Part shown: positions 1-64,000 of the stretch, in pieces
Numbering within the stretch: position 1 is the stretch's first letter
How the letters are laid out: every line of letters begins with the position of its first letter
Notes under the pieces: model-generated
Database searches by the model: none
Told to the model about the DNA's origin: nothing
Seen by the model: the letters and a program-made list of their open reading frames with translations, nothing else
Position numbers and translations under genes: made by a program
IMG/VR virus record: IMGVR_UViG_3300016471_001035
Location: 32,001 to 96,000 of that record
Source: a virus
Length of the DNA stretch: 64,000 nucleotides
Reading direction: 5' to 3' (one strand)

Positions 1-1936
1 CGCCATCAATATTTACTTCATGCTGACTACCAATATTAACCTGCAGTCCAGTAATGTTTGTCATTGCTCCAGAAATATTAACTACACCAAAGCTTTTCAT
101 GTTTAACCCCCCAGCTCCTACTAGTATATTGAATTTATTACAAACGTTTAGTGAATATGTTCCTCCAGGTAAATCGTCGACCTGAACTTGCTCGATATAA
201 GGTGTAGGTTTTCTTGCACTGTAGGCTCCGTATTTTGATACAGCTACTTCTGATATCAACAATCTACCCTCTAGGTCAACTCTTAATGGTGAAAAATCAT
301 TCATCACTGTACCAATAGTTTCAGTTTTATTTTTTGTAATGTCTATTATCTCGCTTCCTCCTAGTCCCATTTGTCTTTCAAGTTCAGTTAATTCTCCTAT
401 TTTCGATCGAATTAAATCCGGGATTTGTGATTTTTCAGGTGTTTGTGAGAAATTGCCTCCAGCAGAACTAGGACTCGAGCCACTACCACCGCATGTTTCA
501 CATGGACTGCCAAATGCATCACCTGGACCTGATATATATGTACTTCCGTCTGCTGTACCGCCAATTGTATCCATCGGGCTTATATAAACTGGTTCTCCCT
601 GATGTCCTATGCCATTTTCAATATTTGGTGTTAAGCCCCCGGGGCCTGGGCTTTTTAGCCAAGAAGTATTTCCTCTATTAAATGCAGTAGTCCAATTCAT
701 AACTTGCTTAAAGGCCTGACCGTTACCGCCGCTACCAACTGAAGAATTAACAGTAAATCTTTTTTCAAATGGCTTGTTACAAGATGGACATGTGTCTCTA
801 CCTGCTCCTGATGCCCTATCAATATTAAACAAAGTTTTTATTTGATTTATAAGAGAAACCTTTTCTTTCCATTGCTGATGTACTTCTGTATCTAGTTTTC
901 CTATTTTTTTATAAAAATCACCAATTACTATATTATCATAGTCAAAAGCAGTAAATTCATTTCTGTATCCTCTTACTGTTAAATATTGATCTTTTAAAAC
1001 TAATTTCTGATCGTTTCCTGTAGCTAGCTCTATACTTACGCTATTATTAAATTCTTTAAATGACCCCGAATAATGAGTAAATTTTAATACTTCCTTGTTA
1101 TCTGTATTAACAAAAGCTATTGTGCCGCCTTTTTGATTTATAACATACTTATTTCTATATGTTTCGGTATTAATATCTTCTGTTTCATTTTCTTTCTTGG
1201 AAACATTTTCGTAAGTACCTGGATAATCTATACCCTCGTCTAGTTCGCTATTGTCAATAGAATCTTCATCAACTATATCATGTATTCCTTTCCAATCTTC
1301 ACTTCCAAAAGATGCAGCAAATACTACCGGTTTTAAAGGGTCTCCATCATTAAAGAATACCCATACATGCGCTCCAACTCTTATAAGAGGAAATGCTCCC
1401 TTAGCACAATTGCTATAAGCCTCAGGCTTATACATAAATGAAAACTCGTTAGCAGAATTTGCATTTATTTCTGCAGGGTCGCTAAAAGCATCTTTTAATT
1501 TGTAGTAACTTATATCGTAAAGATTGGCAGGCTTTTCCCCTATTCCATCAACATTTTGTGAATCCTCTGTTACTTCGTCTTGATTAGGCTCACATGAGCT
1601 TAGATTAACAAAAGCTGTTTTTATATCATTACTGTCGCTTATTGTTGATGCGTTTTTAGAAGCGTTGAATCTACCACTAGCGCTCTCACCAGCAAGAGGA
1701 GCAGCAAGTTCTGCCCAAGGTAAAATTAATTTTAAATCTTCTAATATTTCAGTAATATCGCTACAAACATTAGCTCCTATAAATTTAAATTTTTTATCCT
1801 TAGATACCTCATTCCATTTATTATAAACTGTTGGTGATATATGGGGTACAAAAACTTTAACTCTACCTCTTTTTGCCGGGTCATTATTTTGAACGACAAT
1901 ACCTAGATAATTCCCGTAATATTTTGGATGATTCAT
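1..1936 (-). CDS. gp5-like baseplate hub/central spike protein (runs off the left edge; absent from ORF track)
   Basis: Hand translation from ATG at 1936: MNHPKYYGNYLGIVVQNNDPAKRGRVKVFVP...LPWAE...GAHVWVFF..GDPLKPVVF, typical of the gp5/VgrG OB-fold; frame open in every segment checked, ending in beta-helix-like GLNMKSFGVVNISGAMTNITG. Confidence 0.8.
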   Translation of the reverse strand, partial: MNHPKYYGNYLGIVVQNNDPAKRGRVKVFVPHISPTVYNKWNEVSKDKKFKFIGANVCSDITEILEDLKLILPWAELAAPLAGESASGRFNASKNASTISDSNDIKTAFVNLSSCEPNQDEVTEDSQNVDGIGEKPANLYDISYYKLKDAFSDPAEINANSANEFSFMYKPEAYSNCAKGAFPLIRVGAHVWVFFNDGDPLKPVVFAASFGSEDWKGIHDIVDEDSIDNSELDEGIDYPGTYENVSKKENETEDINTETYRNKYVINQKGGTIAFVNTDNKEVLKFTHYSGSFKEFNNSVSIELATGNDQKLVLKDQYLTVRGYRNEFTAFDYDNIVIGDFYKKIGKLDTEVHQQWKEKVSLINQIKTLFNIDRASGAGRDTCPSCNKPFEKRFTVNSSVGSGGNGQAFKQVMNWTTAFNRGNTSWLKSPGPGGLTPNIENGIGHQGEPVYISPMDTIGGTADGSTYISGPGDAFGSPCETCGGSGSSPSSAGGNFSQTPEKSQIPDLIRSKIGELTELERQMGLGGSEIIDITKNKTETIGTVMNDFSPLRVDLEGRLLISEVAVSKYGAYSARKPTPYIEQVQVDDLPGGTYSLNVCNKFNILVGAGGLNMKSFGVVNISGAMTNITGLQVNIGSQHEVNIDG

Positions 1937-1937
1937 G

Positions 1938-1966
1938 TTGATCTTATTATTATTTACATTTATAAT
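1938..1966 (+). promoter_or_regulatory. sigma70-type promoter, predicted leaderless start of the dpdA-queF operon
   Basis: TTGATC(1938)-N17-TATAAT(1961)-AGTATT-ATG(1973). Confidence 0.75.
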
Positions 1967-1972
1967 AGTATT

Positions 1973-2803
1973 ATGCTAATGAAAGTATCCCATGAATCTC
2001 CTGTGTCTATTCTAGAATATTCAAAGGAATATAATGATTTTGACTACTGCTTAGTACATCTATTACATCAAAACGCAGGTTCTCCGCAACAATTAGCATA
2101 TAATAATTATTATTCCCATGCCAGATCACTCTATAATAGAGAGGTATTATTAGATAACTCTATTTTCGAGCTCGGAAAAGCTTTCGATCCAGAACAATTT
2201 TATAAATCTGCAATGCTCATCAAACCGAATATGTTTATTGTTCCCGATGTTTTAGAGGATGCAGACGGTACTGTTGAGAGTTGGAACAATTTTGAAGCTA
2301 AGACCGATGATTTAAAGAAAAGTTTTTATACAAAATCGATAGGAGCTGTGCAAGGTAAAACATGGAAAGACTTAGTAGATTGTTATAAGTTTATGTCAGA
2401 TAACGCTGATATGATTGCTATTAGCTTTGATTTTAGTTATTATCAAGCTATAGGGTATGGTAAAACGGAGCTTGAAAGATTCTGCTCAGGTCGTCAGCGC
2501 TTTATTGCGGATTTAATAAATAGTAATGTATGGGATTGGAATAAGCCTCATCATCTTTTAGGATGTTCCCTAGCTAAAGAATTTAGATATTATGTCGATA
2601 GAAACGTTTACAATATTGTCTCTTGTGATACTAGTAATCCTATTGTATGTGCAATATTCGGATTAAAGTATGATGCAGATTACGGTTTAAGTAATAAACC
2701 GAAAGTTAAGTTAGCTGATCTTATTTCTCACGAATTTACTGATGAGCAACTTGATTTAGTAAAATACAATACATCGATGTTTAAAAAAATTATTAGAAGA
2801 TGA
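1973..2803 (+). CDS. dpdA: DpdA-family (TGT-fold, probably DpdA3-like) 7-deazaguanine transglycosylase/ribosyltransferase
   Basis: TGT-like motifs VLLDNSIFELG, IVPDVL, GAVQG, HHLLGC, SCDTSNP; first gene of an operon ending in queF; start moved to 1973 from promoter geometry. Confidence 0.75.
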   Translation: MLMKVSHESPVSILEYSKEYNDFDYCLVHLLHQNAGSPQQLAYNNYYSHARSLYNREVLLDNSIFELGKAFDPEQFYKSAMLIKPNMFIVPDVLEDADGTVESWNNFEAKTDDLKKSFYTKSIGAVQGKTWKDLVDCYKFMSDNADMIAISFDFSYYQAIGYGKTELERFCSGRQRFIADLINSNVWDWNKPHHLLGCSLAKEFRYYVDRNVYNIVSCDTSNPIVCAIFGLKYDADYGLSNKPKVKLADLISHEFTDEQLDLVKYNTSMFKKIIRR

Positions 2804-3369
2804 GACCCTGGGTAACATTTTTTTCGCAAACTGGTACAGAGATTAATAATTTATGTAATGCTTTAGGTATATATCCGGACGCAATTATTACAAACAAACA
2901 GACTACTGATGATATTAATAAGGATTTTTTAACCATTACAACCTTTAGAACACAAAAGCTTAATAGAACAATTTTGTTCACTCTCCCTCACAAACCTAGC
3001 TTAGAGAATTATTTTGAGGTTTTAAGTAAATTTAATAACCCAGTTATAACGTTACATGGCTATTTGAGAATAATACCTAAAGAGATTTGTGAGAAGTATG
3101 AAATCTATAACCTACATCCCGGTTTAATTGACAAATACCCGTCTTTAAAAGGATTTAATCCTCAAGAGAGAGCTTTTATTGGTGGCTATAAGCATGCAGG
3201 ATGTGTTATTCACAAAGTAGTACCTGAAGTTGATGCGGGTGAAATTCTCTTAAGCCAGGGAACAAGTATAGAGGGGTTGACACTTCCACAAGTATACAGC
3301 AAATTACATAATGTTGCATTTGACTTGTGGAAAAGCTTATTTCAAGGGTATAAAATTTTAGGAAAATAA
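2800..3369 (+). CDS. PurN-like formyltransferase (DpdN-like, candidate preQ1 N-formyltransferase)
   Basis: FSQTGT, LHGYLRII, NLHPG, GCVIHKV..EVDAGEI motifs; ATGA-coupled to dpdA. Confidence 0.85.
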   Translation: MRPWVTFFSQTGTEINNLCNALGIYPDAIITNKQTTDDINKDFLTITTFRTQKLNRTILFTLPHKPSLENYFEVLSKFNNPVITLHGYLRIIPKEICEKYEIYNLHPGLIDKYPSLKGFNPQERAFIGGYKHAGCVIHKVVPEVDAGEILLSQGTSIEGLTLPQVYSKLHNVAFDLWKSLFQGYKILGK

Positions 3370-4340
3370 TGGATATATCTTTACATTACGAAAACGTTTT
3401 TTTAAAACCTAATTTTAATAATGTTAAAACTAGGGCAGAGATAAACACTGAAGTAAATTTTTTAGGTAAAGTTTTTCGCTTGCCTGTAATTCCTGCAAAT
3501 ATGAAATGCTGTGTTGATTTTGATATTTGTAACATTTTAGACTCTAGAAATTATTTTTACGTGATGCATCGGTTTGATCATGATATCTTTGGTTTTGTAA
3601 AAGATGCTAATGAAGTGTCATTTAACAATGTTTCAATAAGTGTAGGAATACAAAATAAAGATAAAGCATTAATAACTAATTTAGCTAATAGTAAGTTTAG
3701 AGTAGATTTTATTACTATTGATGTTGCGCACGGTCATCATTCAAAAGTTGCTGATCAAGTAAAATTTATTAAAGATACTCTTCCTAAGACAAGAGTTATT
3801 GCAGGTAATGTTGCTACGCGAAATGGTGTTGAATATTTAGCTGTTGCAGGAGCTGATGCTGTTAAGGTGGGTATTGGTGGGGGGTATGCCTGCACTACAA
3901 AGGATAAAACAGGATTTACCTATCCCATGTTTAGTTGTGTTATGGAATGCGCTAGCACTGAGGCGTCAAATTTTGACATACCTGTTATAGCAGATGGCGG
4001 TGTAAGATGTAACGGAGATATAGCTAAAGCTTTAGTAGCCGGTGCTAAGATGGTTATGTGTGGCTCTATATTTGCAGCCTGCTCTGATAGCCCTGCACCG
4101 GTTGTTAAGGATGTTTCTGGAAGGCGCTTTAAGCAGTACTATGGTTCTGCTAGCGTACATAATAAGATGGATAAAAAGAATATAGAAGGTACAATGAAGC
4201 TTATGGAAACAGATTCATTTACTTATGAAGAAAAAATATTAGAAATAACTCAAGACCTGCAAAGCGCTATAAGTTACGCCGGAGGTTGCAATCTTAATGT
4301 TCTTAATTTAAGTAAAGTTGGTTACGGGGTAAGATTATGA
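3369..4340 (+). CDS. guaC: GMP reductase (Bacillus-type)
   Basis: [51 protein letters not shown]. Confidence 0.9.
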
Positions 4341-4684
4341 ATCCAGACGATGTAGTTAAAGCAGTTGAATCAGCTTACCCTGAGACTTGCGAAGAGTTTA
4401 AAAAGATTCAACAAGAGCAATATGAAGTATTTTGTAAAAAACAATTTGACTACGGTCCTCATAATATTAGCTTGGGGTCAGATTTACATAAAAAAGAGGA
4501 CATTAATGCCTCTATTTCAGCAATAGTCGTACGTCTTAATGATAAGATACAGAGATTGATTAACTTAGTTTTGCGCAAAAAAACTTTTGAATCTGCAAAT
4601 GAACCGATTTTTGACGCTTTTGGTGACACATCAGTTTATTGTATTATAGCAGAAATTGTTAAGAGAAAGAAATGGTGTAAGTAA
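4337..4684 (+). CDS. DUF1599 / nucleotide-modification-associated domain 1 protein (all-alpha NTP-PPase-like)
   Basis: KKQFDYGPHNI...VRLNDKIQRL...FGDTSVYCII pattern. Confidence 0.75.
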   Translation: MNPDDVVKAVESAYPETCEEFKKIQQEQYEVFCKKQFDYGPHNISLGSDLHKKEDINASISAIVVRLNDKIQRLINLVLRKKTFESANEPIFDAFGDTSVYCIIAEIVKRKKWCK

Positions 4685-4830
4685 TGTCGTTATTAGATAT
4701 TTTTAGAAATAAAGTAGATAAAATACGTGAGTTAGAAGAAGAAAATGAAATATTGAGACATGAAGTTTATGTCTTGAAAAACTTACTTTTTAATATAGAA
4801 TTAGATGAGCTAGTTAAGAAGAAAAAATGA
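4684..4830 (+). CDS. 48-aa coiled-coil protein (not in ORF track)
   Basis: MSLLDIFRNKVDKIRELEEENEILRHEVYVLKNLL...; TAATG overlap upstream and ATGA overlap downstream fill the gap exactly. Confidence 0.7.
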   Translation: MSLLDIFRNKVDKIRELEEENEILRHEVYVLKNLLFNIELDELVKKKK

Positions 4831-5411
4831 ATATAACATTTACTGGGCCGCAATGTTCAGGCAAGACTACTTTACTTAAATTAATGAGAAGTAGTGGAGG
4901 TATATTTGATAAGTTTTTTTATATTGACGAAGTTACTAGAAAGATAAGAGATGAATGTAATATACCTATTAATGAAGAGGGTGCAAACGATGTAACCCAA
5001 TTACTAATTATAAACGAGGAACTAAAGAATTTGTTTAATAATAGTAGTATGGATAGTTGGTGTAAAGGTACAGTGCATGATAGGTGTCTGCTAGACGGTT
5101 TAGTTTATACAGAATACTTTTATAGCAAGAAGCTAGTCAGTTATCAGGTTTGGACACAAGCGCACTGGTATTGGCAGAGATTTTTTAGTAAGTATGATAT
5201 AATTTTCTATCCATGTCCTCATGATGTTCAACTAATAGATGATGGTGAAAGAAGTGTTGATACAGAATTTAGAAATTCAATAATTAAACTATATGAGGAT
5301 CACTGGTTAAAACAATTTGAGTGGAAAGATAGGATAACTATTTTAAAGGGAACAGTTGAAGAACGCTTAGAACAGATTAAAATTAAACTACATGAACAAG
5401 GTATTAGATAA
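4827..5411 (+). CDS. P-loop nucleoside/nucleotide kinase-like protein (AAA_28/dNK-like)
   Basis: GPQCSGKTT Walker A, DRCLLD motif, DDGER lid. Confidence 0.75.
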   Translation: MNITFTGPQCSGKTTLLKLMRSSGGIFDKFFYIDEVTRKIRDECNIPINEEGANDVTQLLIINEELKNLFNNSSMDSWCKGTVHDRCLLDGLVYTEYFYSKKLVSYQVWTQAHWYWQRFFSKYDIIFYPCPHDVQLIDDGERSVDTEFRNSIIKLYEDHWLKQFEWKDRITILKGTVEERLEQIKIKLHEQGIR

Positions 5412-6306
5412 CAGTAATATTTCGAAACACTTAGGTAAAGTAACCGGTTATAAGTCAACTTACGACCCTTCTCTTTTAGTCAGAGAACCGAGAATTAATA
5501 ATCGTAAGCATTTAGGTATTACTGATGAAGATGCACCTTTTGGTGGTTATGATATTTGGAACGCATATGAGGTGTCTTGTTTAACAGCTGAAGGTATGCC
5601 TATTGCTGCTATTGCTAAGATTGTATATCCATGCAAAAACCATTATATTGTTGAGTCAAAATCAATTAAACTGTATATGAATTCTTTTAATATGCAAATA
5701 TTTAAAGGTAATATGATTCAAGTATTAAACGAATTACAAAATACTATTGCAAATGACTTATCTAATTTACTTGAAGCTACTGTTAAGGTATATGTAAGGT
5801 CAGCTGCAGCGGTATCAGATGACATATATTATCCTCCAGTCTTTAATAATAAAGACTACCCTACCCTTGAAAATAATATTGATGTTACGATGATACAATC
5901 AAAATCTTACGTAGAGGATCCATCTATTTTATCCGCAATAGAGATCCCTGAAGCTAGGATACAAAGATTTCATTCTGCTTTACTAAAAAGCAATTGTAGA
6001 GTTACATCGCAACCAGATTGGGGCGACGTTTATATACATTATAAAGGTAAGTACGAAATCAATCAAACATCGCTACTACAATATATCGTTTCCTTCAGAG
6101 ACGAATGCCATTTTCATGAAGAGATATGTGAGACCATTTATATGCGCTTATTTAGATTATTTAAGCCTGAAGAGCTTGTTGTAAGTTGTTTATATGTAAG
6201 GCGTGGTGGTATTGATATTAATCCTACTAGAGCTAGTAATTATAGCTTATTAGACAAAGCTCTAATAGATGAGTTTAAATATTTTACTAAGACGGTAAGG
6301 CAGTAA
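5392..6306 (+). CDS. queF: NADPH-dependent preQ0 reductase, bimodular (E. coli YqcD type)
   Basis: YDPSLL, DIWNAYE, VESKSIKLY, LKSNCRVTSQPDWG, HFHEEIC, RRGGIDINP. Confidence 0.95.
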   Translation: MNKVLDNSNISKHLGKVTGYKSTYDPSLLVREPRINNRKHLGITDEDAPFGGYDIWNAYEVSCLTAEGMPIAAIAKIVYPCKNHYIVESKSIKLYMNSFNMQIFKGNMIQVLNELQNTIANDLSNLLEATVKVYVRSAAAVSDDIYYPPVFNNKDYPTLENNIDVTMIQSKSYVEDPSILSAIEIPEARIQRFHSALLKSNCRVTSQPDWGDVYIHYKGKYEINQTSLLQYIVSFRDECHFHEEICETIYMRLFRLFKPEELVVSCLYVRRGGIDINPTRASNYSLLDKALIDEFKYFTKTVRQ

Positions 6307-6672
6307 TTAACCGTTTAAATTCCAGAGTCTCTGTTTTTCAGGGCCTACTGATTCGTAACCATTGAGAGTTAATGTTTGCGCAGTTGTACCGGTATCTACC
6401 GTGAACGTATAGGATGTACCGTCATTTAATAATAATGCCATTACTGTACCATCATAATTATCGGCAACATTTAAATTTGCAGTATTTCCGCCTACTGATA
6501 ATGTAATATTAACATCAGCTAATGTAGGGGTGACAGCATTGAAAAGAACACCCTTTACATTGGTGCTTAATGAATTAGCTGTAACACCGTTATTAACCGT
6601 TGACAGGTTAAATGATGTCGGAAATGTATCAGCCGGATCGGCTACTATATTTGAAAATACTTGTAAAGGCAT
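6307..6672 (-). CDS. small beta-rich virion protein (possible head decoration)
   Basis: T/N/V-rich ORF downstream of MCP; start at 6672 follows AATAAATA-N5. Confidence 0.6.
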   Translation of the reverse strand: MPLQVFSNIVADPADTFPTSFNLSTVNNGVTANSLSTNVKGVLFNAVTPTLADVNITLSVGGNTANLNVADNYDGTVMALLLNDGTSYTFTVDTGTTAQTLTLNGYESVGPEKQRLWNLNG

Positions 6673-6717
6673 ATAATTATTTATTCTTTGCAGGCAATTT
6701 TTTTGTATGAGAACAAT

Positions 6718-6747
6718 AAAAAAGGGCACCGCAAGATGCCCTTTTTT
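6718..6747. terminator. intrinsic terminator after the major capsid gene (bidirectional form)
   Basis: AAAAAAGGGCA-CCGCAAGA-TGCCCTTTTTT. Confidence 0.85.
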
Positions 6748-6806
6748 AAAGATCCTGGGACTTACCAGGTGAAAATTGACTTTCTTTTTGTCATCCGATG
6801 TACTTC

Positions 6807-8330
6807 TTAGAAGTAAACCGACTGTGTTCCAGGAACGAACGGAGTACCGAGGTTCTTGAGAATAATGACGTGGTAGTAAAGATTTGCACCAAAGATGTTG
6901 TCTACTACACCATAACGTGTTAGTAAGCCAACGCGAGGAGCAAAATCATTAGGACCAATTGTTCTCTGAACCATTACCGGGATGTACGGACAATAGATGA
7001 TACCAGTGTCGTAGAATTCCGGGCCCTTGTAACCAAGGAGTGCATACTCGAGGCGTACTTGACGCGAGAAGTTCTGGGTGCCATAAGCTGTTGGCCAGCC
7101 CTGACCCTGGAAATTACCAGGAGGGATGCCACCAGTATTATAAGCTTCAGCCTGAGCTTCTGTGCGAGTATCACGGTAAACGTTGAACCTGCCACCCAGC
7201 GAACCTACTTTTGCAACACCGACGGGCTGTGTATTAACATTACCCTGTACTGGTACCCACTGGAATTCAGGGAGCATTTCTAGGATAGCGCAAACGCGAG
7301 GTGTAGCAACAACGAAGTTGGCAGAACCACGGCGATTACGTACTGCAATACGATTAGCTTCGACGATTAGTCTCTGATAGAAGTCACGATTACGTTCAAC
7401 GAGCCAGCGACCGTCTGCTGATACGGGCGACCAGATTGAATAACCTGTGCCGTAGCCAGCATTGAGTGCTGTCTGGATCATGCGAATGATCATTTCACGG
7501 TCGATTTCGGCCTGTAGCTCATACGACATAGCGTTTGTGAGCTCAGTATCGATATCGATACCGTTCATGTTCTTAAGATCCTGCTCGAGCTCAACTGACC
7601 AGCGAGCGGCGAGACGGCGTGTGCCGGCCTCGACTGCTGTCTTCTCAAAGCTTACAACGACCTGAGGAATGTTTGCATTCAACTCAAACTGGCTGAGTAG
7701 CTGTGCAACACCCTGATCCTGTGTTAGCATTGTGAAGTCGGAATTACCCGACAATTGTGGCTGCTGCGTTCCGGTAAAGCCGGAAGCGAGGAACTGATAC
7801 CCTAGCTCAGGGTTTGTCGACAATGACTGTAAGAACGAGCTAGCATACTTTGTTGTAGAGTTGCTTGCGTCGATCTTGCCATCGGGATTGTAACCTAAGC
7901 TGGTGGGTTCGTACTTATAACGGAGGGCAAAAGCAAGACCTACTGGACCGCTCATGGGCTGAACACCAACGATTTCGTTAGTGATCAACTCAGGGAACGT
8001 ACGGCGAATCATCGGGATGAGGATCTTCGGTAGACGCGCATCGCCTTGGGCGTAAGCAGCATCATTCTGTGAAGGGAACTGGTTACCGTAAGCGCCATTA
8101 TTAATAGAGCCTCCGAATACGCCAGTGTTTCCACCGACTGTGTTGCTAGCCTCAAAGCACCACTTCTCTTGGTTTTCCAAAAGGATAGCGGTGTTTAAGC
8201 GTGTGTGATCGTCTTCGATAGCGCGGACGTTATCGGAAGAGTAATCCAGAACTGGACCCCACTTCTCGAGAAGTACCTTAGCGCGTGACTCATCAATGTA
8301 AGCCTGTGTAGGACGAATTTGTTTAGCCAT
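6807..8330 (-). CDS. gp23: major capsid protein, T4 gp23-like
   Basis: LLEKWGPVL, ILLENQE, GVQPMSGPVGLAFALR, ELEQDLK, LQAEIDRE, YCPYIP, TRYG. Confidence 0.97.
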   Translation of the reverse strand: MAKQIRPTQAYIDESRAKVLLEKWGPVLDYSSDNVRAIEDDHTRLNTAILLENQEKWCFEASNTVGGNTGVFGGSINNGAYGNQFPSQNDAAYAQGDARLPKILIPMIRRTFPELITNEIVGVQPMSGPVGLAFALRYKYEPTSLGYNPDGKIDASNSTTKYASSFLQSLSTNPELGYQFLASGFTGTQQPQLSGNSDFTMLTQDQGVAQLLSQFELNANIPQVVVSFEKTAVEAGTRRLAARWSVELEQDLKNMNGIDIDTELTNAMSYELQAEIDREMIIRMIQTALNAGYGTGYSIWSPVSADGRWLVERNRDFYQRLIVEANRIAVRNRRGSANFVVATPRVCAILEMLPEFQWVPVQGNVNTQPVGVAKVGSLGGRFNVYRDTRTEAQAEAYNTGGIPPGNFQGQGWPTAYGTQNFSRQVRLEYALLGYKGPEFYDTGIIYCPYIPVMVQRTIGPNDFAPRVGLLTRYGVVDNIFGANLYYHVIILKNLGTPFVPGTQSVYF

Positions 8331-8407
8331 ATAAATTATATTTCTCCAATATAATATGTCGACCTTTTATAAACTATTCAGGGGTTAAACCCTCAACAAA
8401 AGCAAAA

Positions 8408-9292
8408 TTAATATTTCGAAAGCTCGCCCATGTAAGTATTAAACATTGGATCTGTTTCATTTACTTCTTGGGGCTGTACAGCTTCTTCAATTACTGGTCT
8501 ATCAACTTGTGCAGATACAGTTTCAGAAACCGCTTCCGTTTTTAATGCTTTTAGCCGCTCTTCTTCTGTCTTTTCAAACAGCTTTAAAGTGTAGTCAAAG
8601 TTCTCTTTAATGAACTCTGCAGACTTACCATTAAGCATTTTCTTCATGTAAGTCTTTTTAGCCTCATCGAGATCAGAAACTTTCTCTTCAAGCATTGCTT
8701 TAGCGGAGAGCTTCTTATTTTCATCGGCGAGTCTTGCTACTTCTTTGGTAGCGGCTTCAAGCTGGCTAGCAGCTTCATCTAGTCTTGTCTTCCCGTCTAC
8801 TACAGCTTCGCGAATATTATCTTTCGCTAAAGCCATATCAACAGAAAGAACTTGGCGTAAATTCTCTAATAGAGAAATAGCCTTTTTATTTTGTACAGCT
8901 TCATTTACAGAAGCTGTTGGTAGTTTTTCTTCTAGATATATATCTAGATATTTACTAATTTCATCAACTAGTGTATTTTTGAAAGATGCTGCTTCGTTAT
9001 TCAACTCTGCTTCATACTTTTCAACTACCGTTTTTAATTTAGCAGCGCGATCAGTATCAATTGCTTCAACAACCTTTTTGAGCTTGTTGGTATGATCTGT
9101 ATCGATTGCTTCAATTAAAGTCTCTAATTTCTTGGAATAATCTGCATCTTGTTCAGCAAGAGCTTTTTCAACATGAATCTGTACCTTTTCATTTACAGAT
9201 GATTCAAATGCTGATTCTAATTCCTTAAGAACGTCCTCAGTTAGGATATCCTTTGTTGCTTCCTTAAGGGTCTTGCTTATGTTTGTTTCCAT
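8408..9292 (-). CDS. gp22: prohead scaffold/core protein, gp22-like
   Basis: acidic coiled coil between gp21 and gp23; YLDIYLEE and C-terminal MFNTYMGEL. Confidence 0.85.
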   Translation of the reverse strand: METNISKTLKEATKDILTEDVLKELESAFESSVNEKVQIHVEKALAEQDADYSKKLETLIEAIDTDHTNKLKKVVEAIDTDRAAKLKTVVEKYEAELNNEAASFKNTLVDEISKYLDIYLEEKLPTASVNEAVQNKKAISLLENLRQVLSVDMALAKDNIREAVVDGKTRLDEAASQLEAATKEVARLADENKKLSAKAMLEEKVSDLDEAKKTYMKKMLNGKSAEFIKENFDYTLKLFEKTEEERLKALKTEAVSETVSAQVDRPVIEEAVQPQEVNETDPMFNTYMGELSKY

Positions 9293-9295
9293 AAA

Positions 9296-9466
9296 TTAAA
9301 AAATTTTTTCTTTTAGAGAATCATTGATCTTTGATTTAATCTTAGAGTCAATGACGCTCTGTAAGTATTTATTAGCTTCAGAATAATTTTTCTGAGAAAT
9401 TGACTTTAAAAACCCAATAATTTCTTTATTTTCATTTATTTTTGAGTTTTTGTTAGCCTTTGTCAT
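9296..9466 (-). CDS. small prohead core protein (gp67/68-like)
   Basis: helical FLKSISQKNYSEANKYL within head cluster; start at 9466 follows TAAATA-N5. Confidence 0.55.
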   Translation of the reverse strand: MTKANKNSKINENKEIIGFLKSISQKNYSEANKYLQSVIDSKIKSKINDSLKEKIF

Positions 9467-9513
9467 AGAATTATTTATTTTGCTCTTGTTATTTTTTTTA
9501 ATACTTTTCATAA

Positions 9514-10185
9514 TTAAGCACTTCTTAGAAACTTAAAAAACGACAAAATTTGCTCTTTGAGATAGGATTGAACGTCCTTTCTAGGAAGATTTTTAATTGA
9601 GTTTTCGAATGCATCAAATATTTCTTCAAGCTCACCCCTAGTATTAAGAATAAATTGCTTGCTCTCAAGAATTCCATTTACAAAAGCCTTTGGACACGAC
9701 GGATCAGCTACACAATCAATAGCTATTAATCTCATATCTGTTACTCTATTAACACCATTATTCTCTTCATTTAACTTACCTAAAGCTCTGCTTGACATAC
9801 CAACCTTTACACCGTCATTGATAAGATTGCGAACTATTTGACCCATGGGGGTCGAGAGAACTTGTGATTTACCAAATACGTGGTTACCTTCGAATTTAAG
9901 ATTTGTTACTAAATGGCATGCTCTTTCGAGATTAACTTCTGCTGATGTAGGATGATTTAACTCTCCCATAGCTCTATTTGTTGTGACCATTTCTTTTACA
10001 TATCTATCGACTTCACGGTGCATATCTTCTTTTTCATAGATGCGTTGATTTTTATTAACTTCATTACAAACCATATACGGGCCTTGAATAAAAAGCTTTG
10101 CAGGTTCTTTAGGGTTTTTTTCCTCTAAAATATATTCAAACTGCTCCTCAGAAGCAGGTGTTTCGACTAAAAGACGAAGCGCCAT
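9514..10185 (-). CDS. gp21: prohead protease gp21
   Basis: NKNQRIY, AMGELNHP, TPMGQIV, GMSSRALG, DCVADPS. Confidence 0.95.
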   Translation of the reverse strand: MALRLLVETPASEEQFEYILEEKNPKEPAKLFIQGPYMVCNEVNKNQRIYEKEDMHREVDRYVKEMVTTNRAMGELNHPTSAEVNLERACHLVTNLKFEGNHVFGKSQVLSTPMGQIVRNLINDGVKVGMSSRALGKLNEENNGVNRVTDMRLIAIDCVADPSCPKAFVNGILESKQFILNTRGELEEIFDAFENSIKNLPRKDVQSYLKEQILSFFKFLRSA

Positions 10186-10186
10186 A

Positions 10187-10648
10187 TTAATATTTATTTA
10201 GACCAAGTTCTTTTTCTGTTAATATTAAGAACTTATAATTCCTTTGGTCGCACCATTTTTTAGCAGCAGCCCACTTAGCCATATTTTGTATATATCTCTT
10301 GTTTTCGTAAATTAAAGTACTATTTTTCTTTTTTCCTGGAACCGGTGCAACTACTTGTGTTGATGGTTTAATTTCTATTATATATTTGTTTATATTATTA
10401 TTTTCTTTAATTGCAATAATACCATCTGTATAGTATCTATGAACTTTGCTATCAAGAGGGTTTAAATACGGGATTACCACAGCTTCGCTTGCCCATTCAA
10501 CTACATTTTCATTTTCATCGCACCATCTAAAAAATCTCAGCTCCCACCCAGATCTATAAACCGGTGGAGTTCTCCCAACATATTTGTTACTATTTCTTGG
10601 ACGAAACAACCCTTGTCTAAATTTATCGTTTTTATTGAGAGGTATCAT
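10187..10648 (-). CDS. gp4: head completion nuclease gp4 (TnsA-like)
   Basis: YRSGWE, WASE, HRYYTD, IEIKP, KWAAA, ILTEKEL. Confidence 0.92.
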   Translation of the reverse strand: MIPLNKNDKFRQGLFRPRNSNKYVGRTPPVYRSGWELRFFRWCDENENVVEWASEAVVIPYLNPLDSKVHRYYTDGIIAIKENNNINKYIIEIKPSTQVVAPVPGKKKNSTLIYENKRYIQNMAKWAAAKKWCDQRNYKFLILTEKELGLNKY

Positions 10649-11724
10649 TATCCAACAAAGAACTGTGGAGGGGCAGCATCACCGAACCCAGGTGCACTTT
10701 CGTATAATTTTTTTTCTAGTTCTTCTTTTTCTCTCAATCCTTGGGAGAGCAAATCATTATAGTTTATAGAACCACCACCAAACATTGTTGTCCCCGTATA
10801 TTTACCTCTAACGTTACCTATAGCTATTTTACTTAAAGCTAAAGCATATTGATAGACCCAAGGCTCTTTAATAATATCTTTAAGTCGTTTTTCTACGTAA
10901 CAGCCAATGATACCATAAAATCTTGATCCTGAACCCGGAGTGCGGGGTTGGGGGTAAAAGGTTAGGTATTGAGTTCTATCGTCGAACGTAAAGTATCTTC
11001 TAATAGCTAAAAGCTTTTCTCTTGTTTCTAGCCAATCTTTAAGCACATACCAGCTTATTAAATCAAACCCATAATTACCCATTGCATAGCTAAAATATGT
11101 TTGTTGAGCTAATGTTTGCTCGATAGTGAATAGCGTGTTAACACCGGTAGAGGAGCCTTCTTCAAAATCAATTATGTCTACTACTTTTCTATAATCCATT
11201 ACATCGTAATCAAAACTATTATTAAATTTTACCTGTGAATTAGAAGATGGTTTAAAATAATCACCTAAAACACCATTAAAATTAATAACTGAAAGATAAT
11301 TTGTTTGTGTTAATATTTGATTTTCAAAAATACCATCTTTATATGTTGATGACAGGGTTGTCGATGTTGTAAAGTAGCTAGAGGGTATAGATGATGTTGC
11401 AACAAAAACGGTTGGTGAAGGTTCAATTGTTTTATTAAAATACGGTGTAATAGTATAAAGCAGATCTAATTTTAAGCCTTTGTTAGATTCATACAAATCA
11501 GAATCAAATACAAGATATTCTTCTGTATACCCTGCAAATTTAGCAAACATTTCACAGGCTATAGAAATATTTTCAAATAGTTGATCATGATGAATTTCTA
11601 AATTCACCATTGGTGCACCTAGTGCTCTAGAAATTCTATCACCTAATCTATTGAATGAATCTATTTTACTGTTAAGATTAGTGCTTTGAAAAGCTGTAAT
11701 TGGTGTTATAGCAGAGCAATCCAT
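10648..11724 (-). CDS. gp13: neck protein gp13-like
   Basis: RALGAPMVNLEI, WVYQYALALSK, GKY..TMFGGGSIN, C-terminal PPQFFVG. Confidence 0.88.
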   Translation of the reverse strand: MDCSAITPITAFQSTNLNSKIDSFNRLGDRISRALGAPMVNLEIHHDQLFENISIACEMFAKFAGYTEEYLVFDSDLYESNKGLKLDLLYTITPYFNKTIEPSPTVFVATSSIPSSYFTTSTTLSSTYKDGIFENQILTQTNYLSVINFNGVLGDYFKPSSNSQVKFNNSFDYDVMDYRKVVDIIDFEEGSSTGVNTLFTIEQTLAQQTYFSYAMGNYGFDLISWYVLKDWLETREKLLAIRRYFTFDDRTQYLTFYPQPRTPGSGSRFYGIIGCYVEKRLKDIIKEPWVYQYALALSKIAIGNVRGKYTGTTMFGGGSINYNDLLSQGLREKEELEKKLYESAPGFGDAAPPQFFVG

Positions 11725-11749
11725 AATAATATTTATGTTATGCTGCTAA

Positions 11750-13552
11750 TTAAGCTGCAGGTGCAGCTCCGGCGGCACCTCCTTGAGCTGGCGTACCGCC
11801 TGCGGTGGCTTCACCGCCCCCGGCGGCAGGGGCTTCAGCAGCACCACCTCCAGCCGCAGCAGGGCCTGGGCCAAACTCCGGAGGAGTTCTAGTAGCAGAA
11901 GCACCACCACCCATACCACCTCCGCCCCCAGCTTCTTGACCGGCTGCTCCTGGTGTTGTCGCGCCAAGCTCTCTCCAATTTGGCCCATTATTAGTAATTT
12001 GATCTAATTCCCATAAAAATTCTCTATCTTTTCTTAAAAATTGTCTATTAGCCATAATATCTACCTCTGACCAGCCAAGATATTTCTTCTGTGCGAACGT
12101 TTTTGAAACTAAATCACTCTGAGTAATGTTATTAAAGTTCTCTGCTTTAAGCTGGAATTTTTGATTTTCTCTTAATTCATAGAAATTAGTAGGTACATTA
12201 AACATTAAATCAATGTCTGTTTCGCGGAGCTTATATTCTTCCCAAATTTTTCTTAATTTAAGATGAGTAATAAATCCATTTTTTAATCCAGCCGCAAAAC
12301 GTTGCTGCTGGCGAATTATAAATCTTGCAAATTTAAGCTCTTCTCTAAGAATATCTGCACCATCTTTAAATACGTCTTCAACATTTAATCGGGTAACTGG
12401 AACTTTTAAAGACTTATAAAGCTTTTGTACAAAGTACATAAGGTCGGTTAGCTCGCCCAAATTTTGACCTCCAGGTAATTGAACCACTTCAGTACCGGTA
12501 GAGCCGGTGCGCTTTGCAAACCAAAAACTATCTAACATACTTTGAGGATTAAATTTTTGTACAGAAGCACCTTGGTCTGCATCATAAGTTCTTCGTGACC
12601 AATAATTTTGCATTAGCTTACGGAGGTATGCTTCTGCTTTAGGAGGAGCCATATTACCAACATCAACATTGAATACAAGTCTTTCTGGGGCTCTTACAAG
12701 CCTATAAATAACAATTGCATCTTCTATTAGAGATAGTTGTCTGTAAGCTCTACGAGCGTTTTCAATAAAAGGTAATCTGACTGTTTTTGTTTCATTCCAA
12801 ATACCAGAGTTAATATAAGTAACTTGATTTATATCCATCGGAACTAATTCAACCTTAGCAATTTTTCCAGGATTCTTAGCATCATAAATATTTTTTCTTA
12901 AAAGATAACCTCTTACAATTTGATTTTGTACATTTTCAAAAACAGGGTCTATAACATCTGAAGGAACAGTTACCACACCTAAAATACCTTCTTCAGGATA
13001 TTTTTTATGAATAATATGTTCCCAATATAGCTCAGCATCAACTAATAATTGTCTAAGATATTCCCACCCTTTGTTTTCTAAATCAAAAAAGCCAATATAT
13101 TTTTGAAATTCTTTTTTTAATTTCTCTTTTTGATCTTCTGATATTGTAGCGGTTTTAAAAAATATTTTTACTATATCACCATTATCATCTTTATTAATAA
13201 ATTCATCGCAAATCTCATCCAACGCATCAGCTACTTCAGCAAACGCAGCCATTACTCTATAGTCCATTAACCTACGGCCTTTATCAGGCTGAAGATTAGC
13301 GTACATAAAGTTGTGGTAATCTTTATTTTGCACTACATTAGCATAAAGATCATCAGTAAAGCTTAAAGATGAAGAAACCGACTGACGAGCAAGGGCCTCT
13401 TCTCTTTGTGTTCCTTTATTAAAGAATTCAGCGTACTTAGGATTAAGCTTGTTTATTTGATCTTCAATACCAAGAGACTGGTAAGGCAGTTTTGAAGATA
13501 TAAACTTTACCAGCTCTCTTCCGAACGTACTCTCTCTATTTGGGTCTGCCAT
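11750..13552 (-). CDS. gp20: portal protein gp20 with G/A/P-rich C-terminal tail
   Basis: IEDAIVIYRLVRAPERLVFNVDVGNM, LPGGQNLGE, ILREELKF. Confidence 0.96.
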   Translation of the reverse strand: MADPNRESTFGRELVKFISSKLPYQSLGIEDQINKLNPKYAEFFNKGTQREEALARQSVSSSLSFTDDLYANVVQNKDYHNFMYANLQPDKGRRLMDYRVMAAFAEVADALDEICDEFINKDDNGDIVKIFFKTATISEDQKEKLKKEFQKYIGFFDLENKGWEYLRQLLVDAELYWEHIIHKKYPEEGILGVVTVPSDVIDPVFENVQNQIVRGYLLRKNIYDAKNPGKIAKVELVPMDINQVTYINSGIWNETKTVRLPFIENARRAYRQLSLIEDAIVIYRLVRAPERLVFNVDVGNMAPPKAEAYLRKLMQNYWSRRTYDADQGASVQKFNPQSMLDSFWFAKRTGSTGTEVVQLPGGQNLGELTDLMYFVQKLYKSLKVPVTRLNVEDVFKDGADILREELKFARFIIRQQQRFAAGLKNGFITHLKLRKIWEEYKLRETDIDLMFNVPTNFYELRENQKFQLKAENFNNITQSDLVSKTFAQKKYLGWSEVDIMANRQFLRKDREFLWELDQITNNGPNWRELGATTPGAAGQEAGGGGGMGGGASATRTPPEFGPGPAAAGGGAAEAPAAGGGEATAGGTPAQGGAAGAAPAA

Positions 13553-13566
13553 AAATTAATAATTAT

Positions 13567-14379
13567 TTACAAATCACTATTAGTATAATCTACATTAGTT
13601 ATTTGAGGATTGCCTGAAAGTGATATTGTCTCTATTTCTGTAATTAACCCAGTACTGACAGGCCAAGAGTACGTGTTGTCAGAAAGTGAATCGTAAGTTG
13701 TTATTAACGAAGATGCAATAAAGTTTGCATCTATATAATAGATATTACCAGCAGGGTTTTGAACATATGGAAATAACCATCCCTTAATAACAAAGCTAGT
13801 ATCTCCTACTATTCTGTATTTTTCAGTCGCCCCTATATCAGTTGGATAGCTTAGCGCGATATTGCCATCCCATAATACTTCGCTCCTTATTTCTTGTAAA
13901 GGCGAAAATGGGCCAGAAGCGAGATCTTCAGGAATTTTCCATGAAATAATTATATATGGGTTAGTATAAGGTACAAAATTAGAAATAATTTGATCCATGT
14001 CTGTTTGAAATTTTGTTAAAATAGACATAGATACATTGATGTTAACGGGAACAGGAGTTCTATAAAAATCTGAATAAAGTCTATAATTATTTTCCTTACC
14101 CCCTCTTGTTATATAAAATCCTGCGTTTTTATTAAAAACTCTTGTCTCGTCTCTGCCTACACCCGTTATGTTAACGGCTACGCAAGGTACTGTTAAGTTC
14201 TGCGCTTTATTAACCAAATCATATATGACCCTTTGTTTTGGGGCATAAACATACCTAACTTGTACTCTATTTTGCGGTACTCTATTTTTATCATATCTTT
14301 TAATAATAATATTATCAAACGCTGCTACAAATTGCGTTAGAACATCTTTTATTTCAAAGTGAAACGTTTGATTCTTCAC
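13567..14379 (-). CDS. gp15: tail terminator/sheath stabiliser gp15-like
   Basis: FVAAFDNIII, YAPKQR, PVPVNI, DMDQII, KGWLF; GTG start at 14379 follows TAAATA-N5. Confidence 0.8.
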   Translation of the reverse strand: MKNQTFHFEIKDVLTQFVAAFDNIIIKRYDKNRVPQNRVQVRYVYAPKQRVIYDLVNKAQNLTVPCVAVNITGVGRDETRVFNKNAGFYITRGGKENNYRLYSDFYRTPVPVNINVSMSILTKFQTDMDQIISNFVPYTNPYIIISWKIPEDLASGPFSPLQEIRSEVLWDGNIALSYPTDIGATEKYRIVGDTSFVIKGWLFPYVQNPAGNIYYIDANFIASSLITTYDSLSDNTYSWPVSTGLITEIETISLSGNPQITNVDYTNSDL

Positions 14380-14390
14380 TATATTATTTA

Positions 14391-16019
14391 TTAGCAAATA
14401 CGCTCAATAAAAGATTTTGGAAGCTTATCTTTTGTTCTCTTTAAAACGCTAACTACATTGCCATCAAGAATGTAGGTTGTAGAAAAGTCATTCTTACTTC
14501 TAGTTGCTCTACCGCATGCTTGTACTAAAGCATTTAACATTTTATTTTCATACCAATTTTTATCATTCTCAAACATTTTTTTAACCCGCTTATTAGATAA
14601 AGATGGGTAAGGAAGCTTTACAATAACTTGAAATCTTGCTAGGTGATCTTTTAAATCAACACCGAATGCAAGAGAAGGTGATACTAAGACACTTGGTGCA
14701 TCGGTATCATAATGCTCTTTTAATATATCTTCATTATTGAATAATTCGTCTCTAAATAAAAACCTACTATCTGATAGTTTATTTTTTAAAAATTTTGTAA
14801 TTTCGTTTGAATGGGTATGAATAATTCCCTTTTCAGTTTTATGATGTTCAGCAATAGTTTTTATTTGTTCACAAATATAAGGCAGCACATTAGTTTGGTT
14901 TTTATAGTTTAACTTATTTTTTGATGAGACGTAGATGGGTGACTTTTGTGGGTCGAAATCGCTATCTACTTCAACATATTCATAATCTTTAATACCTAAA
15001 GTCTTTGCAAAGTTTTTATGATCAATAATCGTTGCAGACATCAATAATACGTTATCTGCGTAATCAAAAATAAATTTTGTTAATTTTTCAGCTTTAAGAG
15101 GTGTAAGGATTACTTTTTTAGAGTCTTTATCAGTTACATACTCCACATCTCTCCACAAACCATCAACAGACGTTAGTGAGTTGTGCATTGTCTTAAGATA
15201 CTGCATCTTTATCTTTTCAGGCTGTGATAACGTTCTATGTTTTTTATTTGCTCTGTTTATTAGAGTGTTTATTTGCTCGCTTATATTAAACAATAATTCA
15301 TACATCCATGCACGAATTTTCGTACGATCCTCCGTTAGTAATGTCTTACACTCTACCCCGTAATTACGGAGTTTATCGTATGTAATTTCTGCAGAAAATC
15401 TTTTAATCAGTTCATCTTCTAATTCTGACGCCTCGTCACAAATGATAAAATTCTTACGCTTGACATGGCTTGGTAACGACATAAACATCTTATAATTTAA
15501 AACTGCAAATTTTGAAAGCAGTGATTTGTTACGCGCATTATAGTATGGACATCTATTTTTCTCCCAACAATCATCTTTTATTTTTGAAACTAAAACACAA
15601 GGAGCCGTTTCAACATCAAAATTATTGTCTATGTCGCACAAATAATTTGTTTTGCCTTTAAGAATATCTGTGTCTGGAAAGAGATTTAAGTATTGATCTT
15701 GTAATGATTTTGTTATAGTTAGAGCAAAGGTACCAAACGGCGGCTGTGATAAACAATCAACTTCATTTATATAGTTGCCAGCGAAATCTTGCTTATAAGC
15801 AGCATACGTATCAATATTATGTTTAAATCGTTCAGTAGGCCCAGAGCTTAAACCAGATAGTGTTTTTGCAAGAAAACTTTTACCGGTACCGGTAGGCGCG
15901 CAGCAAATAACAAATTTCTTTCCATTATTAAATGCTCTCTCGACACCCTTTATAAGTTTAACTTGCTGATTACTAGGATTATATTCTTTTGGAAAATGCG
16001 ATAAATATCTACTAAACAC
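14391..16019 (-). CDS. DinG/Rad3-like SF2 helicase
   Basis: APTGTGKS, ICDEA, MSAT, GVDL, QACGRATR; Cys cluster (C..APC..C..CPYY); leaderless-type promoter upstream of GTG. Confidence 0.9.
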   Translation of the reverse strand: MFSRYLSHFPKEYNPSNQQVKLIKGVERAFNNGKKFVICCAPTGTGKSFLAKTLSGLSSGPTERFKHNIDTYAAYKQDFAGNYINEVDCLSQPPFGTFALTITKSLQDQYLNLFPDTDILKGKTNYLCDIDNNFDVETAPCVLVSKIKDDCWEKNRCPYYNARNKSLLSKFAVLNYKMFMSLPSHVKRKNFIICDEASELEDELIKRFSAEITYDKLRNYGVECKTLLTEDRTKIRAWMYELLFNISEQINTLINRANKKHRTLSQPEKIKMQYLKTMHNSLTSVDGLWRDVEYVTDKDSKKVILTPLKAEKLTKFIFDYADNVLLMSATIIDHKNFAKTLGIKDYEYVEVDSDFDPQKSPIYVSSKNKLNYKNQTNVLPYICEQIKTIAEHHKTEKGIIHTHSNEITKFLKNKLSDSRFLFRDELFNNEDILKEHYDTDAPSVLVSPSLAFGVDLKDHLARFQVIVKLPYPSLSNKRVKKMFENDKNWYENKMLNALVQACGRATRSKNDFSTTYILDGNVVSVLKRTKDKLPKSFIERIC

Positions 16020-16048
16020 AGCTATATTATAATATCTTTTTTGTAAAT

Positions 16049-16396
16049 TTAAAGCGGTGTCAGTGTTATTTTTTTATTAAAAATTTTGGCCGGTTTTTTA
16101 AGCGCTAATTTGTTTATTGGTTTGCTCAATTCGTTGTTTAATTTACAAAATGTGTTTATTGTGTAGTCAAAAATCAGTTTGTCGTTGTTTATATGTAAGT
16201 CAAACGGGTAAGGTATTTCATAAACTATTTTTTTATTTTTCTTTTCTTCACAGAGAAGAGTAAAAACGCAAAAAAAGTCTTTTATACAAAACAAAATTAG
16301 CTTACCTTTCTTTAAAATTTTTGCTTCAATAGAAAAAGTAATCGTTTTTTGAAGATGAGCACTTATAGCCTTTTCTATCTCTAATGGTGATGTCAT
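16049..16396 (-). CDS. hypothetical protein
   Basis: 115-aa ORF ATGA-coupled to upstream gene. Confidence 0.7.
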   Translation of the reverse strand: MTSPLEIEKAISAHLQKTITFSIEAKILKKGKLILFCIKDFFCVFTLLCEEKKNKKIVYEIPYPFDLHINNDKLIFDYTINTFCKLNNELSKPINKLALKKPAKIFNKKITLTPL

Positions 16397-16767
16397 GAAT
16401 TCATAAACCTCGTTTTTTCATTAGCTGACATAAGAGCTAAACGTTGATTAAAAAAATTCCAAAACTGCTTTACAGGAATTACGCTTATTAAATCACACGC
16501 AGCCATATTAATACACCTGTAATCTTGCATTAATATATCCCAAGTAATTAAAACGTTTTTTGCCTCAGGATTAAATTTAGGTCTATTAATAGCTCTCTTG
16601 TAATTTAATGCTATTCTCCCTTCCGGGCTATTTAGCAGCGGTAAAGAGTTTGTACATAGCATTCGTCTGGTAGGAGGCAGCCCAGGCTTGGGTCTTTTCC
16701 TAATAAACTTAATTTCCGCCACGTTGTTTAGAAGAAGATTTTTTAATGTGGCTAGCGACGCTTTCAT
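16393..16767 (-). CDS. WYL-like/Sm-fold (DUF2693-like) protein
   Basis: VAEIKF.RK...RRMLCT...WDILMQDYRCI pattern. Confidence 0.6.
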   Translation of the reverse strand: MKASLATLKNLLLNNVAEIKFIRKRPKPGLPPTRRMLCTNSLPLLNSPEGRIALNYKRAINRPKFNPEAKNVLITWDILMQDYRCINMAACDLISVIPVKQFWNFFNQRLALMSANEKTRFMNS

Positions 16768-17170
16768 TATCTTTTCTTAATGAGCAAATACCAAAAATAC
16801 GCTGCTCATTTAAAAATAATCCCTTTTTAAGTGTTCCATAACCATCTATATCTAAATTTGCTACCGGCACGCCTAAATTATTTGGAAAGCAAACATAATC
16901 GCCTTTTTTAACATGCTTAGCTGTTGGTCCGCATAAAATTACCTCTCCTATTCTCCAAGCACGTGTATCTGCATTAATAGGTACTACTATACCATTTCTT
17001 ACTATAGAAGAGCCATCCTCCGTTTCATCAACATACTTTACTAACAAAACATCATCTAATACTGTTTTTAAATTATAACCAAAAAAAACAGAATTAAATG
17101 AGTTTTTTGGTAGTTCTGATAAATCAATTAAGCTTTTTTGTGTCGGCAGAGTATCTATATCTAGAGGCAT
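16709..17170 (-). CDS. GroES/Cpn10-like co-chaperonin
   Basis: DDVLLVK...NGIVVP...GEVILCGP...VKKGDYVCF...LNEQRIFGI. Confidence 0.8.
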   Translation of the reverse strand: MPLDIDTLPTQKSLIDLSELPKNSFNSVFFGYNLKTVLDDVLLVKYVDETEDGSSIVRNGIVVPINADTRAWRIGEVILCGPTAKHVKKGDYVCFPNNLGVPVANLDIDGYGTLKKGLFLNEQRIFGICSLRKDNESVASHIKKSSSKQRGGN

Positions 17171-17182
17171 GTAGTAATTTAA

Positions 17183-17551
17183 TTACCTGTTTAACGTTTT
17201 CAATGTCTCTATATTCTCTAATATTTCACGCTTAGATATTTCTTTAGATTTTGCTAGAAGATCAATGTTTGATTCATTCTCCTTTTCATCTACTTTTTTG
17301 CGTTTGAAATATGTTATTTTTTTATTTGGCACTTTCGGAAAAACAGCTACAAATAAATTATAAAGATCTTTTTTTGATTCAAAAACCGATAGGTATTTGT
17401 TTATTGTGTTACATGCTTGAATTAAAGAGGGTGAGTACATACTTGCCCATCTATTAACTAGATAAGGAGAGAACTCAGATTCCTCCTCTACAGTATTAAG
17501 AGTCTTTTTTTTTGTGTATAAAATACTGCCTATAAAATCAAATATTGTCAT
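17183..17551 (-). CDS. gp62: clamp loader small subunit gp62-like
   Basis: IFDFIGSILYTKK, FSPYLVNRWASM, ISKRE motifs. Confidence 0.75.
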   Translation of the reverse strand: MTIFDFIGSILYTKKKTLNTVEEESEFSPYLVNRWASMYSPSLIQACNTINKYLSVFESKKDLYNLFVAVFPKVPNKKITYFKRKKVDEKENESNIDLLAKSKEISKREILENIETLKTLNR

Positions 17552-18138
17552 TTACAAATTACTTTTGATGTAGCAATAAAAATATTATCATTCATTGCAT
17601 AGAATAAATTAATTACATCCTTCATAAATTCTTCTGCATCCTTATCAGAGAGATTTGTAGAATATGCAAAAGCAGGAGCTTTTTTACCTGCGATGATATT
17701 AATACCGGTATGGCCTAAAGCAATACCGTTATTCGTATATGTAATGCTAACAGAACATTTACCTTTTGTTTGAGTAATACCCCCCTGATTATGTTCCTTA
17801 TGAACAATGAGATCATCGCCATCAACCTCAATAGGAGACTTTAAATATTTTGAACTTAAAATATTGGCAATTTGTGTATTAAAAAGCCTTTGCCAGGCTA
17901 CTGCTCCAAATGGATCAAGATAAGGTATTTCCCAGCAAAAATTAATTGCATCCTCGCTATATATAAAGTCGTTGTTTATAATATCTTCACTGTCTATCAT
18001 GCCTGCTGCCTCCACTTTCATAGGGGCGCGAAAAGCAACAATATTGCCAATAGGAAGTGTTCTTTCTTTAAAAAATTTGTATGCAAAGCGTGAATGAATT
18101 AGATCGCCGTCATAAACTTTAATATCTTTTAAAATCAT
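17548..18138 (-). CDS. DUF366-like protein (BPL/LplA ligase-like fold)
   Basis: YDG, IVAFRAPM, AVAWQRL, DGDDL, GKCSVSI, HTGINI. Confidence 0.7.
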   Translation of the reverse strand: MILKDIKVYDGDLIHSRFAYKFFKERTLPIGNIVAFRAPMKVEAAGMIDSEDIINNDFIYSEDAINFCWEIPYLDPFGAVAWQRLFNTQIANILSSKYLKSPIEVDGDDLIVHKEHNQGGITQTKGKCSVSITYTNNGIALGHTGINIIAGKKAPAFAYSTNLSDKDAEEFMKDVINLFYAMNDNIFIATSKVICK

Positions 18139-18156
18139 TAAGTAATTATATATTAA

Positions 18157-19041
18157 CTAAATATTAGTTCCAGAGATTATTCTAAGCAAATATTTACATC
18201 TCTCATCATACGTATGCTTACTCAAAGCTGTTTTATGCCCGTGCTCCTCAATTTCTTTTCGTTTGACGGGGTTGTCTAAATAATATTTTATTTTTTCTTT
18301 TAATTCCGGAATGCTATCCCACGTAACCAAGTCTTTATCTATCTCAAATAATTTTTCTAAGCCTGGTGTGTTGCTGGTAATTAAAAATGTCTTACATCCT
18401 AATGTTTCGAAATTTCTATAGTTAATATCTTTGTTTACATCGCTCCAACTTCTATTAAAATGAATTTTATATGAATTTATAGCCTTGACCATATCATTAC
18501 CCAAAACAAAACTATCTATTTTTGGATTAAATTCTTTAAGGTGATTTGTTAATATGTCTACTCTTTCTGGATGCATATTACCGCAAAACCCTAAATCGTA
18601 TTTTTTCTCAACATTATCTATCGGCTGAATAAGGTCTTTTGGATATGCGTTTGGAAACCAATATAAATATTTCGAAAATTCATTAAAATAAGGAAGATAA
18701 AATTCTGTAGAATTTAAATGAATATGAGGCTTAATAGATTTGTTTAGTCCAATATGGTGTGGTAAAGTGCAGTGACTGTCTATACTCCAATATATTTTAA
18801 TTTTTTTACTGTTTAATATTTTTTCTACTGGCAACCAATTAAATGAATAGTTTTCTAGAACAAAAATGACATCGGCCCATTTTTCTAATTCATCGAACTC
18901 ATCAAATAAAGGATAATTTAATCCCCACACTTCTGCAGAATGACCGTCAATTCTGTTCATTGCATTTTTTAGACAAAGATTTTCTCTAAATAACCTATTT
19001 TCGCCATGCGCACCAGCTTCTTGAATAAACAAAAAATTCAT
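18157..19041 (-). CDS. GT-B glycosyltransferase (CgeB/Glyco_trans_1_2-like)
   Basis: LGFCGN, YKIHFN, INYRNFETLGC, HTYDER. Confidence 0.85.
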   Translation of the reverse strand: MNFLFIQEAGAHGENRLFRENLCLKNAMNRIDGHSAEVWGLNYPLFDEFDELEKWADVIFVLENYSFNWLPVEKILNSKKIKIYWSIDSHCTLPHHIGLNKSIKPHIHLNSTEFYLPYFNEFSKYLYWFPNAYPKDLIQPIDNVEKKYDLGFCGNMHPERVDILTNHLKEFNPKIDSFVLGNDMVKAINSYKIHFNRSWSDVNKDINYRNFETLGCKTFLITSNTPGLEKLFEIDKDLVTWDSIPELKEKIKYYLDNPVKRKEIEEHGHKTALSKHTYDERCKYLLRIISGTNI

Positions 19042-19077
19042 TTAGAAACTATTTATTGTGTTTAAATTATTTTCAAC

Positions 19078-19878
19078 TTATGCTAACCAATAGCTTTTAG
19101 TATCATCATAGTCATTGAAATTTCTAAGATATTGGTATACACCGTTATTATTTCCACGGTAGTAGACCGCCCAAATACCACAATTACCTGAATGTGTTAA
19201 AATAGAATTTGTTTTGCTAATAATATTACTTACAGCTAAAATATTAATACCCAATTCTTCGCGTTGACTTGGATCAATACAGTGATGAATAACTTTACTT
19301 CTATCATCATTTACTGTAGGTAATTCCTCAAAATAAAAGGAATTTTTAAATGTTGAAGAAAAAATGTCTCGAAATTCACGAGTATCAGTTTGTATAAAGA
19401 ACTTTTTATCCTTTATGGTATCTGCTTTTCTTAAAAAATCTTCATAGCTTCCTATACGCGTTTCTCTTATTTTATCTAACCCACGGTAGTAGATTGATAC
19501 AGTATTTTCAAAGTCTATCTTGTATGTATCATTAAAAAAAGCTATCTTTTCCATAACTCTATCACTAGGAGAAAAATATTTTTTTATAAAAGGTGCTACG
19601 CCCTCAAAATCTAAAGTTTTATAGTCATGTACTTGATACTCATGACAAGCTCGTACGTCACGCACATAAGGTATGTCACCATCAAGAGTTTTAAAAAAAA
19701 TAGAGGTAACATCTGTATGTGTAGTCTTATACCCCCAAAACTGTGATGTAGCGTCTATACTTTTAGGTAAGCGCTTGTACGTATTAAAGAAGCTAACAAT
19801 GTTATCTAGCTTTACGGAGCAGCAAGAAAAAAAGCCCGCATCATGCTCTATTATTAAGTTATCTTCTACAACTTGCAT
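19078..19878 (-). CDS. NodZ/GT23-like fucosyltransferase-fold protein
   Basis: AGFFSCC, SIYYRGLDK (HxRxxDK-like), FIQTD, SGN. Confidence 0.6.
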   Translation of the reverse strand: MQVVEDNLIIEHDAGFFSCCSVKLDNIVSFFNTYKRLPKSIDATSQFWGYKTTHTDVTSIFFKTLDGDIPYVRDVRACHEYQVHDYKTLDFEGVAPFIKKYFSPSDRVMEKIAFFNDTYKIDFENTVSIYYRGLDKIRETRIGSYEDFLRKADTIKDKKFFIQTDTREFRDIFSSTFKNSFYFEELPTVNDDRSKVIHHCIDPSQREELGINILAVSNIISKTNSILTHSGNCGIWAVYYRGNNNGVYQYLRNFNDYDDTKSYWLA

Positions 19879-19879
19879 T

Positions 19880-20560
19880 TTAATATTTATTTTTCTTGAG
19901 ATGATCGTTTAAAATTTTTAAATGATCAGCATGAATAGGCTTATCATTCTCATCATACTGACACCCTACAAATTTTAATCCGTCTCTCTTGACAGGAAAA
20001 GGTTTCATCTCAAAAAATTCATCATGAACGAACATATCATTTAAAAATAGAGGATAGATTTGTTGTGTTATTATAACTTGATCTGTTCCCCATTTATCGT
20101 ATTTTGGATATTTAAAAATAATATCTTGTATATTTCTTAACTTAGATGCCTTTATACCCCACATTCCGCCTAGCATCATTGCATAAGGGCTAGGACCATG
20201 CCAAGGATGATCTCTCATTATATGAAGACTCTTGCCACTTTTTACCCATTCGTTCACCGCAGCAGCTTCGCGTACATCTACTCGCGAATCAGTATCTCTA
20301 AATATGGCGTATTCAACCTCACTATCTGCGCAAGGAAAATAACGATAATTCATAAAAAAAGCGGAATCATTATCATCAACGTACATTACTTTTGCTCCTA
20401 AGTTTTTTAATTCACGAGCTATATCTTTTTCTATAGAAGGTGAAAGATAAAACCAAGGCTTCCAATCAGGATAAACAGTTTTACAAAGCTCTGCATTTTT
20501 AAGTGCACCGACCTTATAAAAGTTTTTAGTACCGTATAGGCAAAAGCTTATTACTTTCAT
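19880..20560 (-). CDS. GT-A-like glycosyltransferase-associated protein
   Basis: VISFCLYG, FRDTDSR, HIMRDHPWH, GGMWG, DQ motifs. Confidence 0.65.
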   Translation of the reverse strand: MKVISFCLYGTKNFYKVGALKNAELCKTVYPDWKPWFYLSPSIEKDIARELKNLGAKVMYVDDNDSAFFMNYRYFPCADSEVEYAIFRDTDSRVDVREAAAVNEWVKSGKSLHIMRDHPWHGPSPYAMMLGGMWGIKASKLRNIQDIIFKYPKYDKWGTDQVIITQQIYPLFLNDMFVHDEFFEMKPFPVKRDGLKFVGCQYDENDKPIHADHLKILNDHLKKNKY

Positions 20561-21294
20561 GAAGTTATTTTAGTTCTATCACATTTTATTCCTAAGATAT
20601 TTTCCCACATGTCTGCTTCTTTTAAGCGCTCGTCTTTAAGCTTAGGCCACAGCAAATCAGAATTTTCTTTATCTTTACCTTCGTGTTCGCGTAGTTGGCT
20701 GGCTACTCTATCGAATTTACTAGCACCAAATACCCAGTGATTATGTGTTATAGTAATATCTTCTCTATAAACTTTTCTATTAAATGCAGAGTACATATTA
20801 TCAAGCCATTGATCAATCCAATTTCTAGAAAATTCTTCTCTCATAAAATATCCAGTCTTTTCCATGTAAAACCTATGAATAAATAACCAAGACGCGAATT
20901 TATCTTGCCTATGCCCATCAAAGCCACAGACAAGCTTAAATTTATCCGAACAGTTTTTAAACTCTTCAATAATCTTTTCATCCCAATTATCTGTAGTAAA
21001 TACCATATCGTCGCCTAGCATTGAAATAATCTCTTCACTACTATTTCTAGCTAAAGTATTCCAAAAATATCCTAAGCTAAATTTACCAGTCGGATTAGGA
21101 GGTATGATTGTAATTTTTAAATTATTAAAACCTTTAGCAATAGTTTCACATCTTGCGAGAGTAGGATCATCAGGATCTAAACCTAAATACAGGGTATAGT
21201 TTTTAGGATCCTTACATCTCGCAAGTGCTGACATTATAAAACTAATTTTATTATTTAACCGTTCACGGGTAGGTAAAAGTAGGGCTATTTTCAT
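20557..21294 (-). CDS. family-2-like glycosyltransferase
   Basis: LLLPTRER, DPDD, MLGDDM, WIDQW, HNHW. Confidence 0.8.
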   Translation of the reverse strand: MKIALLLPTRERLNNKISFIMSALARCKDPKNYTLYLGLDPDDPTLARCETIAKGFNNLKITIIPPNPTGKFSLGYFWNTLARNSSEEIISMLGDDMVFTTDNWDEKIIEEFKNCSDKFKLVCGFDGHRQDKFASWLFIHRFYMEKTGYFMREEFSRNWIDQWLDNMYSAFNRKVYREDITITHNHWVFGASKFDRVASQLREHEGKDKENSDLLWPKLKDERLKEADMWENILGIKCDRTKITS

Positions 21295-22088
21295 GGTTTA
21301 ATTTCTTTTAAAAAGCTTATTATATCTTCTTGCTTCGTATCAGGCACGGCACCTTGCCATGCTGGTGAATAAACATGCTTCTTTTTAAATAATTCAGCGC
21401 CTTTAATAATATTATCTCGCCAGTCCTCTCTAGGTCTAATAGAACTACTGTTTTCTGAGCATTCTATTTCTTCTAAAAGCTCGTAGCTGTTAGCTAAATC
21501 CGGCCAATTCCAGTAAGGAGTACAAAGTTTGGCTTTTGAAATTCTATAGCTGTGTTCAACATGCTCAAATGCATTAAGAAAATCTTCATCTATTAAGCCT
21601 ACTTTTTGTAGTGCGTTTTTTGAATAGTAACAAAAAGCCCCAACACTATTGGCATTAAAAGCAATTTTTAGTTTTTTGTAATCAATAATAAACCTAGGTG
21701 TTGGCTCGCCTTTGGAAATGCCTCCTCTATTTGCAGGCCCGTGATAACCAAAACAAAAATGCTCTAAACCGGTTAACTTGCTTGCTTCAATATATTTTTT
21801 AAAAACATTCTTATCTTTTACTATAATATCATCCTCTATAATAAAAATATGATCACAATTATTATCTAGCAAATACCTAAACAAAATGTTTTTTGATTTG
21901 CCGACACCTAAATTCATTTTATTGTGAAAATATTGAAACTCTCTTTTTGACTTAAGCTTATCTATATCTTCAAAATCCGAACCATCATTAACAACAACCA
22001 ATAGATAATCTTCAGGTATTGAGTCAAAACACTTTAAAAAGAATTTAGGTCTATTACATGTAACTATACCTATGCCTATTTTATCCAT
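21291..22088 (-). CDS. family-2 glycosyltransferase
   Basis: IVTCNRP, VVNDGS, NLGVGKSKN, IEDD, EHVEHSYR. Confidence 0.85.
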   Translation of the reverse strand: MDKIGIGIVTCNRPKFFLKCFDSIPEDYLLVVVNDGSDFEDIDKLKSKREFQYFHNKMNLGVGKSKNILFRYLLDNNCDHIFIIEDDIIVKDKNVFKKYIEASKLTGLEHFCFGYHGPANRGGISKGEPTPRFIIDYKKLKIAFNANSVGAFCYYSKNALQKVGLIDEDFLNAFEHVEHSYRISKAKLCTPYWNWPDLANSYELLEEIECSENSSSIRPREDWRDNIIKGAELFKKKHVYSPAWQGAVPDTKQEDIISFLKEIKP

Positions 22089-22106
22089 ATAATTTTAATA
22101 TTTTAA

Positions 22107-22114
22107 TATAAATA
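22107..22114 (+). promoter_or_regulatory. T4-type late promoter TATAAATA
   Basis: exact T4 late consensus 6 nt before ATG 22121; gp55 is encoded in the window. Confidence 0.75.
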
Positions 22115-22120
22115 ATAACG

Positions 22121-22822
22121 ATGGCAATTAATACATCCAATAGCAACTACGTAAATATTAGCAATTTACCTCAAATTCAGCAAGTTTTTGAGGAAGATTT
22201 ACTTTTAGTACAAACAGAAAACGGTACAACCACTATTACTTTTGATAATTTTAATGTTGTTAAAACTGATGCTGCGGGTAATGCAACTGTTGTAGGTAAT
22301 ATTTCAGGAGCAGGTACATCACAATTTACTACACTATCTGCATCAGATGATGTAAGAGCTGTAAATTATTTTGCAAACGGTGTAAAGGGTTATTATGGTG
22401 CAAATAATTTTTATAATAAGTTTACTCTTAATGGCGGATTAGTTACTACAGCGTCTTATGTTTTAGGTTCGCCTGAATATGTTAATATTACACAAACGCT
22501 TCTACCGAACTTAACATCATGGCAAAATACACAATACAAGAGAATTTTTGATATTGATGGTACTAGTACTATTGATTTAGGAACTCCTTATAAGGTTGTT
22601 ATTTTTAGTAATTTTTATCAAACAAATACGCAATTTAACTCATCATCATTAAGACCTATACATTTCCTTTGCACCGCTACATCACGCGTTTCTTCCGCTC
22701 CATTTGTTTCAGATATTAATGTAGATAGAACTTCAAGCAATGATCTTTCATTTAGAGTAAATTTAGGATATAATGTGCCGGTAGCTACTATTATTAACTG
22801 GCGAATACTTTATACGTATTAA
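22121..22822 (+). CDS. virion structural/fibre-like protein
   Basis: N-terminal VNISNLP anchor-like motif, T/S/N-rich, late promoter. Confidence 0.6.
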   Translation: MAINTSNSNYVNISNLPQIQQVFEEDLLLVQTENGTTTITFDNFNVVKTDAAGNATVVGNISGAGTSQFTTLSASDDVRAVNYFANGVKGYYGANNFYNKFTLNGGLVTTASYVLGSPEYVNITQTLLPNLTSWQNTQYKRIFDIDGTSTIDLGTPYKVVIFSNFYQTNTQFNSSSLRPIHFLCTATSRVSSAPFVSDINVDRTSSNDLSFRVNLGYNVPVATIINWRILYTY

Positions 22823-23028
22823 CGTACGTGAAACATTAAAGCTTTATTAATTCTTGCTAAAGCTAATTTAGGGTGTAACCCTTCACCAACTAATCTCTTA
22901 TATTCTGATTTAAATGATTTTACAAACTCTTCAGATAGTTTAAAATTTTTAGGATAAAATTCCTTTTTAACAGTTCTTAAATAACCAAAGCTTTCTAAAA
23001 CTTTGTCGTATTCGTTATTAAATCTCAT
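22819..23028 (-). CDS. small late protein with capsid-targeting-like N-terminus
   Basis: MRFNNEYDKVLES; AATAAATA upstream. Confidence 0.6.
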   Translation of the reverse strand: MRFNNEYDKVLESFGYLRTVKKEFYPKNFKLSEEFVKSFKSEYKRLVGEGLHPKLALARINKALMFHVR

Positions 23029-23039
23029 TACATTATTAT

Positions 23040-23777
23040 TTATTTGCCTGTAATGATTTTTTTACGTATACGATCCTCCTGTTTTTCTTCAAACAATGCA
23101 CTTTTCTGTGCTTTTAAAAGTCTTTCCATATCATCTAGATTTTCTTGATCTAAAACACTAGTCTCATCTTCGATTAATTCACCTTTATCATTTAAGTAAA
23201 ATTTTATCATTTCAATTCTTTGCTCGGGATTACCAAAAATTTCTATAATAGGAGGTCTATCATCTTTAGCTAGAAAAGGGCATATACCATTTCTCATAAG
23301 ATTTTTTTCTATTACTTTAAAAATGTTATCTATTTCTTGAATAAACAATATGTCTATTTCACGGCTTTTCTTTTCTTCTATTTTAACAGGTGCAACTTTT
23401 GTAATAGGTAAGAAAAAAACAATATCAATCGATTTCATACTTTCCTGAACTAAAGGAATGCATTTTTCTATAAATTTTTTATCAATATCTGAAGAACCTT
23501 TTTCTTCAGCCCAAAGAGAATATACCAGGTTATCTAGGGGACATCTATCAAAAATAATTTTATCTCCTTTTTGTGTGCTTTGAATATCATCAATAAGGCA
23601 GTTTAAAATCTTCCATTGACTTTCTTGATCAACCTCCTTATTAATTTTTATATTTTCTTCTTTAATAAGCTTTCTATATGATTCATTTGATCTGCTATAT
23701 GTAGGCCAGTATTTTAAAAAATCTTTTACTAGAGTGGTTTTACCTTGACAAGCACTACCAGAAATAGCTATTCTCAT
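23040..23777 (-). CDS. second P-loop nucleoside/nucleotide kinase-like protein
   Basis: MRIAISGSACQGKTT, FDRCPLDN; starts 1 nt after the queE stop. Confidence 0.75.
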   Translation of the reverse strand: MRIAISGSACQGKTTLVKDFLKYWPTYSRSNESYRKLIKEENIKINKEVDQESQWKILNCLIDDIQSTQKGDKIIFDRCPLDNLVYSLWAEEKGSSDIDKKFIEKCIPLVQESMKSIDIVFFLPITKVAPVKIEEKKSREIDILFIQEIDNIFKVIEKNLMRNGICPFLAKDDRPPIIEIFGNPEQRIEMIKFYLNDKGELIEDETSVLDQENLDDMERLLKAQKSALFEEKQEDRIRKKIITGK

Positions 23778-23778
23778 A

Positions 23779-24522
23779 TTATACTTTAAGCGCTTTATCC
23801 CAAATAACAAGCTGTAACCTAGGGCTAAACTTTAAACAATGTTTTTTAGCTAACTCTGCTACAAACGATGCTTTTTCAACATGCTCGGCTCTACTACCAC
23901 AGCATGGCATAAGCCATACTCTTTCACGAGGTACTTGTATATCTTTATTATTAATATACTTTGTAAAAACTTCTTCTAAGTCACGCTCTTCATTTATGAC
24001 AAATTTAAATCCAGAATTGTTTTTAACATGCCATTTTAAAACTTCTGGCTTATATCTTTTTTCTTCCGGGTCACCATTATTAGAAAGTTTAGGTGACGTT
24101 GTAAAAGTTGCTTTCCAGTCTAACCACTGAAAATCAGGAATAATAGTAGCGTTGGTTTCGAAGTCTATCCTCGGAACAAAGCCAAATCTAAAAATAAATT
24201 GATCAACAAGCTCGAGTAGCGCTTTTTGCTGTATTAGCGGTTCACCGCCTGTAATTTTCCATATTGCTCCGTCCTTTAGATTACAGTTAAAACTATTTTG
24301 CGCCATATATTCAAAAATCTGTTCATATGTCATTCTATTTTTAACCGACCAGCTGATAAAGCTATCACAACCATGAGGTGAATCTGATGAAGCAAAACCT
24401 TTACATGTTAAATTACACATAGAAAGACGCATAAAAACAGAGGGGCAGCCAACGTATTCCCCTTCGCCTTCGATTGTATAAAAAATCTTATCATCACTAA
24501 GAAATATAGTTTTTTCACTCAT
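23779..24522 (-). CDS. queE: 7-carboxy-7-deazaguanine synthase (radical SAM)
   Basis: IFYTIEGEG, FMRLSMCNLTC..GCDS, ITGGEPL, FETN, SPKL, KFVI, FSPRLQ. Confidence 0.92.
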   Translation of the reverse strand: MSEKTIFLSDDKIFYTIEGEGEYVGCPSVFMRLSMCNLTCKGFASSDSPHGCDSFISWSVKNRMTYEQIFEYMAQNSFNCNLKDGAIWKITGGEPLIQQKALLELVDQFIFRFGFVPRIDFETNATIIPDFQWLDWKATFTTSPKLSNNGDPEEKRYKPEVLKWHVKNNSGFKFVINEERDLEEVFTKYINNKDIQVPRERVWLMPCCGSRAEHVEKASFVAELAKKHCLKFSPRLQLVIWDKALKV

Positions 24523-24575
24523 AAAAGTATTATTATATGACATAATTTAGTATATTCAAGAATAAATATTAATAG

Positions 24576-25313
24576 ATGTCTAAGAAAGACAGACAGCTAA
24601 AAAAGGCTGCCAGAGACAATAAAGAGCTAATTAAATCTGATATTTTTCTCAATTTTAAAGTAGAGCAGAAATTTCATTTTAACGAGCATCATAAAGCTTT
24701 TGTCGATAAAGCATTTGAAGATAATTCCCATATAATATTTTGTGACGGCCCTGCAGGTTCATCAAAAACCTACTGCGCAACATATGTTGCTCTGTCCATG
24801 TTAAGAGATAAAAAAATAGATGAAATAATCTATATAAGAAGTATTGTAGAGTCTGCTACGCGTAAGCTGGGAAGCCTTCCCGGTGAAGTAGATGATAAAT
24901 TTAAGCCTTGGAGTATCCCATTAATAGAAAAATGTGATGAGTTAGTTGGTAAACAAATAACAAATATGTTATTTGAGAATGAATATCTAAAATGCACACC
25001 TGTCAATTTTCTTAGAGGCGCAACTTTTTCAAATAGCGTTGTAATAGTAGATGAAGCTCAAAACCTAGAGCATAGTGAATTAGTTACTATTTTAACCAGA
25101 TTTGGAAGAAACTGTAAGCTGTTTGTAATAGGTGATTCTTTGCAATCTGACATTCAAAAATCCGGGTTTAAAAATATAATGGGTGGTTTTGATTCACAAG
25201 ACAGTAAAGATCACGGAATAAGCGTTTTTCATTTTACTGAAGATGATATTACGAGAAGTAAGTTACTTAAGTTTATCGTTAAGGTTATTGCTACTATTAA
25301 GCCTAAGCTTTGA
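24576..25313 (+). CDS. phoH: PhoH-family ATPase
   Basis: GPAGSSKT, LGSLPG, FLRGATF, DEAQN, LTRFG, GDSLQSD; AATAAATA upstream. Confidence 0.93.
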   Translation: MSKKDRQLKKAARDNKELIKSDIFLNFKVEQKFHFNEHHKAFVDKAFEDNSHIIFCDGPAGSSKTYCATYVALSMLRDKKIDEIIYIRSIVESATRKLGSLPGEVDDKFKPWSIPLIEKCDELVGKQITNMLFENEYLKCTPVNFLRGATFSNSVVIVDEAQNLEHSELVTILTRFGRNCKLFVIGDSLQSDIQKSGFKNIMGGFDSQDSKDHGISVFHFTEDDITRSKLLKFIVKVIATIKPKL

Positions 25314-25436
25314 CTTTAAAATGCGGTCGTAAATATCACCTAACGAAGGTCTGTTTTCTTTTTTTATTTCCTTGTAATAGTCAGAAATTTCACCACCATA
25401 AAGCTGCTGCCTTATTTCTGGATGATTTTTGTCCAA
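25263..25436 (-). CDS. 57-aa hypothetical protein (TTG start; not in ORF track)
   Basis: MDKNHPEIRQQLYGGEISDYYKEIKKENRPSLGDIYDRILK...; starts immediately after the queD stop and fills the gap, overlapping the phoH 3' end. Confidence 0.45.
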   Translation of the reverse strand: MDKNHPEIRQQLYGGEISDYYKEIKKENRPSLGDIYDRILKSKLRLNSSNNLNDKLK

Positions 25437-26090
25437 TTATGACCCCCAGCTTGTACCGCCAAACAAATTCGAATAGCCTTCAGACTTCGGGCTCTTTAGG
25501 GGTGCGGGCCTCGCACCAGCTTGTGTATTACTCACTGGTATTTGTTTTAAAACATTTGATATAGGTATACCTGTTTCCTTTTCAATTTCATTTATTGTTT
25601 CTCTTATTGGGTTAACCGGTGGTTGAAAAGAAGGGCCTGGTGTTGAGGATGTCTCTACAGTTACTATGCCAGAATTCTTTTCATGCTCCCATACTTCAAC
25701 TCTTTCTACCCAACATCTCTCATTTGTAAGTTTTCTAATGTAAGAGTCTGCTGCATTAAAACACCACTCTGCAGTTTTCTCAATACCCACACCTTCTGGC
25801 ATTATTCTTAAATCACAACCACCGGCTGTATGTAGCGTTTTAAACCCTTCTAGTAAAGGGTCATCACCTGCAACACATAATGTATGATCAAACTGTTTTT
25901 CTAATATATTCTTTAAATCTTTTAAACCACCGAAATCAACAACCCAATTACGCTCGTCTAATGAATGACATGCAAACCAGAATTTAGCTATTAATCTATA
26001 ACCGTGAATAAATTTGCAATGGCTATCAGCTTTCCATTGTCTAAATGCACAAGAACCTAATTCAATAATTTTAGTACTTTTATACGTCAT
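25437..26090 (-). CDS. queD: 6-carboxytetrahydropterin synthase with disordered C-terminal extension
   Basis: SCAFRQW.ADSHCKFIHGY, WVVDFGGLK, QFDHT, VEVWEHEKNS. Confidence 0.92.
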   Translation of the reverse strand: MTYKSTKIIELGSCAFRQWKADSHCKFIHGYRLIAKFWFACHSLDERNWVVDFGGLKDLKNILEKQFDHTLCVAGDDPLLEGFKTLHTAGGCDLRIMPEGVGIEKTAEWCFNAADSYIRKLTNERCWVERVEVWEHEKNSGIVTVETSSTPGPSFQPPVNPIRETINEIEKETGIPISNVLKQIPVSNTQAGARPAPLKSPKSEGYSNLFGGTSWGS

Positions 26091-26123
26091 ATTTCTGGTA
26101 GTAATCTTTTCTATTACCTAAAA

Positions 26124-26153
26124 TATTATAAGGTTTAATTTTTAAAAATCAAC
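26124..26153 (-). promoter_or_regulatory. sigma70-type promoter of queD, followed by a ~30-nt leader
   Basis: minus strand TTGATT-N16-TATAAT then ATTTTAGGTAATAGAAAAGATTACTACCAGAAATATG. Confidence 0.7.
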
Positions 26154-26156
26154 TAG

Positions 26157-26315
26157 TTATTTTACTATTCCGTCAATTTTTTCTTTTTTAATATATTTTT
26201 CTGCTTCTTCTTTTGATTTAAAAAATATGATATTGCCTGATGAATCGGTATAAGCAGTATTATTCTCTAATAAAATATAGTTAAGCGGTTTTTTTATTTT
26301 GTCGATTGCTGACAT
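26157..26315 (-). CDS. 52-aa hypothetical protein (not in ORF track)
   Basis: MSAIDKIKKPLNYILLENNTAYTDSSGNIIFFKSKEEAEKYI...; TAATG-coupled to upstream gene. Confidence 0.7.
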   Translation of the reverse strand: MSAIDKIKKPLNYILLENNTAYTDSSGNIIFFKSKEEAEKYIKKEKIDGIVK

Positions 26316-26515
26316 TATTCAGAAGGCTTAAAGTATTCAGAAAGTATACTATTTACCGTGTCATTAAAAGATTCTTTTTTAAGAAACTTTTTAATTTCTT
26401 TTTTAGGCATCTCTTTGGCGGCTTTTTTTGCTGCGCCAGTTACACTTTTTTGACCTTTTTTAGCGCCCATTACTGCGCCAAAGAATCTTTTCTGTTTTTC
26501 GGATTTTGCAGGCAT
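26315..26515 (-). CDS. small basic protein (DUF3008-like)
   Basis: MPAKSEKQKRFFGAVMGAKKG...AAKEMPKKEIKKF; start after AATAAATA-N5. Confidence 0.7.
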   Translation of the reverse strand: MPAKSEKQKRFFGAVMGAKKGQKSVTGAAKKAAKEMPKKEIKKFLKKESFNDTVNSILSEYFKPSE

Positions 26516-26543
26516 ATAGTTATTTATTAAACTGTTATTGTTT

Positions 26544-27737
26544 TTAAACCTGAAACGCGTAAACTGTATCATTATCTACAGCAGATATCTTATATTTTTT
26601 AATTTTGCCATACCTATCTTCAATATTAAATACATCATTTACCTTAGGTGCAACATTAGCAGCGGAGGGTTGTGAAGGAGTAGGTGCACCTGCTGTTGTA
26701 GGAGCAGTTGTAGCAGCTGATGCCGTACCTGAAGCACTAGCCGGGGTTGCGGTGCCACCGGTAACAGCACCTGGAGCTGAAACCGTACCTGAAGCTGGGG
26801 TACCCGGAGCAGGAGGTGCTGTAGGTGTAACTGTGGTTTGTTGTGCTTGTTGTTGCTGTGCTGCCATTTTTTGCATAGCTTGCTTAACCTTAGCAAGACT
26901 AAACTCTTCAATACCAGGTGGTTCTTTATCAGTAATTTTCCATCCATTTACTTTATTACTATAGTTTAAAACTGCAGCTGAAGGTAATCCTAGAGCTCTA
27001 CCATCAACTTTTTGATTATTTTGATCAAAATAATAAAGCTGTACATTAGGATCCTTAGGATCACCAACACCTACTTTTATTAAACCTATATTTCTATTAT
27101 TATTAATTTGTACATCATATATTGTCATGTTCTGGAATTTTGATGTTTTACCAAATTTAGTTCCCACATTACCGGAAACAGGTATTTTTATACCTACCCC
27201 TGCAGTAGGGTTGCGACCTATTTCAATAGAAAGATTATCACCAGACTTTGGATTTTCTGTTCTTAGCCCTAAAGACTTAGCTGTTCTATCTTGCATTTTT
27301 TTATCAATACCTGCTTGTAACTTACCCAATGCACCAGCAATTTGCTGACTCGGCCTGTCGCCGGTGAAGAAATCTGTTACACCGCGTATTGCCCCCGGTG
27401 CTGCTGCAAGGGCCCCTGGTATTTTTGTAGCTGCTTTACCTATGCCTCTAGCTGCAGCTCCTGCAGCTCCTAAAGCAGCACCTCCCAGTACATCTGCGCC
27501 TTTAGCAACTCCTTTTGCTGCTCCGGTAACTGCAGCTTTAGCAACTTTTTCAGGATCATTAATAATATCCCTTCCAAGCTTTCGGGCTCCAATTCTCGCT
27601 TTTTGTACAGCTCTTTTTAAGGGTTTACCCGCTTTTTGTTTAGCTGTTTGTGCTAGTTTCATAGCATCTTTCATATAATCAGAAAACAGCTTTTCGTTTA
27701 AAGCAAGGTTAGCTAAATTATCAAAATTATTCATCAT
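26544..27737 (-). CDS. hypothetical late protein with A/G/K-rich amphipathic region and P/T/A linker
   Basis: 397-aa ORF; N-terminal FDNLANLALNE. Confidence 0.75.
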   Translation of the reverse strand: MMNNFDNLANLALNEKLFSDYMKDAMKLAQTAKQKAGKPLKRAVQKARIGARKLGRDIINDPEKVAKAAVTGAAKGVAKGADVLGGAALGAAGAAARGIGKAATKIPGALAAAPGAIRGVTDFFTGDRPSQQIAGALGKLQAGIDKKMQDRTAKSLGLRTENPKSGDNLSIEIGRNPTAGVGIKIPVSGNVGTKFGKTSKFQNMTIYDVQINNNRNIGLIKVGVGDPKDPNVQLYYFDQNNQKVDGRALGLPSAAVLNYSNKVNGWKITDKEPPGIEEFSLAKVKQAMQKMAAQQQQAQQTTVTPTAPPAPGTPASGTVSAPGAVTGGTATPASASGTASAATTAPTTAGAPTPSQPSAANVAPKVNDVFNIEDRYGKIKKYKISAVDNDTVYAFQV

Positions 27738-28161
27738 TAGTAATAAAGTTTTTATACAGATCTGCCAGTCTATCCCCTGTATATCCTTTTTGATTAATTA
27801 TTCTCTCAATATCGTTTAAACAATTACTGTTAGATATTTGAAATAAAATAGGATCATTTTCGACAACACCATCTTTTAAGAGAGTTTTAACAACATATTC
27901 TTTTAAACTACAAAATGAATCATAATCTGCTTCATCTGCTATAGCTTCAATAAATTCAATAGGTATATCCTCTATACCCAATTCAGGGTTTATAACTAAA
28001 ATCTTTAAATGACCTTTACCCTCTTCTAGAACATAACCTTCATAACCATCACACTTTGAAAAATCAGCCTCTTTAGTCACTAGAGCAGGATCGACCTTTA
28101 TTCTAATACGCTTTAAAGCTGTTTTTTTTAAGCTTTCTAGAACTAAGTCATTATACTTCAC
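27727..28161 (-). CDS. hypothetical late protein
   Basis: GTG start at 28161 after TAAATA-N5; MKYNDLVLES. Confidence 0.7.
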   Translation of the reverse strand: MKYNDLVLESLKKTALKRIRIKVDPALVTKEADFSKCDGYEGYVLEEGKGHLKILVINPELGIEDIPIEFIEAIADEADYDSFCSLKEYVVKTLLKDGVVENDPILFQISNSNCLNDIERIINQKGYTGDRLADLYKNFITNDE

Positions 28162-28174
28162 ACTATTATTTATG

Positions 28175-28202
28175 TTGATCTCGTTACATCTTATCATATA
28201 AT
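28175..28202 (+). promoter_or_regulatory. sigma70-type promoter of folE
   Basis: TTGATC-N16-TATAAT-N7-ATG. Confidence 0.75.
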
Positions 28203-28209
28203 AGTTAAT

Positions 28210-28863
28210 ATGTTTAAGAAGAAGTTAGCTTTTGCAAATCATAATCACCCTCATACTCAAGAAGAAAGAGAACAAATAATTGAACGGGCAGCTAAAGCAT
28301 ATGAAGCTTACATGGATGCTTTAGGATATGATTGGAGAAACGATCCTAATAGTGATAATACCCCGCATAGAGTTGCTAAGGCGTTTGTAGAGGATTTTGC
28401 TTGGGGCTGCTATAGTAATCCACCTAAAGTAACAGCTTTTGATAATGTAGATAAGTATGATGGAATTGTAGCGCAGACTAATATTAAAGTTACTTCACTT
28501 TGCTCGCATCACCATGCTCCATTTATGGGGTTTGCTCATGTCGCATATATACCTTCTAAGGATGGAAAGGTCATTGGTCTAAGTAAGCTCAATCGAATTG
28601 TTGATTGGTTTGCTCGCCGTCCGCAGGTTCAAGAAAACCTTACAATGCAGATTCACAAGTATATTGATGAGGTCTGTGAAAAGAATAAGGGTGTTGCCGT
28701 AATGATTGAAGCCGCACATACTTGTTGTTCAAATCGTGGTATTAGACATGATTCAACAATGCGTACCGCTAGAATGTCCGGTGCATTTTTAGATGATAAA
28801 GATAATTCTAGAAACGAGTTTTATAAGTTCATTGAGTTTGCGCAAAATAGAAAACTTATTTAA
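28210..28863 (+). CDS. folE: GTP cyclohydrolase I
   Basis: TPHRVAK, SLCSHHHAPF, VIGLSKLNR, RRPQVQE, HTCCSNRG. Confidence 0.96.
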   Translation: MFKKKLAFANHNHPHTQEEREQIIERAAKAYEAYMDALGYDWRNDPNSDNTPHRVAKAFVEDFAWGCYSNPPKVTAFDNVDKYDGIVAQTNIKVTSLCSHHHAPFMGFAHVAYIPSKDGKVIGLSKLNRIVDWFARRPQVQENLTMQIHKYIDEVCEKNKGVAVMIEAAHTCCSNRGIRHDSTMRTARMSGAFLDDKDNSRNEFYKFIEFAQNRKLI

Positions 28864-28881
28864 AAACGACTAAATATTTAT

Positions 28882-29205
28882 GTGAGTCGGTCGCTATTAA
28901 TAAATGGCGATTTAATTAACCCTCCGTCATCAATATCGTGCGTGAGGGATATAACTTTTATTGCACATGAATATCTTGATTTAGACGTAATAATTGAATG
29001 TATAGCTGAGAAAGATTTTTATCATCGTTATCTTAAAAACTTCGGTGCTATGGATTACATAGATGAGTTAACAGCATTCGGTGAAGAGGAAGGTATGAGA
29101 ATTGATAACGACTTTCATTATGACCCAACAATCTATGTTACCGATATAATTGATGCAAGAAACGTACAGTTAATTTTGAGGTGTATTGGGTTCAGAGGAT
29201 TCTGA
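28882..29205 (+). CDS. hypothetical protein
   Basis: 107-aa ORF, GTG after TAAATA-N5. Confidence 0.65.
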   Translation: MSRSLLINGDLINPPSSISCVRDITFIAHEYLDLDVIIECIAEKDFYHRYLKNFGAMDYIDELTAFGEEEGMRIDNDFHYDPTIYVTDIIDARNVQLILRCIGFRGF

Positions 29206-29604
29206 GTTTTTATTAACATCGATAACTGCATTTAATTTCTTAAGAAACGGCTCTCCAACTAAAATAGGATCTTCATTCTCTGTTCTATCTGCTATACTAA
29301 AAGTGACACCGCTATATTGTTTACCATCAACTTTAATATCAAATTCAACAGTTGGCCTTTCTTCTTTTACACCACTTCCAATATGTATCGTAATTGAACC
29401 AGTCTTTGGTTTTGTTATTCTCTTATCGTTAACAGTCGTAAAAGTAACATTTTCACCTTCCTCAGATATATTTACCCCATGTAAAACATTGTAAGCCTCA
29501 TTACCACTATCTACCTTTGCCTTTATTTTGCCAATACCATCTATTTCGATGAGTTCATTTACTCCGAATACTGGTTTATTATAAAAATCTTTGAACGATT
29601 GCAC
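29170..29604 (-). CDS. retropepsin-like aspartic protease (RimK-associated/RimB type)
   Basis: KAKVDSGN, EERPTV, FSIADR, ILVGEPFL. Confidence 0.8.
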   Translation of the reverse strand: MQSFKDFYNKPVFGVNELIEIDGIGKIKAKVDSGNEAYNVLHGVNISEEGENVTFTTVNDKRITKPKTGSITIHIGSGVKEERPTVEFDIKVDGKQYSGVTFSIADRTENEDPILVGEPFLKKLNAVIDVNKNSESSEPNTPQN

Positions 29605-29649
29605 AAAGATATTTATTGATTAATAAGAGGTTTTCATGATAATAGTATT

Positions 29650-30057
29650 ATGGATAACCTATTTAGAAAGTGTACCGAAATTTCTTATGCTTTACTAAAA
29701 AAGCATGGTAATTATCGTTGTAAGCATTTCTCTTTTATTTTTCATAAAAATCGGCTTATTTCTATAGGTATTAATAATCCGAATAAAACACATCCAAAAA
29801 ATTTAGAAATAGGGTTTTATAATAGGCGCGGTGAAGACATATCTCATACAATAGGTGTTCATTCTGAGCTTTCAGCAATACTAAAACTCGGAGAAGAAGA
29901 TTGTTCTAAATTTACACTAGTCAATACACGTATTAACCGTAATCACCAATTAGATTTATCTAAGCCTTGTGACGGCTGTACTTCGTTGTTAGAACAGCTT
30001 AATTTTAAAAAAGTTTACTATTCAACAATTAAAGGTTACCAGTTCTTACAGCTATAA
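29650..30057 (+). CDS. zinc-dependent CMP/dCMP-deaminase-fold protein
   Basis: IGIN, HSE, SKPCDGC, VYYS. Confidence 0.82.
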   Translation: MDNLFRKCTEISYALLKKHGNYRCKHFSFIFHKNRLISIGINNPNKTHPKNLEIGFYNRRGEDISHTIGVHSELSAILKLGEEDCSKFTLVNTRINRNHQLDLSKPCDGCTSLLEQLNFKKVYYSTIKGYQFLQL

Positions 30058-30323
30058 TATTTTGCAGTACCGGGTTTTGCAGAAGAGCATTTATGGCGGG
30101 CTCTAAACGATTTACGTTTTTTAGGGTTAGATTTTTTTATTCTTAAATTTGGATCTCCGTAATGTACACGTTTTAACTTACCATCAACTTTAGCACAACG
30201 CATATATTTTTTATCTGATCTAGTAGAGGCTTGCTGCCCGGTAACTTTAGTACAGCGAGAACCTTTCTTTTCTTCAATTATATCTTGTTCTAATGCATTT
30301 AAAAACGCTTGTTCGAATAACAT
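30036..30323 (-). CDS. small basic viral protein
   Basis: KRVHYGDPNLRIKK.NPKKRKSFRARHKC...YYSCKNW; TATAAATA-N5-ATG. Confidence 0.75.
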   Translation of the reverse strand: MLFEQAFLNALEQDIIEEKKGSRCTKVTGQQASTRSDKKYMRCAKVDGKLKRVHYGDPNLRIKKSNPKKRKSFRARHKCSSAKPGTAKYYSCKNW

Positions 30324-30354
30324 AAAATTATTTATATTTTGAATAAATATTTAT

Positions 30355-30924
30355 ATGTTCGCTAAGGACTATCATTTACTAAATGAAATTTATTCTCAAA
30401 AAATAAATGAGATGAATATAGGTCCAAAAGGTGATAATGAAGGAGTTACACCTACACCAAATCAAATTACAAGAGTTCAATTACCTCCTAAAAGAAAGTG
30501 CGGTGAACAAGCAGAAGAGCCTTCTGAAGATTGTGAAGGACATAACCCCGAAACTTATGACAGTAACGGTACTATGTCTAGACAGCTACTGTTTAGAATT
30601 TTTAAACTTTCAGCAATGCTACATGATATTTTAAATGGTAAAGACAATGTTGAAGCTTGGGTTTTGAGTAAAATAACCAATGCACATGATCAATTAGAAT
30701 CTGTTTTCGGTTATGAAGATTATGAAGCTGCAAAAAACCCTGCACATGGAGCTTGCGGTGCTAATAACTTCGAAGAAAGCAATGAGGAAGACATTTATTC
30801 AGCTATTGCAAAGGGTGGGGATGATATTTTACATCATATTCAAAAAATATTACGTAGAGAATCAAAAGACACTTTAGAAAAAGTTCTGCTTGAAACTATT
30901 TCTTTATTAGAGAAGAAAAATTAA
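30355..30924 (+). CDS. hypothetical late protein
   Basis: DNVEAWVLSKITNAHDQLESVFGY motif; AATAAATA-N5-ATG. Confidence 0.75.
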   Translation: MFAKDYHLLNEIYSQKINEMNIGPKGDNEGVTPTPNQITRVQLPPKRKCGEQAEEPSEDCEGHNPETYDSNGTMSRQLLFRIFKLSAMLHDILNGKDNVEAWVLSKITNAHDQLESVFGYEDYEAAKNPAHGACGANNFEESNEEDIYSAIAKGGDDILHHIQKILRRESKDTLEKVLLETISLLEKKN

Positions 30925-31577
30925 CCTAATTTTTTATTAAACAAATTATAGATACTCTCGTCATATTTACCTAACACCTGTGTAATAATTTGTTTTCTTT
31001 TTTCTGGAGTACTAGTTTTGTACAAATTTCTAAGTTCAGATGCACTAGTAATGTTTTTACCCCCTACACTAAATTTAATAGTACCAGGAGAATAAATGTA
31101 GCCGTGACCTCCTTCTTCTTTGAAAGGCTGCAATTCATTTAAACTCTTAAATGGTTGAAAATATGTTGGTGTACCTTTTTTTGTCATACCAAAAGCAAAT
31201 CTTGGATCATCTTTCATATCTTTTTCACCGACAATATAAATTACCTTTGCAACGTTTTGATCGTAATTTTGTAAAATTTCTACAGGTTTGTACGGCTGCC
31301 TTACCAAAGCAATCTCTTTTTCTGGTATACCCGCAGCTAGCATAATTTGTTTTTTCTCATTATAATTAAAAGGATATCTTTCCGGTTCTTTTAAAGATGC
31401 TTTTTCAGGTATATCGGATGTTGCTATAAAAAAATCTGCACCTGGAAATTTTCTTTTAGCTAAATCGAAAAACTCTTTATGACCTTTATGAAACGGTTGA
31501 AACCGTCCTGGAAAAATAACAATTAAGTTATTTTTTTGCGGCATTAAAATTTCATTTACTAGATCGTCAAATCTCAT
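30921..31577 (-). CDS. HIGH-motif nucleotidyltransferase (cytidylyltransferase-like)
   Basis: FPGRFQPFHKGH, VGEKD, SASELR. Confidence 0.85.
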   Translation of the reverse strand: MRFDDLVNEILMPQKNNLIVIFPGRFQPFHKGHKEFFDLAKRKFPGADFFIATSDIPEKASLKEPERYPFNYNEKKQIMLAAGIPEKEIALVRQPYKPVEILQNYDQNVAKVIYIVGEKDMKDDPRFAFGMTKKGTPTYFQPFKSLNELQPFKEEGGHGYIYSPGTIKFSVGGKNITSASELRNLYKTSTPEKRKQIITQVLGKYDESIYNLFNKKLG

Positions 31578-32785
31578 AACTGTACTCCAGGAGTTTGCAT
31601 TAATTTAGCACCTTCCTTACCATAGGGAGGGTTCGTCTCATAATTATTTGTATTATTAACACGGTTGACATTATTTAAAAATCCCTTAATACCCTCTTCG
31701 TTTTCTTGTTTTCTGAACTTACTTGCCTCTTTACCAGTTATAAAACTACCAGTTATTTTAACAGGATTGCTAGATAAAGAAGGATCTCTTATAACAATAC
31801 CTTCTTGTGTAGTAAGAGACCCTAAAACAGACGATGCTACGTTTTTAATTGCATCACCCATTAAAATTGTAGCTTGATAAAAAACAGCTCCATTGATTGC
31901 TTTTTCTATATCTTTTTTATTATTACCTAAATAATGATCCATAGGAACACCTGCAGAAATATTTTTAAAATTTTCTAGACTCATAGCGCTTATAGTTTTT
32001 CCAGAAGAAAGCTTTATTTTTTCAGCACGAGGATTTTTTGCTTTTAAGAGCCATGTTTTTAATGGTTGTGTAACGCCGTTTTTTGTATCATAATTTACAG
32101 TAAAATTAGAACTTAATGCATCGTTAAAATTAACTTTTTCTTTTAAATTGATAGTAAATTCATGCTCTACATCAAATCCTTGTTTTTTAGCTATAGGGTT
32201 AACTTTTTCTATTAAATTTTGTAATGCAGTTTTATCGTAAGCAATCTCTCTAGAAGCTCTGCTTTCAGAACCTCTTACCGGGCTTTTGATTTTTATAATT
32301 TCATTTAAACCATGAATTGCTAAGAAATTACTAGCATAACCTATAACATTTGTTGATCCTTTAACAAATTCCATATTAAAAAGAATATTGGGATTATCCC
32401 ACATTTTTAATTTTTTTAAATCCTTTTCTATACTTGGTAATGCAGAATTAAATATAGAAAGCACTATCTTACCGGTTTCGAGCATACCATGGCCTTGTGG
32501 AAATCTTTGTCCTAGCCTTTCAATTGTAACGCCTTCTATATCTTCAAGTTTATTTGAGCCCCTATCCATAGCAAACTCTTTTTTACCTTCTTTATTAGTA
32601 ATTAACTTAATAGAAGCATTTACACCATCTATTTTTACTGCAGCTGATTTTTTTGTCAAACTATTAACAGCTTTATTAAAAAAATTAATAAGATCCTTTC
32701 CAGTATTAACGTTAGGCAAATCAAATGGGTGGGCCATATGGCCTGCTACTCCACCTTCAAGTAAGAATTGTTTAAAAGTTATCAT
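31574..32785 (-). CDS. KxDG ligase/nucleotidyltransferase-like protein (DUF6267-like)
   Basis: EGGVAGHMAHPFD, VKIDG, NMEFV, EGIVIR, VKITG. Confidence 0.65.
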   Translation of the reverse strand: MITFKQFLLEGGVAGHMAHPFDLPNVNTGKDLINFFNKAVNSLTKKSAAVKIDGVNASIKLITNKEGKKEFAMDRGSNKLEDIEGVTIERLGQRFPQGHGMLETGKIVLSIFNSALPSIEKDLKKLKMWDNPNILFNMEFVKGSTNVIGYASNFLAIHGLNEIIKIKSPVRGSESRASREIAYDKTALQNLIEKVNPIAKKQGFDVEHEFTINLKEKVNFNDALSSNFTVNYDTKNGVTQPLKTWLLKAKNPRAEKIKLSSGKTISAMSLENFKNISAGVPMDHYLGNNKKDIEKAINGAVFYQATILMGDAIKNVASSVLGSLTTQEGIVIRDPSLSSNPVKITGSFITGKEASKFRKQENEEGIKGFLNNVNRVNNTNNYETNPPYGKEGAKLMQTPGVQL

Positions 32786-34185
32786 ACTATTACGTTAAAC
32801 CCGCCCCTGGCTACGGTTCCTCCTGTACCCGGGTCAACTCGCTCAAATTCAGCCGATTTAGTTATACACATTTTAAGATTATAGTTATAATCATTAGTAA
32901 ATTCACCTATAACTATTTGCTTGTTTGTTATACTATTAAAAAATATAATATAGCTAAATTTTTCTTTAAATTGATAATCTGCAATTTGAATACCCGAAAC
33001 TATCTTAGCAGCGTAATCAGAATTGAAAGCCTGGCCTATACTGGTAATGTAACTTAATATAAACTTTTTATCTACACTATCAGGATAAACTGAAAATTGT
33101 GAAATTTTTTCTGCTAAAACCTTAGGATCCTTTTCATAATTAAAATAATTTCTAAATGTTTTAACCTCTTTACCTTCACTACTTTTCTTATATTCATTAA
33201 TTTTATCTACAAATTGTGTACCAATTTTAGTACCGGTAAGCTTATCACCAGCTAATGCAAAAGCTTTAGTCGCTGTATTTTTGCTAACTATGGAATTTAA
33301 ATCAAAATTACCTGAATTTATTAAATTAGATAAATCAATAAATCGCTTTTGATTTTGTGTTAATCTTGCCCCGGAAAAAGATAATTTATCTTTTAAAGGT
33401 TTAAACAAATCTATAAAATCTCTCTTTAAATTAAAATCCATTTGCGCTCTAAACTTACCATATTCTGCTCTTAATGATGCCATCACTCTACTAGCTGCAT
33501 CAACAACATCTTTTTTCCCCGGTCTTCCCCCTGTATCCTCTTTAGTAGAGCCCTTTAATTCAACTTTTTTTCCGTCTTGAAAAGCTAAATCTCCTACATC
33601 AGGATTAACCATTTCACTGTACAAGGTAGCTAGCACTTCACCCGGTCCTAACGAAACATTACCTTCCGAAAAAACTAAATTTTTTTCTATATCTTTTACT
33701 AAGTTATTACTACTTAATTGTTTTAGTTTAACAGGAAAATTTGTAATAAAACTATTAAAAGTTTTACTAGATAAATTATCTTTAAAGTTATGTAGCGTTT
33801 TTTTGAGTTTTAAAATAGTATTAATATCTTCAATAATTTCTTTTACCACACCTGTATTATTTGTTTTTAAATTTCTCTCTAGTATTGTTATTAATAATGG
33901 TACACCTATGCTAATAGCTACCTGACTCCATCCGCCTGCTTGAAACCATTTACTAACTTCTTGATTAAGATTAGAAGATATTTTTTGCTCTGCTCCTAAA
34001 AGCTTGCTAGCAGTATAATCACTGGTTACTAATTCTTTTACTCTACCATCATCAAAAGTAATCTTTACTTTTGCTTCCCCTAGTATGTTTTGTCTCGGTA
34101 AAAGAGGTATTGGTTTGGCAAACGATTCCTTTAGATAGATATCTGTAAGCGGCTTATACGGCTTCTTATTTTGCTGCTTCGACAT
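32782..34185 (-). CDS. protein with PD-(D/E)xK nuclease-like domain
   Basis: LGPGEV...GDL....KKVELKG. Confidence 0.65.
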   Translation of the reverse strand: MSKQQNKKPYKPLTDIYLKESFAKPIPLLPRQNILGEAKVKITFDDGRVKELVTSDYTASKLLGAEQKISSNLNQEVSKWFQAGGWSQVAISIGVPLLITILERNLKTNNTGVVKEIIEDINTILKLKKTLHNFKDNLSSKTFNSFITNFPVKLKQLSSNNLVKDIEKNLVFSEGNVSLGPGEVLATLYSEMVNPDVGDLAFQDGKKVELKGSTKEDTGGRPGKKDVVDAASRVMASLRAEYGKFRAQMDFNLKRDFIDLFKPLKDKLSFSGARLTQNQKRFIDLSNLINSGNFDLNSIVSKNTATKAFALAGDKLTGTKIGTQFVDKINEYKKSSEGKEVKTFRNYFNYEKDPKVLAEKISQFSVYPDSVDKKFILSYITSIGQAFNSDYAAKIVSGIQIADYQFKEKFSYIIFFNSITNKQIVIGEFTNDYNYNLKMCITKSAEFERVDPGTGGTVARGGFNVIV

Positions 34186-34186
34186 A

Positions 34187-34624
34187 TCATCCTAGTTTTG
34201 GATCATTACTAAATTTTTTCATAGTATTTAAAAGCTGCTTATATTTTGCCATAAAATTATTTTCGTTAATTGAACCGATAAAAGATTTAAAATGAGGATT
34301 TTCTAGTCTAATAATGTTATCTTCTGATGTCTCACTAGTACGTATAGCCGATTGCAATCCCTCTCTTACTGTTGTTGCATTTTCTTTAGTTATTGGTGTG
34401 GTAAAAAGCGTGTCTATTGAGCCTGTAGGTATATTCATTACTAATGCTTTAGCTAGCATTCTAACCATATCAACATAACCCTCTGGGGGAATAGCAGCGG
34501 TTTCTGCTGGCTGAGGTGCAGGAGCAGGTTGCTCTTGGGCAGGTGCTGGGGCTGCAGCATCTTGCGGTTGGTCTTGTTCATTAAACAGACTCATATACTT
34601 AGAAATTTTGTCGTTAAATCTCAT
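34187..34624 (-). CDS. hypothetical late protein with Pro/Ala linker
   Basis: MRFNDKISKYMSLFNEQ..APAPAQ. Confidence 0.7.
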   Translation of the reverse strand: MRFNDKISKYMSLFNEQDQPQDAAAPAPAQEQPAPAPQPAETAAIPPEGYVDMVRMLAKALVMNIPTGSIDTLFTTPITKENATTVREGLQSAIRTSETSEDNIIRLENPHFKSFIGSINENNFMAKYKQLLNTMKKFSNDPKLG

Positions 34625-34659
34625 ATAGATATACTACGTATTTAAATATTTAATAATTT

Positions 34660-35220
34660 TTACACTAAAATAAGCTGTTTTGATTTTAATTGATTAAAGT
34701 AATCTTTATTAAGAAATAACAATCCAAATTTTTTAGTAAACGTCTTTACTTTGCTAAATGTATAATTCTCAAGGCTCACGGTGTCTAAATATGCTCTTAT
34801 GCTATTAATTAATTCTGTGCTTCTACCGTCATTTTTGTGTAACAAATGAGTTAAGAAGTCAAAGGAAATAGTGGAAATAAAGATTTTAATAGGTAATAGC
34901 TTTTTTAATTGCTTAAAAATAACATTTAAAAGGTTTAAAATGTCTTCTTCTTTAAAATATTTTAAAATTTGATAGTTACCCAGTTGGTTATTATTAAAGT
35001 AGATTATACTTTTCTCTTTAATTTTGTTTTGAAGTAATGATTCACAAATTCCTAAAATTATATGATGATAAAAAAACTTCTTTGCATTAGAAGAGATTCT
35101 TTCAGTGAGCAAGCCATGCTTGTGCAAATCATTAATTATATTAAGCTCTATATCTCTAAAAAGATAATTAAAATTAATGATTCTAAAATTATATTGCTTA
35201 AACTCTAAGAACCCTATCAT
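34660..35220 (-). CDS. hypothetical protein (possibly degenerate PIN/5'-nuclease N-terminal fold)
   Basis: 186-aa ORF with TTGAAA-N16-CATAAT-N6-ATG promoter; fold guess is weak. Confidence 0.6.
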   Translation of the reverse strand: MIGFLEFKQYNFRIINFNYLFRDIELNIINDLHKHGLLTERISSNAKKFFYHHIILGICESLLQNKIKEKSIIYFNNNQLGNYQILKYFKEEDILNLLNVIFKQLKKLLPIKIFISTISFDFLTHLLHKNDGRSTELINSIRAYLDTVSLENYTFSKVKTFTKKFGLLFLNKDYFNQLKSKQLILV

Positions 35221-35240
35221 TAATAAATTATGGCTTCAAT

Positions 35241-35660
35241 CTAAATCTTTTCAAGAAAATTCTTAGGCGGACGTCCTATTCTTACGTTGATAATACCATT
35301 ATAATAGTCATCTCTCATTAATACATTATTTTGTATTTGCTCCGAGATTTCAAAATATGCTAATTCCCATTTTGAACCGCATGTTTTTAAAATTTTAAAA
35401 ATAAACTTATCTTTACCATATTTTTTAATATCTTCGTTTAGCTCAGTTGATGAACTTGTATATTCCTTCCAATCAGATTCCTTTATTTCAACACGTTTAT
35501 TTTTTCTGCCTTTTAAAGGCTTGCGCTTTAATTTTGATTTACATTGCTTTTTACCAATGTATTTTCTACCATTAACAGTGTTTATTATTTCATAAATAAA
35601 TCCAAAAGTATCTTTATTTATAGAAACACCTTCTTTTAAAATCCAGTGACCTAAATCCAT
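35241..35660 (-). CDS. single-domain GIY-YIG-family nuclease
   Basis: GFIYEIIN..NGRKYIGKK, ESDWKEYTSS, YFE, YYN. Confidence 0.8.
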   Translation of the reverse strand: MDLGHWILKEGVSINKDTFGFIYEIINTVNGRKYIGKKQCKSKLKRKPLKGRKNKRVEIKESDWKEYTSSSTELNEDIKKYGKDKFIFKILKTCGSKWELAYFEISEQIQNNVLMRDDYYNGIINVRIGRPPKNFLEKI

Positions 35661-35676
35661 ATTATACTTAACAAAA

Positions 35677-35931
35677 TTACATTTCTAATCCAGGAAGCGG
35701 GCGTCTTTGAACTTTTAAAGTTATTTTTTTCTTTTTTTTCTTTGCACCTAAAATTTTAGGAATTCTAGCATCGCCCGGTGCATATGCTTTGTCGTTCTGT
35801 GAGGGAAATTGATTACCGAATTCCCCGGGAGCACCGCTTGTTCCCGCGCCAAAAACACTAGCAGGTCCGCCTGCAACATTTGATTCTAATAATTCTAAAA
35901 ACTTTGCTTTAAATGAAACAATTGATTTCAT
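35677..35931 (-). CDS. 84-aa protein carrying a copy of the MCP N-arm plus poly-Lys tail
   Basis: GNQFPSQNDKAYAPGDARIPKIL vs MCP GNQFPSQNDAAYAQGDARLPKIL; then GAKKKKKK. Confidence 0.85.
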   Translation of the reverse strand: MKSIVSFKAKFLELLESNVAGGPASVFGAGTSGAPGEFGNQFPSQNDKAYAPGDARIPKILGAKKKKKKITLKVQRRPLPGLEM

Positions 35932-35957
35932 ATAACTTTATACTATTATTTAAGTTA

Positions 35958-36350
35958 ATGCAGCTAGAAGATTACATAAAAGAGTTAGAATTAGACTTAA
36001 AAATCAATGAGCTTGAGTTAAAAGATTATCAGCTTAAACTACCCGGAATAAAGCATAAATGGGCAGGGAGATGCATTCGTCACAAGTTGGAGCTTAACGA
36101 TTTACGTAAAAAAAGAGAATTTTTAAAACGAACTTTGGTTGAAAAGCTTCAAGAGCAGAGCCCAGTAAAACTAAACCTACCTGTCGCAGAGAGAACAGTA
36201 GAAAAGCATAGTGAGTTGGCAGAGATGGACGAGCGTATGAAACAATTAGAACTTATAGTAGAACTGCTTGAAAAGTCTGAAAAAACTTTGAGCGCAACGT
36301 CTTATGATTTAAAAAATATTATTGACATAATAAAGCTTGAGACGACATGA
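35958..36350 (+). CDS. uvsY: UvsY-like recombination mediator
   Basis: DLKINE, LPGIKHKW, YDLKNIID; coupled to uvsW. Confidence 0.8.
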   Translation: MQLEDYIKELELDLKINELELKDYQLKLPGIKHKWAGRCIRHKLELNDLRKKREFLKRTLVEKLQEQSPVKLNLPVAERTVEKHSELAEMDERMKQLELIVELLEKSEKTLSATSYDLKNIIDIIKLETT

Positions 36351-37807
36351 TTTCATTTACACTCGACGCCAAGAAAGGTATGGGGATTATTTCTGGTGAT
36401 ATGCTAGAAGATGTACGTGAATTTTTTTCAGTTAAAAATGAAGCTGCTTTTTTTATGCGTAAAAAATATGGCCGGTTTTTACCTCAGCGTACTTATGCAA
36501 TAACGCCTGCAGGTAAATTTGAGCCCGGGCTTTATTTTGAAATTAGAAAATACCTAACTAACAATCAATATGTAGGTAATGTTACTACCGATGAACAGCT
36601 ATTTAACACTATTAGCCCATCTAGAAAATGGACAGACAATCCTCAATTTTCTTCTGACATTATTTCTCTTTCATTACCCCTAAGAGATTATCAAGAGGAA
36701 ATAGTTAAGAAAGCTTTTAATATTGGTAGAGGTACAATTATATTAGCAACTGCAGGGGGCAAGACATTAACTGCTGCATCTCTTTTAACCAAGCTCTTTA
36801 TTTTGTTTGGTACTTCCTTCAAATGTCTTTACATAGTACCTGATCTAGGCCTTGTCGAGCAAACATCTAACGATTTTAAAACCTACAACGTACCTTTCTC
36901 AGTAGGCAAATGGACAGGTAATTCTCCACTAGATAGCGAGATTAAGAATGTTACAGTAGCTAATTTAGGAATTTTACAAAGTAAAAATACAGATTTAACT
37001 TGGATAGAAAATATAGATGCTCTTATTGTTGATGAGGTTCATAAAATTCGTAGAGGTAATGAAGTTAATAAAATTATTAAAAGAATTAAAACTCCAGTGC
37101 GATTTGGCTTTACTGGTACTATGCCAGAAAATCCTCTAGATCAGTGGAATATTATAGGTAAGATAGGGCCTATAATATATGAAAAAAACAGTTATGAATT
37201 AAGATTAGAAAATTTTGTAAGCAATGTACAAGTACAAATTATAAAAATATTATACAAAGAGGATCCCTTTAAAGATTCAATTATCTCTTCTTCTAATTTA
37301 TATAGAGAAGAACTTAGGTTTTTAATGCGTAATAGATTTAGAAATAATGTTATTGGAAAGCTTGGATGTAAATTATCAAACAATTCATTAATACTCGTCG
37401 ACTACATAGAGCATGGTGAAGCTCTTTATAAGACAATTAAAGAAATGTGCCCTGAAAAGCAATGTTATTTTATTAGAGGTGAAGTTGAAGTCACTGAAAG
37501 AGAAAAAATTAGAAAGTTAATGGAAGATCACCATGATGTTGTGGTGGTAGCGATTTCTAAAATATTTTCTACCGGTATTAACATTAAGAATTTACATTAT
37601 ATTATTTTTGCATGCGGTGGAAAAGCAAAAATTAAAATAGTACAATCAATAGGCAGAGGCCTTCGCTTGCATAAGGATAAAGATAAGCTTATAATATTCG
37701 ACATTGCAGATGACTTAAAATATAGTCTTTTGCATGCTGACAAAAGAATACTTTTATATGAAAAAGAAAAAATCAACTACACAATTAAAGAAGTCCAAGA
37801 AAATTAA
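36347..37807 (+). CDS. uvsW: UvsW helicase
   Basis: LRDYQ, ATAGGKT, VDEVH, GFTGT, FSTGINI, QSIGRGLR, DIADD. Confidence 0.95.
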   Translation: MISFTLDAKKGMGIISGDMLEDVREFFSVKNEAAFFMRKKYGRFLPQRTYAITPAGKFEPGLYFEIRKYLTNNQYVGNVTTDEQLFNTISPSRKWTDNPQFSSDIISLSLPLRDYQEEIVKKAFNIGRGTIILATAGGKTLTAASLLTKLFILFGTSFKCLYIVPDLGLVEQTSNDFKTYNVPFSVGKWTGNSPLDSEIKNVTVANLGILQSKNTDLTWIENIDALIVDEVHKIRRGNEVNKIIKRIKTPVRFGFTGTMPENPLDQWNIIGKIGPIIYEKNSYELRLENFVSNVQVQIIKILYKEDPFKDSIISSSNLYREELRFLMRNRFRNNVIGKLGCKLSNNSLILVDYIEHGEALYKTIKEMCPEKQCYFIRGEVEVTEREKIRKLMEDHHDVVVVAISKIFSTGINIKNLHYIIFACGGKAKIKIVQSIGRGLRLHKDKDKLIIFDIADDLKYSLLHADKRILLYEKEKINYTIKEVQEN

Positions 37808-38360
37808 ATCTAAGGGAACTAAGGAGGCTCTAACAGAGGAAAATACTGGCTCTGTTGAAAATGATCCTCAGCTTCAAAAGCTCTTAAAAGAAGGGAAGAT
37901 ACCTCTTGCTGCCGAGCCGGTTAAGAAAGGTAAAGACAAGGTACATTATGTTAACGGTAAAGAATTTGAAGAAGAGATAAGAAGATATTATAAATCAGGC
38001 AACGTTACACAGAAATTAGGCGAAAGCATTACAAAGATTGCACACGGACTATCTTACGCGCCTAACTTTATCAATTATAGTTATAAAGATGATATGATTG
38101 GAGACGCTATAGTAAAAATGTTCTCTGCTTTAAGAAATAAAAAGTTTAAGCTTGATACTGGATTTAGTCCTTTTTCTTATTTTACTACAATTGCTTTCCA
38201 CGCATTTATTAATCGTATTAAAAAAGAAAATAAGCATCACGCAGTATTAAATGAATACAGAGAAAAGGTGTATACCGACTTAATGTTAGATCCTGATGTC
38301 GCAGGAAATGCGCATATCTATGTTGAACCGACAGATGATAATTATAACTCTACTGGGTGA
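37758..38360 (+). CDS. gp55: late-transcription sigma factor gp55
   Basis: HYVNGKEF, PNFINYSYKDDMIGDA, PFSYFTTIAFHAFINRIKKE. Confidence 0.93.
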   Translation: MKKKKSTTQLKKSKKIKSKGTKEALTEENTGSVENDPQLQKLLKEGKIPLAAEPVKKGKDKVHYVNGKEFEEEIRRYYKSGNVTQKLGESITKIAHGLSYAPNFINYSYKDDMIGDAIVKMFSALRNKKFKLDTGFSPFSYFTTIAFHAFINRIKKENKHHAVLNEYREKVYTDLMLDPDVAGNAHIYVEPTDDNYNSTG

Positions 38361-39421
38361 AAGAATTTACATTAAAAACAAATAAAGTATGTTGTATAGC
38401 TGATTTGCACATAGGTGTACATCAGAACAGTATTTTTTGGCATGAAACTGCCTTAAGATGGGCTGAATGGATAAAGGAAGAATTAAACAAAAAGAAAATA
38501 AAAGATATTTTTATACTCGGAGATCTTTATCATTACAGGGATGAAATTGCTGTTAATACAATTCATGTAGTTAATCAAATTTTAAAGTTATGGTCAGAAT
38601 TTAATGTTGTAATTTTAGTAGGCAATCATGATTCATTTTATAAAGATAGGTCAGATGTAAATTCGTTATCTATTCTCGATGGCTGGAAGAACATCCTTGT
38701 TATTAGCGAGCCAACTACTTATACTATATTAGGTAAAACCGCTACGTTTTTACCATGGGGTGCTTCTTTAAAAGATATAGAAAAATCGGATATTTTATTT
38801 GGTCATTTAGAAATTGAGAGCTTTAAAATGAATAGTCATAAGCATTGTGATCACGGAATAAAAACATCTGACCTACTTAAAAAAGCAGATTTAATTATGA
38901 CCGGCCATTTTCATTTACGCGATGAAAGAAAATATGATAAAAAAACTATTTTGTATGTAGGCAATCCTTTTGAAATGGATTTTGGTGATACCGGATCAAC
39001 TAAAGGCTATTATGTGCTTGATGCCTCGAATTTAACGTATGAATTTTTTGAAAACCCCGTTTCGCCAAAACACAAAAAGCTTACTATTACTGAGCTTTTA
39101 AACTTCAAATCTTTGAGCGCTACGGAAGTCAAGGAGTTTGTAAATAATAATATCGTCAAACTGCAAGTAGATAAAAAAATATCTAGTGATAATATTGAAC
39201 TTCTAATACAAAAAATATCAACATATAAACCTTTTAATCTATCCGTTGATTATTCATTATACGATAATTCTATTACTATTAGTGATGATCAAGCTTATGA
39301 TTTATCAGGCGTTGATATGAGTAAAGCAATTGAAGAATTTATCTCTCTTTTAGACATAGAAAAGAAGAATGATATATCAAAATATTGTTTAGATCTCTAC
39401 AAGAAAGCATTACAGAAATGA
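38357..39421 (+). CDS. gp47: Mre11/SbcD-like nuclease gp47
   Basis: ADLHIG, LGDL, GNHD, GHLEI, TGHFH, YVGNP. Confidence 0.93.
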   Translation: MKEFTLKTNKVCCIADLHIGVHQNSIFWHETALRWAEWIKEELNKKKIKDIFILGDLYHYRDEIAVNTIHVVNQILKLWSEFNVVILVGNHDSFYKDRSDVNSLSILDGWKNILVISEPTTYTILGKTATFLPWGASLKDIEKSDILFGHLEIESFKMNSHKHCDHGIKTSDLLKKADLIMTGHFHLRDERKYDKKTILYVGNPFEMDFGDTGSTKGYYVLDASNLTYEFFENPVSPKHKKLTITELLNFKSLSATEVKEFVNNNIVKLQVDKKISSDNIELLIQKISTYKPFNLSVDYSLYDNSITISDDQAYDLSGVDMSKAIEEFISLLDIEKKNDISKYCLDLYKKALQK

Positions 39422-41229
39422 AATATATTACGTTTAATAAGATTAGTATAAAGAATTTTCTTTCTGTAGGCAATCAACCGGTAACCGTAGACTTTAAAAA
39501 AGGCATTCACATTATTACGGGTATTAATAAAGATAAAGAGGATAGGAGAAATGGGGTAGGTAAGTCAACTGTAGCAGATGCTATATATTTTGCGGTGTTT
39601 GGTGAAACATTACGCGATCTTAAAAAAGAAAATATAATTAACAACATCAATAAAAAAAATTGTGAAATTATTCTTGATGCAACTATTTCGAATCTAGATA
39701 ATAAAGAAGAAATACAAATTATTCGTACTCTAGAACCGTCTAAATGTTACGTTTATATTAACGGTGAAGATAAAACAAGGGATAGTATATCTAATACAAA
39801 TGCGTTTATAGCATCAAAATTTAATAGCAATACCGAGGTATTTCAAAATTGCGTTATTATGACTATTAATAATGTAATACCATTCATGGCTAAGAAGAAG
39901 CAGGAAAAGAGAAAGTTTATTGAAGATATTTTTAATCTAGGTGTATTTGGTGAAATGTTAGATATTTTAAAAAGTGATATTAATGAGAATAAAAAAGTTT
40001 TTGATTTAGAAGCAACCAAACACGATGAAATCACTAAGAATATTTTATCTCTTGTAAAACAGCAGGAAAATCTCTCACAAGAGAGATTGCGCAAAAAAGA
40101 AAAATACCTTACCAGACAAACTAGTAATGCTAGCGAAATAAATGATATTGTAAAAAAACTAAATGTATTTGTATTACCGGATATTCAGGAAATTAAAAAG
40201 AATATCTCTGAACAGGAAGCTAATAGCGCAAAAGCTGATAAAAAGCTTCAAGAAATTAGGCATTCTATATCTGAAAATACTACGTTAATATCACAAGCTA
40301 ACAAGAAGCTTTCTTCTGTAGGAACAGACAAAGACGTTTGTCCTACATGCCTGAGAAGCATTCAAGATGTAGATAGAAATCATATTAAAAATGAAAAGAA
40401 AAAGGTTAATTTAGAAATTGAGAGCTGTGAAGATACTATTTTAAAGCTTAAAGAGGATGAAAAGCAATTTATTTCAGTGCAAAATAAAATAGATGAAAAA
40501 ATACAAAAGCTTCGAGATAGCCTTATCTCTTATCAACATAAAGTAAAGGAAAAAGATAATTTAACTTCTCGACTTAATCAACTTAATACATGGCAAAAAG
40601 AATTAGAGCAGGATTTAAAAGAATTAGAAAATGACGGGCTGTCTTTTGATAATGTTATTAAAGAGCAAAAAGATAGACTAGAGCAGGTTAAACTGCAAAT
40701 TGAAAGTATAAAGGATAAACTTGGAATGCTTGATGTAGCTAAATTTGTTGTCTCAGAAGAAGGAGTTAAATCATATATTGTCAAAAAGATGCTTCAACTC
40801 TTTAATAGTAAACTTGCATATTATCTCAAAAAAATGGACGCCAATTGTATATGCACTTTTAACGAGTATTTTGAAGAAGAAATTATTGATAGCAGAGGTA
40901 AGCCCTGCTCATACTTTAATTTTAGCGGTGCGGAAAGAAAAAATATTGATTTAGCTTGCTTGTTTACATTTATGGATATAAGAAGATTGCAAGGAGATGT
41001 AACTTTTAACTTCAGTATTTATGATGAGCTTTTTGATTCGAGTTTAGATGAAAAGGGTGTAGAGCTTGTAATAGGTATTTTGAAAGAAAGAGTTGAGAAA
41101 TATAACGAGTGTATTATGGTAATTAGTCATAGAAAAGAAAGTATTAAAGCTGCGACCGGCGATATTATCTTTTTAGAAAAGTCTAACGGTATTACTAAGA
41201 GAGTTGATTATAAAGAGTATAGCAGTTAA
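39418..41229 (+). CDS. gp46: Rad50/SbcC-like ATPase gp46
   Basis: KNFLSVG, NGVGKST, CPTC hook, FSGAE, YDELFDSSLD, VISH. Confidence 0.95.
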   Translation: MKYITFNKISIKNFLSVGNQPVTVDFKKGIHIITGINKDKEDRRNGVGKSTVADAIYFAVFGETLRDLKKENIINNINKKNCEIILDATISNLDNKEEIQIIRTLEPSKCYVYINGEDKTRDSISNTNAFIASKFNSNTEVFQNCVIMTINNVIPFMAKKKQEKRKFIEDIFNLGVFGEMLDILKSDINENKKVFDLEATKHDEITKNILSLVKQQENLSQERLRKKEKYLTRQTSNASEINDIVKKLNVFVLPDIQEIKKNISEQEANSAKADKKLQEIRHSISENTTLISQANKKLSSVGTDKDVCPTCLRSIQDVDRNHIKNEKKKVNLEIESCEDTILKLKEDEKQFISVQNKIDEKIQKLRDSLISYQHKVKEKDNLTSRLNQLNTWQKELEQDLKELENDGLSFDNVIKEQKDRLEQVKLQIESIKDKLGMLDVAKFVVSEEGVKSYIVKKMLQLFNSKLAYYLKKMDANCICTFNEYFEEEIIDSRGKPCSYFNFSGAERKNIDLACLFTFMDIRRLQGDVTFNFSIYDELFDSSLDEKGVELVIGILKERVEKYNECIMVISHRKESIKAATGDIIFLEKSNGITKRVDYKEYSS

Positions 41230-41237
41230 TATTAGTT

Positions 41238-42458
41238 ATGCAGTCTCTTCCCTTTGCCTCTCCTTTTGTCTCACCCTTTGCAAATCCGATTGTTTCTCCT
41301 TTTGGTAATTTAAACGTACCTAGAGAGCAAAGTCTTCCCCGCCCACCTGAAATGGATTTAAAGAGGGCTATGAACTACTACGCAGATTACAGTGGTTGCG
41401 GTTTCTGGAGAATGATATGGCCGGAGCACGTTTTAAATGCTCATCAAAAGCTAGTTATGCACGGAAGCACGGTAATGTGTTTTGATCCTAATTATTATCG
41501 AGGAACAGAGTGTATTCGAATTCAAAGACAAGCAACTGTTAGCCAATTAAGATTTGTAAAATTTTTAAAAGAATTAAGCTCTAAAGTCGGATTTAGAATG
41601 GTTTATGAAATAGACGATCTGGTTTTTAGCGAAGATATCCCAGAATACAATAAGTTTAAGCCAGCATTTACTGATCCAGAGATAAGAAAAACTGCACAAA
41701 CTATTATGGAGATGTGTGATGAAATTACTGTAACATGTGATTTCATGAAAGAGTATTATTTAGATAAAACTGCAAACAAAAATATAACGGTAATACCAAA
41801 CTATCCACCGAAGTTTTGGATGGGTAATTACTATGATGAAAAAAGGATCTCATCTAATTTTGATGAGTTTTCTAGCAAGCCAAGAATTCTTTATGCGGGC
41901 TCCGGCGCACATTTTGATGTTGATAACCGAGTAGGCCAGAATGATGACTTTTATCATGTAATTGATGCAATAATTAAAACAAGAAAAAAATATCAATGGG
42001 TATTTTTAGGAGCGTTTCCTCTCCCCTTGAAGCCGTATGTTCAAAACGGTGATCTAGAATTTCACACCTGGCAACAGCTTTATTCTTACCCGGAGAAGAT
42101 TTTTAACCTAAAAGTTAATATGATGGTCGCGCCCTTACAAAACAATACCTTTAATAAAGCAAAAAGCGATTTAAAGTATATTGAAGCATGCTGCTACGGG
42201 CTACCTATTGCTTGTCAAGATTTAGTAACATACAGTAACGCACCTATAAAATTTAATACAGGAGACGAAATGATAGGTCAGATAGAAGAAACCTTAGCCA
42301 AAAAAGGTAAATATATGAATATGTGTGCAAGATATCGTAAGGTTGCAGAAGATCGTTGGCTTGAAAATGAAGATAATATAAACAAATATGTAGAACTTTA
42401 TACCTTGCCTTTTGGGCATCCTAATAGAAGTTTATTAAACAAAATTAATAATTTATGA
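41238..42458 (+). CDS. GT-B glycosyltransferase inside the replication cluster
   Basis: SGCGFWRM.WP, YEIDD, VIPN, APLQNNTFNKAKSDLKYIE. Confidence 0.85.
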   Translation: MQSLPFASPFVSPFANPIVSPFGNLNVPREQSLPRPPEMDLKRAMNYYADYSGCGFWRMIWPEHVLNAHQKLVMHGSTVMCFDPNYYRGTECIRIQRQATVSQLRFVKFLKELSSKVGFRMVYEIDDLVFSEDIPEYNKFKPAFTDPEIRKTAQTIMEMCDEITVTCDFMKEYYLDKTANKNITVIPNYPPKFWMGNYYDEKRISSNFDEFSSKPRILYAGSGAHFDVDNRVGQNDDFYHVIDAIIKTRKKYQWVFLGAFPLPLKPYVQNGDLEFHTWQQLYSYPEKIFNLKVNMMVAPLQNNTFNKAKSDLKYIEACCYGLPIACQDLVTYSNAPIKFNTGDEMIGQIEETLAKKGKYMNMCARYRKVAEDRWLENEDNINKYVELYTLPFGHPNRSLLNKINNL

Positions 42459-42634
42459 GAAAGCTGTCAAAAAAAGAGATTAAAAGGTTAGAAGAAGAGG
42501 GGCGCTTAAGAGATTTAGTAGAAATTTGGGTCGATCGACATAATCATAAATTAGAATTGTTAAGAACCTTTACAAGTCTAGTAGCTGCTATTTGTTCAGC
42601 TATAGTACTTTTTAAGATTGTTCTACATTTGTAA
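42455..42634 (+). CDS. 59-aa protein with C-terminal transmembrane helix (not in ORF track)
   Basis: MRKLSKKEIKRLEEEGRLRDLVEIWVDRHNHKLELLRTFTSLVAAICSAIVLFKIVLHL; ATGA overlap with upstream gene. Confidence 0.7.
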   Translation: MRKLSKKEIKRLEEEGRLRDLVEIWVDRHNHKLELLRTFTSLVAAICSAIVLFKIVLHL

Positions 42635-42662
42635 TTGTACTTTTTATTAATGTAGTTATAAT
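42635..42662 (+). promoter_or_regulatory. sigma70-type promoter, leaderless GTG start of DNA polymerase
   Basis: TTGTAC-N16-TATAAT-AGTATT-GTG. Confidence 0.75.
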
Positions 42663-42668
42663 AGTATT

Positions 42669-45257
42669 GTGTATAGAAATGTTGCATATCTTCCTAGAGA
42701 GCAGCTTATGCGGCTATTTACTTGGGATAATGAGGGTAAAAGAGTAGCCCTTGATACAACCTATGAGCCGTACATTTATCTCGAAACAAATAATCATCCT
42801 GACTGTACTAGTATCTTTAACACCAAATTAAAGAAAAAAAGATTTAAAAATCAAGCTGAACGCTCTAGATATTTAAAAGACAATAAAATTGTAAGAGTAT
42901 TTGAAAATCTTAATATTCAACAGCAATTTTTAATTGATAATTTCTGGGAGCACAATGAAAAAGAGGATTTTACTAAACATCAAATAAGAGTTTTGTTTAT
43001 TGATATTGAGACTTACAGTCCCGATGAGTTTCCTAAACCCGACGATCCCACCCATCCCATTAATATTATTACAGTTTATGATACACTAAGAAATAAGTTT
43101 ATTACCTGGGGACTAAAAGCATATCATAAAAATATTGAAAACGGGCTATATATTTATTGTAAAACTGAGAAAGAGTTGTTATCAAAATTTTTAAGTTTTT
43201 TTACTTCTGATTATCCCGATATACTCTCAGGCTGGAATAGTGAATTTTTTGACGTACCTTATATTATTAATAGAATAACCCGAATTCTTGGTGAGGATGA
43301 GACAAAAAAATTATCACCAGTTGGTTATATTAGACCTATTATGTTCAAAGGTAAGTTTGGTAGAGAACAGGTGCACTGGCACATAGAGGGCGTTTCATGT
43401 GTAGATTACCTAGACATTTATAAAAGATTTTGCCCTACATTACGCGAATCATATAAACTTGATTCTATTGGTGAGATTGAATTGGGTGAAAATAAGATTG
43501 ATTACGGTGATACTAATCTTACTAGCCTTGCAGATGATAATTGGGAATTGTTTGTAGAGTATAATATCCAGGACGTTAATTTGCTGGTAAGGTTAGAGCA
43601 AAAACTTCAATATCTTGAATTATTAAGGATGATTGCTTATGCGGGGTTAACTACATTTGAAGGCGCTCTTGGTTCATTATCAGTAATTACGGGTTTATGT
43701 GCTATTAGAGCGAGGTCTCGTAATCAAAGAATCCCTACTTTTAATAAGGAAGTTCACAGCGATGAACAAAATGCTGGTGCGTATGTTGGTGAACCACGCA
43801 AAGGGTTTCAGGAGAATATAGTTTCATTTGACGCTAATAGTCTATATCCAAATGTTATGATAACATTAAACCTCTCTCCTGAAACAAAGGTAGGGGTAAT
43901 CACAGATAAAAATGATAAAGAAATAACTATACAGCATGTAAACGGACAAGAATTTAAATTATCACATCAAAGCTTTGTTGATTTTGTAAAGAAAGAAAAG
44001 ATAGCTATTTCAAAAGCAAAAGTTTTATTTACTCAGAAAGAAAAAGGAATTATACCGGTAACTGTAGATCATTTTTACAAGAAGAGAGTAGAGATTAAAA
44101 GACAGCTTAAACTTTTACAAAAGAAAATTATTTCTATAGAGAAAAACACAGATGAGTATAAGCAACTCAAATTGCAGATAGATAATTTAAATATTACTCA
44201 ACATACTATAAAAATCTTAATTAATACCATATACGGTTATTTCGGTAATAAGCACAGTCCCTTAGGCGATGATCAGCTAGCTGAGAGTATTACTCTTACA
44301 GGCCAAGCTGTAATTAAAGAATCTAATAGATTATTAGAAGAGTATGTAAAAAGTAAGACAGGAATGAGTAATGAAGATATCATAAAAGATACGCCTATAA
44401 TTTACAATGATACTGATAGTTCGTACATTTCTATTAAACATATCGTACAAAAAACAGGATTAAAAATGCTTGATAGTAAGGGTAAAATTACTTCTGAATA
44501 CTATAAAGAGGTACAGTCAATAGAGGACTATCTTAATAAAAATATTGTTGTCTGGGGTCAAACTGCGCTTGGTTCGCAAGATTGTAGGTTAAATTTTAAG
44601 AGAGAAGCTATAGCAGATGCAGGGATTTTTCTACAGAAAAAGAGATATGTACTTCACGTATTAGATGAGGAAGGCATACCATGCAATAAGTTTAAGTATA
44701 CAGGGGTAGAAGTGGTTAGGACTACTATGCCTGCGCCTATAAAGCCCCACGTTAAAAAGATTATTGAGACAATGTTATTAACAAAAGACCTAGCAGCTAC
44801 TAATAAAATTTTTAATGAAACTTATGAAATATTTAAAAACCTTAGCGTAGAAGATATAGCTTTTGTAATGGGCATTAAGGGGTATGAGAAATATTCATCG
44901 ATGTGTGACGGCTTTAAGACAGCAAAACATATGCCTATTCACGTAAAAGCTGCATATTTTTATAATATTTTGCTCGATAGGTTTAATACAGGTAAAAAGT
45001 ATGAAAAGATATCATCTGGAGATAAAGTAAGATATTTTTATGCTAAACAGCCCAACAAATTCGGTATATCTACTATCGGCTATAAGTATTCCTTTCCTAA
45101 AGAATTTAATGATGTGTTCGAACCTGATCACGAATTAATGTTTGAGAAAATTATTTTCTCAGTTATTGAGAGATTTTATGATGCAGTTAATTGGAAGCTT
45201 CAATCCCCAGGGACACAGGTTCAAACTGACCTTTTTGATCTACTAAAAGAAAGTTGA
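42669..45257 (+). CDS. gp43: family B DNA polymerase gp43
   Basis: DIET, GWNSEFFD, YNIQD, SFDANSLYP, KILINTIYG, YNDTDS, KKRY. Confidence 0.97.
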   Translation: MYRNVAYLPREQLMRLFTWDNEGKRVALDTTYEPYIYLETNNHPDCTSIFNTKLKKKRFKNQAERSRYLKDNKIVRVFENLNIQQQFLIDNFWEHNEKEDFTKHQIRVLFIDIETYSPDEFPKPDDPTHPINIITVYDTLRNKFITWGLKAYHKNIENGLYIYCKTEKELLSKFLSFFTSDYPDILSGWNSEFFDVPYIINRITRILGEDETKKLSPVGYIRPIMFKGKFGREQVHWHIEGVSCVDYLDIYKRFCPTLRESYKLDSIGEIELGENKIDYGDTNLTSLADDNWELFVEYNIQDVNLLVRLEQKLQYLELLRMIAYAGLTTFEGALGSLSVITGLCAIRARSRNQRIPTFNKEVHSDEQNAGAYVGEPRKGFQENIVSFDANSLYPNVMITLNLSPETKVGVITDKNDKEITIQHVNGQEFKLSHQSFVDFVKKEKIAISKAKVLFTQKEKGIIPVTVDHFYKKRVEIKRQLKLLQKKIISIEKNTDEYKQLKLQIDNLNITQHTIKILINTIYGYFGNKHSPLGDDQLAESITLTGQAVIKESNRLLEEYVKSKTGMSNEDIIKDTPIIYNDTDSSYISIKHIVQKTGLKMLDSKGKITSEYYKEVQSIEDYLNKNIVVWGQTALGSQDCRLNFKREAIADAGIFLQKKRYVLHVLDEEGIPCNKFKYTGVEVVRTTMPAPIKPHVKKIIETMLLTKDLAATNKIFNETYEIFKNLSVEDIAFVMGIKGYEKYSSMCDGFKTAKHMPIHVKAAYFYNILLDRFNTGKKYEKISSGDKVRYFYAKQPNKFGISTIGYKYSFPKEFNDVFEPDHELMFEKIIFSVIERFYDAVNWKLQSPGTQVQTDLFDLLKES

Positions 45258-45287
45258 TTTTAAATTACTATAACATAATATATCTAC

Positions 45288-45644
45288 ATGAGTAAAGAAA
45301 ATATTGTCACTTTTATCGATCACATTGGTAGAACTATTATTGCAACACATGTTGACCAAGATAAGTCACATTTAACTGTTAAAAACCCTGCCATTATCCA
45401 TGTTCAACCTACGCAGAACGGTCAGCTAAATGTGCAGACAATTCCTTTATTTTTTAGAGAATTTGTTGGTGAAAAATCTAAAGCTACAGGAACTACATGG
45501 AAGTTTAATTTACAAAATATTGTTCTAGGTATTGACATTGACAATGATCCTCGTCTGTTAGAACAATATAATAAGCTTTTTACTTTTGTAGCTCCATCCC
45601 CTGCAAAAGAATCAGCTCCTGTAATTAAGTTGTTCGACGAATAA
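45288..45644 (+). CDS. hypothetical Sm-fold-like protein
   Basis: LTVKNPAII pattern; own TTGATT-N16 promoter. Confidence 0.7.
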   Translation: MSKENIVTFIDHIGRTIIATHVDQDKSHLTVKNPAIIHVQPTQNGQLNVQTIPLFFREFVGEKSKATGTTWKFNLQNIVLGIDIDNDPRLLEQYNKLFTFVAPSPAKESAPVIKLFDE

Positions 45645-45686
45645 TATTTTACTTGTTTTTTATTTTTCAGTCTTTATACTAGTTTT

Positions 45687-46805
45687 ATGAGTAAAGACCT
45701 TAATAAAATATTTGCGTCACTAGATAAGCTTAATAGCGAAGCTTCTTTTTTAAACGAAAATGCACTTAGTAAAGTTGATGAGTGGTTTGATACTGGATGC
45801 TATGCTCTTAACGCTATTCTTGGCGGGAGTTGTCGCAACGGTGGCGTACCTAAGGGAAGAATAACAGGATTCTCTGGACCTAGTCAAACTGGTAAGACTT
45901 TTATTGTAAATAAGATTTTAGCTACTGCTCAAAAAAAAGGTATTACTCCCGTTATATTTGATACTGAAATAGCTATTGATGAAAATAGTACAAAAGGTGT
46001 AGGTTTGGATCCCGAAAATGTAAAATATGTGCCTGTTGACACCATTGATCAGTGTCGTAATCAAGTTAGTGCACTACTCGATAGTATTATAGAAAATGAT
46101 GCTAGAGGTAAATTTATACTTAGTATTGACAGTTTAGGCAATCTTGCTTCACAGAAAGAGCTCGATGACGTAGCTAAAGATAAATCTGCAGCGGATATGG
46201 GTCTTCGTGCAAAGTCTTTAAAGAGTATGTTTCGCACTTTAACCTTTAAGGCTGCAAAGGCTGGCGTTACAATTCTTTTTACCAATCATACGTATGATGA
46301 TCCAGCTGCAATGTTCCCAAGTCTTGTGAAGAATCAAGCCGGTGGCTCAGGCCCTGTATATATGGCAAGTATACTTGTACAGCTTGCCAAGCGCCACGAG
46401 AAGGAGGGCGAAGGTGATTCTATGGATGTAGAGGACAAGAAGCTAGCAGAAGCCAATAAATACAGCGGTACAACACTTCGTGCATTGACTGTAAAGAATC
46501 GCTTCTTGCCTCCGTTTTTAGAGACTGAAATGTATCTTTCTTTTAAAACCGGTCTTAACAAGTACAGTGGATTGCTTGGTATGGCTGCAGTGAGAGGTAT
46601 CGTTGAACAAAACGGTGCCACATACACAGTGGGGATTACAAGCGGTAAGTACAAGAAGGGTGATAAACTAGGGTATGCAAAGACTTTTGCAAAAGATCCT
46701 GCTTTCTACGAGGAATTTATTATTCCTGAGTTAGATAAGAGATTAATAGAGGAATACAAATATAATGCCAACGAAGAAGGTAAAGAAGAAGAACCTATCG
46801 AGTAG
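45687..46805 (+). CDS. uvsX: RecA-like recombinase UvsX
   Basis: DTGCYALN, GPSQTGKT, FDTE, IDSLG, ADMG, TNHTY, KNRF. Confidence 0.95.
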   Translation: MSKDLNKIFASLDKLNSEASFLNENALSKVDEWFDTGCYALNAILGGSCRNGGVPKGRITGFSGPSQTGKTFIVNKILATAQKKGITPVIFDTEIAIDENSTKGVGLDPENVKYVPVDTIDQCRNQVSALLDSIIENDARGKFILSIDSLGNLASQKELDDVAKDKSAADMGLRAKSLKSMFRTLTFKAAKAGVTILFTNHTYDDPAAMFPSLVKNQAGGSGPVYMASILVQLAKRHEKEGEGDSMDVEDKKLAEANKYSGTTLRALTVKNRFLPPFLETEMYLSFKTGLNKYSGLLGMAAVRGIVEQNGATYTVGITSGKYKKGDKLGYAKTFAKDPAFYEEFIIPELDKRLIEEYKYNANEEGKEEEPIE

Positions 46806-47535
46806 GGCTGTAGTCCCTGTTAGTGGTGGCATGGACAGCTCAGTACTGCTTCATTTAGCAGCTGAACGGTATGATAAGATAGTTGCTGTAAGCTTTGCAT
46901 ATGGTCAAAAGCACGGGGTAGAAATAATTTATGCTACACGACAGCTAGGCCAAGTACTTAAAAAAGTGGGCGAAAAAAATATAGTACATAAAATTATTAA
47001 TTTACCGTTTTTTAAGGATGTTTGTCAGGTTTCTTCACTTCTTAACAATAAGATTGCAGTAGCTAAAGCCAAGGACGTAATGGGAGATCCGCAAACAGTA
47101 AACTATGTACCTTACAGAAATACGATGCTGCTAAGTATTGCATTAGCAATAGCTGAAAACTGCGGTGCTTCTACTGTTTTTCATGGTGCTGCGCAGGCTG
47201 ATAGTGTTGCGGGATTTTGGGATGGGAGTGAGGAATTTTTAGAACAAATTAACAAACTTTCATCACTCAATAGACGGAACAAGATAACCGTTCAAGCTCC
47301 TTTAATCAAAAAATCTAAATCAGATATTATTAAATTAGGTATAAAGTTGGGAGTAGATTTTAGTCAAACATGGACTTGTTATGAGGGCGGAGAACAGGCC
47401 TGCGGTGAATGTACTGCGTGTTCTTTGAGAATAAAAGGCTTTATTGACGCTGGTTATATAGACCCGGTAAATTATAAAACATTAATACCTTGGGAAAAAT
47501 ATAAGTGTAAGTTAATCTATAACTCTGCAAAATAA
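46765..47535 (+). CDS. queC: 7-cyano-7-deazaguanine synthase
   Basis: SGGMDS, YGQKH, YVPYRN, TWTCYEG..ACGECTACSLR. Confidence 0.95.
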   Translation: MPTKKVKKKNLSSRAVVPVSGGMDSSVLLHLAAERYDKIVAVSFAYGQKHGVEIIYATRQLGQVLKKVGEKNIVHKIINLPFFKDVCQVSSLLNNKIAVAKAKDVMGDPQTVNYVPYRNTMLLSIALAIAENCGASTVFHGAAQADSVAGFWDGSEEFLEQINKLSSLNRRNKITVQAPLIKKSKSDIIKLGIKLGVDFSQTWTCYEGGEQACGECTACSLRIKGFIDAGYIDPVNYKTLIPWEKYKCKLIYNSAK

Positions 47536-48608
47536 TATAATTTACCGCTTGTTGTCTTAAAATTAGCAGGGGTATGTGTCCAAGTAAAACCGTCTTCAGA
47601 AGTTAAAATTTGATCAAAATTTGAATATCCGGCAGTAGAAACGTTAGTGACCAGAAGCACAAATTTACCTTGACCATAAGTAAAGCTTCTAATTCCTCCA
47701 GAAAATAGATTAGTTGTTACATTTCCAGGAATCATATTAAATGTAGCTCCATTATCAGTAGAATATACTGCTTTCATAGAATCGCCCAACACTACCCATT
47801 TACCGTTTCCATAAGCTATAGATTGAGGATAGGAAAAGGTACTAGTATTAGGCCCACTTGAAGCGGCCCAGGATATCCCATCAGAAGAATAGCAAATACC
47901 ATAAGCAGTGGGATTTACACTGTAACCTGCAGCTAAATATCTATTATTTGCAAATAAAGCTTGAATGTACCACAGGGTAAAAGGAAGAGAGGTTGTTGCC
48001 CAACTAATACCATCATTTGAGTAGACAGCTGTATTTGTTCTAGTAGCCCCTCTACCCGGGCTTGAAGCTACAAATCTATTATTTCCGTAAGTAATAGAAG
48101 AATAATGTGATACTGTAGAGCTTGTTGGTAAAGTTGTCTGTATCCAAGAAGCAGCATTATTATTACTGTATGCGCCTCTTCCTAATTGTGTTGTACTGCC
48201 ACCTACAGCTGAAAAAATTCCGTTACCGTAAACAACATCAACTAGATTTGCTCCTGAATAAAAAACGCCCCCGTTAGACCATGTAATTCCTTTATCAGCG
48301 CTGTAAATTGATTTAGTAGAGCTTATTAGAACTAAAATATTGTTAACACTATTATAAGCTAAAGATCTCCAAGTATCTGACACTGGTAAGGATCTGCTAG
48401 TCCAGTTGGTACCGTCATCAGAAAAATAAATTAAATTTTGGGTAGAACCAACATATATAAATTTACCTACATTTTTGTTATAAACATTTTTCCATACACC
48501 TTCATTTTTTACATATCCTTTTTGAACATCTCTCCATTGACCATTATTCTTTACAAATATATTTTTTACAGCTTTCCATGTACCAGAAGATTTAATATAT
48601 GCAGGCAT
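47517..48608 (-). CDS. beta-propeller (Asp-box/BNR repeat) fibre or receptor-binding protein
   Basis: repeated YSxDGxxW / YGNGxF units; N-terminal YIKSSGTWK..FVKNNGQWR..YVKNEGVWK triplet. Confidence 0.75.
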   Translation of the reverse strand: MPAYIKSSGTWKAVKNIFVKNNGQWRDVQKGYVKNEGVWKNVYNKNVGKFIYVGSTQNLIYFSDDGTNWTSRSLPVSDTWRSLAYNSVNNILVLISSTKSIYSADKGITWSNGGVFYSGANLVDVVYGNGIFSAVGGSTTQLGRGAYSNNNAASWIQTTLPTSSTVSHYSSITYGNNRFVASSPGRGATRTNTAVYSNDGISWATTSLPFTLWYIQALFANNRYLAAGYSVNPTAYGICYSSDGISWAASSGPNTSTFSYPQSIAYGNGKWVVLGDSMKAVYSTDNGATFNMIPGNVTTNLFSGGIRSFTYGQGKFVLLVTNVSTAGYSNFDQILTSEDGFTWTHTPANFKTTSGKLYYFAEL

Positions 48609-48617
48609 ATATTAATA

Positions 48618-48839
48618 TTAAGTTACTTGATAGTATATATCTCCGTCGTTGCCAGTAGTATTTAATGGCGGACCGGCTGCAGTAGATACAGTTATATTTG
48701 GCTTGCCGGTTATACTTGCAAATGAAACAGGTAAGCTTGATATTTCAGCTTTACTAGTAGCAACTCCATTAGAAAAAGGTATTACGCTAGTACTATCTGG
48801 AATAGCAGGGCTTAATTCTGATATAGTAACATCACCCAT
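48618..48839 (-). CDS. short fibre anchor protein
   Basis: MGDVTISEL N-terminus shared with 61060 and 62526; ITGKP; GNDGDIYYQ. Confidence 0.7.
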   Translation of the reverse strand: MGDVTISELSPAIPDSTSVIPFSNGVATSKAEISSLPVSFASITGKPNITVSTAAGPPLNTTGNDGDIYYQVT

Positions 48840-48851
48840 ATAAATCTCTTT

Positions 48852-49754
48852 TTAAGCAGTACTGTACTTGTCAAATTCGTCGAAGCTTCTTCCACCTTTA
48901 TAACCTAGCTCTCTTGCGATTGAAGTAGGCTCGTCTTCTTCAGGATATTCTTCTACCGTTTCCACTTCACCGGTACCTTCGCCTTCTTTTTTCTCAGATG
49001 AAGGTGAAAAACTATTTTTAAATTTTAATGAATCAATAAAGTCCTGTACCATTTCGCTGTCTTTAGCCATCTTTTCATCATAGGCGCGAATAATAGCCTC
49101 TTCTACTTCTTTTTTAAGCTCAGGTGAATTATAAATATCGCTACCACTAGATACAGTTATTTCATCAGGCAATTCATTAAAGATTGGCATCCATTCTTTA
49201 ATAAATCTAACATCGTTTTTTATAAAGGTATTTGTTGTAGAAGCTGGTGTTGCAGGTGATGTACCAGGTGCACCGGGAGCAACTACTTTCTTACCCTCTA
49301 CCCCAGAGGTAACAGCTTGCTTGACTTGTGCTGGGCTAGCTGCTGCACCACCTTCTACATCTACTCTTAAAACGTTTAACAAATTGTCAACTATTCTAGC
49401 AGTGTATCTAGCTTCAGTACCGCCGAGTTTAAGTTCGTTTTTAATTAAATTTTCTAAATCTGTTCTAAATTTCATCTTAGATCCCGGATAATAAAGCTTA
49501 TATTCTTTACCATCTATAGTATGAATTGCGGGTTTAAAGAGCTTTGTCTGTATTGCTTGAAGTAAACGATTTGCAATTTCTGCTTTTGTTTTACCTTCCT
49601 TTGCAGCTGTTTTACCAATACCATACCCCTTGCCAGGCGCTTTTTCAATATCACCGGTATATCCTAGCTCGTCAGCATATATAGGTGCTTCTTTTAAAAC
49701 CCTAGGTTTTTTAGTTAAATAAGCTTCGAAAATAAGCTTTGTATCTTTGTTCAT
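48852..49754 (-). CDS. hypothetical late protein
   Basis: MNKDTKLIFEAY; AATAAATA upstream. Confidence 0.75.
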   Translation of the reverse strand: MNKDTKLIFEAYLTKKPRVLKEAPIYADELGYTGDIEKAPGKGYGIGKTAAKEGKTKAEIANRLLQAIQTKLFKPAIHTIDGKEYKLYYPGSKMKFRTDLENLIKNELKLGGTEARYTARIVDNLLNVLRVDVEGGAAASPAQVKQAVTSGVEGKKVVAPGAPGTSPATPASTTNTFIKNDVRFIKEWMPIFNELPDEITVSSGSDIYNSPELKKEVEEAIIRAYDEKMAKDSEMVQDFIDSLKFKNSFSPSSEKKEGEGTGEVETVEEYPEEDEPTSIARELGYKGGRSFDEFDKYSTA

Positions 49755-49755
49755 C

Positions 49756-49795
49756 TTGAATTATTTATTCTTTATATTATAATAAATCAGGAGGT
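49756..49795 (+). promoter_or_regulatory. sigma70-type promoter plus strong Shine-Dalgarno site
   Basis: TTGAAT(49756)-N16-TATAAT(49778)-AAATC-AGGAGGT(49789-49795)-N7-ATT. Confidence 0.8.
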
Positions 49796-49802
49796 TATAG
49801 CT

Positions 49803-50486
49803 ATTTGCGGTATATTTGGTTCTAAAGACTTTACAACTTATGTAAAGCTTTATAAGAGCAACAAGAAACGTGGTACGTTTTCTTACGGTGGTCTACTGAT
49901 CGGCTCACATATTCACGCTGTTCTCAAGACACCAGGCACTGCCAACCTATCCAATAAGCTAGTTATAGAGTACGGTAAAAAGAGGAGAAACATTACAGAT
50001 TTTGATGTTTTTTTAGGACACACTCAAGCCCCTACATCTGAAAAAAGAACATTTTCACCAAATACATCTCATCCTTTTCAACATAAAGAATGGTTAATTG
50101 CACATAACGGGGTTTTAACAAACGATAAGGAATTAAAAAAGCTTATTAAAGATAAAAAATCTTATAACGTTGTAGATTCATCTGTTATTGCACCGCTTAT
50201 AGCTATGTTTGTTAAAGAGCTAGATGATGAGGTTGCAGGTGTTTGCAAAGCACTATCGCTACTTAAAGGTACGTTTGGCCTTTGGATATATAATCAAAAA
50301 ACTGGTAATATTTTTCTCGCACGATCCGGCAGTACAGTATTCGCAGATTTTCTATCAAACGACTTTTCTTCTTTAAAGGAAAGCGGGTTTGTCCCTCTTG
50401 ACGAAGGTACACTATACCTATTAACTAAGGAAGGGTTAACCTCCGTAGGCGTATTTAAGACTAACTCTCCGTTTTTTACACAATGA
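49803..50486 (+). CDS. class-II (Ntn) glutamine amidotransferase with ATT start codon
   Basis: ATT-TGC-GGT-ATA-TTT-GGT = (M)CGIFG; open frame through GHTQAPT, HPF, HNG, VDS into the track ORF at 50205 (offset 402 nt); 227 aa. Confidence 0.88.
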   Translation: MCGIFGSKDFTTYVKLYKSNKKRGTFSYGGLLIGSHIHAVLKTPGTANLSNKLVIEYGKKRRNITDFDVFLGHTQAPTSEKRTFSPNTSHPFQHKEWLIAHNGVLTNDKELKKLIKDKKSYNVVDSSVIAPLIAMFVKELDDEVAGVCKALSLLKGTFGLWIYNQKTGNIFLARSGSTVFADFLSNDFSSLKESGFVPLDEGTLYLLTKEGLTSVGVFKTNSPFFTQ

Positions 50487-51175
50487 AAACAGCATTTTAT
50501 TTTTGTACAAGAAATTCTAAAGCGCAAGATACTTTTGCATTTAAATCTCTTCAAAGAATTAAACTAGCTACTCTATGGGAGTTTACTATAATTTATAAGG
50601 AAAATAATAATGACGGATTAAGCTTAAATTATAATAGTGTTTTAGAAAAGCATGGTAAAGATTATGATAACATAGTTTTTATACACGATGATGTTTATAT
50701 TGACGATCTTGGAGTGGTAAATAAGCTAGAAAAAGCTCATAATGATTTTGATATTGTAGGTCTTGCTGGGGGGTTAAATCCTGAAATTAAAGCACCCGCC
50801 CTTTGGCATTTAATGTGTGGGGGGTTTAACAGCGGTAATTTGAGAGGAGCAGTAGCCCATAAATTTAATAATGATCAAATTTTTATGACCAATTTTGGCC
50901 CCACACCCGCTAGAGTTGCTATTTTAGATGGACTATTCCTAAGCGTTAAAACCGAATGTTTTTTAAAAAAGGAATTTAAATTTAATGAAAATTATAACTT
51001 CCATCATTATGATATTGCCACCTGTATTGATGCTAATAAAAACAAATTAAAGTTAGGGGTCGTCCCTATATGGGTAGTACATAATTCACCCGGTCTTCTT
51101 AATATCAACGATGCTACATTTAGCGCTAGTCAATCTATATTTTTAAGAGAGTATAGCAGTATTGATTCTGTATAA
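50483..51175 (+). CDS. GT-A glycosyltransferase-like protein
   Basis: SLNYN, FIHDDV, VGLAG, ILDGLFL, FHHYDI; ATGA-coupled to the amidotransferase. Confidence 0.8.
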   Translation: MKTAFYFCTRNSKAQDTFAFKSLQRIKLATLWEFTIIYKENNNDGLSLNYNSVLEKHGKDYDNIVFIHDDVYIDDLGVVNKLEKAHNDFDIVGLAGGLNPEIKAPALWHLMCGGFNSGNLRGAVAHKFNNDQIFMTNFGPTPARVAILDGLFLSVKTECFLKKEFKFNENYNFHHYDIATCIDANKNKLKLGVVPIWVVHNSPGLLNINDATFSASQSIFLREYSSIDSV

Positions 51176-51195
51176 TTTTAATATATCATAAGAGA

Positions 51196-52524
51196 ATGGT
51201 TAAATTAGATCTAGATTTTTTTGAGCTTATTATTGCTTATAAATCATTAACTGATGAAACCTATTTAGCTTCTGTTGTCGACCATATAAAGCCTATTTTC
51301 TTTAAAAATAAAGATATTAAAGTTATTTTTACAATAATAAGAGATTTTTATGAAAAAAGAAATGCATGTCCTACCTTAACAGAAATAAAATCGTATTTAA
51401 CTAACGATGAGCTTAAAAATTCATTTAAGAATGTTGTAACACAGTTTAATAATTTAGATAAAAATTTTAACACAGATGAATTATCTGCTAATACAGAAAC
51501 TTTTATAAAAGAAAAATCCGTATACCATACAATGATGGATGTAGTAGATGATATCAACAAAAATAGTGTCGACACTTCTAAAATTTTAGCTAAATTTGAA
51601 AAAGCTTGTAGTATATCTTTAACCACTGAAATAGGGTTAGATTTGTATGCTAATTTAGATAGAGTAATTGAAGACCTGCATTCTTCAGAAAAATATATTC
51701 CTTCTAAATGGAAATGGCTTGATGATAAAATAGGAGGTGGGTTTCTAGAATCTGGTAGAGCACTCTATTTGTTTGCAGGCGAAACAAATATTGGTAAAAG
51801 TATATTTTTAGGAAATGTAGCTATTAACATAGCTGAGCAAGGAAAGACTGTATTGCTTGTTTCTTTAGAAATGCCAGAAATAATTTATGCTAAAAGACTC
51901 GTTTCAAGTGTATCTAAAATACCATTAAGCCAATTAAAAATAGAGTCTGATTCTTTAAAAAATCAAATTAGCGAGTATTGTATTGAAAATCCAAACGCAA
52001 AAATTATTATAAAGGAGTTTCCTCCCGCAACAATTACGCCCAACCATTTAAAGGCTTTTATTAAAAAATTAATACAAAAAGGTATTAAGATAGATGCCAT
52101 AGTTTTGGATTACGTAAATCTATTACATTCGTCTATGGGTGATTCAAGCTATGAGCGTGTTAAGATTTGTACTGAACAATTAAGAGCTTTATCATATGGG
52201 TTTAATTGCCCTGTTATATCCGCTACTCAGTTAAACCGTGAGGGGTATGAAATAACTGACCCAGGTTTAAAGACAATATCAGAAAGTATAGGGTTGGCTA
52301 TGACAGGTGACGTTATTATGAGTATTTGGCAAGAAGATACAGATAAAGAACTTGGCATTATTAAAATGGGATTAATGAAAAACAGGTTTGGACCTAATTA
52401 CGGTCATTGTGCAATGAGGATAGATTATTCAACACTTACTATTACAGAAGACGAGCATATAAATGACACAGAAGCAAGCACTTCTTCAATTAGTACGTTG
52501 ACAAAATTAGCTATCGACAATTGA
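51196..52524 (+). CDS. gp41: replicative helicase gp41
   Basis: GETNIGKS, SLEM, IKEFP, LDYVNL, SATQLNR, SES, KNRFG. Confidence 0.95.
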   Translation: MVKLDLDFFELIIAYKSLTDETYLASVVDHIKPIFFKNKDIKVIFTIIRDFYEKRNACPTLTEIKSYLTNDELKNSFKNVVTQFNNLDKNFNTDELSANTETFIKEKSVYHTMMDVVDDINKNSVDTSKILAKFEKACSISLTTEIGLDLYANLDRVIEDLHSSEKYIPSKWKWLDDKIGGGFLESGRALYLFAGETNIGKSIFLGNVAINIAEQGKTVLLVSLEMPEIIYAKRLVSSVSKIPLSQLKIESDSLKNQISEYCIENPNAKIIIKEFPPATITPNHLKAFIKKLIQKGIKIDAIVLDYVNLLHSSMGDSSYERVKICTEQLRALSYGFNCPVISATQLNREGYEITDPGLKTISESIGLAMTGDVIMSIWQEDTDKELGIIKMGLMKNRFGPNYGHCAMRIDYSTLTITEDEHINDTEASTSSISTLTKLAIDN

Positions 52525-52549
52525 TTTATCTATTTAGTTAGATAATTAG

Positions 52550-52846
52550 TTGTTGAATGTGAAAGGTTACGATCCTTCTGAGCAATTAACAGATTATGAA
52601 CAAACTCATTTGTTTTTATCTTTCTGTTCGTTTGTAACACTCACTAATACAAAAAAATTAAATCTTGCTAATGTTTTTATTACCCTTCTTAAGAATAAAG
52701 AATTTAGAGAGATTTTTAAAATTTATTGTGATTTAAAAAATGATTTTTCAGCTGTAAAATTTTTCTTGCAATTTGATTCAAGCTTGTATAAAAGTAAATA
52801 TATAATGAAATTTTTAAACTCAAATAAAAAGGCGCTTTTCCTATGA
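52550..52846 (+). CDS. hypothetical protein (start uncertain)
   Basis: 98-aa ORF ATGA-coupled to bS21. Confidence 0.65.
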   Translation: MLNVKGYDPSEQLTDYEQTHLFLSFCSFVTLTNTKKLNLANVFITLLKNKEFREIFKIYCDLKNDFSAVKFFLQFDSSLYKSKYIMKFLNSNKKALFL

Positions 52847-53055
52847 GCAATATTGTTAATGCTTCTGTAACTTTAGATAAGAAGAAATGTACAGATAAAG
52901 TTTATTTTGATAAAGCCTACAAAAGGTTTGCAAGAGAATTTTTAAGGTCGGGTGTGTTAGAGGATTTAAGATTTAAAAGGTGTTATTATAAACCAAGCGT
53001 GTTGCGTAAGTTAAAAAAGCAAGTTGCAAGACAGAAGTGGAAGTTTTACAATTGA
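52843..53055 (+). CDS. rpsU: phage-encoded ribosomal protein bS21 homologue
   Basis: FDKAYKRF.R...SGVLEDLR.KRCYYKPSVLRK matches the bS21 signature (ALRRFKR..GVL.E.R.R..YEKPS..R). Confidence 0.8.
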   Translation: MSNIVNASVTLDKKKCTDKVYFDKAYKRFAREFLRSGVLEDLRFKRCYYKPSVLRKLKKQVARQKWKFYN

Positions 53056-53693
53056 TTACCGAGTTTGAAAAGCACATTTATAATTCTTATTTAAAAGTCA
53101 CTAGATCAAATAGTGAACTACCTTACAAACTTAGAAAAAATTTTGAAAAAGTTGACGATAAGCTTTATGTAGCCTTAAAAAAGCTTTCTTCTTTTTTTAA
53201 GAGATACCCCCATATAAAAATAGAGGATTTTTTTCGCGCGCCTTATTCTCTTTACCCTGACGAAAAATATTTTCCAATAGAATATTTTTATTCACTTAAA
53301 GCTATAAAGTCCTATACTTTGTTTAATAAGCAACAGACAAATCTTGATCCGGATAGCGATGAACAGCTTAATAGCATTAAAAATTCATTAATTTTTATAA
53401 AAAGTTTTTGTAGAGATAATAATTTAAATGTAGAAAATTATATTTTTCACAAAACAAAAAATGAATATTCATTTATTTTGCACTTAAAAGAACATAATGT
53501 CAACGTATATACTTTATTAGGATTTAATAACTTTGAGAAAATTCTTAGAGGCTGTAACCCCGATATTACAAAATTTATTATTGGTGAGGATATATACAAC
53601 AACATCCAGGTATTTAGAACACGTCTTTATAATTCAAAAAAAGCAAGTAAAGTTGTCGAATATGGACTTAAAAAAATATTAGAAAAAGCTTGA
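53052..53693 (+). CDS. putative helicase loader (gp59-like)
   Basis: basic helical protein directly upstream of gp32 as in T4; TTGA overlap with bS21; sequence resemblance weak. Confidence 0.5.
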   Translation: MITEFEKHIYNSYLKVTRSNSELPYKLRKNFEKVDDKLYVALKKLSSFFKRYPHIKIEDFFRAPYSLYPDEKYFPIEYFYSLKAIKSYTLFNKQQTNLDPDSDEQLNSIKNSLIFIKSFCRDNNLNVENYIFHKTKNEYSFILHLKEHNVNVYTLLGFNNFEKILRGCNPDITKFIIGEDIYNNIQVFRTRLYNSKKASKVVEYGLKKILEKA

Positions 53694-53723
53694 TTAAGCA
53701 AATAAAGTTATTATTATTATTCT

Positions 53724-54578
53724 ATGAGTACATTTACCACATCGATGTTTGAAAGTATTAAGGGCGCTTTGACGAAAAATAACGAATCTACTGCTTCGAA
53801 GGTTAAAGACTATCTTCGCTGTGAAGCCGGCAACACATATACAGTTAGACTTATTCCTAATGTAAAAGACCCATCTAAGACGTTTTTTCACTATTATTCA
53901 TACGGCTGGAATAGTTTTGCTACTGGTGAGCTTATTACTGCAGTAAGCCCTACTACATGGAATCAGCGTGATCCTATTGCTGAAGAAAGGTATCGTATTT
54001 TGAGAACAGGTACAGAGAAAGAGAAGGAAAAGGCTTTGGCTATTAAGCGTAGAGAAAATTGGTTAGTTAATGTTTATATTATTAACGATCCCGTAAACTC
54101 TGATAATAATGGGAAGGTAAAGCTCTTACGTTTTGGTCGCCAGCTACATAAAATTATTATGGATGCTATTGAAGGTGAAGAAGCCGCAGAGCTTGGTCCT
54201 CGTATATTTGACCTATCTCCTAAAGGCTGTAACCTTAGAATTAAAGTTGAGAAGCAGGGTGACTACCCCACATACGTTTCATCTAAGTTTTCTACTCCTA
54301 AGGAAATAGAGGGGTTGGACGAAGATGATTATAAGAAAGTTTATAACAGCTCATTTGATCTTGAGTCATATGTTAGTGTTAAGAGCTACGAAGAGCTTAA
54401 AAATCTACTTGATGCGCATTACTATGGCACCAAGGATGTTGAAGAGGACGGCGCTGTTACTGCTGAAGTTAAAGCACCTAAGCCTTCAGTTAATGTAACT
54501 ATTAATTCTAAGAAGGCTGAGACGAAAGAGACTACAGCCGACGATCAGCAAATAGACGAATTACTTAAAGATCTATAA
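53724..54578 (+). CDS. gp32: single-stranded DNA-binding protein gp32-like
   Basis: TVRLIP, DPI, NVYIINDP..NNGKV, IFDL, YVSSKF, acidic tail DDQQIDELLKDL. Confidence 0.9.
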   Translation: MSTFTTSMFESIKGALTKNNESTASKVKDYLRCEAGNTYTVRLIPNVKDPSKTFFHYYSYGWNSFATGELITAVSPTTWNQRDPIAEERYRILRTGTEKEKEKALAIKRRENWLVNVYIINDPVNSDNNGKVKLLRFGRQLHKIIMDAIEGEEAAELGPRIFDLSPKGCNLRIKVEKQGDYPTYVSSKFSTPKEIEGLDEDDYKKVYNSSFDLESYVSVKSYEELKNLLDAHYYGTKDVEEDGAVTAEVKAPKPSVNVTINSKKAETKETTADDQQIDELLKDL

Positions 54579-54976
54579 TGGAAGATACTTTTAGAGAGTT
54601 AACTCCAGAAGAAATTAAACTGGCTACTATCCAGTTTATGGGCCAGCACCTAACTGGAGAAATGAAAGAACTCAATAAAAATATTATCGGCGAAAGCGCT
54701 ACACTTAGATCTTTATCCATAGACCCCTTAAAAGTTATTCAAACAATTCCAGGGGATAAACGTCCATATGCTACAACTGTTAATGCTGGGATAAATATTG
54801 CTCCTAACGCTATTCATCATCCTATTCCAGTACAGCAATCTCAACAACCCACAGTAGATCCTAATCAACTTGAATTTGATTTTGGTAAGTCAAATTTAGC
54901 AAATTCTATTTTAGATCGGTTAGATTCGTTGAGCTCAAAATTAGATAAAGTTATAGCCTTACTTAAAAAAGATTGA
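54578..54976 (+). CDS. hypothetical protein
   Basis: TAATG-coupled; DPNQLEFDF motif and terminal coiled coil. Confidence 0.7.
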   Translation: MEDTFRELTPEEIKLATIQFMGQHLTGEMKELNKNIIGESATLRSLSIDPLKVIQTIPGDKRPYATTVNAGINIAPNAIHHPIPVQQSQQPTVDPNQLEFDFGKSNLANSILDRLDSLSSKLDKVIALLKKD

Positions 54977-55006
54977 TAATTAGTAGTTATATCTTATTAT
55001 AAATGT

Positions 55007-55738
55007 GTGAATTTAAGTATAAAAGATAGAGATAACTTTTTAAATAATTTTGTAATTCCGTTAAGTAAGATAACAGACAGCGCAGTTATAAAAATTGCTC
55101 CAGGCAAGATAACATCTTTAATTTCCACAAGCGATAATACAATTATTGTTAATTCAGAGTATAACGATGATAGTATAAAAGCAGTTAAAACTTTAAACGT
55201 ACCTGACTTAAAGAAGCTTTGCAGAGTTATTTCATGTATAGATGAAACAACTTTTAATTTAGATATATCATCAAATTTTATAGGCTACGATTCTCGTAAT
55301 GTTAGGTTTAAGTATCATTTGTATGACGATGGCATTATTGCATCACCTAAGCTTAGTATAGATAAACTTAATTCTTTAGAATTTGATGGTAAGTTCACCC
55401 TACCTCTCGCCTCTGTCATAAACCTTATCAAAGGCAGCTCCATAAGCACCGAAACAAATAAGATTTATTTGTCTGTTAAAGACAAGCAGATATTTGGTGA
55501 ATTAACAGATAAGACTAGATCTAATATTGATTCATATGGTATTAATATTTCTGATGATTATAGCGGAACTCAGTTTGCAGTTGCTATACCCTTGAATTTT
55601 GAGATATTTAGAATAATTTCTTCTATGAGATTTAAGGAGCTTCAAGCAAACCTAATAACAAAAATGGGCGTATTAACGTTAGACTTAAACTTAGATAATT
55701 CTAAATTTAAGTTTGTTATTTCTGCTCTAGCCAACTAA
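55007..55738 (+). CDS. gp45: sliding clamp gp45-like
   Basis: 243 aa two-domain pattern, LNVPDLKKL, FKYHL, C-terminal FVISAL; replication context. Confidence 0.7.
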   Translation: MNLSIKDRDNFLNNFVIPLSKITDSAVIKIAPGKITSLISTSDNTIIVNSEYNDDSIKAVKTLNVPDLKKLCRVISCIDETTFNLDISSNFIGYDSRNVRFKYHLYDDGIIASPKLSIDKLNSLEFDGKFTLPLASVINLIKGSSISTETNKIYLSVKDKQIFGELTDKTRSNIDSYGINISDDYSGTQFAVAIPLNFEIFRIISSMRFKELQANLITKMGVLTLDLNLDNSKFKFVISALAN

Positions 55739-56101
55739 ATGAGCAAAAATAAAATTAAAACACCTAGCTATTTTGTAAAGCGTTTAAGAGACAACGGCTT
55801 TATAGCTATTAAGTTATTTGGGGTATTTGCTAAGCAAGATCCAAGACAATGGGTAGTTCTTGTCAATCCTAGTGAGGCATCGGTTCTTGTTACCTGTTAT
55901 TTAAACAAGGATAATCTCAATGAAGTTCTATTTGAATTTAATGACGGTGATAGACATATACCTAGAAATTTTTCTATTAAAACTGATTCTATTGAAGTAA
56001 TTATAGACTATTTGCTTAGACACGGTGTTTCTAATAATAAAGATTACCCAGGCCGCGATAGATATTTGTCAAAAAGATTAAATACTTATGATGAAAAATA
56101 A
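55739..56101 (+). CDS. hypothetical protein
   Basis: 120-aa ORF abutting the clamp gene. Confidence 0.7.
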   Translation: MSKNKIKTPSYFVKRLRDNGFIAIKLFGVFAKQDPRQWVVLVNPSEASVLVTCYLNKDNLNEVLFEFNDGDRHIPRNFSIKTDSIEVIIDYLLRHGVSNNKDYPGRDRYLSKRLNTYDEK

Positions 56102-56414
56102 AAATTCATCCAAGGGTAAAGATCAGAATAAAAGCTTTAATCCTAATGAAAATAAAGAAATCAAAGAGCTTACTCATAAAGCACTTTTATCATTTCTTCG
56201 TGATCAAATTAGTGAAAAAAACTCTAATAAAAAAGATATAGAAGCGCTAAATGCTCAAATATTAGAATTTTTAAATTGCTTTATTTTAATTGGATATAAC
56301 TTTAATGGCGAGCCAATATCTATGATATCTGCGCACAACCAGCAAGAAGCAGATTCTCTGGGCACACTTATTAATAAGTTTATATTTAATTCATCTAAAG
56401 ACTCTGGAGAATAG
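56088..56414 (+). CDS. hypothetical protein
   Basis: 108-aa ORF in operon. Confidence 0.7.
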   Translation: MMKNKNSSKGKDQNKSFNPNENKEIKELTHKALLSFLRDQISEKNSNKKDIEALNAQILEFLNCFILIGYNFNGEPISMISAHNQQEADSLGTLINKFIFNSSKDSGE

Positions 56415-56437
56415 TTAGTTTGTTAATATAATATTTT

Positions 56438-57274
56438 GTGGTAAAAGTATTAATACTTGGCAAAGGATTTATAGGTAATAAACTTGCAAAATACTTGCAA
56501 GAAAATAATGTTGATATTTTTCATATAGCACAAAATGAAATAGATTACACTCGCCATACCACTTTAAGCATGCTCTTAAGAGAATATAATTTTTCTCATG
56601 TAGTTAATTGCTGCGGTTATACAGGCAAGCCTAATGTTGATGGCTGTGAAAATAATAAGGAAGATTGCTGGAAGTATAATGTAACAGTTGCTTCTTACAT
56701 AGACAGGCTATGTCATTGCTATGGAAGAAAGATTATACATATTTCAAGCGGTTGTATATACACAGGCTACGAAAAAGAATTTACAGAAACAGACGTCCCA
56801 AACTTCGGTCTTTTTAATCCCAACTCTAGCTTTTATTCTAAGAGCAAACACGCATTAGAATCAGTAGTCAATACAAATTTTTCTACTGTTTTTAGAATAA
56901 GAATGCCATTTACAAATCTGAAAGAAGATAAAAATTATATTTATAAAATATTGAAATATGATAATCTTTTGAGTATGCCAAACAGTCTTACAAGTGTAAC
57001 AGACCTCTGTAGTGTAGTTCAGCAATTTATAGAGGAGCATAGGCCTGGAATTTTTAATGTTGTCAATCCGCAACCGGCTGAAGCTAAGGAGATTGTCACT
57101 CTTCTAAAAAAATATAACCATATTAATCCTAATTGGAAGTTCGTAGAATATAAGGATCTTGACATCATAGCTAATAGATCTAATTGTATTTTAAGCTCTG
57201 ATAAACTTAAGACTATAGGCCTATGTTTACCTGATACATTCGAATCTCTAGAGAAATGTATAAAGGAGTTATGA
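56438..57274 (+). CDS. RmlD/UER1-like NDP-4-keto-6-deoxysugar epimerase-reductase
   Basis: LILGKGFIG, CGYTGKPNVDGCE, ISSGCIY, FYSKSK, RIRMP. Confidence 0.85.
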   Translation: MVKVLILGKGFIGNKLAKYLQENNVDIFHIAQNEIDYTRHTTLSMLLREYNFSHVVNCCGYTGKPNVDGCENNKEDCWKYNVTVASYIDRLCHCYGRKIIHISSGCIYTGYEKEFTETDVPNFGLFNPNSSFYSKSKHALESVVNTNFSTVFRIRMPFTNLKEDKNYIYKILKYDNLLSMPNSLTSVTDLCSVVQQFIEEHRPGIFNVVNPQPAEAKEIVTLLKKYNHINPNWKFVEYKDLDIIANRSNCILSSDKLKTIGLCLPDTFESLEKCIKEL

Positions 57275-57564
57275 AATTTTCATTTTTAAATAAGCACCCC
57301 AAAAAGCGTATTATATATGCTATTACTGGGGGCTATTATTTAGGCGAATTATTTGTTTTTATGGAAAAGACAGATGAAAAATATATATTTCTCTCCCTAC
57401 CTGAAATGCACATTAGAGAGGTGCCAATCGATAAATTTGAGTTTGGATTGAACCAAAACATTATAGATATAGTTAAAAAAATACCAAATTTTGTTTATAA
57501 AGTATGTAAAGCGCAATATACCAAAAATAAAACACGTGACTTACAGTCTTTAAAGGATAAATAG
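57271..57564 (+). CDS. hypothetical protein
   Basis: ATGA-coupled ORF. Confidence 0.65.
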   Translation: MKFSFLNKHPKKRIIYAITGGYYLGELFVFMEKTDEKYIFLSLPEMHIREVPIDKFEFGLNQNIIDIVKKIPNFVYKVCKAQYTKNKTRDLQSLKDK

Positions 57565-57568
57565 TTAT

Positions 57569-57757
57569 ATGGATTTTATTTCACCAAAACCAATCGTGTC
57601 CCCTATTAGCGGTCAAGTAGTAAGACCGGTCTTAAAAACGTATGTTCGTGAAGGCAAAGAAATTGTAGAAGCTGAATATATCGACCCAGCTAGTGGTTCT
57701 TTTATCCGTAAAGGTATTGTTTCTGTAAGAGATTTAAAGAAACCCTCCGAAAAATAA
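57569..57757 (+). CDS. 62-aa protein resembling a Cys-less zinc ribbon
   Basis: SPISG ... DPASG knuckles; TAAATA-N5-ATG. Confidence 0.65.
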   Translation: MDFISPKPIVSPISGQVVRPVLKTYVREGKEIVEAEYIDPASGSFIRKGIVSVRDLKKPSEK

Positions 57758-57793
57758 TCTTGTAAGTTAGTTGTTTTGTACTATAATTAAAAT

Positions 57794-58831
57794 GTGTTAA
57801 TACCGACCGAATATATACTGCAAAAATTTTATCAGTACGCTGGCTATCCTCAATATAAAAAGAGTAGCAACACTTATATTGCAGGGTGCCCTATATGCAG
57901 AGAAGGAAAATCGTGGGGTAAAAAAAGAAGATGCATTTTTATTGTTGAAGACAATGCTATATGCTGTCATAATTGTGGTTGGTATAGTGATGCGGTAAAA
58001 TGGATTTGCGAGGTATCGGGGCTAAATTTTTCTGAAGTACTTAATGAATCTAAAAATTTTGATATCTTACCATTAAACGCATATACTGACGAAACTAAAC
58101 AGGAAAAGCCTAAACCAACACATACACTCCCTACCGACTGTATAAATTTATTTGATAATAATCAAATTGAATTTTATAAAGATAATAAGATTGTTAATGA
58201 CGCTCTTTCTATTGTTATTAATAGAAGACTAGATAGAGCAGTTAATAGACCAGATACATTGTATGTTACCTGTAAAGATAAAATTCATAAAAACAGAATT
58301 GTAATACCTTTTTATGACGATAATAATAATAATATTATTTTTTATCAAACAAGGCTTATTTATAAAAACGATGAAAAGCTGTATCCTAAGTATCTAAGCA
58401 AGGTAAATGGAGAGAAATCCCTATACAATATCAATAAAATAGATCCGCAATTAGAATATATTTTTATTTTTGAAGGCCCTATCGATTCTTTTTTCGTAAA
58501 AAACGGTACTGCTGTTGCAGGTATTCAAGAGAATAGTAGCAATACATTTTCAACACTCCAGGAACAACAACTCATACCTTTTAAGTTTTTTAAAAAGATA
58601 TGGGTGTTAGACAGCCAGTGGGCTGATACAGCAAGTAGAAATAAGACGAGTAAGTTAATTGAAAATGAAGAAACTGTTTTTATATGGCCAGAGGATTTAG
58701 GTAAAAAATATAAAGATATAAATGAGTACTGTGTTAGTAATAAATTAGACAGTATTGATCCAGAGTTTTTAATTAATAATTCTTATTCAGGAATTAAAGC
58801 CAAGCTTTTAATGTCTATTATCTGTCGTTAG
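57794..58831 (+). CDS. gp61: DNA primase gp61
   Basis: CPIC..CHNCG zinc finger, RIVIPF, FEGPIDS, KDINE; TTGTAA-N16-TATAAT-N6-GTG. Confidence 0.93.
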   Translation: MLIPTEYILQKFYQYAGYPQYKKSSNTYIAGCPICREGKSWGKKRRCIFIVEDNAICCHNCGWYSDAVKWICEVSGLNFSEVLNESKNFDILPLNAYTDETKQEKPKPTHTLPTDCINLFDNNQIEFYKDNKIVNDALSIVINRRLDRAVNRPDTLYVTCKDKIHKNRIVIPFYDDNNNNIIFYQTRLIYKNDEKLYPKYLSKVNGEKSLYNINKIDPQLEYIFIFEGPIDSFFVKNGTAVAGIQENSSNTFSTLQEQQLIPFKFFKKIWVLDSQWADTASRNKTSKLIENEETVFIWPEDLGKKYKDINEYCVSNKLDSIDPEFLINNSYSGIKAKLLMSIICR

Positions 58832-59225
58832 CAGAAATTAAATAGCCTTTAAGAGATTCGCTCAAAGAACTAAGCTCTGCTGCTAGTCTTGCTATTTTCT
58901 TTTTCTCGCTTCTAGCAATATCTTCAAAAATAGAATCACAAGCTGCTGTGTGAAGCTGTACCTGCATGCTGCTAGCATCTGTACTATTTAAAAACTTAAT
59001 AAACTCATCTATTTGAGTAATCCAGCCTTTAAGCTTGGAAATCTGCTCTGCTTTTTTATGATCTTGTACTTGCTCTCTTCCTCCCTGAACGTCAAAATCT
59101 TCAGGCTTAGCAGTATCAAGCGTAGATGCCATAGCTTCTTTATCGGTTTGAGGAGCTACAGCTGGAGCAGGTTCCGTCTCATCAGCTTCTAATAATGTGG
59201 TAAACTTACTAACAAAAGAACTCAT
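58818..59225 (-). CDS. hypothetical late protein
   Basis: MSSFVSKFTTLLEAD; TAAATA-N5-ATG. Confidence 0.75.
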   Translation of the reverse strand: MSSFVSKFTTLLEADETEPAPAVAPQTDKEAMASTLDTAKPEDFDVQGGREQVQDHKKAEQISKLKGWITQIDEFIKFLNSTDASSMQVQLHTAACDSIFEDIARSEKKKIARLAAELSSLSESLKGYLISANDR

Positions 59226-59255
59226 ATTATTATTTATTATTGAATAAATATTTTT

Positions 59256-59642
59256 GTGAGAAAAAAGTTAGTTTTTGAAGATATTTTAAATTACAATAAA
59301 TGGGTTTCTGGTATTGCTTCAAGAGAGCTTGCCTCACAAAGAGTTAGCTTAAGAGATTTATTTAACAACCCTTATGTCGATCAAAATCCTAATGATGCTA
59401 GAGCAGAGCCAGTTATGCCATATCCATTGCAAAGCGTGGTACCGCAGATAGGGGACCTTTACATTTATGCATGTAATACTAAAGATTTGTTTAAATCATC
59501 ATTATCAAATCCTCTTGTTGCAAAAAATAAAATTGCCAAAGAAACTGTATTAGATATTGTAAGTAAATTAGATGCTGTTATTGACATTATTAAAGGTATA
59601 ATTGAACAAGCCAATAAACCGGTTGCAAAAAAAGTTAAATAA
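59256..59642 (+). CDS. hypothetical late protein
   Basis: TAAATA-N5-GTG, divergent from 59225. Confidence 0.7.
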   Translation: MRKKLVFEDILNYNKWVSGIASRELASQRVSLRDLFNNPYVDQNPNDARAEPVMPYPLQSVVPQIGDLYIYACNTKDLFKSSLSNPLVAKNKIAKETVLDIVSKLDAVIDIIKGIIEQANKPVAKKVK

Positions 59643-59656
59643 GTTATAATATATTG

Positions 59657-60106
59657 ATGGTAAAGAAAGTAATATCACAATTACTACCTCTTTTAGGCGT
59701 TGCAACGCTTACAAGTTTTTTGCTAGCAACCTGGGGCGTTAATTATTTTATTGGTGCCTTAGTTGGCATTTTAATTCAATTTGTTGCCTTTTATTCATTC
59801 AAAAGCATTCTTATAGCAGTTGTTGCTTTGAGAAATAAAAAACTAGATAATGAGAGAATAAAAGAATTATCTTACCAAGGACTAGAGGTGGTCTGCCCTT
59901 GTTTTAAACAAATTAAGGAATTTGTTCCAATAAAGCTAAATATAGCAAACTACTATAAATGCAGTGAATGTAAAAAAACTATTGGAGTCGTAATTACACC
60001 GGAAACTGCAATTGTAACAGAGCCCGCTGATTCAAGCCAAGAAGCAGTAAATAAACTGCTAGCACAAGGCATTCTGAATGTATCTAAACCAAATGCAAAT
60101 ACCTAA
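59657..60106 (+). CDS. two-TM membrane protein with C-terminal zinc ribbon
   Basis: two hydrophobic helices then CPC...CSEC; TTGCAA-N16-TATAAT-N6-ATG. Confidence 0.75.
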   Translation: MVKKVISQLLPLLGVATLTSFLLATWGVNYFIGALVGILIQFVAFYSFKSILIAVVALRNKKLDNERIKELSYQGLEVVCPCFKQIKEFVPIKLNIANYYKCSECKKTIGVVITPETAIVTEPADSSQEAVNKLLAQGILNVSKPNANT

Positions 60107-60566
60107 TAGCATAAACAATCTTACTGCTGATAAAGCAGCTGATGTATTCTTATCAAATACAAAGCTTCCAGAGATACCTTTAGATGAAATAGTTCTTGCA
60201 ATTAAGAGGTCATTACCGGTAAAAGAACTTGAGTCTTTTGAATTAGGGCTAGCTTACTTTAAAAAGGATGTAGAGATAGATAAAGCTATTATTAAAAATA
60301 TTTTATCTTTAATAAACGAGTCTTTAACTAGAGCTGTAAATGATAGTCAAATTGATATTGAAATAAGGCACTTAATTAACTCACAACTCAAGACAGCAAT
60401 GGAAAGTATGTCTTATAATTTTGACTCTTTTTATAATATATTAAATATTTTAAATAAACAAAAGAATTTACTTGACGTTAAGAACTTTATCCTGATAATA
60501 ATAGGATATGCCATCAGTCTTCTCAAAAAAATACATAACAATACAAACAAGCAAAACAACTCATAA
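60078..60566 (+). CDS. hypothetical helical protein
   Basis: 162-aa ORF in operon. Confidence 0.65.
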   Translation: MYLNQMQIPNSINNLTADKAADVFLSNTKLPEIPLDEIVLAIKRSLPVKELESFELGLAYFKKDVEIDKAIIKNILSLINESLTRAVNDSQIDIEIRHLINSQLKTAMESMSYNFDSFYNILNILNKQKNLLDVKNFILIIIGYAISLLKKIHNNTNKQNNS

Positions 60567-60816
60567 ATTTAAGGCTGAAGAATATGCCAGGTGGCTTTGT
60601 TTAATAGAAGCTTTAGATATTGTTACTCGCGGTGCAGATAGATTTAAAGTCGATCTAAATAACAAAGATATTGATTGGATTAAGCCTCTGTCTTTTCAAA
60701 AATATGTGGCCGAGCGCTTTGAATCAATGATTGATGAGGTGTCGATGAACGAAGGTGTAAAGATAAATATTAAAAAATTACCATGCATTACATCGTCGGA
60801 ACCAGTTTTAGAGTAA
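60508..60816 (+). CDS. hypothetical protein
   Basis: 102-aa ORF in operon. Confidence 0.65.
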   Translation: MPSVFSKKYITIQTSKTTHKFKAEEYARWLCLIEALDIVTRGADRFKVDLNNKDIDWIKPLSFQKYVAERFESMIDEVSMNEGVKINIKKLPCITSSEPVLE

Positions 60817-61058
60817 CACCTAATCCCAAAGCTTTAATTAGGGACAAAAGATTCGAACCACAGCAAATCTATACTTTAATTCATATAGTTAAAAGAGATA
60901 ATAAAGTCACATATACTTTTTTAGGTAATGGAAAAAAAATATTAGTAGACTTTAATAGTTGTAGAGAAGGCGATCAGTTTATTTCAAAATTTAGAAATGA
61001 AAATTTACCTAATTACGAGGCCCAATTATCCCCTGTAACAGATAATATAGCAGATTAA
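60783..61058 (+). CDS. hypothetical protein
   Basis: 91-aa ORF in operon. Confidence 0.65.
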   Translation: MHYIVGTSFRVTPNPKALIRDKRFEPQQIYTLIHIVKRDNKVTYTFLGNGKKILVDFNSCREGDQFISKFRNENLPNYEAQLSPVTDNIAD

Positions 61059-61059
61059 G

Positions 61060-61791
61060 TTACCATTCTAAAATAACACACCCACCTACACCGCTACCGC
61101 TGTTTGCAGATCCGCCAAAACCAAAATTAGAAAATATTTTTCCAGGTAAATTATTTGTACCGTTTAAGATTATTATTCCACCTGATCCGCTACCACCACC
61201 ACCCTGTCCCCCACTGCCTCCAGCAGAATTGTTACCACAATTTTTAAATGCTCCTCCACCGCCATTTCCGCCTGTAGCTACTATGCTGCCTACTGATGTA
61301 GATCCTCCTACTTGACCAGCACCTGCAGTAACGCCACAACCCGTGCTTCCACCACCGCCACCGCCATTTCCAATAGAAATTGATAGCTGTTGCCCAGGTG
61401 TTACATCTAAAATACCTAAACAGCATCCACCCCCACCACCAGCTCCGCCTCCATATGCTCCATAGCTAGAGGATGCACCTCCCCCTGCACCGCCCCCACC
61501 ACCTATACATGTAACTTTTAATTTTGTTATATTAGAAGGTACAGTAAATGTACTGGATGAGGTAAATAGCTGTAAGCCGCTAAACGTAGAAAAAGATGGT
61601 TTATTTAACAAATCGGTGTAACTACCAGTTGTCGCAACAGTAGCTAATGTAGGCTTGTTGGCTATATTAGTATAATCTACTTGTAAAGCTGATAATTGTG
61701 CTTTACCGGTTGTACTTCCATTTGATATAGGGACAACCAGAGAGCCTTGAGGAGTTATATCATTTAATTGAGATATAGTTATATCAGCCAT
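61060..61791 (-). CDS. glycine-rich tail fibre-like protein
   Basis: MADITISQL, LATVATTGSYTDL.NKP, FTVPSNITKLKVTCIGGGGG, GGCVILEW. Confidence 0.8.
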   Translation of the reverse strand: MADITISQLNDITPQGSLVVPISNGSTTGKAQLSALQVDYTNIANKPTLATVATTGSYTDLLNKPSFSTFSGLQLFTSSSTFTVPSNITKLKVTCIGGGGGAGGGASSSYGAYGGGAGGGGGCCLGILDVTPGQQLSISIGNGGGGGGSTGCGVTAGAGQVGGSTSVGSIVATGGNGGGGAFKNCGNNSAGGSGGQGGGGSGSGGIIILNGTNNLPGKIFSNFGFGGSANSGSGVGGCVILEW

Positions 61792-62519
61792 TATTGATAA
61801 CCTCCATATACATCTGAATAATCTGTTTTGCTATAGTCAAAAACATTTTTTGATGCTACATTGACATCGTAGCTATAAGGCTTTTGTGCTCCTGAAGCTG
61901 TAGGCGACGTGGTGTCATCAAATACTTGATCATTTTGCGCTTCTGGCGTTACTCCAGGTTCAAACGAGTATTCGAATCTCTTAGCTTTTATCAACCAAAC
62001 ATAATGACCTGCAAGAGGATTAATTTGTGCTATATCTTGATCTAATCTTTGGGTAATTTCATATATATTACCGTTTCTACCCCCCGGCCTATCATTACCA
62101 TATTCGGTTAATTGAAAAAGATCGCCAGCTTTAGGTTCTGCACCCTGCCCAAAAGTAGCATAAAACGCGCTTATATGAACAAATGCAGTGACTTCGTCAT
62201 CTGATACTAAGCCAAACTTACTTAAAAGCAATGCATTTTCATTTAAATTAATAGCTATAATTAAATCTTGAGGAGGAGAGTATTGTTGTGTTGGCTGCTC
62301 TCCGTAAAGCATGTCTGCACTTAATGTACTAGTATTATTAACTATATAACCAACTTTCTGTCCATAAAGATTAATTTGTTCTCTCCAGTAATTAGATATA
62401 ATGTTTCTTTCGTCTGTATTTTTACTTTTATCTGTAAATCTAAAACAAGTATTATCTACAAAAAAGAAAGGGTATGTCTTAGACTGTTCTAGATTACCTG
62501 TATAATATTCTGTAGACAT
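61791..62519 (-). CDS. gp14: neck protein gp14-like
   Basis: EQINLYGQ, DMLYGE, LLSKFGL, PKAGDL, YEIT, FEYS. Confidence 0.8.
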   Translation of the reverse strand: MSTEYYTGNLEQSKTYPFFFVDNTCFRFTDKSKNTDERNIISNYWREQINLYGQKVGYIVNNTSTLSADMLYGEQPTQQYSPPQDLIIAINLNENALLLSKFGLVSDDEVTAFVHISAFYATFGQGAEPKAGDLFQLTEYGNDRPGGRNGNIYEITQRLDQDIAQINPLAGHYVWLIKAKRFEYSFEPGVTPEAQNDQVFDDTTSPTASGAQKPYSYDVNVASKNVFDYSKTDYSDVYGGYQ

Positions 62520-62525
62520 ATTAAG

Positions 62526-63377
62526 TTAAGAGATTTTGCTTACCCCTAATCCAGTTAGCTTTATCCAATAGTAGCCTTGGCCATTATAAGACCCTGCAGA
62601 TTTGCTTATAACTAAATCTGTATTATCCCAGGTAACCGACCAATTGCCTGCTGTACCATTATTAGAATTGTAATATGTAGTAATATCTTTTATAGACCAT
62701 GGAGCTCCCCCTAGGGCAAAAGCCGCAAAATAAGTACAACCATAAGTATTAACATAACCATAGTGCGAGAATGTTGCTTCAATTTTAAAAGGCCCTCCTA
62801 TTTCAGGTCTTGCTTTATGGGTAATTACTGAATTTCCTGCAGAATACCCTGCCCATGCGAGATCAGAAACACCATCTAGAGAAAAAGATTTTTGTGCAGA
62901 TACAGTACCATAAACTGATAATTGCCCATCCTGTTGTAACGTCATTCTCCTGTAAACTACCGGTGTTTGAAAATTGCTACCTCCACTAGGCCCTTGAATA
63001 AATTGTAAATTACCTGTCAATCCGGTATTATCAGTTAAATTGTCCGGGCTTACAAATATATGCCAACTTCTATAGTTGTTACTATTACTATTTTCAGGAA
63101 ATGTTAACCCTTCATAAGGCCCGGTTTCATTCCAATATAAATTGTTTAAACCTCTTATATCACCGTTATTGAGTTGTAAACAAATAATACCAGGACTACC
63201 AGCGGGAACAGTATCCCAAGTTAACGTAGAACTTAAAAGACTTATTCTAGAAGAATCGCTATAGAGAATAGAAGATACGGGAATGGATTTAGTTGTACCA
63301 CCGTTAGCTACAGGTAATAAAGCATTACCTCTTGTAACCGTTGCTATTGGTAATCCAGATATTGTAACATCTGCCAT
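62526..63377 (-). CDS. fibre/receptor-binding-like protein
   Basis: MADVTISGLP anchor; RMTLQQDGQL; aromatic beta-rich C-terminus. Confidence 0.7.
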   Translation of the reverse strand: MADVTISGLPIATVTRGNALLPVANGGTTKSIPVSSILYSDSSRISLLSSTLTWDTVPAGSPGIICLQLNNGDIRGLNNLYWNETGPYEGLTFPENSNSNNYRSWHIFVSPDNLTDNTGLTGNLQFIQGPSGGSNFQTPVVYRRMTLQQDGQLSVYGTVSAQKSFSLDGVSDLAWAGYSAGNSVITHKARPEIGGPFKIEATFSHYGYVNTYGCTYFAAFALGGAPWSIKDITTYYNSNNGTAGNWSVTWDNTDLVISKSAGSYNGQGYYWIKLTGLGVSKIS

Positions 63378-63378
63378 A

Positions 63379-63699
63379 TTATTTCTCTAAAACCGCCTTT
63401 CCTATTAATGGATCAAATCTAAGACTTATACCCGTATTACCTAGTTTTTTAGGTGTAGTACTAGAATATTTTAAGTTAAATTGATCTTCAACATCTTTTA
63501 TATCAGAACTATTAATAGCAATCTTACCTGTTTTTTTTCTTAATAAGCTTAATACTCTTTGGTTCTTAAGTATTGTTTGATGTGCTTTGGGAACAAACCT
63601 CGCTTGTGAGGGTAGAGTTTCTCCTAAACCCTCATGTCGCTTTTTAACAAAATCTCCTTTTTTGTTGAATTTACGCCAATGATCTTTAAACGTATTCAC
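63379..63699 (-). CDS. basic hypothetical late protein
   Basis: TAAATA-N5-GTG; MNTFKDHW. Confidence 0.65.
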   Translation of the reverse strand: MNTFKDHWRKFNKKGDFVKKRHEGLGETLPSQARFVPKAHQTILKNQRVLSLLRKKTGKIAINSSDIKDVEDQFNLKYSSTTPKKLGNTGISLRFDPLIGKAVLEK

Positions 63700-63713
63700 T
63701 TAAGTATTTAAGC

Positions 63714-63744
63714 AAAAAAAAGGGCCTAATTTGACTTAGGCCCT
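63714..63744 (-). terminator. intrinsic terminator
   Basis: AGGGCCTAA-TTTGAC-TTAGGCCCT stem with an A run on + (U run on -) downstream of the partial gene. Confidence 0.85.
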
Positions 63745-63770
63745 AATTTTTACTATTTTTGACTAATTTA

Positions 63771-64000
63771 TTATTTTAGTCCTGCTAGATAAGCACCTAC
63801 TTTGCTTGTCTTAGAGGCAACTACATTAGCCTTACCCTTTGGAGATGTTGGGGCACCACCCTTAACACCTGCACCTACTAGGGCATGGCCCTTTTCACCA
63901 TCATTACCAACTTTATCCGTTACCTTGCCATCGCCTTCACCGTGAGAAACAAGGCTCTTTGTTACATCACCAACCTTGTTATCTTTCTTTTGAAGGGACT
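63771..64000 (-). CDS. 3' end of a K/G-rich protein (partial; not in ORF track)
   Basis: ...SLQKKDNKVGDVTKSLVSHGEGDGKVTDKVGNDGEKGHALVGAGVKGGAPTSPKGKANVVASKTSKVGAYLAGLK*, followed by a terminator. Confidence 0.7.
   Translation of the reverse strand, partial: SLQKKDNKVGDVTKSLVSHGEGDGKVTDKVGNDGEKGHALVGAGVKGGAPTSPKGKANVVASKTSKVGAYLAGLK

Follow-up and report, generated by a model that had tools for sequence, protein, structure and literature searches.

How does a phage translate its genes when promoters lie directly against start codons that have no Shine-Dalgarno (SD) sequence? The question comes from a 64,000-nt stretch of DNA (the window; positions 32,001 to 96,000 of IMG/VR record IMGVR_UViG_3300016471_001035) from an uncultured T4-like lake phage with a 33% G+C genome. 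A sequence-only reading had proposed near-universal leaderless mRNAs in both of its transcription classes. The early consensus is TTGAyt-N16/17-TAtaAT, with the -10 element ending 6 (sometimes 7) nt 5' of the start, and it serves replication and nucleotide metabolism genes. In virion and other late genes, the start is preceded by TAAATA, the 6-bp core of the T4 late box, which ends 5 nt (in some cases 6 nt) before it (N5 or N6), and the late-type logo has no -35 element. About half of all start codons have a host-type or late promoter 5 to 7 bases upstream and no ribosome-binding site. Promoter-abutted genes made up 92 of the 184 in the gene set and 42 of the 89 inside the window, counts that include some one-mismatch calls (18960, 20560, 35127, 52550, 54578, 60783, 5392, 17170, and 23777 are probably false among the one-mismatch or relaxed calls). 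The other 92 genes comprise 59 that are coupled and 33 that are neither coupled nor promoter abutted. Therefore, "near-universal" was too strong, although three quarters of the uncoupled genes do fit the promoter-abutted layout.

All 29 sites listed in that reading (14 early and 15 late) are present in the sequence as described (Table 1). Every late site is TAAATA-N5-ATG/GTG. The early sites are TTGnnn-N16/17-TAnnnT-N6, with N7 at 28210 and the deviant hexamers that had been warned of: a -35 without TTG at 16019 and 18138, GATAAT at 29650, and CATAAT at 35220. We added six units, with starts at 19878(-), 22121(+), 24576(+), 41238(+), 49754(-), and 56091(+). Seven of the 29 sites need an internal start choice (1973, 6672, 9466, 14379, 26515, 28161, and 59657), and outside evidence backs three of them. 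The competing GTG for 6672, at 6729, sits within a terminator hairpin, and relatives conserve both 9466 and 14379 as motif-linked starts.

Table 1. Promoter units and related features of the window, with motifs as read in the sequence
Feature	Coordinates	Strand	Remark
Early: TTGATC-N17-TATAAT-N6-ATG	1938..1975	+	dpdA-like gene
Early: (CTTTAA)-N17-TATAAT-N6-GTG	16017..16054	-	helicase gene; deviant -35
Early: (CTGGAA)-N17-TATAAT-N6-ATG	18136..18173	-	deviant -35
Early: TTGATC-N16-TATAAT-N7-ATG	28175..28212	+	folE
Early: TTGATT-N16-GATAAT-N6-ATG	29616..29652	+	
Early: TTGAAA-N16-CATAAT-N6-ATG	35218..35254	-	
Early: TTGATT-N17-TAATAT-N5-ATG	41204..41240	+	added
Early: TTGTAC-N16-TATAAT-N6-GTG	42635..42671	+	DNA polymerase
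Early: TTGATT-N16-TAATAT-N6-ATG	45254..45290	+	
Early: TTGTTT-N16-TATACT-N6-ATG	45653..45689	+	presumably uvsX
Early: TTGATT-N16-TATCAT-N6-ATG	51162..51198	+	presumably a helicase; N6 in 26/46 distinct relatives, spacing kept in 29/46
Early: TTGATT-N16-TATTAT-N6-ATG	53690..53726	+	gp32 SSB; N6/N7 in 43/56 distinct relatives, down to 57% amino acid identity
Early: TTGATA-N16-TATTAT-N6-GTG	54973..55009	+	sliding clamp gene 55007-55738
Early: TTGTAA-N16-TATAAT-N6-GTG	57760..57796	+	presumably primase; N6 in 28/45 relatives, GTG in 35/45
Early: TTGCAA-N16-TATAAT-N6-ATG	59623..59659	+	
Late: TAAATA-N5-ATG	6670..6683	-	terminator hairpin 45 nt upstream
Late: TAAATA-N5-ATG	9464..9477	-	conserved motif-linked start
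Late: TAAATA-N5-ATG	10183..10196	-	gene 9514 (start 10185); N5 in 44/48 distinct relatives, N5/N6 in 46/48
Late: TAAATA-N5-ATG	11722..11735	-	head-tail adaptor gene; N5 in 41 and N6 in 13 of 62 distinct relatives
Late: TAAATA-N5-GTG	14377..14390	-	gene 13567; GTG kept in 43/49 relatives, N5/N6 in 42/49
Late: TAAATA-N5-ATG	19876..19889	-	added
Late: TAAATA-N6-ATG	22109..22123	+	divergent pair; added
Late: TAAATA-N7-ATG	24563..24578	+	divergent pair; added
Late: TAAATA-N5-ATG	26513..26526	-	
Late: TAAATA-N5-GTG	28159..28172	-	back to back with 28210 early unit
Late: TAAATA-N5-GTG	28871..28884	+	
Late: TAAATA-N5-GTG	29602..29615	-	
Late: two back-to-back TAAATA-N5-ATG	30321..30357	both	starts 30323 (-) and 30355 (+); 31-bp divergent spacer
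Late: TAAATA-N7-ATG	49752..49767	-	added
Late: TAAATA-N6-ATG	56079..56093	+	added
Late: TAAATA-N5-ATG	57558..57571	+	
Late: two TAAATA-N5	59223..59258	both	59225 (-) ATG and 59256 (+) GTG; 30-bp divergent spacer
Late: TAAATA-N5-GTG	63697..63710	-	
Terminator-like hairpin and T-run	6718..6747	-	upstream of 6672 unit
Terminator hairpin, 9-bp stem, T-run	63721..63744	-	ends 21 nt 5' of 63699 GTG
Major capsid gene leader	8331..8407	-	exception; conserved 77-nt spacer, ATG at 8330
Portal gene start, TAAATA at N11	13550..13569	-	predicted leader of ~6 nt
Ntn amidotransferase, TTGAAT-N16-TATAAT-N5-AGGAGG-N8-ATT	49756..49805	+	ATT at 49803; start fixed by Cys2
gp55-type late sigma factor gene	37758..38360	+	start 37734 or 37758
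Ribosomal protein bS21 homologue	52843..53055	+	PF01165, 40.7 bits versus cutoff of 27; putative role in translation

For gene-first counts, we took longest-ORF starts across the whole contig as an unbiased start set. TAAATA at N5/N6 was found at 40 of the 182 starts, compared with 1.09 ± 1.06 (maximum, 5) when the 50 nt before each start were dinucleotide shuffled 1,000 times. TTG-N16-18-TAnnnT at N6/N7 was found at 23, compared with 0.70 ± 0.86 (maximum, 5) in 1,000 shuffles. TAAATA-N5 occurred at 26/182 starts versus 5 of 11,614 non-gene start triplets (binomial P = 6e-57), and TTG-N16-18-TAnnnT-N6 occurred at 22/182 versus 22 of 11,614 (binomial P = 1e-32). Searching outward from the motif on the 139.6-kb contig, we found TAAATA followed by the start of an ORF of at least 50 to 60 codons 33 to 37 times at N5 and 15 times at N6; nearly all remaining offsets had 0 to 5 (maximum, 7). 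TATAAT also peaked, at N6 (n = 18). Therefore, the fixed spacing is strongly enriched over AT-rich background in both promoter classes. TAAATA was not present before coupled internal genes.

The spacing recurs in dozens of relatives whose spacers and flanks vary. For example, the adaptor gene has N5/N6 in 54 of 62 distinct relatives, with no fixed spacer length upstream of the box. In 731 kb of related loci, TAAATA preceded a long ORF 206 times at N5 and 52 times at N6, compared with no more than 42 times at any other offset (no more than 28 within 22 nt). Codons immediately after the start are conserved but show synonymous changes, as in ATGGAT/GAC-TGC/TGT of the adaptor gene and ATGAGTACA of gp32, whereas the sequence 5' of the box in these two genes is not conserved.

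The -10 element of a sigma70 promoter spans -12 to -7. The T4 late box occupies -13 to -6 (PMC2988020). Both spacings would therefore place +1 at the first base (A or G) of the ATG or GTG, so that the first cistron of each unit would be read from a leaderless mRNA. A -10 element adjoining an ORF is accepted as a mark of leaderless transcripts (PMC3160421; PMC12340547). The spacer between 30323 and 30355 is filled by its two units, leaving no room for any leader, and between the terminator at 63721 and the 63699 GTG there is room for the TAAATA box only. The phage encodes a gp55-type protein (matches to T4 gp55, E = 1.2e-9; phrog_234, 2.7e-27; and PDB 7D7C chain F, 5.5e-8), a sliding clamp, and a clamp loader; gp33 was not detected in the phage. 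An exact motif preceded 81 starts (65 ATG, 16 GTG, and no TTG), and T was at position -1 in 25/35 and 20/31. RNA polymerase prefers a pyrimidine at -1 and a purine at +1, which these starts match. The rules in mycobacteria are that a 5' ATG or GTG is both required and enough, that TTG cannot stand in for it, and that ATT functions only when an SD precedes it (PMC4633059). Start codon usage in the phage fits both a purine +1 and these known leaderless rules.

SD sequences were almost never found at starts behind an exact promoter motif. None of the 61 late-type genes had one at or below -8 kcal/mol against the anti-SD, and the global upstream profile had no G-rich signal. The earlier statement that no site has an SD stands for the listed promoter-abutted genes. 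However, it does not extend to the whole window, where the capsid gene, the amidotransferase gene at 49803, the gene at 61060-61791, and several left-arm early genes are exceptions; the last two cases have GGAGG/AAGGAG at normal spacing. The amidotransferase SD (AGGAGG) lies exactly at the predicted +1, and 20 distinct relatives have TATAAT-N4/5-AGGAGG-N7/8-ATT. Most orthologues that start with ATG and retain the common promoter lack an SD, and their -10 element lies at N6 to N11. Gene 13567 (start 14379) has TAAATA-N5/6-AGGAGG-N7-9-ATT in three or four relatives, including L050, L059, and L061. The ATT/SD switch in these two genes is a natural experiment, and the SD is exactly at the predicted +1 in both.

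As had also been claimed, internal genes mostly use overlaps. Of the 59 coupled genes, 22 overlap the preceding gene by 4 nt (gap of -4; ATGA/GTGA type) and 11 by 1 nt (gap of -1; TAATG type), and 14 are separated from it by 0 to 5 nt. Leaderless first cistrons with coupled downstream genes are our best reading of these sequences, and we consider it probable. The proposal that +1 falls on the start codon in both classes thus gains support from spacing, conservation, the gp55 and clamp genes, and the start codons, within a narrower scope than "near-universal" or "no SD." Both where the transcripts begin and how ribosomes are recruited are inferred from the sequence, as follows. A host sigma70-type promoter would fire for replication and nucleotide metabolism genes, and the gp55-type sigma factor, with the phage sliding clamp, presumably reads TAAATA. 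Ribosomes presumably recognize the 5'-terminal AUG or GUG, as in actinobacteria and Thermus, and downstream cistrons would be translated by termination-reinitiation across 4-nt or 1-nt overlaps or gaps of 0 to 5 nt. An SD would be retained only where the leaderless route fails or is insufficient, namely at starts of the ATT type, in the major capsid gene, and in a few internal genes. We assume a host competent for leaderless initiation at AUG and especially at GUG.

Another possibility, which we consider unlikely, is that the promoters do fire at start codons, yet most protein is made from longer polycistronic read-through mRNAs, through termination-reinitiation or 70S scanning, with the spacing mainly reflecting genome compaction. 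Read-through transcripts must also exist, because 26 late units have a same-strand gap of 30 nt or less (8 boxes inside operons with gaps of up to 5 nt and 18 with gaps of 6 to 30 nt). Terminator-like sites were not enriched (9 versus 9.9 ± 3.2 in shuffles), leaderless mRNAs are translated poorly by E. coli-type ribosomes (PMC4633059), and the capsid gene has a leader. However, 26 units stand first in divergent transcription units and have no same-strand cistron upstream for coupling, and at 63699 and 6672 the box and start come directly after a terminator. Furthermore, compaction alone does not explain the restriction to ATG/GTG, the T at -1, the tie between SD and ATT starts, or the exact N5/N6 in relatives whose spacer upstream of the box varies freely.

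We think it very improbable that TAAATA acts in RNA, as an A/U-rich element that enhances translation or substitutes for an SD within leaders that start further upstream. Its distance of 5 to 6 nt from the start does resemble SD spacing, the genome barely uses SDs, and a bS21 homologue is encoded. However, the box is the T4 late box core in a phage with a gp55 homologue, it is confined to late and virion genes, and it is missing before coupled internal genes. Replication genes carry -35/-10 promoters at the equivalent position, and their -35 at 16 to 17 bp means that these can only be DNA-level promoters. Also, with spacers of 30 to 31 bp and with adjoining terminators, an upstream promoter has nowhere to lie, and orthologues with ATT starts insert a true SD downstream of the box, at N5/6.

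Slightly less probable still is that start codons were misassigned and that transcripts begin near the annotated ATG with translation from a downstream SD-led codon. Although 7 of the 29 sites were chosen as internal starts fitting the motif, none of the 92 promoter-abutted genes has an in-frame ATG or GTG at codons 4 to 40 with an SD at or below -8 kcal/mol, and conservation begins at the codons right after the start rather than before the box. Finally, the low G+C content and the lack of excess promoter-like sites in a generic sigma70 scan (106 versus 87 ± 11) might suggest that the pattern arose by chance in AT-rich intergenic DNA, but this is refuted by the 30- to 40-fold position-specific enrichment over dinucleotide shuffles and non-gene start triplets and by the spacing conserved across related loci.

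Leaderless first cistrons on this scale have a precedent. Genome-wide leaderless expression is already known in Thermus phages, and most transcripts of YS40 and Lalka27a begin on the A or G of the initiator codon. Among T4-type phages that use gp55 promoters, such expression would be new. The T4 late region, unlike that of the present phage, has no N5 peak, and HTVC008M is mostly SD led, with a few N5/N6 cases.

Some late genes depart from the fixed spacing. TAAATA lies anywhere from N5 to N15 at the portal gene of relatives, which implies a short, variable leader, and about 10 other late genes have it at N7 to N15. The capsid leader contains a GC hairpin, CTGAAyAG, an invariant GGTCGACA, and an SD-like purine tract 10 to 14 nt 5' of the ATG. 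The gene for the major capsid protein, which is the most abundant of the late proteins, thus lies outside the promoter-abutted layout.

The sequence-only reading had listed 29 sites where a motif abuts a start codon. These were of a late type, TAAATA ending five nucleotides before the start (N5), and an early type, TTGnnn-N16/17-TAnnnT at N6 or N7. Direct reading of the sequence matched its description at 29/29, and the window holds six more such units. Motif-first counts over the whole contig, made without gene calls, placed TAAATA before the start of a long ORF at N5 in 33 to 37 cases and at N6 in 15; nearly all other offsets had 0 to 5 (maximum, 7). TATAAT peaked at N6 with 18. For a gene-first test, we used our own codon-usage gene set with unadjusted longest-ORF starts (n = 182) and took 11,614 other start triplets as the control. 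TAAATA-N5 preceded 26/182 gene starts versus 5/11,614 control triplets (p about 1e-57), and TTG-N16-18-TAnnnT-N6 preceded 22/182 versus 22/11,614 (p about 1e-32). Comparison with 1000 dinucleotide-preserving shuffles of the upstream 50 nt also upheld the fixed spacing. TAAATA at N5/N6 was observed 40 times versus 1.1±1.1, and the early motif at N6/N7 was observed 23 times versus 0.7±0.9 in the same shuffles. The early N6 peak and the late N5/N6 peak are sharp, 30- to 40-fold above shuffles. In the upstream profile of all genes, a -35 G and an A/T signal at -12 to -6 are visible, G is below background at the Shine-Dalgarno (SD) position, and there is no G enrichment at -14 to -5. A generic scan for sigma70 promoters and terminators did not discriminate in this AT-rich DNA (106 promoter-like sites versus 87 expected). 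The information lies only in the position of the motif relative to starts, not in a generic promoter scan. Enrichment of GCN second codons in late units was dropped as a leaderless signal because paralogous fibre cassettes inflate the count.

We sorted 184 genes; for this, a motif-linked codon among the first 35 could replace the original start. This gave 61/184 late-type genes (52 exact and 9 with one mismatch) and 31/184 early-type genes, some of the one-mismatch or relaxed promoter calls probably being false. Another 59/184 were coupled to an upstream gene (gap of ≤5 nt), and 33/184 were neither coupled nor in a promoter class. (The window alone has 27 late-type, 15 early-type, 28 coupled, and 19 other genes.) Several of the others are relaxed versions, with a CATAAT or GATAAT -10 or with TAAATA at N8 to N15. 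Coupling by overlap was found as described, with 4-nt overlaps in 22 of the 59 coupled genes, 1-nt overlaps in 11, and gaps of 0 to 5 nt in 14. Leaderless transcripts are predicted for 92/184 genes. About three quarters of uncoupled genes fit the layout, and the earlier description of leaderless mRNAs as near-universal was too strong.

The early motif can be assigned to DNA-level promoters, because a -35 element at 16 to 17 bp makes sense solely in DNA. Early units have a TTGACA-like -35, a 16- to 18-bp spacer, and a TATAAT-like -10, and these are kept before gp32, clamp, helicase, and primase in relatives. The late box is the T4 late-promoter core. Its logo has no -35, an AT-rich spacer, and an invariant TAAATA, with A preferred at -13/-12 in place of TA. 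A gp55-type sigma, a sliding clamp, and a clamp-loader homologue are encoded (see the table). However, gp62 was not detected, and gp33 had no phmmer or PDB match. T4 gp33, gp62, RegA, MotA, AsiA, DsbA, Alc, and RpbA and HTVC008M RegA all lacked phmmer matches at E≤1. When 10 small proteins of the replication module were scanned against PHROGs and Pfam, bS21 was the sole transcription or translation factor to emerge. The T4 gene order is 33-59-32, and the clamp-binding tail of T4 gp33 is ...LDFLL. Here, a 98-aa ORF that ends in ...KKALFL lies upstream of bS21, a 218-aa ORF, and gp32. Its synteny and hydrophobic ...ALFL C-terminus make it a possible gp33 analogue. By function, the early-type genes include polymerase, SSB, clamp, and UvsW-type helicase, together with genes provisionally labelled uvsX, primase, dpdA, and folE. 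Late-type genes include the adaptor and other virion-module genes. This functional split between the two motif classes resembles that of T4.

Features of the phage, their positions in the window (unless marked as contig), and retention of motif spacing in distinct relatives
Feature	Position	Strand	Motif spacing	Relatives retaining spacing	Match or remark
gp55-type sigma	37758-38360				T4 gp55, E 1.2e-9; phrog_234, 2.7e-27; PDB 7D7C_F, 5.5e-8
Sliding clamp (gp45)	55007-55738		N6/N7	25/48	HTVC008M clamp, 1.9e-6
gp44 clamp-loader homologue	81091-82029 (past window end)				2.5e-32
98-aa ORF	52550-52846	+			
bS21 homologue	52843-53055	+			PF01165, 40.7 bits
Adaptor gene	start 11724	-	N5/N6	54/62	
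Gene 9514	start 10185	-	N5/N6	46/48	
gp32			N6/N7	43/56	down to 57% identity
Helicase			N6/N7	29/46	
Putative primase			N6	28/45	
Portal gene			N11		N5-N15 in relatives
Amidotransferase, Ntn-type glutamine	49756-50486	+			ATT start at 49803
Major capsid gene	6807-8330	-			77-nt spacer at 8331-8407
Coupled gene with SD	61060-61791				
Gene with two possible starts	9296-9511	-			ATG 9511 or ATG 9466
tRNA-Met(CAT)	contig 10751-10825				left of window
Tandem early cassettes	contig 3,400-9,000				left of window

A sigma70 -10 element occupies -12 to -7. The T4 late octamer spans -13 to -6 (PMC2988020; for the T4 late promoter, see also PMC7892883). With the two boxes at these positions, N6 and N5 place +1 on the first base of the codon, so that transcription should begin on the start codon in both promoter classes. 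RNA polymerase prefers a pyrimidine at -1 and a purine at +1, and the base before the start is T in 25/35 and 20/31 exact-motif starts. The starts behind an exact motif (n = 81) are ATG in 65 cases, GTG in 16, and TTG in 0. GTG begins 12/35 genes in the N5 class versus 4/59 coupled genes, and it is kept in orthologues of gene 13567 (43/49), a late-type unit, and of the putative primase (35/45). In mycobacteria, a 5' ATG or GTG is both required and enough, TTG does not work, and ATT needs an SD (PMC4633059). Start-codon usage here matches this leaderless rule, which was defined experimentally.

An SD of -8 kcal/mol or stronger was found in 0/61 late-type genes versus 1.7% of controls. No downstream in-frame SD-led start was found in any of the promoter-abutted genes (0/92). 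At the same threshold and control rate (1.7%), 7/59 coupled genes have an SD, and therefore the host ribosome clearly reads SDs. The claim that no SD is present stands for the listed promoter-abutted genes but not for the whole window, which includes such coupled genes and the capsid leader described below. Two divergent spacers of 30 to 31 bp (30323/30355 and 59225/59256) are each filled by a back-to-back pair of units and nothing else. The starts at 63699 and 6672 are preceded by terminator hairpins whose ends lie 21 and 45 nt upstream, respectively.

When distinct relatives are compared, the spacing is retained while the spacer and upstream sequence drift (see the table). The sequence before the box is unconstrained, and early codons after the start vary synonymously. 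In one relative (L004), the start is shifted by two codons, and the box is shifted along with it. Across 731 kb of related loci (31 to 41% G+C), TAAATA occurs 206 times at N5 and 52 times at N6; other offsets reach at most 42 (28 within 22 nt).

Two genes have switched start codons. The amidotransferase gene begins with ATT (I-C-G-I-F-G...) behind AGGAGG; ATT is assigned as the start because translation must begin one codon before the catalytic Cys. (The ATT start hides the gene from standard ORF calling, and a 450-nt "gap" remains.) The promoter of this gene has the form TTGAAT-N16-TATAAT-N4/5-AGGAGG-N7/8-ATT, both here and in 20 distinct relatives. Remoter orthologues with the shared promoter start with ATG, and most of them have no SD, with the -10 at 6 to 11 nt from the ATG. 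Gene 13567 orthologues have TAAATA-N5/6-GTG without an SD in 42/49 distinct relatives, and those at three related loci (L050, L059, and L061) have TAAATA-N5/6-AGGAGG-N7-9-ATT. ATT starts were seen solely with AGGAGG. This pattern of switching, which reflects few independent events (perhaps two to four) but covers both promoter classes, suggests that an SD arises when the start is unfit as a 5'-terminal initiator. The SD in the ATT orthologues sits exactly at the predicted +1, the nearest place that the transcript would still include.

The late class shares with T4 the TAAATA core, the lack of a -35, an AT-rich downstream spacer, and virion genes on both strands, along with gp55, clamp, and clamp-loader homologues (PMC2988020, PMC7892883). 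However, T4 boxes (TATAAATA at -13 to -6) lie a variable distance of about 20 to 33 nt before SD-led starts, whereas the distance here is exactly 5 to 6 nt and there is no SD. A control T4 late region had no N5 peak. Octamer positions 1 and 2 are also degenerate in this phage, and gp33, the T4 co-activator, was not detected.

Thermus phages are so far the only case, to our knowledge, in which leaderless expression has been mapped genome-wide. In phiYS40 and Lalka27a, +1 was mapped experimentally to the initiator A/G for most units, in more than one temporal class (bioRxiv 10.64898/2026.04.20.719267). Those phages are unrelated, their Deinococcus-Thermus host is rich in leaderless genes, and their late promoters are TAGGGT. 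Here, the late class has a gp55-type box, and the +1 positions are predictions. A -10 adjoining the ORF is the recognized leaderless signature (PMC3160421; PMC12340547). Actinobacteria and Deinococcus-Thermus share with this phage a TANNNT ending about 6 to 7 nt before the start, the lack of an SD, and 5' ATG or GTG rather than TTG, with ATT usable solely behind an SD (PMC3160421, PMC12340547, PMC4633059). However, 20 to 33% of genes are leaderless in those cellular genomes versus about 50% predicted in this phage genome, which unlike them includes a second, phage-sigma promoter class. The lambda cI mRNA from PRM has the AUG at its 5' end and is translated with no SD (PMC10491246), but cI is one regulatory gene, and the rest of the lambda genome is SD-led. 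We found no paper linking leaderless expression to gp55 promoters or T4-type phages. For T4-like phages, cyanophages, and HTVC008M, the literature gave leaderless mRNAs only as reference-list mentions, and TSS data for relatives were not found.

The window covers bases 32,001-96,000 of a single viral contig (139,594 bp, 33% G+C, and about 66% complete by CheckV). The phage is a myophage of T4 type, though a very distant one. T4-type PHROGs are matched by its capsid, portal, adaptor, and helicase genes, and its DNA polymerase and portal are each only about 30% identical to cyanophage and Pelagibacter phage HTVC008M counterparts. More than 500 related contigs are in IMG/VR. HTVC008M, the closest cultured relative, is also T4-like (about 33% G+C) and encodes bS21 and gp55. 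A few of its genes have TAAATA-N5-ATG or TATAAT-N6-ATG. However, many structural genes, capsid included, have clear AAGGAG SDs and upstream late boxes. At one HTVC008M site (25,500-25,560 of locus L083, which covers 50-100 kb), a terminator hairpin is followed directly by TAAATA-N5-ATG, for the gene at record position 75559. Thus, a culturable SAR11 phage also has the fused layout, in a minority of its genes.

We also looked for clues to the host, and none of those from polymerase, bS21, or WhiB led to one. The best polymerase match is Phage C48C1, a Kyanoviridae record without host annotation. The phage bS21 has no close relative among 185,579 species genomes, and its nearest Atlas clusters are viral. 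WhiB was not found. The early promoters are canonical sigma70-type, not Bacteroidota-type. The sole tRNA is tRNA-Met(CAT), which is elongator-like or Ile2-like. It was ruled out as an initiator because its positions 1 and 72 are paired and its anticodon stem lacks a G-C triplet.

The textbook account of phage gene expression rests on T4, and T4 relatives are taken to have SD-led mRNAs behind their late promoters. In a large uncultured freshwater clade, both promoter classes instead appear to be fused to the start codon. With this layout, gene starts and temporal classes of these metagenomic phages can be called by a simple sequence rule, and compact natural promoter/start modules become available. 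The layout also predicts efficient use of 5'-terminal AUG and GUG by host ribosomes, a clue to the host. IF3 disfavours both leaderless and AUU initiation. bS21 supports the anti-SD, and E. coli ribosomes without bS21 favour the leaderless lambda cI mRNA (PMC10491246). In a speculative and, in our judgment, rather unlikely scenario, leaderless AUG/GUG first cistrons, SD-free reinitiation for the other cistrons, and AUU starts would form a translation-initiation regime particular to the phage. Combined with the phage's own bS21 beside the anti-SD, this regime would tilt the ribosomes of infected cells from SD-led host mRNAs to phage mRNAs read by 70S-type initiation. If so, a very abundant lake-phage clade would take over host translation via an mRNA architecture foreign to the host. 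A connection of leaderless initiation with AUU starts and with the phage's bS21, whose gene is ATGA-coupled in the replication module, is testable.

Some genes depart from the layout. About 40 distinct relatives retain the spacer that precedes the major capsid gene. Its elements are a covarying GC hairpin, CTGAAyAG, an AT-rich stretch that varies in length, an invariant palindromic GGTCGACA, and a purine tract resembling an SD (AAGGA/GGAG/GAAAG) 10 to 14 nt upstream of the ATG. Therefore, the most expressed late gene is leadered. The leader may act in processing or stabilisation, or it may serve as an operator. The position of the portal box implies a short leader.

The left arm of the contig has tandem small early cassettes, TTGACTAAA...TATAAT-AGGAGT-ATGATG. 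Eight have TATAAT-AGGAGT-ATGATG or close variants, and eight genes begin ATGATG. The SD-like AGGAG fills the discriminator between -10 and ATG and precedes the predicted +1. Read-through RNA alone would include it, and there it could serve the second ATG. These cassettes may have dual initiation, leaderless at the first ATG and SD-led at the second in read-through RNA. One minus-strand gene in the window also has two possible starts. Its long isoform would be coupled upstream and is kept in some relatives, and its short isoform, behind TAAATA-N5, is kept in most.

Follow-up and report, generated by a model that had tools for sequence, protein, structure and literature searches.

Does the seven-ORF operon at positions 1973–6306 serve to replace guanine in the phage DNA by a formylated 7-deazaguanine, and is guanine exchanged on free nucleotides or in finished DNA? 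The window, that is, the whole 64,000-nt stretch analyzed here, belongs to a T4-like environmental phage, in which the operon is flanked by the baseplate hub gene on one side and the major capsid gene on the other. A sequence-only reading had proposed seven coupled genes behind one promoter that form a nucleotide-level pool-swap module.

The seven plus-strand ORFs occupy 1928/1973–2803, 2800–3369, 3369–4340, 4337–4684, 4684–4830, 4827–5411, and 5392–6306, and successive ORFs overlap stop to start by 4, 1, 4, 1, 4, and 20 nt, so the translational coupling of the operon is real. For ORF1, the start at 1973 is preferred over 1928 because the homologs (268–276 aa) align from residues 1–3 of the 276-aa form. 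Family or homolog support was significant for six of the seven ORFs, and conserved synteny extends to as many as 71 independent viral loci, a count inflated by shared ancestry since most of these loci come from related T4-like phages. On sequence comparison these six are real, conserved genes. The exception is the poorly conserved 48-aa ORF (4684–4830, plus strand), doubtful as a gene because, of 45 related loci, tblastn matched it in just one, and the closest relative, L007, does not have it; family searches with it gave no match. A putative sigma-70-like promoter (TTGATC-17-TATAAT; 1938–1966, plus strand) lies directly 5′ of dpdA3, next to a divergent baseplate-hub gene starting at 1936 on the minus strand, but such matches are not enriched (21 observed vs. 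26.6 expected in shuffled sequence). The proposed coupling stands, the 48-aa ORF is doubtful, and the single promoter is putative. No intrinsic terminator was found 3′ of queF, as a convergent conserved gene (6307–6729, minus strand) directly adjoins it.

ORF1 (1973–2803, plus strand) encodes a DpdA3-family transglycosylase, in line with the dpdA label first given to it. It shares 41% identity with gp206, the DpdA3 of Flavobacterium phage immuto, and 43% with gp056, that of Campylobacter phage CP220, and its AF2 model (pLDDT 96) is a minimal TGT-fold TIM barrel, with TGT as the best Foldseek match (E 4e-9) and VIA-align Z scores of 18.0 to DpdA (7ui4), 17.9 to ArcTGT, and 16.2 to TGT. Residues D61, S63, E66, D92, H194, L196, G197, D219, and P223 are invariant in DpdA3. 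The catalytic Asp residues are kept in ORF1, whose motifs have counterparts in Asp95, Phe99, Asp130, Leu236, and Asp256 of DpdA (PMC10164549). Only ~57 residues follow the nucleophile Asp in DpdA3 and there is no conserved Cys cluster, so the protein lacks the Ins8/Zn insertion, which in TGT and DpdA is the surface binding tRNA or DNA. The family is acidic (median pI 5.5), and fusions of DpdA3 to DpdN-like formyltransferases occur. The TGT fold, together with the place of QueF and preQ1 in a bacterial tRNA pathway, could be taken to mean that the 1973 ORF is a tRNA-guanine transglycosylase and that the target of the operon is tRNA of the host or the phage (queuosine-type modification) rather than DNA, an outcome the sequence-only reading had itself considered. 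We regard this as highly improbable: ORF1 does not match the Pfam TGT model even at E 10, the Zn/Ins8 region and the tRNA-contacting C-terminal parts are missing, its nearest characterized relatives come from phages with fully modified DNA, not tRNA, and Q-tRNA synthesis has no role for a formyltransferase or kinases.

ORF2 (2800–3369, plus strand) is a DpdN-like PurN-family formyltransferase (PF00551, E 7e-16; 45% identity to immuto gp204) that keeps the N104-x-H106 motif and a downstream Asp. ORF7 (5392–6306, plus strand) is a bimodular QueF, the preQ0-to-preQ1 nitrile reductase (PF14819 and PF14489; 46% identity to immuto QueF); it scores 265 bits against TIGR03138, under the cut-off of 293, and keeps both the motif typical of QueF, at residue 88, and the context around Cys202. 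Elsewhere the window carries a QueE-like radical-SAM enzyme (PF13353; 23779–24543, minus strand), whose neighbors QueD and PhoH are conserved in related loci, QueD with a PTPS domain and C-terminal extension (25437–26090, minus strand), FolE (GTP cyclohydrolase I; 28210–28863, plus strand), and QueC (46765–47535, plus strand). The complete preQ1 pathway is thus encoded in the window: FolE, QueD, QueE, and QueC would make preQ0, QueF would reduce it to preQ1, and the PurN-like DpdN would formylate the aminomethyl group of preQ1. ORF1, ORF2, ORF6, and ORF7 correspond in unchanged order to gp206, gp204, gp203, and gp202 of immuto (41%, 45%, 30%, and 46% identity), whose DNA contains fdPreQ1 and no detectable dG (PMC10516641). 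Immuto is the closest characterized relative, and the suggested kinship with reported DpdA3 and DpdN phages carrying fdPreQ1 is borne out; by its sequence the operon is related to the fdPreQ1 system published for immuto, to which it adds GuaC and DUF1599. It very probably belongs to the DpdA3/DpdN/QueF deazaguanine system, and in the phage DNA 7-(formylamino)methyl-7-deazaguanine would replace most or all G.

ORF3 (3369–4340, plus strand) encodes a GMP-reductase-like enzyme (GuaC type 2, without CBS domain), scoring 319 bits against NF003966, under the cut-off of 344, matching PDB 1ypf (GMP reductase) at E 5e-70 and retaining the catalytic Cys-Thr loop. It is present in 19 of the 71 related loci, missing from immuto and CP220, and frequent in unrelated large phages, many without deazaguanine genes. 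By this distribution GuaC is accessory to the operon and outside the core of any pool-swap module, contrary to the role first given to it. GuaC would also compete with FolE for GTP, a point against exchange at the nucleotide level. ORF4 (4337–4684, plus strand; phrog_1485) encodes an all-alpha protein resembling DUF1599 (Nmad1), possibly a nucleotide-binding protein or phosphohydrolase. ORF4 itself has no match in Pfam, and 7 of 17 orthologs match PF07659 weakly (best E 0.012). Of the 30 ESM-Atlas clusters nearest to ORF4, 27 carry the DUF1599 set (score 0.96), with the family on 34–59% of the members of the top three. The AF2 model is helical (pLDDT 84), with a best fold match, AF_0060 (2p06, Z 7.5), that lies within the helical background. 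Family matches, folds, and retained DpdN, QueF, and GuaC catalytic motifs uphold the gene identities initially assigned to the operon, with the DUF1599-like label of ORF4 weakly supported; the case for an NTP pyrophosphatase acting on dGTP, drawn from fold resemblance, is weak.

ORF6 (4827–5411, plus strand) encodes a P-loop nucleotide-kinase-like protein (thymidylate-kinase/NadR-RNK-like; PF13521, E 5e-13; phrog_2107), 30% identical to immuto gp203 and 31% to the CP220 kinase. Its family profile matches thymidylate kinase (E 9e-4) and NadR RNK (E 9e-3) in the PDB, and the family invariants (P-loop, DRC motif, several Arg) are hallmarks of NMP kinases. Among 50,697 phage records the family was found only in DpdA3 phages (Firehammervirus and immuto records). 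A paralog with 27% identity (E 2e-10; PF13521; 23040–23777, minus strand) is coupled to queE and lies directly 3′ of it in 12 of 13 related loci. Co-occurrence was examined in 71 unique viral loci whose sequence extends 4.5 kb or more downstream of DpdA3: the kinase is beside DpdA3 in all 71, in six gene arrangements, the DUF1599-like gene is present in 49, and GuaC has the narrower spread given above. The kinase is also present in CP220 and immuto, two phages with wholly different flanking genes, and accompanies 7 of 11 more distant DpdA3 loci on MAG contigs; none was found within 6 kb of DpdA3 in the other four. In three of these four (L142, L143, L146) and in Bacillus phage BSTP12, DpdA3 adjoins a DNA polymerase gene, which would also fit a replisome-working enzyme. 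A predicted nucleotide phosphohydrolase beside DpdA3 differs in each of three lineages: an HD and kinase fusion (CP220), PRA-PH (immuto), and the DUF1599-like protein (window). A search of the window phage's genome, 66% complete, turned up neither an HD nor a MazG gene, a point against the nucleotide-level route.

These gene neighbors suggest a pre-replicative swap, and we consider it somewhat probable that guanine is exchanged on free nucleotides before replication, not on finished DNA, by way of DpdA3, kinase, and polymerase. This route is favored because of the universal DpdA3–kinase linkage, the loss of Ins8/Zn from DpdA3, and the phosphohydrolase-type neighbor in three lineages. DpdA3, with its pared-down TGT fold, would exchange the base of a free guanine deoxynucleotide, in the simplest case dGMP, guanine leaving and deazaguanine entering. 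The ORF6 kinase, perhaps with its queE-linked paralog, would phosphorylate the modified dNMP toward the dNTP, for which the family-B (gp43-like) polymerase of the phage (42669–45257, plus strand) is the putative acceptor. As a possible nucleotide phosphohydrolase, the DUF1599-like protein would exclude dGTP and be the counterpart of the PRA-PH/MazG-like gene of immuto and the HD-domain gene of CP220. GuaC would be optional and, perhaps together with a PRTase encoded 10 kb upstream, would convert released guanine and GMP into IMP, and such draining would pull the exchange forward and lower the dGTP supply. The natural substrate of PurN is an amine on a sugar 5′-phosphate, and the likeness to dPreQ1-MP is counted for the nucleotide-level route alongside the DpdA3–DpdN fusions. 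The pool-swap module of the sequence-only reading is thus retained in part, without GuaC in its core. If true, it departs from the published proposal that DpdA3 acts after replication.

That proposal covers all DpdA subfamilies, DpdA3 included (PMC10516641), and would make DpdA3 a DNA-guanine transglycosylase that puts preQ1 or fpreQ1 in place of G in freshly synthesized phage DNA, the P-loop protein a DpdB-like ATP-using helper or an unrelated salvage kinase, and GuaC and DUF1599 parts of general nucleotide metabolism. Bacterial DpdA, a DNA enzyme and the closest solved structure, depends on its ATPase partner DpdB, so an ATP-using neighbor of DpdA3 need not be a nucleotide kinase; the polymerase-linked, kinase-free loci and the GuaC homologs of phages without deazaguanine genes fit as well. 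We nevertheless find post-replicative exchange rather unlikely, given that the missing DNA-binding insertion includes the position of the essential Phe265, that the family is acidic, and that the partner is NMP-kinase-like (DR motif, several invariant Arg, thymidylate-kinase matches), unlike the ParB-type ATPase DpdB. Moreover, complete G replacement is typical of pool-level substitution, other DpdA subfamilies reaching ~30% or less, and DpdA3 alone was inactive in an E. coli test (PMC10516641).

PRTase (G000:22213-22620) and RNR (G000:27898-29412) genes just upstream of the window, a PRTase inside the immuto que cluster, and the presence of two kinase paralogs could point to a different supply, in which a PRTase turns the deazaguanine base into a ribonucleotide, the two kinases phosphorylate it, and RNR reduces it before polymerization, leaving DpdA3 to patch residual G in DNA or to another role. 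We judge this improbable, since the window-phage and immuto PRTases are not detectably related, the former matching no phage record by tblastn at E 1e-5, the PRTase is unlinked to an operon type whose invariant core is DpdA3 and the kinase, and the 16.7-kb CP220 stretch examined has no annotated PRTase.

The nucleotide-level exchange that we prefer can be set against known systems. Bacterial DpdA (S. Montevideo, PDB 7ui4) and the tRNA-guanine transglycosylases share with ORF1 the TIM-barrel fold (Z 16–18), general-acid Asp, stacking Phe and Leu, base-recognition Asp, and nucleophile Asp, whereas DpdA3 is ~140 residues shorter and lacks Ins8 and the CXCX2C...H zinc site; bacterial DpdA modifies <0.1% of G (PMC10516641). 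Immuto has, like the window phage, the four shared genes in one order (30–46% identity) and a complete FolE/QueD/QueE/QueC set, and both are myoviruses from aquatic samples. In contrast, the window has GuaC, the DUF1599-like gene, and the 48-aa ORF between dpdN and the kinase, its operon adjoins structural genes, and its polymerase is family B, whereas immuto has a family-A polymerase and encodes the PRA-PH/MazG-like hydrolase at a distance of two genes 5′ of dpdA3. In CP220 (Firehammervirus; gp055-gp056-gp057), DpdA3 (43%) is likewise followed by a kinase of the same family (31%) and adjoined by a phosphohydrolase gene, but G is replaced completely by dADG, the phosphohydrolase combines an HD domain with an AAA_33 kinase domain in one fusion protein, and no QueF or DpdN match was found in the region searched.

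Among pre-replicative systems, T4 makes hmC with gp42, the dNMP kinase gp1, and the dCTPase gp56, and Z-genome phages use PurZ, MazZ, and DatZ. The DpdA3 proteins are unrelated to these, the first step would be a TGT-fold base exchange, of which we know of no description on free nucleotides, and the hydrolase role of DUF1599 is putative. The DpdA3 loci nevertheless share the logic of a modified-dNMP maker, a dedicated kinase, and a canonical-nucleotide hydrolase, and in three lineages the DpdA3 neighborhood contains gene types for all three functions.

The window spans bases 32001–96000 of a 139.6-kb IMG/VR viral record that is about 66% complete. The phage is T4-like, with a gp5-like baseplate hub gene (2–1936, minus strand) and the Gp23 major capsid gene (6807–8330, minus strand) flanking the operon, a family-B polymerase, a UvsX-like RecA and a DnaB-like helicase encoded farther along the window, and a G+C content of ~32%. 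Its major capsid protein is ~32% identical to cyanophage capsids and no near-identical match to the operon DNA was found among 50,697 phage records, indicating a phage without a cultured close relative. The operon comprises seven coupled ORFs on the plus strand (1973–6306) with stop/start overlaps of 1–20 nt between successive ORFs, as a sequence-only reading of this DNA had described, and the ORF1 start at 1973 agrees with the lengths of its homologues (268–276 aa). Six of the seven are well supported as genes, the exception being an unconserved 48-aa ORF (4684–4830), which is missing from the closest relative too. The same reading placed the operon behind one promoter; there is a promoter-like match at 1938–1966, yet such matches occur at chance frequency. 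The stop codon of queF abuts a conserved, convergently oriented 140-aa gene (6307–6729, minus strand) without a Pfam or PHROG match, homologues of which (35–57% identical) occupy the same position in many related loci. At 6717–6748, downstream from the major capsid gene, A and T runs flank a nearly perfect hairpin of 14 bp (counting G-T pairs), which overlaps the GTG start annotated for the 140-aa ORF and looks like a two-way terminator.

ORF1 has no Pfam or NCBIfam match and the Pfam TGT model matched nothing in the whole genome even at E 10, so the protein was placed by its homologues and fold instead. A sequence search of the PDB returned nothing useful, and an ORF1 profile gave only a marginal DpdA match (E 0.52). 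Among the 50,697 phage records, tblastn matched Firehammervirus phages (about 42%), immuto phages (41%, annotated DpdA) and, distantly, Bacillus and Weizmannia phages (about 26%), no other phages being matched at E 1e-3 or better. Together with a match to phrog_19058 (E 1e-48), this classifies ORF1 as closest to the DpdA3 of Campylobacter phage CP220 and Flavobacterium phage immuto, and not to DpdA1, DpdA2 or DpdA4. The CP220, phiST and immuto proteins have been defined as DpdA3, the subfamily tied to complete G replacement, and virion DNA with all dG replaced has been demonstrated only for the relatives (PMC10516641). The DpdA3 family is large (3,322 90%-clusters, 1,262 50%-clusters and >530 IMG/VR loci), and such DNA may consequently be common in aquatic phages.

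The AlphaFold (AF2) model of ORF1 (pLDDT 96, pTM 0.92) has a TGT-like (beta/alpha)8 barrel. Its best matches all belong to the TGT superfamily: Foldseek matched it to the Z. mobilis TGT (E 4e-9, probability 1.0), and VIA-align to DpdA 7ui4 (Z 18.0), the archaeosine TGT ArcTGT (17.9), TGT (16.2), QTRT2 (15.7) and Cap10 (14.8), with generic TIM barrels (Z ≤15.4) beneath the first four. An alignment of 71 diverse DpdA3 members has D61, S63, E66, P91, D92, G128, R174, H194, L196, G197, D219, and P223 invariant. The catalytic Asp set (general-acid, nucleophile and base-recognition) is kept as D61 (with F65), D92 and D219, the HMMER alignment covering D219 alone, with D61 and D92 placed by motif and spacing. 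The HLLG...SxD(219) segment is aligned by profile with the DpdA stretch bearing Leu236 (stacking) and Asp256 (nucleophile), and D61-x3-F65 mirrors Asp95-x3-Phe99 of DpdA, the roles of these residues being those reported for DpdA (PMC10164549). Fold, homologues and catalytic motifs together show that ORF1 is a transglycosylase-type enzyme, and a tRNA TGT, which would have undone the sequence-only reading, is very unlikely.

The tRNA- or DNA-binding surface of TGT and DpdA is provided by Ins8, a large insertion that follows the nucleophile strand and is held in place by a CXCX2C...H zinc site; Ins8 alone amounts to 128 residues in DpdA and contains the essential Phe265. In contrast to canonical TGT and bacterial DpdA, DpdA3 is missing both the zinc site and Ins8. 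Only ~57 residues follow its nucleophile D219, and its alignment has no conserved Cys after D219, the sole conserved Cys being at positions 137 and 198. The median pI of the family is 5.5. DpdA3 retains the barrel and active site and has lost the polynucleotide-binding part.

The formyltransferase and queF assignments were both borne out. ORF2, beside DpdA3, is a predicted PurN-family DpdN-like formyltransferase (PF00551, Formyl_trans_N, 58.9 bits, cut-off 26.1), 45% identical to the immuto DpdN gp204, with the catalytic Asn-x-His...Asp set kept as an NLHPG motif at 104–108 and a downstream Asp. A DpdN-type gene adjoins DpdA3 in 59 of 71 loci. DpdA3–DpdN fusions occur in two family representatives (P0127 and P0154) and one contig (L137:5977–7365), the last with a kinase gene immediately upstream; among 150 family representatives only formyltransferase fusions were found, with no kinase–DpdA3 or ORF4–DpdA3 fusions. 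ORF7 is a bimodular QueF (PF14819, QueF_N, 118 bits; PF14489, QueF, 81 bits) with the QueF motif ESKSIKLY at residue 88 and the catalytic Cys202 within NCRVTSQP, scoring slightly under the TIGR03138 cut-off (264.8 versus 293.45). Genes for FolE, QueD, QueE and QueC are found elsewhere in the window. QueC (46765–47535, plus strand) has the UvsX-like recombinase on one side and a BNR-repeat gene on the other, and QueD (25437–26090, minus strand) is a 217-aa protein with its PTPS domain confined to residues 14–141 and ~75 C-terminal residues beyond it.

ORF6 was likewise correctly read as a P-loop kinase, and its hallmarks are those of a putative nucleoside-monophosphate kinase: a P-loop, a DR(Y/H)-type motif, an Arg-rich lid and similarity to solved kinases. 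It matches PF13521 (50 bits, cut-off 27); its profile matches thymidylate kinases (E 9e-4 to 3e-3) and the NadR ribosylnicotinamide kinase (RNK; E 9e-3) in the PDB; and the P-loop GxxxxGK(T/S), a DRC motif, R38, R86, R142, R149, and R180 are invariant in its family. Within the phage collection this family was found only in Firehammervirus and immuto records. A second P-loop kinase, a paralogue 27% identical to ORF6 (23040–23777, minus strand), starts directly after queE (23779–24543, minus strand) and had no match in the phage records. Of 13 related viral loci, 12 have the same queE–kinase pair, suggesting that the second kinase may perform a second phosphorylation step.

Sampling of IMG/VR and MAG contigs gave 95 unique IMG/VR loci, 71 of them extending 4.5 kb or more beyond dpdA3 on its downstream side. 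The kinase is present in all 71, making DpdA3 plus kinase the core of the system. The arrangements are dpdA3-FT-orf4-kin-queF (29 loci), the same plus guaC as in the window (19), dpdA3-FT-kin-queF as in immuto (11), dpdA3-kin-queF (10), dpdA3-orf4-kin (1), and dpdA3-kin as in CP220 (1). Thus QueF, DpdN, ORF4, and GuaC are added to the core in decreasing frequency, and GuaC occurs only in loci that have ORF4. In 15 more distant MAG contigs the kinase is kept in 7 of the 11 loci with enough flank, once upstream of a DpdA3–DpdN fusion. Of the four without it, three have dpdA3 adjoining a DNA polymerase gene (L142, L143, and L146), and in Bacillus phage BSTP12 (L132) dpdA3 is likewise directly beside one; these polymerases belong to family A or family B, and that of L146 carries an intein-splicing domain. 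A BSTP12 ORF upstream of the DpdA3-like gene is weakly kinase-like (hhalign E 0.0034, probability 9.6%) and was not counted as a kinase.

Alongside DpdA3 and the kinase, each lineage has its own, different gene of apparent nucleotide-phosphohydrolase type. In immuto this is the annotated "hydrolase" gp208 (L002:7282–7806), a PRA-PH/MazG-like protein encoded two genes upstream of dpdA3; in CP220 it is the "AAA ATPase" gp055 (L003:6898–7929), an HD-phosphohydrolase fused to an AAA_33 kinase, directly upstream of dpdA3; and in the window it is ORF4, a 115-aa all-helical protein. The best family lead for ORF4 is a putative membership of DUF1599/Nmad1 (PF07659). The window protein itself has no match to this model, 7 of its 17 orthologues match below gathering level (best E 0.012), and 27 of the 30 nearest ESM-Atlas clusters carry PF07659 (score 0.96), which in the top three covers 34–59% of members. 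E89, D93, D97, and several Lys/Arg are invariant in the ORF4 family. In a comparison with the MazG-like all-alpha NTP pyrophosphatase superfamily and its four-helix fold, the best VIA match, 2p06 (AF_0060; Z 7.5, 85 of 88 residues aligned), has a Z within the helical-bundle background, and DCTPP1-type entries appear at low rank. A sequence search of the PDB gave nothing useful for ORF4, Foldseek on its model gave no match below E 1, and hhalign found no relation of its family to the immuto PRA-PH. No HD or MazG domain was found in the 139.6-kb record, about 66% of a complete genome.

The sequence-only reading made a GMP reductase part of a module swapping G for its replacement at the nucleotide level. 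The identity was upheld in a looser form, and a core role in such a module was rejected on the distribution of the gene. ORF3 (PF00478, E 9e-57) has an IMPDH/GMPR barrel but no CBS domains; its closest relatives are GMP reductases of the Bacillus type (PDB 1ypf, E 5e-70), and it keeps the catalytic Cys-Thr loop, aligned to GIGPGKVCITK of 1ypf. It scores under the curated NCBIfam equivalog cut-offs (NF003966, 319.2 versus 344; TIGR01306, 282.7 versus 465.65), and we therefore file it as putatively GMP-reductase-like. GuaC is an optional addition to the system: guaC is found in only 19 of the 71 loci, most relatives lack it, and it is frequent among large phages unrelated to this one. Microcystis phage Mel-JY01 (L004), which has no DpdA3 match, encodes a DUF1599-like domain (8213–8782; 41% identical to ORF4), which forms the C-terminal portion of an ORF of 190 aa, and, 3.5 kb away, a GuaB/GuaC-like gene (12272–13369), with a SAM synthase and several glycosyltransferases nearby. 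Because the pair stands there without DpdA3, it may represent a separate purine-nucleotide module.

In T4 and the Z-genome phages, pre-replicative base replacement is marked by an NMP-type kinase dedicated to it and by a hydrolase of the canonical nucleotide. To our knowledge, base exchange or formylation on DNA requires no ATP-dependent step. The presence of predicted genes of these two types, the loss of the nucleic-acid-binding insertion and the inactivity of DpdA3 alone in E. coli (PMC10516641) lead us to favor, with slightly better than even confidence, a route in which the base is exchanged on a guanine deoxynucleotide and the product is then phosphorylated. DpdA3 would convert dGMP and a deazaguanine base into deaza-dGMP and guanine. 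Just upstream of the window are genes for a phosphoribosyltransferase (PRTase; G000:22213–22620), which had no tblastn match in the phage collection, and a ribonucleotide reductase (G000:27898–29412). GuaC, with the PRTase, could remove guanine and GMP and so pull the reversible exchange forward, and could also lower the dGTP supply. The end-product chemistry is suggested by homology to immuto, whose DNA contains the formylated 7-deazaguanine fdPreQ1 and no detectable dG (PMC10516641).

The main rival is the published model, in which every deazaguanine modification of DNA is introduced post-replicatively (PMC10516641), with the P-loop protein acting as a helper ATPase. Post-replicative exchange is the only published proposal and was not reproduced in E. 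coli (PMC10516641), and we consider it rather unlikely here. Returning to exchange on the deoxynucleotide, the chances seem evenly balanced that DpdA3 is the first enzyme of the TGT superfamily to exchange the base of a free deoxynucleotide, forming a pre-replicative pathway with the kinase or kinases and a lineage-specific phosphohydrolase. If true, this would be a new reaction type for the superfamily and would offer enzymes for making 7-substituted 7-deaza-dGTPs.

Neither a DpdA3–kinase association nor a nucleotide-level route is described in the papers searched. Four features make up the pattern: DpdA3 and the kinase form an invariant pair, the kinase family is restricted to DpdA3 phages, the insertion that binds DNA or tRNA has been lost, and three different families occupy the phosphohydrolase slot. 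Together they turn the question of complete G replacement into a directly testable one. The operon represents a variant form of a system already known, and what is new is this pattern, which points to a nucleotide-level mechanism and contradicts the published all-post-replicative statement (PMC10516641). Such a mechanism, if true, would bring the kinds of pre-replicative base replacement known from phages to four.

Follow-up and report, generated by a model that had tools for sequence, protein, structure and literature searches.

The window analysed here (the whole stretch of 64,000 nucleotides, positions 32,001 to 96,000 of the IMG/VR virus record IMGVR_UViG_3300016471_001035) comes from an uncultured freshwater T4-like phage and carries a small gene whose product is a free-standing, selected copy of the N-terminal arm of this phage's major capsid protein, including the Glu site of the head protease and combined with a basic element. 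This core claim of the initial annotation holds, and its wider interpretation is supported in part; a capsid-targeting-like N-terminus, which had been overlooked, points to loading into the prohead. The best explanation, to which we give about an even chance, is a small, intrinsically disordered head protein that arose when part of the gene for the capsid protein was copied. The features on which the argument draws are listed below, with coordinates referring to the window.

35677..35931, minus strand: small ORF with ATG start, 84 amino acids plus stop codon, from the ORF list; it comprises a leader, the arm copy, a lysine insert and an RR-x-L-P-x-L end
35884..35931, minus strand: leader, residues 1-16, an amphipathic helix ending in L-L-E; putative capsid-targeting propeptide and head-protease cut site
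35749..35883, minus strand: arm copy, residues 17-61; its homologue is the mature N-terminus of the capsid protein, residues 62-104 (BLASTP, codon count, hhalign)
35716..35748, minus strand: lysine-rich insertion, residues 62-72, without counterpart in the capsid protein (gap of 11 columns in hhalign)
35680..35715, minus strand: C-terminal segment, residues 73-84, in which homology to capsid protein residues 105-116 picks up again (hhalign)
35947..35953, minus strand: variant form of the late-promoter-like motif (TTAAATA), 15 nt 5' of the ATG of the small ORF and kept in relatives
7983..8159, minus strand: capsid protein residues 58-116, cut site and flexible N-terminal arm, the paralogous segment as aligned to T4 gp23
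6807..8330, minus strand: major capsid protein of the gp23 type, 507 amino acids (Pfam Gp23, 7e-88; PDB matches to T4 gp23, E = 7e-31)
9514..10185, minus strand: gp21-type prohead protease (Pfam Peptidase_S77, 1.5e-34), expected to cut after L/I-x-Glu
35241..35660, minus strand: SegE-like GIY-YIG domain protein of 139 amino acids, downstream neighbour of the small ORF in the same orientation (Pfam SegE_GIY-YIG, 5.8e-31)

Homology between the small protein and the capsid protein is already evident in BLASTP, where residues 17-61 of the former align to residues 62-104 of the latter with 28/45 identities (E = 7e-16). Since most of the shared residues use different codons (22 of the 28 identical ones among 43 aligned positions), at a nucleotide identity of 55%, the similarity is held at the protein level. 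For a 23-residue core, the initial annotation had counted 20 identical residues, 15 of them with different codons; a recount gave the same values, and the protein-level selection deduced from them agrees with the larger codon count and with the purifying selection seen by dN/dS (see below). Comparison of family against family by hhalign, using the small-protein family alignment (A1) and 17 capsid protein N-termini from related contigs, extended the match to residues 14-82 of the small protein and 58-116 of the capsid protein (99.6% probability, E = 1.7e-23). This span takes in the presumed maturation Glu, with LLE/S in the small protein against CFE/A in the capsid protein (the slash marking the presumed cut), and thereby confirms the upstream similarity reported earlier. 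At the other end, the lysines had been described as a poly-lysine tail that replaces the capsid body. Instead, they form an insertion inside continuing homology: past an insert of 10-11 residues (G62 to about L72), the alignment resumes with VQRRPLPGL in the small protein versus MIRRTFPEL in the capsid protein, and elsewhere in the family the C-terminus reads IQRRTFPNL or VMRRTFPGM.

The corresponding segment has been characterized structurally in T4. In the unexpanded T4 head, residues 66-105 of gp23 are disordered, point inward and probably touch the scaffolding core, with L106 being the first ordered residue (PMC9546572). After head expansion, the same residues are externalised as N-arm and N-fist (PMC9546572; PMC9958956). 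HMMER aligns MIRRTFPEL(115) of the window capsid protein, which is only about 32% identical to those of cultured cyanophages, with MVRRAIPNL(106) of T4. The small protein is thus a free copy of precisely this mobile part, running from the cut site up to where the body begins. The HK97-type body of Gp23 (PF07068; A, P and I domains) is absent from the small protein, which gives no Pfam match to it and ends at the equivalent of T4 L106. More generally, the small protein matched no family in a Pfam scan and no PHROG even at E 10, its family alignment gave no match in a profile search of the PDB, and neither tblastn with the protein nor megablast with the locus matched anything in the cultured-phage collection. 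The ESM Atlas yielded unnamed viral clusters only, together with a model of very low confidence, while AlphaFold2 predicts a helix for residues 3-17 and coil for the rest (mean pLDDT 63).

The small ORF is a real gene under purifying selection. A total of 55 homologues was found, measuring 46-147 amino acids and sharing 40-76% identity with the small protein, and a profile search among 1.8 billion representative proteins returned 315 clusters at E 0.001 or better; the family thus comprises at least 315 clusters at 50% identity, and all cluster entries that were looked up are annotated as 'hypothetical protein'. The dN/dS ratio versus orthologues is about 0.08-0.3, with dS being saturated, and the basic run is conserved across the family. 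The initial annotation had made its reading depend on relatives keeping the ORF, and it is present in every contig that covers the locus. Four viral contigs with the small ORF end before the capsid protein gene; contig G010 has the capsid protein gene and no small ORF, but the GIY-YIG neighbour is missing there as well, and hence it provides no evidence of absence. Synteny is fixed, with uvsW and uvsY on one strand and, divergently and 26 nt off, the small ORF, the SegE-like GIY-YIG gene and genes for proteins of 186 and 145 amino acids. Among sequencing runs, the sequence was detected only in DNA from freshwater metagenomes, in five runs belonging to two studies, and two of these runs may represent the source sample; no RNA run was among those listed.

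Two observations concern the neighbouring genes. For the UvsY-like ORF (window 35913-36350, plus strand), the most likely start codon is the ATG at 35958 (MQLEDYIKE...), which gives 130 amino acids as in relatives; with this start, the two divergent start codons stand only 26 nt apart. On the other side, the GIY-YIG neighbour is 69-76% identical in four distant relatives and always follows immediately after the small ORF. Homing endonucleases of the SegE type are expected to carry a separate DNA-binding domain, for which 139 amino acids are too short, and T4 SegE is annotated at 618 nt. The 139-residue SegE-type protein of the window looks like a fixed core gene and not like a mobile homing endonuclease. 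Hitch-hiking of a foreign capsid gene fragment with a GIY-YIG homing endonuclease was considered as an origin of the small ORF and rejected, since the GIY-YIG gene is a conserved core gene and the small ORF is selected.

Some family members are fused to extra domains, which follow the module or precede the leader, and a few run on to a GMQGPS stretch which, by eye, resembles GVQPMSGP of the capsid protein. These fused and extended forms support a putative origin by truncation of a capsid gene copy, and a module that may be portable. Three of the fused metagenomic proteins (P0246, P0276 and P0242) carry DUF5661, a phage domain, on either side of the arm module. In the fused forms, a Glu that follows the RR motif was considered as another cut site and discarded, being the homologue of Glu114 in FPEL of the capsid protein.

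The N-terminus of the small protein resembles the sequences by which T4 proteins are targeted to the head. T4 gp21 cuts after L/I-x-E, and in the T4 capsid-targeting sequence, residues 4 and 7 serve targeting, while residues 8 and 10 (Glu) serve processing (PMC9026906). Taking a length of 10-19 residues and the key residues 4, 7, 8 and 10 as criterion for a capsid-targeting propeptide, family members of the MKSFKEFILE type fit all four key positions, and the leader of the window protein is a longer, 16-residue version with F7, F11 and L-L-E16. Other leaders in the family read MKTFKQFVYSE and MITFKQFFTEE, compared to MKTYQEFIAE in T4 IPII/IPIII. A Glu just upstream of the glycine-rich start is found in 151 of 180 family sequences, and the P3 position before it is occupied by L/I/V/F/M/Y in 136 of these 151, mostly by L or I; this conserved hydrophobic-x-Glu matches the L/I-x-E motif of T4 gp21. 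The same type of leader also occurs elsewhere in the genome, namely in a 403-residue protein (MITFKQFLLE/GG) and in a 58-residue protein (MKSFKEYFLLE, followed by a Lys/Arg run). Within the window, proteins with capsid-targeting-like leaders ending in x-x-Glu are encoded at 31574-32785, 30921-31577, 30036-30323, 34187-34624 and 26544-27737 (all minus strand), and a further one lies outside the window (genome 16634-16810, plus strand). Most mature parts in this cluster are strongly basic, and the proteins are candidates for packaging. Separately, a protein with a TnsA-like endonuclease domain (window 10187-10648, minus strand; Pfam PF08722, 1.1e-19) is encoded in the head module beside the prohead protease gene.

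As to timing, the class [ACT]TAAATA shows by far the strongest enrichment among upstream 7-mers in the genome and stands 5-6 nt before the ATG in 34 genes of the whole 139.6-kb record. The TTAAATA of the small ORF is located at 15 nt, versus 5-6 nt in these 34 other genes. The upstream block is kept in orthologues of the small ORF, some relatives having the canonical ATAAATA, and no sigma-70-like site was found upstream of the small ORF on that strand. Judged by these elements, late expression of the small ORF is likely.

The initial annotation had known of no T4 equivalent. However, gene 61.1 of T4 is built in the same way, its copied part being residues 57-93 of T4's own gp23. The product, gp61.1 (54 amino acids), starts with MKTFKEFIKE, which shares 7 of 10 positions with the T4 capsid-targeting sequence, and matches gp23 57-93 with 17/37 identities (E = 6e-9), followed by a lysine-rich tail. 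Both proteins hence share a targeting-like leader ending in x-x-Glu, a copy of the mature N-terminus of the own capsid protein and a lysine-rich stretch, and the window protein appears to be a divergent variant of the gp61.1 kind. In direct comparison, their sequence likeness is weak (BLASTP E = 0.065), and hhalign of A1 versus gp61.1 gives 72.7% at E = 3e-5 over 20 columns only. Family members P0207 (E = 1.4e-5) and P0045 (E = 0.028) match phrog_1823, whereas the window protein itself does not, so that the link to gp61.1 rests on the shared architecture and weak profile matches. Further differences are that T4 gp61.1 lacks the resumed RR-x-F-P-x-L segment and that gene 61.1 is located beside the primase gene 61 among early genes, while the window ORF lies between uvsY and the GIY-YIG gene behind a late-type motif.

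In T4, gp61.1 is annotated as 'conserved hypothetical' (PHROG 1823, with PHROG 2086 for the long form). Homologues were retrieved from 1389 phage records, and many of them are long forms (about 150-165 amino acids) near the primase gene; primase gene 61 is annotated directly beside the gp61.1-like gene in T4, 44RR, Ac42 and S16, and a primase/helicase is found nearby in RB43. Gp61.1 is, to our knowledge, absent from published lists of T4 head proteins. Gene 61.1 has been listed as a conserved ORF without function (PMC1524935), and literature searches on gp61.1 returned no functional study and no paper describing a capsid-arm copy with a head-targeting leader. Its setting is an early, anti-defence neighbourhood: in T4 (NC_000866, 17500-21000), 61.1 lies directly downstream of adfA (61.2; match to Pfam AdfA, anti-DarT factor A, at 1e-135), with dmd and sp nearby. 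With this early-gene setting and no TATAAATA within 3.5 kb, a role in the head is not obvious for T4 61.1. Several GenBank records of T4-like phages name the long form of gp61.1 'major capsid protein', e.g. Klebsiella phage Miro at 16633-17121; this label is evidently a recurring mis-annotation that stems from the arm copy.

Whether the arm copy follows its own capsid protein depends on the distance at which phages are compared. The motif had been expected to track the phage's own capsid protein, and this fails within the clade, where the capsid motif is nearly invariant and the own capsid protein was never the best match across 7 pairs (permutation P = 0.55); moreover, two relatives that keep the gene (L107 and L108) have lost most of the motif from the small protein. 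Between distant T4-like phages, the expectation holds. For seven distant pairs (T4, 44RR2.8t, RB43, Ac42, Miro, S16 and the window), the double-centred own-pair score was above all but 4 of the 5040 exhaustive permutations (P = 0.0008), and the six cultured T4-like phages alone gave P = 0.0056. Cross-comparisons, in turn, were not significant, neither for the window small protein versus T4 gp23 (E = 4.3) nor for gp61.1 versus the window capsid protein (E = 0.24). Between distant phages, the pattern would reflect either co-evolution of both genes or repeated re-copying of one from the other.

From these data, we infer packaging, cleavage, location and DNA binding of the small protein as follows. 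The amphipathic leader (residues 1-16) would act like the T4 capsid-targeting sequence, so that the protein enters the prohead along with the scaffolding core. There, the gp21-type protease would cut after Glu16, as in the capsid protein after Glu60, and the released peptide of about 68 residues with a net charge of about +7 would stay in the head. The arm copy would make the contacts of the capsid protein's own flexible N-terminus, with the scaffold core first and with the shell later, while the lysine run would bind the acidic scaffold and then DNA. That the small protein is such a head-loaded, protease-processed, basic and disordered peptide seems to us a proposition with balanced arguments. 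In its favour, we counted the homology limits, the leader helix, the Glu motif, the S77 protease, the sibling leaders, the late-like element, gp61.1 and the basic mature part; the 15-nt spacing of the promoter element, the early context of T4 61.1, the absence of gp61.1 from the lists of head proteins known to us and the weak phrog_1823 link were counted against it.

Parts of this proposed route have precedents in T4. The internal proteins IPII and IPIII (as well as IPI and Alt) resemble the window protein in their short propeptide, which is amphipathic, contains aromatic residues and ends in L/I-x-Glu, and in the basic character of the mature part; their loading into the prohead core with subsequent cleavage by gp21 is the route that would be expected for the window protein. 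In contrast, their mature parts are not homologous to it, and they contain no copy of the capsid protein. The vertex protein gp24 is likewise a paralogue of the capsid protein from which gp21 removes a 10-residue propeptide (PMC9546572); it differs in keeping the whole HK97-type body, whereas the window protein stops before the body. The homologous segment itself, the N-fist/N-arm of gp23 (T4 66-105), is flexible in the prohead and becomes inter-capsomer contacts after expansion. Compared to this arm, the copy in the window is free-standing, is interrupted by the lysine run and lacks an anchoring body.

Among the alternatives, the arm may act in trans, meaning that the processed peptide would be part of the mature shell and dock into empty arm/N-fist sites near the portal or the vertices, with its lysines facing the DNA. 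We consider this unlikely. It would agree with the tracking of the own capsid arm between distant phages (seven pairs as well as the six cultured ones) and with the apparent lack of a gp24 paralogue in the 139.6-kb record, which is only 66% complete. The capsid arm, however, is nearly invariant in the clade and yet the motif is mostly lost in L107 and L108, co-variation within the clade is not seen, and we know of no report of unassigned density in T4 capsid maps. Structurally, the T4 N-fist contacts four subunits (PMC9958956), which favours such docking, but the T4 arm finishes on the outer surface (PMC9546572) and is thus a poor fit with a DNA-binding tail.

Instead of entering the head, the small protein might be a cytoplasmic decoy or modulator, mimicking the nascent or immature capsid protein N-terminus and blocking or diverting a host factor that binds there, e.g. 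a capsid-sensing defence protein, a chaperone or EF-Tu. This role, distinctly improbable in our judgement, is kept alive by the position of T4 61.1 among early genes, directly after adfA and near dmd and sp, with no late promoter, and own-capsid tracking would suit a decoy as well. Moreover, the N-terminal quarter of gp23 is a known trigger of defence, with the Gol peptide acting together with Lit and EF-Tu (PMC3014915). On the other hand, a decoy leaves the conserved targeting-like leader and the Glu cut site without explanation, we know of no defence partner, and the window gene has a late-type promoter element and lies beside other leader-bearing proteins. Furthermore, the part copied in T4 (57-93) stops about where the Gol region of gp23, which we take to be about 93-122, begins.

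A third function, for which the chances appear very small, is that of an assembly regulator, in which the small protein as competing substrate or scaffold ligand would tune capsid-scaffold contacts, head size or protease timing before being degraded or expelled. Its cut-site context is indeed the same as that of the capsid protein, and the T4 capsid protein touches the scaffold through its N-terminal region, which has an influence on head length (PMC9546572). The domain fusions and the conservation of the basic run, however, fit loading and retention better. A non-functional remnant of a partial capsid gene duplication, to which the coverage of only the 5' part of the capsid reading frame might point, has a negligible probability and is ruled out by the selection and conservation data, i.e. 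the dN/dS values (dS saturated), the codon differences at shared residues, the at least 315 clusters and the conserved synteny.

Returning to the head-loaded peptide, the data describe a selected partial capsid protein copy that is kept across T4-like phages, from T4, a phage of E. coli, to uncultured phages abundant in freshwater, in a gene which carries an apparent head-loading tag and to which the papers found assign no function. A more far-reaching proposal, which we put forward tentatively and regard as doubtful, is that T4-like phages generally encode a free capsid-arm copy co-evolving with the capsid protein. After prohead loading and protease cleavage, this copy would supply the missing arm at lattice positions around the portal or the vertices and so complete the shell in trans, while the basic run would hold DNA. 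If true, shell completion in trans would define a new class of capsid-completing protein; a decoy against capsid-sensing host immunity would be just as new. The idea can be tested in T4, as T4 has a counterpart in 61.1. The addressing of proteins to the T4 scaffolding core is still called mysterious (PMC9958956), and a protein reusing the core-facing segment of the capsid protein offers a concrete handle on it. Fusions of the module to other domains exist as well, and if it does address proteins to the head, it could be used for loading foreign proteins into phage heads.

Finally, two observations were made on the late-type motif in the remainder of the genome. The 34 genes with the motif 5-6 nt before the ATG have no Shine-Dalgarno site, e.g. 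those at window 9514-10185, 30036-30323 and 58818-59225, which suggests that most late mRNAs of this phage may be leaderless or nearly so. Upstream of the window (genome about 110-21250), eight genes start with MADVTI and a ninth with MADVSI, while a tenth (187 amino acids, MPDITITGL) may be related; members of this large paralogous family measure 139-283 amino acids, and in each gene a separate late-type motif precedes the ATG by 5-6 nt.

Follow-up and report, generated by a model that had tools for sequence, protein, structure and literature searches.

The stretch of DNA analysed here (the window) comprises 64,000 nucleotides, positions 32,001 to 96,000 of IMG/VR record IMGVR_UViG_3300016471_001035. 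The record as a whole comprises 139,594 bp with 33.5% GC and carries T4-type replication genes (PolB, UvsX, gp32, a DnaB-like helicase, and Mre11/Rad50). Its source is an uncultured, freshwater, T4-like phage, the PolB of which is ~30% identical at best to those of cultured T4-like phages. An Atlas search matched viral clusters only, the DNA of the phage showed no similarity to known phages, and a protein tblastn search returned merely four weak matches to Listeria-phage contigs. The locus of interest contains a gene, here called Gat, for a predicted amidotransferase that begins with ATT. The features of the locus and its surroundings are as follows.

46765–47535, plus strand: QueC (preQ0 synthase family; Pfam QueC, 6.6e-56), 2.3 kb upstream of Gat
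49756–49761, plus strand: -35 hexamer TTGAAT of the predicted early sigma-70-like promoter of the Gat-GT unit, kept in nearly all relatives
49762–49767, minus strand: predicted late promoter TAAATA (T4-late-type), 7 nt before the ATG (49754–49752) of the divergent gene 48852–49754
49778–49783, plus strand: -10 hexamer TATAAT of the Gat-GT promoter, followed by AAATC
49789–49795, plus strand: Shine-Dalgarno (SD) sequence AGGAGGT, 7 nt (TATAGCT) before the ATT
49803–49805, plus strand: ATT start codon of Gat (AUU, read by initiator tRNA), assigned from relatives and from in-frame stops upstream
49806–50486, plus strand: body of the class-II (Ntn) glutamine amidotransferase, assigned by Pfam, PDB profile, and AlphaFold/Foldseek, with the Cys codon at 49806–49808 as the predicted N-terminal nucleophile
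50483–51175, plus strand: glycosyltransferase GT (Glyco_tranf_2_5), the ATG of which overlaps the Gat stop (ATGA), with neither promoter nor SD of its own
52843–53055, plus strand: phage ribosomal protein bS21 (PF01165, 40.2 bits), 2.4 kb downstream of Gat

The hexamers of the Gat-GT promoter, separated by a spacer of 16 nt, show 10 of 12 matches and form the top-scoring promoter of the region. The block CAT-CTTGAAT-TATTTA-TTC is highly conserved because the TAAATA late promoter on the minus strand overlaps it. The divergent gene and the Gat ATT are 48 nt apart in the window, with no endonuclease open reading frame (ORF) between them. After the ATT and the Cys codon TGC, Gat continues with GGT ATA TTT GGT; read from the ATT it encodes 227 amino acids, counting the initiator, and ends at TGA (50484–86). 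Its frame is open from a stop at ~49716, and the first in-frame ATG, GTG, or TTG, at 50205, would yield merely 93 amino acids. In the DNA that other genes leave uncovered in the 139.6-kb genome, this is the sole frame with a long open 5′ part that lacks a start. An initial annotation, made from the letters of the sequence, had described the arrangement TTGAAT-N16-TATAAT followed by AGGAGGT-N7-ATT-TGC, with no in-frame ATG, GTG, or TTG between promoter and Cys and with translation of GT coupled to that of Gat. Each element was found where it had been placed, no such codon precedes 50205, and the ATGA overlap bears out the coupling.

Gat is, according to profile matches and structure modelling, a stand-alone class-II (Ntn) glutaminase with the GlmS-like Ntn four-layer alpha-beta-beta-alpha fold. 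It matches the Pfam families GATase_6 (3.5e-10) and GATase_7 (8.9e-07), and the profile of its family finds the glutaminase domain of Escherichia coli GlmS in the PDB (3.2e-11). The AlphaFold (AF2) model (pLDDT 89.1, pTM 0.88) has as its top Foldseek match 1xff, the GlmS glutaminase domain, which it resembles across the entire domain (TM 0.74, E 7e-12); the next matches are PurF and EgtC. The profile alignment with 1xff pairs AHNGV with VHNGI, which holds the oxyanion Asn-Gly (N98-G99 of GlmS), and EVDSS with ETDTE, which holds D123 of GlmS; in the Gat family C2, N102, G103, and D125 are invariant, and the N-terminal motif CGIFG is present in 106 of 106 loci. In GlmS, the Asp at position 123 binds the amino group of the substrate and R73 binds the carboxylate of glutamine. 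The Gat family has an invariant GHTQAPTS (Q75) where GlmS has GHTRWATH (R73), an equivalence that is one of motif likeness only, the HMM alignment having missed that stretch. The substrate of Gat is uncertain because Gln seems to replace the carboxylate-binding Arg73. A search of longer proteins for fused forms of Gat found none, although this evidence is weak.

In class-II amidotransferases such as GlmS, PurF, and AsnB, Cys must be residue 1 of the mature protein, and this sets the start one codon before the Cys. The initial annotation had used the same argument, which the invariance of C2 in the family alignment upholds. Initiation would be with fMet, and removal of the Met would then expose Cys1.

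To compare starts, the DNA of 240 related loci was retrieved from IMG/VR and JGI metagenomes; 106 unique start regions resulted. The codon before the Cys is ATT in 58 of these and ATG in 48; GTG, TTG, ATA, and ATC were not found as the Gat start in any of the 106. Four relatives have an in-frame stop just before the ATT, at a distance of one codon in L008 and L011 and of two codons in L021 and L030, which leaves no other possible start in these four. The first Gat codons vary synonymously (TGC/TGT, GGT/GGC/GGA, ATA/ATT/ATC), and the start ATT never becomes ATA or ATC, a pattern that points to coding selection. Comparative sequence evidence thus places the start of Gat translation at ATT 49803, as the initial annotation had proposed.

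An assembly error, a pseudogene, or another start that adds an N-terminal propeptide would each make the ATT an artefact. Gene callers lend this some colour, cutting the closest homologues to 174–214 amino acids (more distant ones begin with MCGIFGS), and in L076 and L080, two of the relatives, the Gat frame contains an ATG 12 codons further upstream. That ATG, however, is absent from other relatives that bear the endonuclease cassette described below, and a propeptide is further opposed by the stops just noted; the N-terminal 134 codons are conserved as protein, with synonymous changes, which speaks against a dead gene. The ATT is not a sequencing error, because 58 of the 106 unique loci have it, and these come from many samples. 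A contig from the probable source run, with a depth of 12, agrees but does not count as independent evidence. We regard an artefact as extremely improbable. By shortening Gat by 13–50 residues, standard gene callers drop its catalytic Cys, and the family is therefore mis-annotated in public metagenome catalogues.

Genes of this phage are otherwise without SD sequences beyond chance. An SD-like motif is absent in 148 of 172 ORF-called genes, against a random expectation of 151, and no gene other than Gat has AGGAGG 3–13 nt before its start. The claim of the initial annotation that Gat has the only full SD holds for AGGAGG but has to be qualified for one gene on the minus strand (61060–61791), which has GGAGGT 9 nt before its ATG, within the upstream gene. 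Promoter elements lie at fixed distances from start codons: TATAAT ends exactly 6 nt before the starts of 14–19 genes, the first base of TTGAnn lies 34 nt upstream of 12 starts, and for 39 starts a T4-late-like TAAATA ends 5–6 nt before the codon. About half of same-strand neighbours overlap or sit within 10 nt of each other. This start geometry, the chance-level SD content, and the tight spacing of neighbours indicate a phage whose first genes are leaderless and whose downstream genes are coupled.

The genome's own distance of 6 nt between -10 and start puts the predicted transcript start of Gat at 49790, the first G of GGAGG, so that the mRNA would begin with its own SD, a position for the SD that the initial annotation had already suggested. 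The complementarity of the SD extends over the 7 nt of AGGAGGT, to which flanking bases add nothing and which the predicted 5′ end trims to GGAGGU. The predicted fold of 49790–49869 has z = -1.5 and leaves the SD unpaired, and a structured leader or hairpin like that of phage phiEco32 was rejected on these grounds. Pairing of the SD with a distant ACCTCC, at 50440, was also set aside as chance, the complementary 8-mer not being kept in relatives.

Start codon and SD vary together across the family. GGAGG or AGGAGG ends 8–10 nt upstream of the ATT in 57 of the 58 ATT loci, the exception (L244) having a decayed purine tract instead; the initial annotation had proposed looking in homologues for the same SD with a non-ATG start, and it is there. 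An SD-like motif is lacking in 44 of the 48 ATG loci, and the other four have only GAGG, GAGGAG, or GGAGG at 11–15 nt; an ATG behind a well-spaced strong SD does not occur among the 106 unique relatives. At ATG loci the -10 ends 6–10 nt before the ATG, which would leave a leader of 0 to ~4 nt. At promoter-proximal ATT loci the distance from the end of the -10 to the first G of GGAGG is 4–7 nt (mode 6), and this G thus occupies the place of the leaderless ATG. Three classes of start can be distinguished: leaderless with AUG, weak or mis-spaced SD with AUG, and strong SD with AUU. In the window's clade, whose proteins are ~70–85% identical to the Gat of the window, GGAGG and ATT are invariant, in contrast to the freely varying spacer that separates SD and ATT. 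Several different SD-spacer-ATT contexts exist in the family, and one type (L182) resembles a leaderless type (L186) with an addition of ~11 nt that holds GGAGGT.

The two start types have been exchanged repeatedly. On a maximum-likelihood tree of the 106 Gat proteins, at least nine ATT/ATG changes are required, and Gat proteins that are 97% identical may differ in start type. In seven independent pairs on well-supported branches, the SD changed in the same direction as the start codon in six and in the opposite direction in none (sign test p = 0.031), although counting the switches as independent may overstate selection on the pair, because SD and ATT, 8 nt apart, can be transferred together as a block.

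One vehicle for such transfer can be recognized. In several relatives (L072, L073, L076, L080, L183, and others), a minus-strand ORF of 244 amino acids, similar to SegE, lies between the -10 and the Gat start. It has a GIY-YIG motif and matches Pfam GIY-YIG (3.7e-4), SegE_GIY-YIG (3.7e-3), and NUMOD1 (8e-3), with scores just under the cut-offs (21.2 vs 22.6 bits). The right end of this cassette is always caGGAGAGGAGGGTAACGCT-ATT, ~50 nt downstream of a TTGATA-N16-TATAAT promoter, and the same end is found in at least five different Gat backgrounds, including those of 97%-identical partners of ATG alleles. Most unique ATT loci (48 of 58), among them the window's whole clade, lack the insert. 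No co-conversion tract was seen beside the start in pairs with and without the homing endonuclease gene (HEG+/HEG- pairs), in which divergence is uniform along the gene. Part of the ATT/ATG switching is, on the evidence of these sequences, horizontal and mediated by the GIY-YIG cassette.

Three properties of bacterial initiation described in the literature bear on these observations. Leaderless mRNAs require AUG, lose activity ~2-fold per added leader nucleotide, and are inhibited by IF3 (PMC8459731). Sub-optimal start codons are offset by stronger SDs, and AUG-to-AUU changes are put at ~1 in 61,358 (PMC5622118). Starts at the non-canonical AUU are rejected or repressed by IF3, as in infC (PMC5499595).

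The explanation that we consider probable is that Gat carries a compensated module of SD and AUU, the spread of which was linked to an endonuclease in part of the family. The perfect SD, located at the very 5′ terminus of a leader of ~13 nt, would direct initiation at AUU 49803, host ribosomes being assumed to recognize the SD. The ancestral layout would have been a leaderless or nearly leaderless AUG, replaced by the SD+AUU module in the window's clade. Leadered Gat would need an SD because the leaderless route is closed to it, and the perfect SD would then be tempered by the AUU, so that weak start codon and strong SD offset each other. The early promoter would give a modest level of Gat, and the ATGA overlap would extend this to GT. 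The module appears to be heritable and exchangeable and in some relatives would form the right-hand end of the GIY-YIG (SegE-like) cassette; the window phage, with no endonuclease, would have the module directly adjoining the promoter. Selection for a bounded, modest initiation rate would be the simplest account of the three start classes. Low expression as the sole aim predicts GTG or TTG with weaker SDs, none of which was seen; this speaks against compensation.

Since the cassette ends in SD and ATT, both could instead be the remnant or cargo of a GIY-YIG endonuclease that inserts where Ntn amidotransferase genes have their conserved ATG-TGY-GGN start. The ATT could then be the cleavage-immune allele, and the window's clade would have lost the endonuclease and kept a block with no adaptive role in expression. 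The position of the SegE-like ORF, exactly between -10 and Gat start, and the identical caGGAGAGGAGGGTAACGCT-ATT end in its several backgrounds fit this idea, as does the fact that Ntn amidotransferases with an ATT start turn up again in unrelated phages (ATT-TGT in gene 83 of phiEco32). A mere footprint, however, does not sit well with the 48 endonuclease-free ATT loci, which keep GGAGG and ATT invariant and leave the spacer free, with the precise coincidence of the SD start and the promoter +1, with the variety of SD-spacer-ATT contexts, or with the uniform divergence, free of co-conversion tracts, beside the start. We think this origin unlikely as a full explanation.

The initial annotation had preferred a regulatory meaning, in which Gat and GT act as a sensor whose translation requires a change in initiation fidelity or anti-SD availability, linking ribosome takeover to DNA modification chemistry. 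In a refined form of this idea, the trigger would be a shift of IF3 activity or anti-SD availability in the course of takeover, perhaps with the aid of bS21. The AUU would keep the leadered Gat mRNA in the same IF3-antagonised class as leaderless mRNAs, IF3 acting against AUU starts (PMC5499595) and leaderless initiation (PMC8459731) alike. That ATT is exclusive among the non-ATG starts (58 of 58), the IF3-accepted GTG and TTG never occurring, agrees with such a scheme; so does the sole strong SD of an SD-free genome, which recalls rpsU of Flavobacterium (PMC9976891), and a phage bS21 gene lies downstream. Among relatives, however, bS21 accompanies ATG-type Gat (L038, L044, L046, L047, L050, L052, L060) and is absent near many of the ATT-type genes (L064, L072, L076, L080, L084–L086). 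The SD, at 7 bp, is not the extended helix that F. johnsoniae requires, the early promoters (TTGAnn-N16/17-TATAAT) are not of the Bacteroidia type, and intermediate forms with ATG and a weak or mis-spaced SD resemble a tuning of strength. Neither an IF3 nor a peptide deformylase gene was found in the 139.6 kb of the record (estimated to be 66% complete), and the lack of a phage IF3 also tells against a sensor, which we hold to be quite unlikely. Much the same doubt attaches to a broader version, in which leaderless AUG and SD-AUU are interchangeable "low-IF3" signals and the phage reprogrammes initiation toward IF3-antagonised 70S-type starts; that interchangeability would explain why the family toggles only between two states.

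The preferred reading, a compensated SD+AUU module, concerns how Gat is translated; its neighbours bear on what the enzyme does. GT lies directly 3′ of Gat in all 78 loci examined. In PHROG 10428, the C-terminal part matches QueC and the N-terminal part matches Gat weakly (3.6e-4). Structure prediction for Gat with QueC gave an ipSAE of 0.47 against 0.00 for the best control, with at least 92% agreement of contacts between runs and a partner pLDDT of at least 87. Calibration of this procedure gave a pass for 58 of 80 solved complexes and for 2 of 110 mismatched pairs, yet at scores of 0.60 or less, such as that of Gat with QueC, only 7 of the 80 solved complexes passed, along with both of the mismatches. 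QueC might tentatively be viewed as a candidate ammonia-accepting partner of Gat in 7-deazaguanine chemistry. Gat could equally well serve to decorate modified DNA with a sugar or an amino group, because Gat is coupled to GT, not to QueC, in every relative. The bS21 gene was also considered as a partner that varies with the Gat start; it was rejected, synteny in relatives showing no match between its presence and the ATT or ATG type. Searches with bS21 found no match among the phage collection or in a scan of genome contigs.

AUU starts are extremely rare, yet a single phage gene family provides dozens of natural alleles. They obey a simple rule (leaderless, AUG; strong 5′-terminal SD, AUU; weak or mis-spaced SD, AUG) within a phage lineage that otherwise dispenses with the SD, and in the literature we found no description of such a dimorphism of leaderless AUG and SD-AUU. 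Natural pairs that differ in little else offer a testbed for the trade-off between start-codon strength, SD strength, and leader length. The same allele pairs could be used to ask whether IF3 couples AUU and leaderless initiation and whether homing endonucleases reshape translation signals.

Among bacterial genes, the classic cases of initiation at AUU are infC, which encodes IF3, and pcnB, the two known in E. coli. As in infC, the codon is one against which IF3 discriminates (PMC5499595). Gat resembles infC and pcnB in its conserved AUU start and in a translation that would depend on the surrounding initiation region. It differs in that its product is an amidotransferase and not an initiation factor, with no autoregulatory loop, and in that its AUU is paired with a perfect 5′-terminal SD in a family that toggles with leaderless AUG.

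A closer parallel among phages is gene 83 of phiEco32 (GlmS-like; NC_010324, 54493–56523), the annotated coding sequence of which starts ATT-TGT(Cys)-GGC-ATC. It is likewise a phage Ntn amidotransferase with an ATT start behind a purine-rich SD (AGGTGGA). BLAST-level similarity between the two is not detectable; the phage is an unrelated coliphage, the enzyme has two domains and 677 amino acids, and no layout with a leaderless counterpart accompanies it. A hairpin abuts the SD there, in contrast to Gat, where no significant one is predicted. With respect to the inserted ORF, the likeness is to the free-standing seg and mob endonucleases of T4: the GIY-YIG/NUMOD1 ORF of the relatives is intergenic at the Gat start, and its flank is found in several backgrounds. 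The differences are that the window has no endonuclease and that the relatives' ORF scores just under the Pfam cut-off.

In F. johnsoniae, rpsU is a single SD-bearing gene, best translated by ribosomes that lack bS21; the criterion for this gating is an extended SD, with pairing below -13 kcal/mol over up to 13 bp (PMC9976891). Like rpsU, Gat has a lone strong SD among genes that otherwise have none, and a bS21 gene is again part of the system. Gat differs in its 7-bp SD, in a bS21 that does not track the ATT+SD type, and in promoters that are non-Bacteroidia. Fusions of a class-II Gat to QueC are described in archaea and in phage 9g (PMC10516641). The present phage, too, encodes both a class-II Gat and QueC, but as separate genes 2.3 kb apart, with Gat coupled to GT.

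The general principle closest to our findings is that of Belinky, Rogozin, and Koonin (2017), that a weaker start codon pairs with a stronger SD (PMC5622118). Their pattern concerns GUG and UUG and consists of weak statistical trends, whereas the Gat family shows at least nine switches between ATG and ATT, a near-perfect rule, and a leaderless alternative.

Across the whole 139,594-bp phage genome (G000), genes follow a near-universal leaderless layout, examples of which lie at window positions 28210, 42669, 45288, 51196, 53724, and 55007. TATAAT ends 6 nt upstream of 14-19 starts, a T4-late-like TAAATA ends 5-6 nt upstream of 39 starts, and Shine-Dalgarno (SD) motifs occur at no more than chance frequency. 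Besides the SD of Gat, the stand-alone class-II amidotransferase read from an ATT codon at 49803, the sole well-placed SD-like 6-mer in the genome is a GGAGGT before gene 61060-61791. This site (within window 61791-61810) lies 9 nt 5' of the ATG on the minus strand, in the final coding stretch of the gene before it.

Three further features of this phage or its relatives:

Window 49752-49783, back-to-back promoter block: early Gat promoter, with a TAAATA late promoter on the other strand

Locus L076:5223-5957, minus strand: GIY-YIG/SegE-like ORF with NUMOD1, 244 aa

Window 52843-53055: phage-encoded ribosomal protein bS21, 70 aa, within the replication gene block

In the promoter block, the early Gat promoter has its -35 right up against the late promoter, and the ATG of the divergent gene 48852-49754 lies 7 nt past the TAAATA of the latter. 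Because two promoters stand back to back there, this 30-nt block is better conserved than the surrounding coding DNA.

The GIY-YIG/SegE-like ORF, also present in the related loci L072, L073, L080, and L183, is an insertion that in some relatives separates the promoter -10 from the start of Gat, and its flank brings a promoter of its own together with the SD and ATT for Gat. In L244 (JGI contig Ga0247844_1000534), the upstream region is of this cassette type, with the SD decayed to AGAAGGGATGGG and the ATT kept; L244 may be an allele that is losing expression.

Roughly half of the related phages carry the bS21 gene, which here overlaps the preceding ORF by 4 nt; sequence searches found no close bacterial or cultured-phage relative of the protein. 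Elsewhere, the last 41 nt of the UvsX/RecA-like gene are shared with the start of QueC (window 46765-46805).

In public protein catalogues, gene callers have begun the ATT-type homologues (P0001, P0003-P0030) at internal ATG, GTG, or TTG codons, giving products of 174-214 aa. These starts remove the catalytic Cys, and the family is therefore systematically mis-annotated there. Gat carries the motif GHTQAPTS (window 50011-50034). Judged by motif likeness, the family has an invariant Gln at the position where the amidotransferases GlmS and PurF hold the substrate carboxylate with an Arg; its substrate may be something other than free glutamine.
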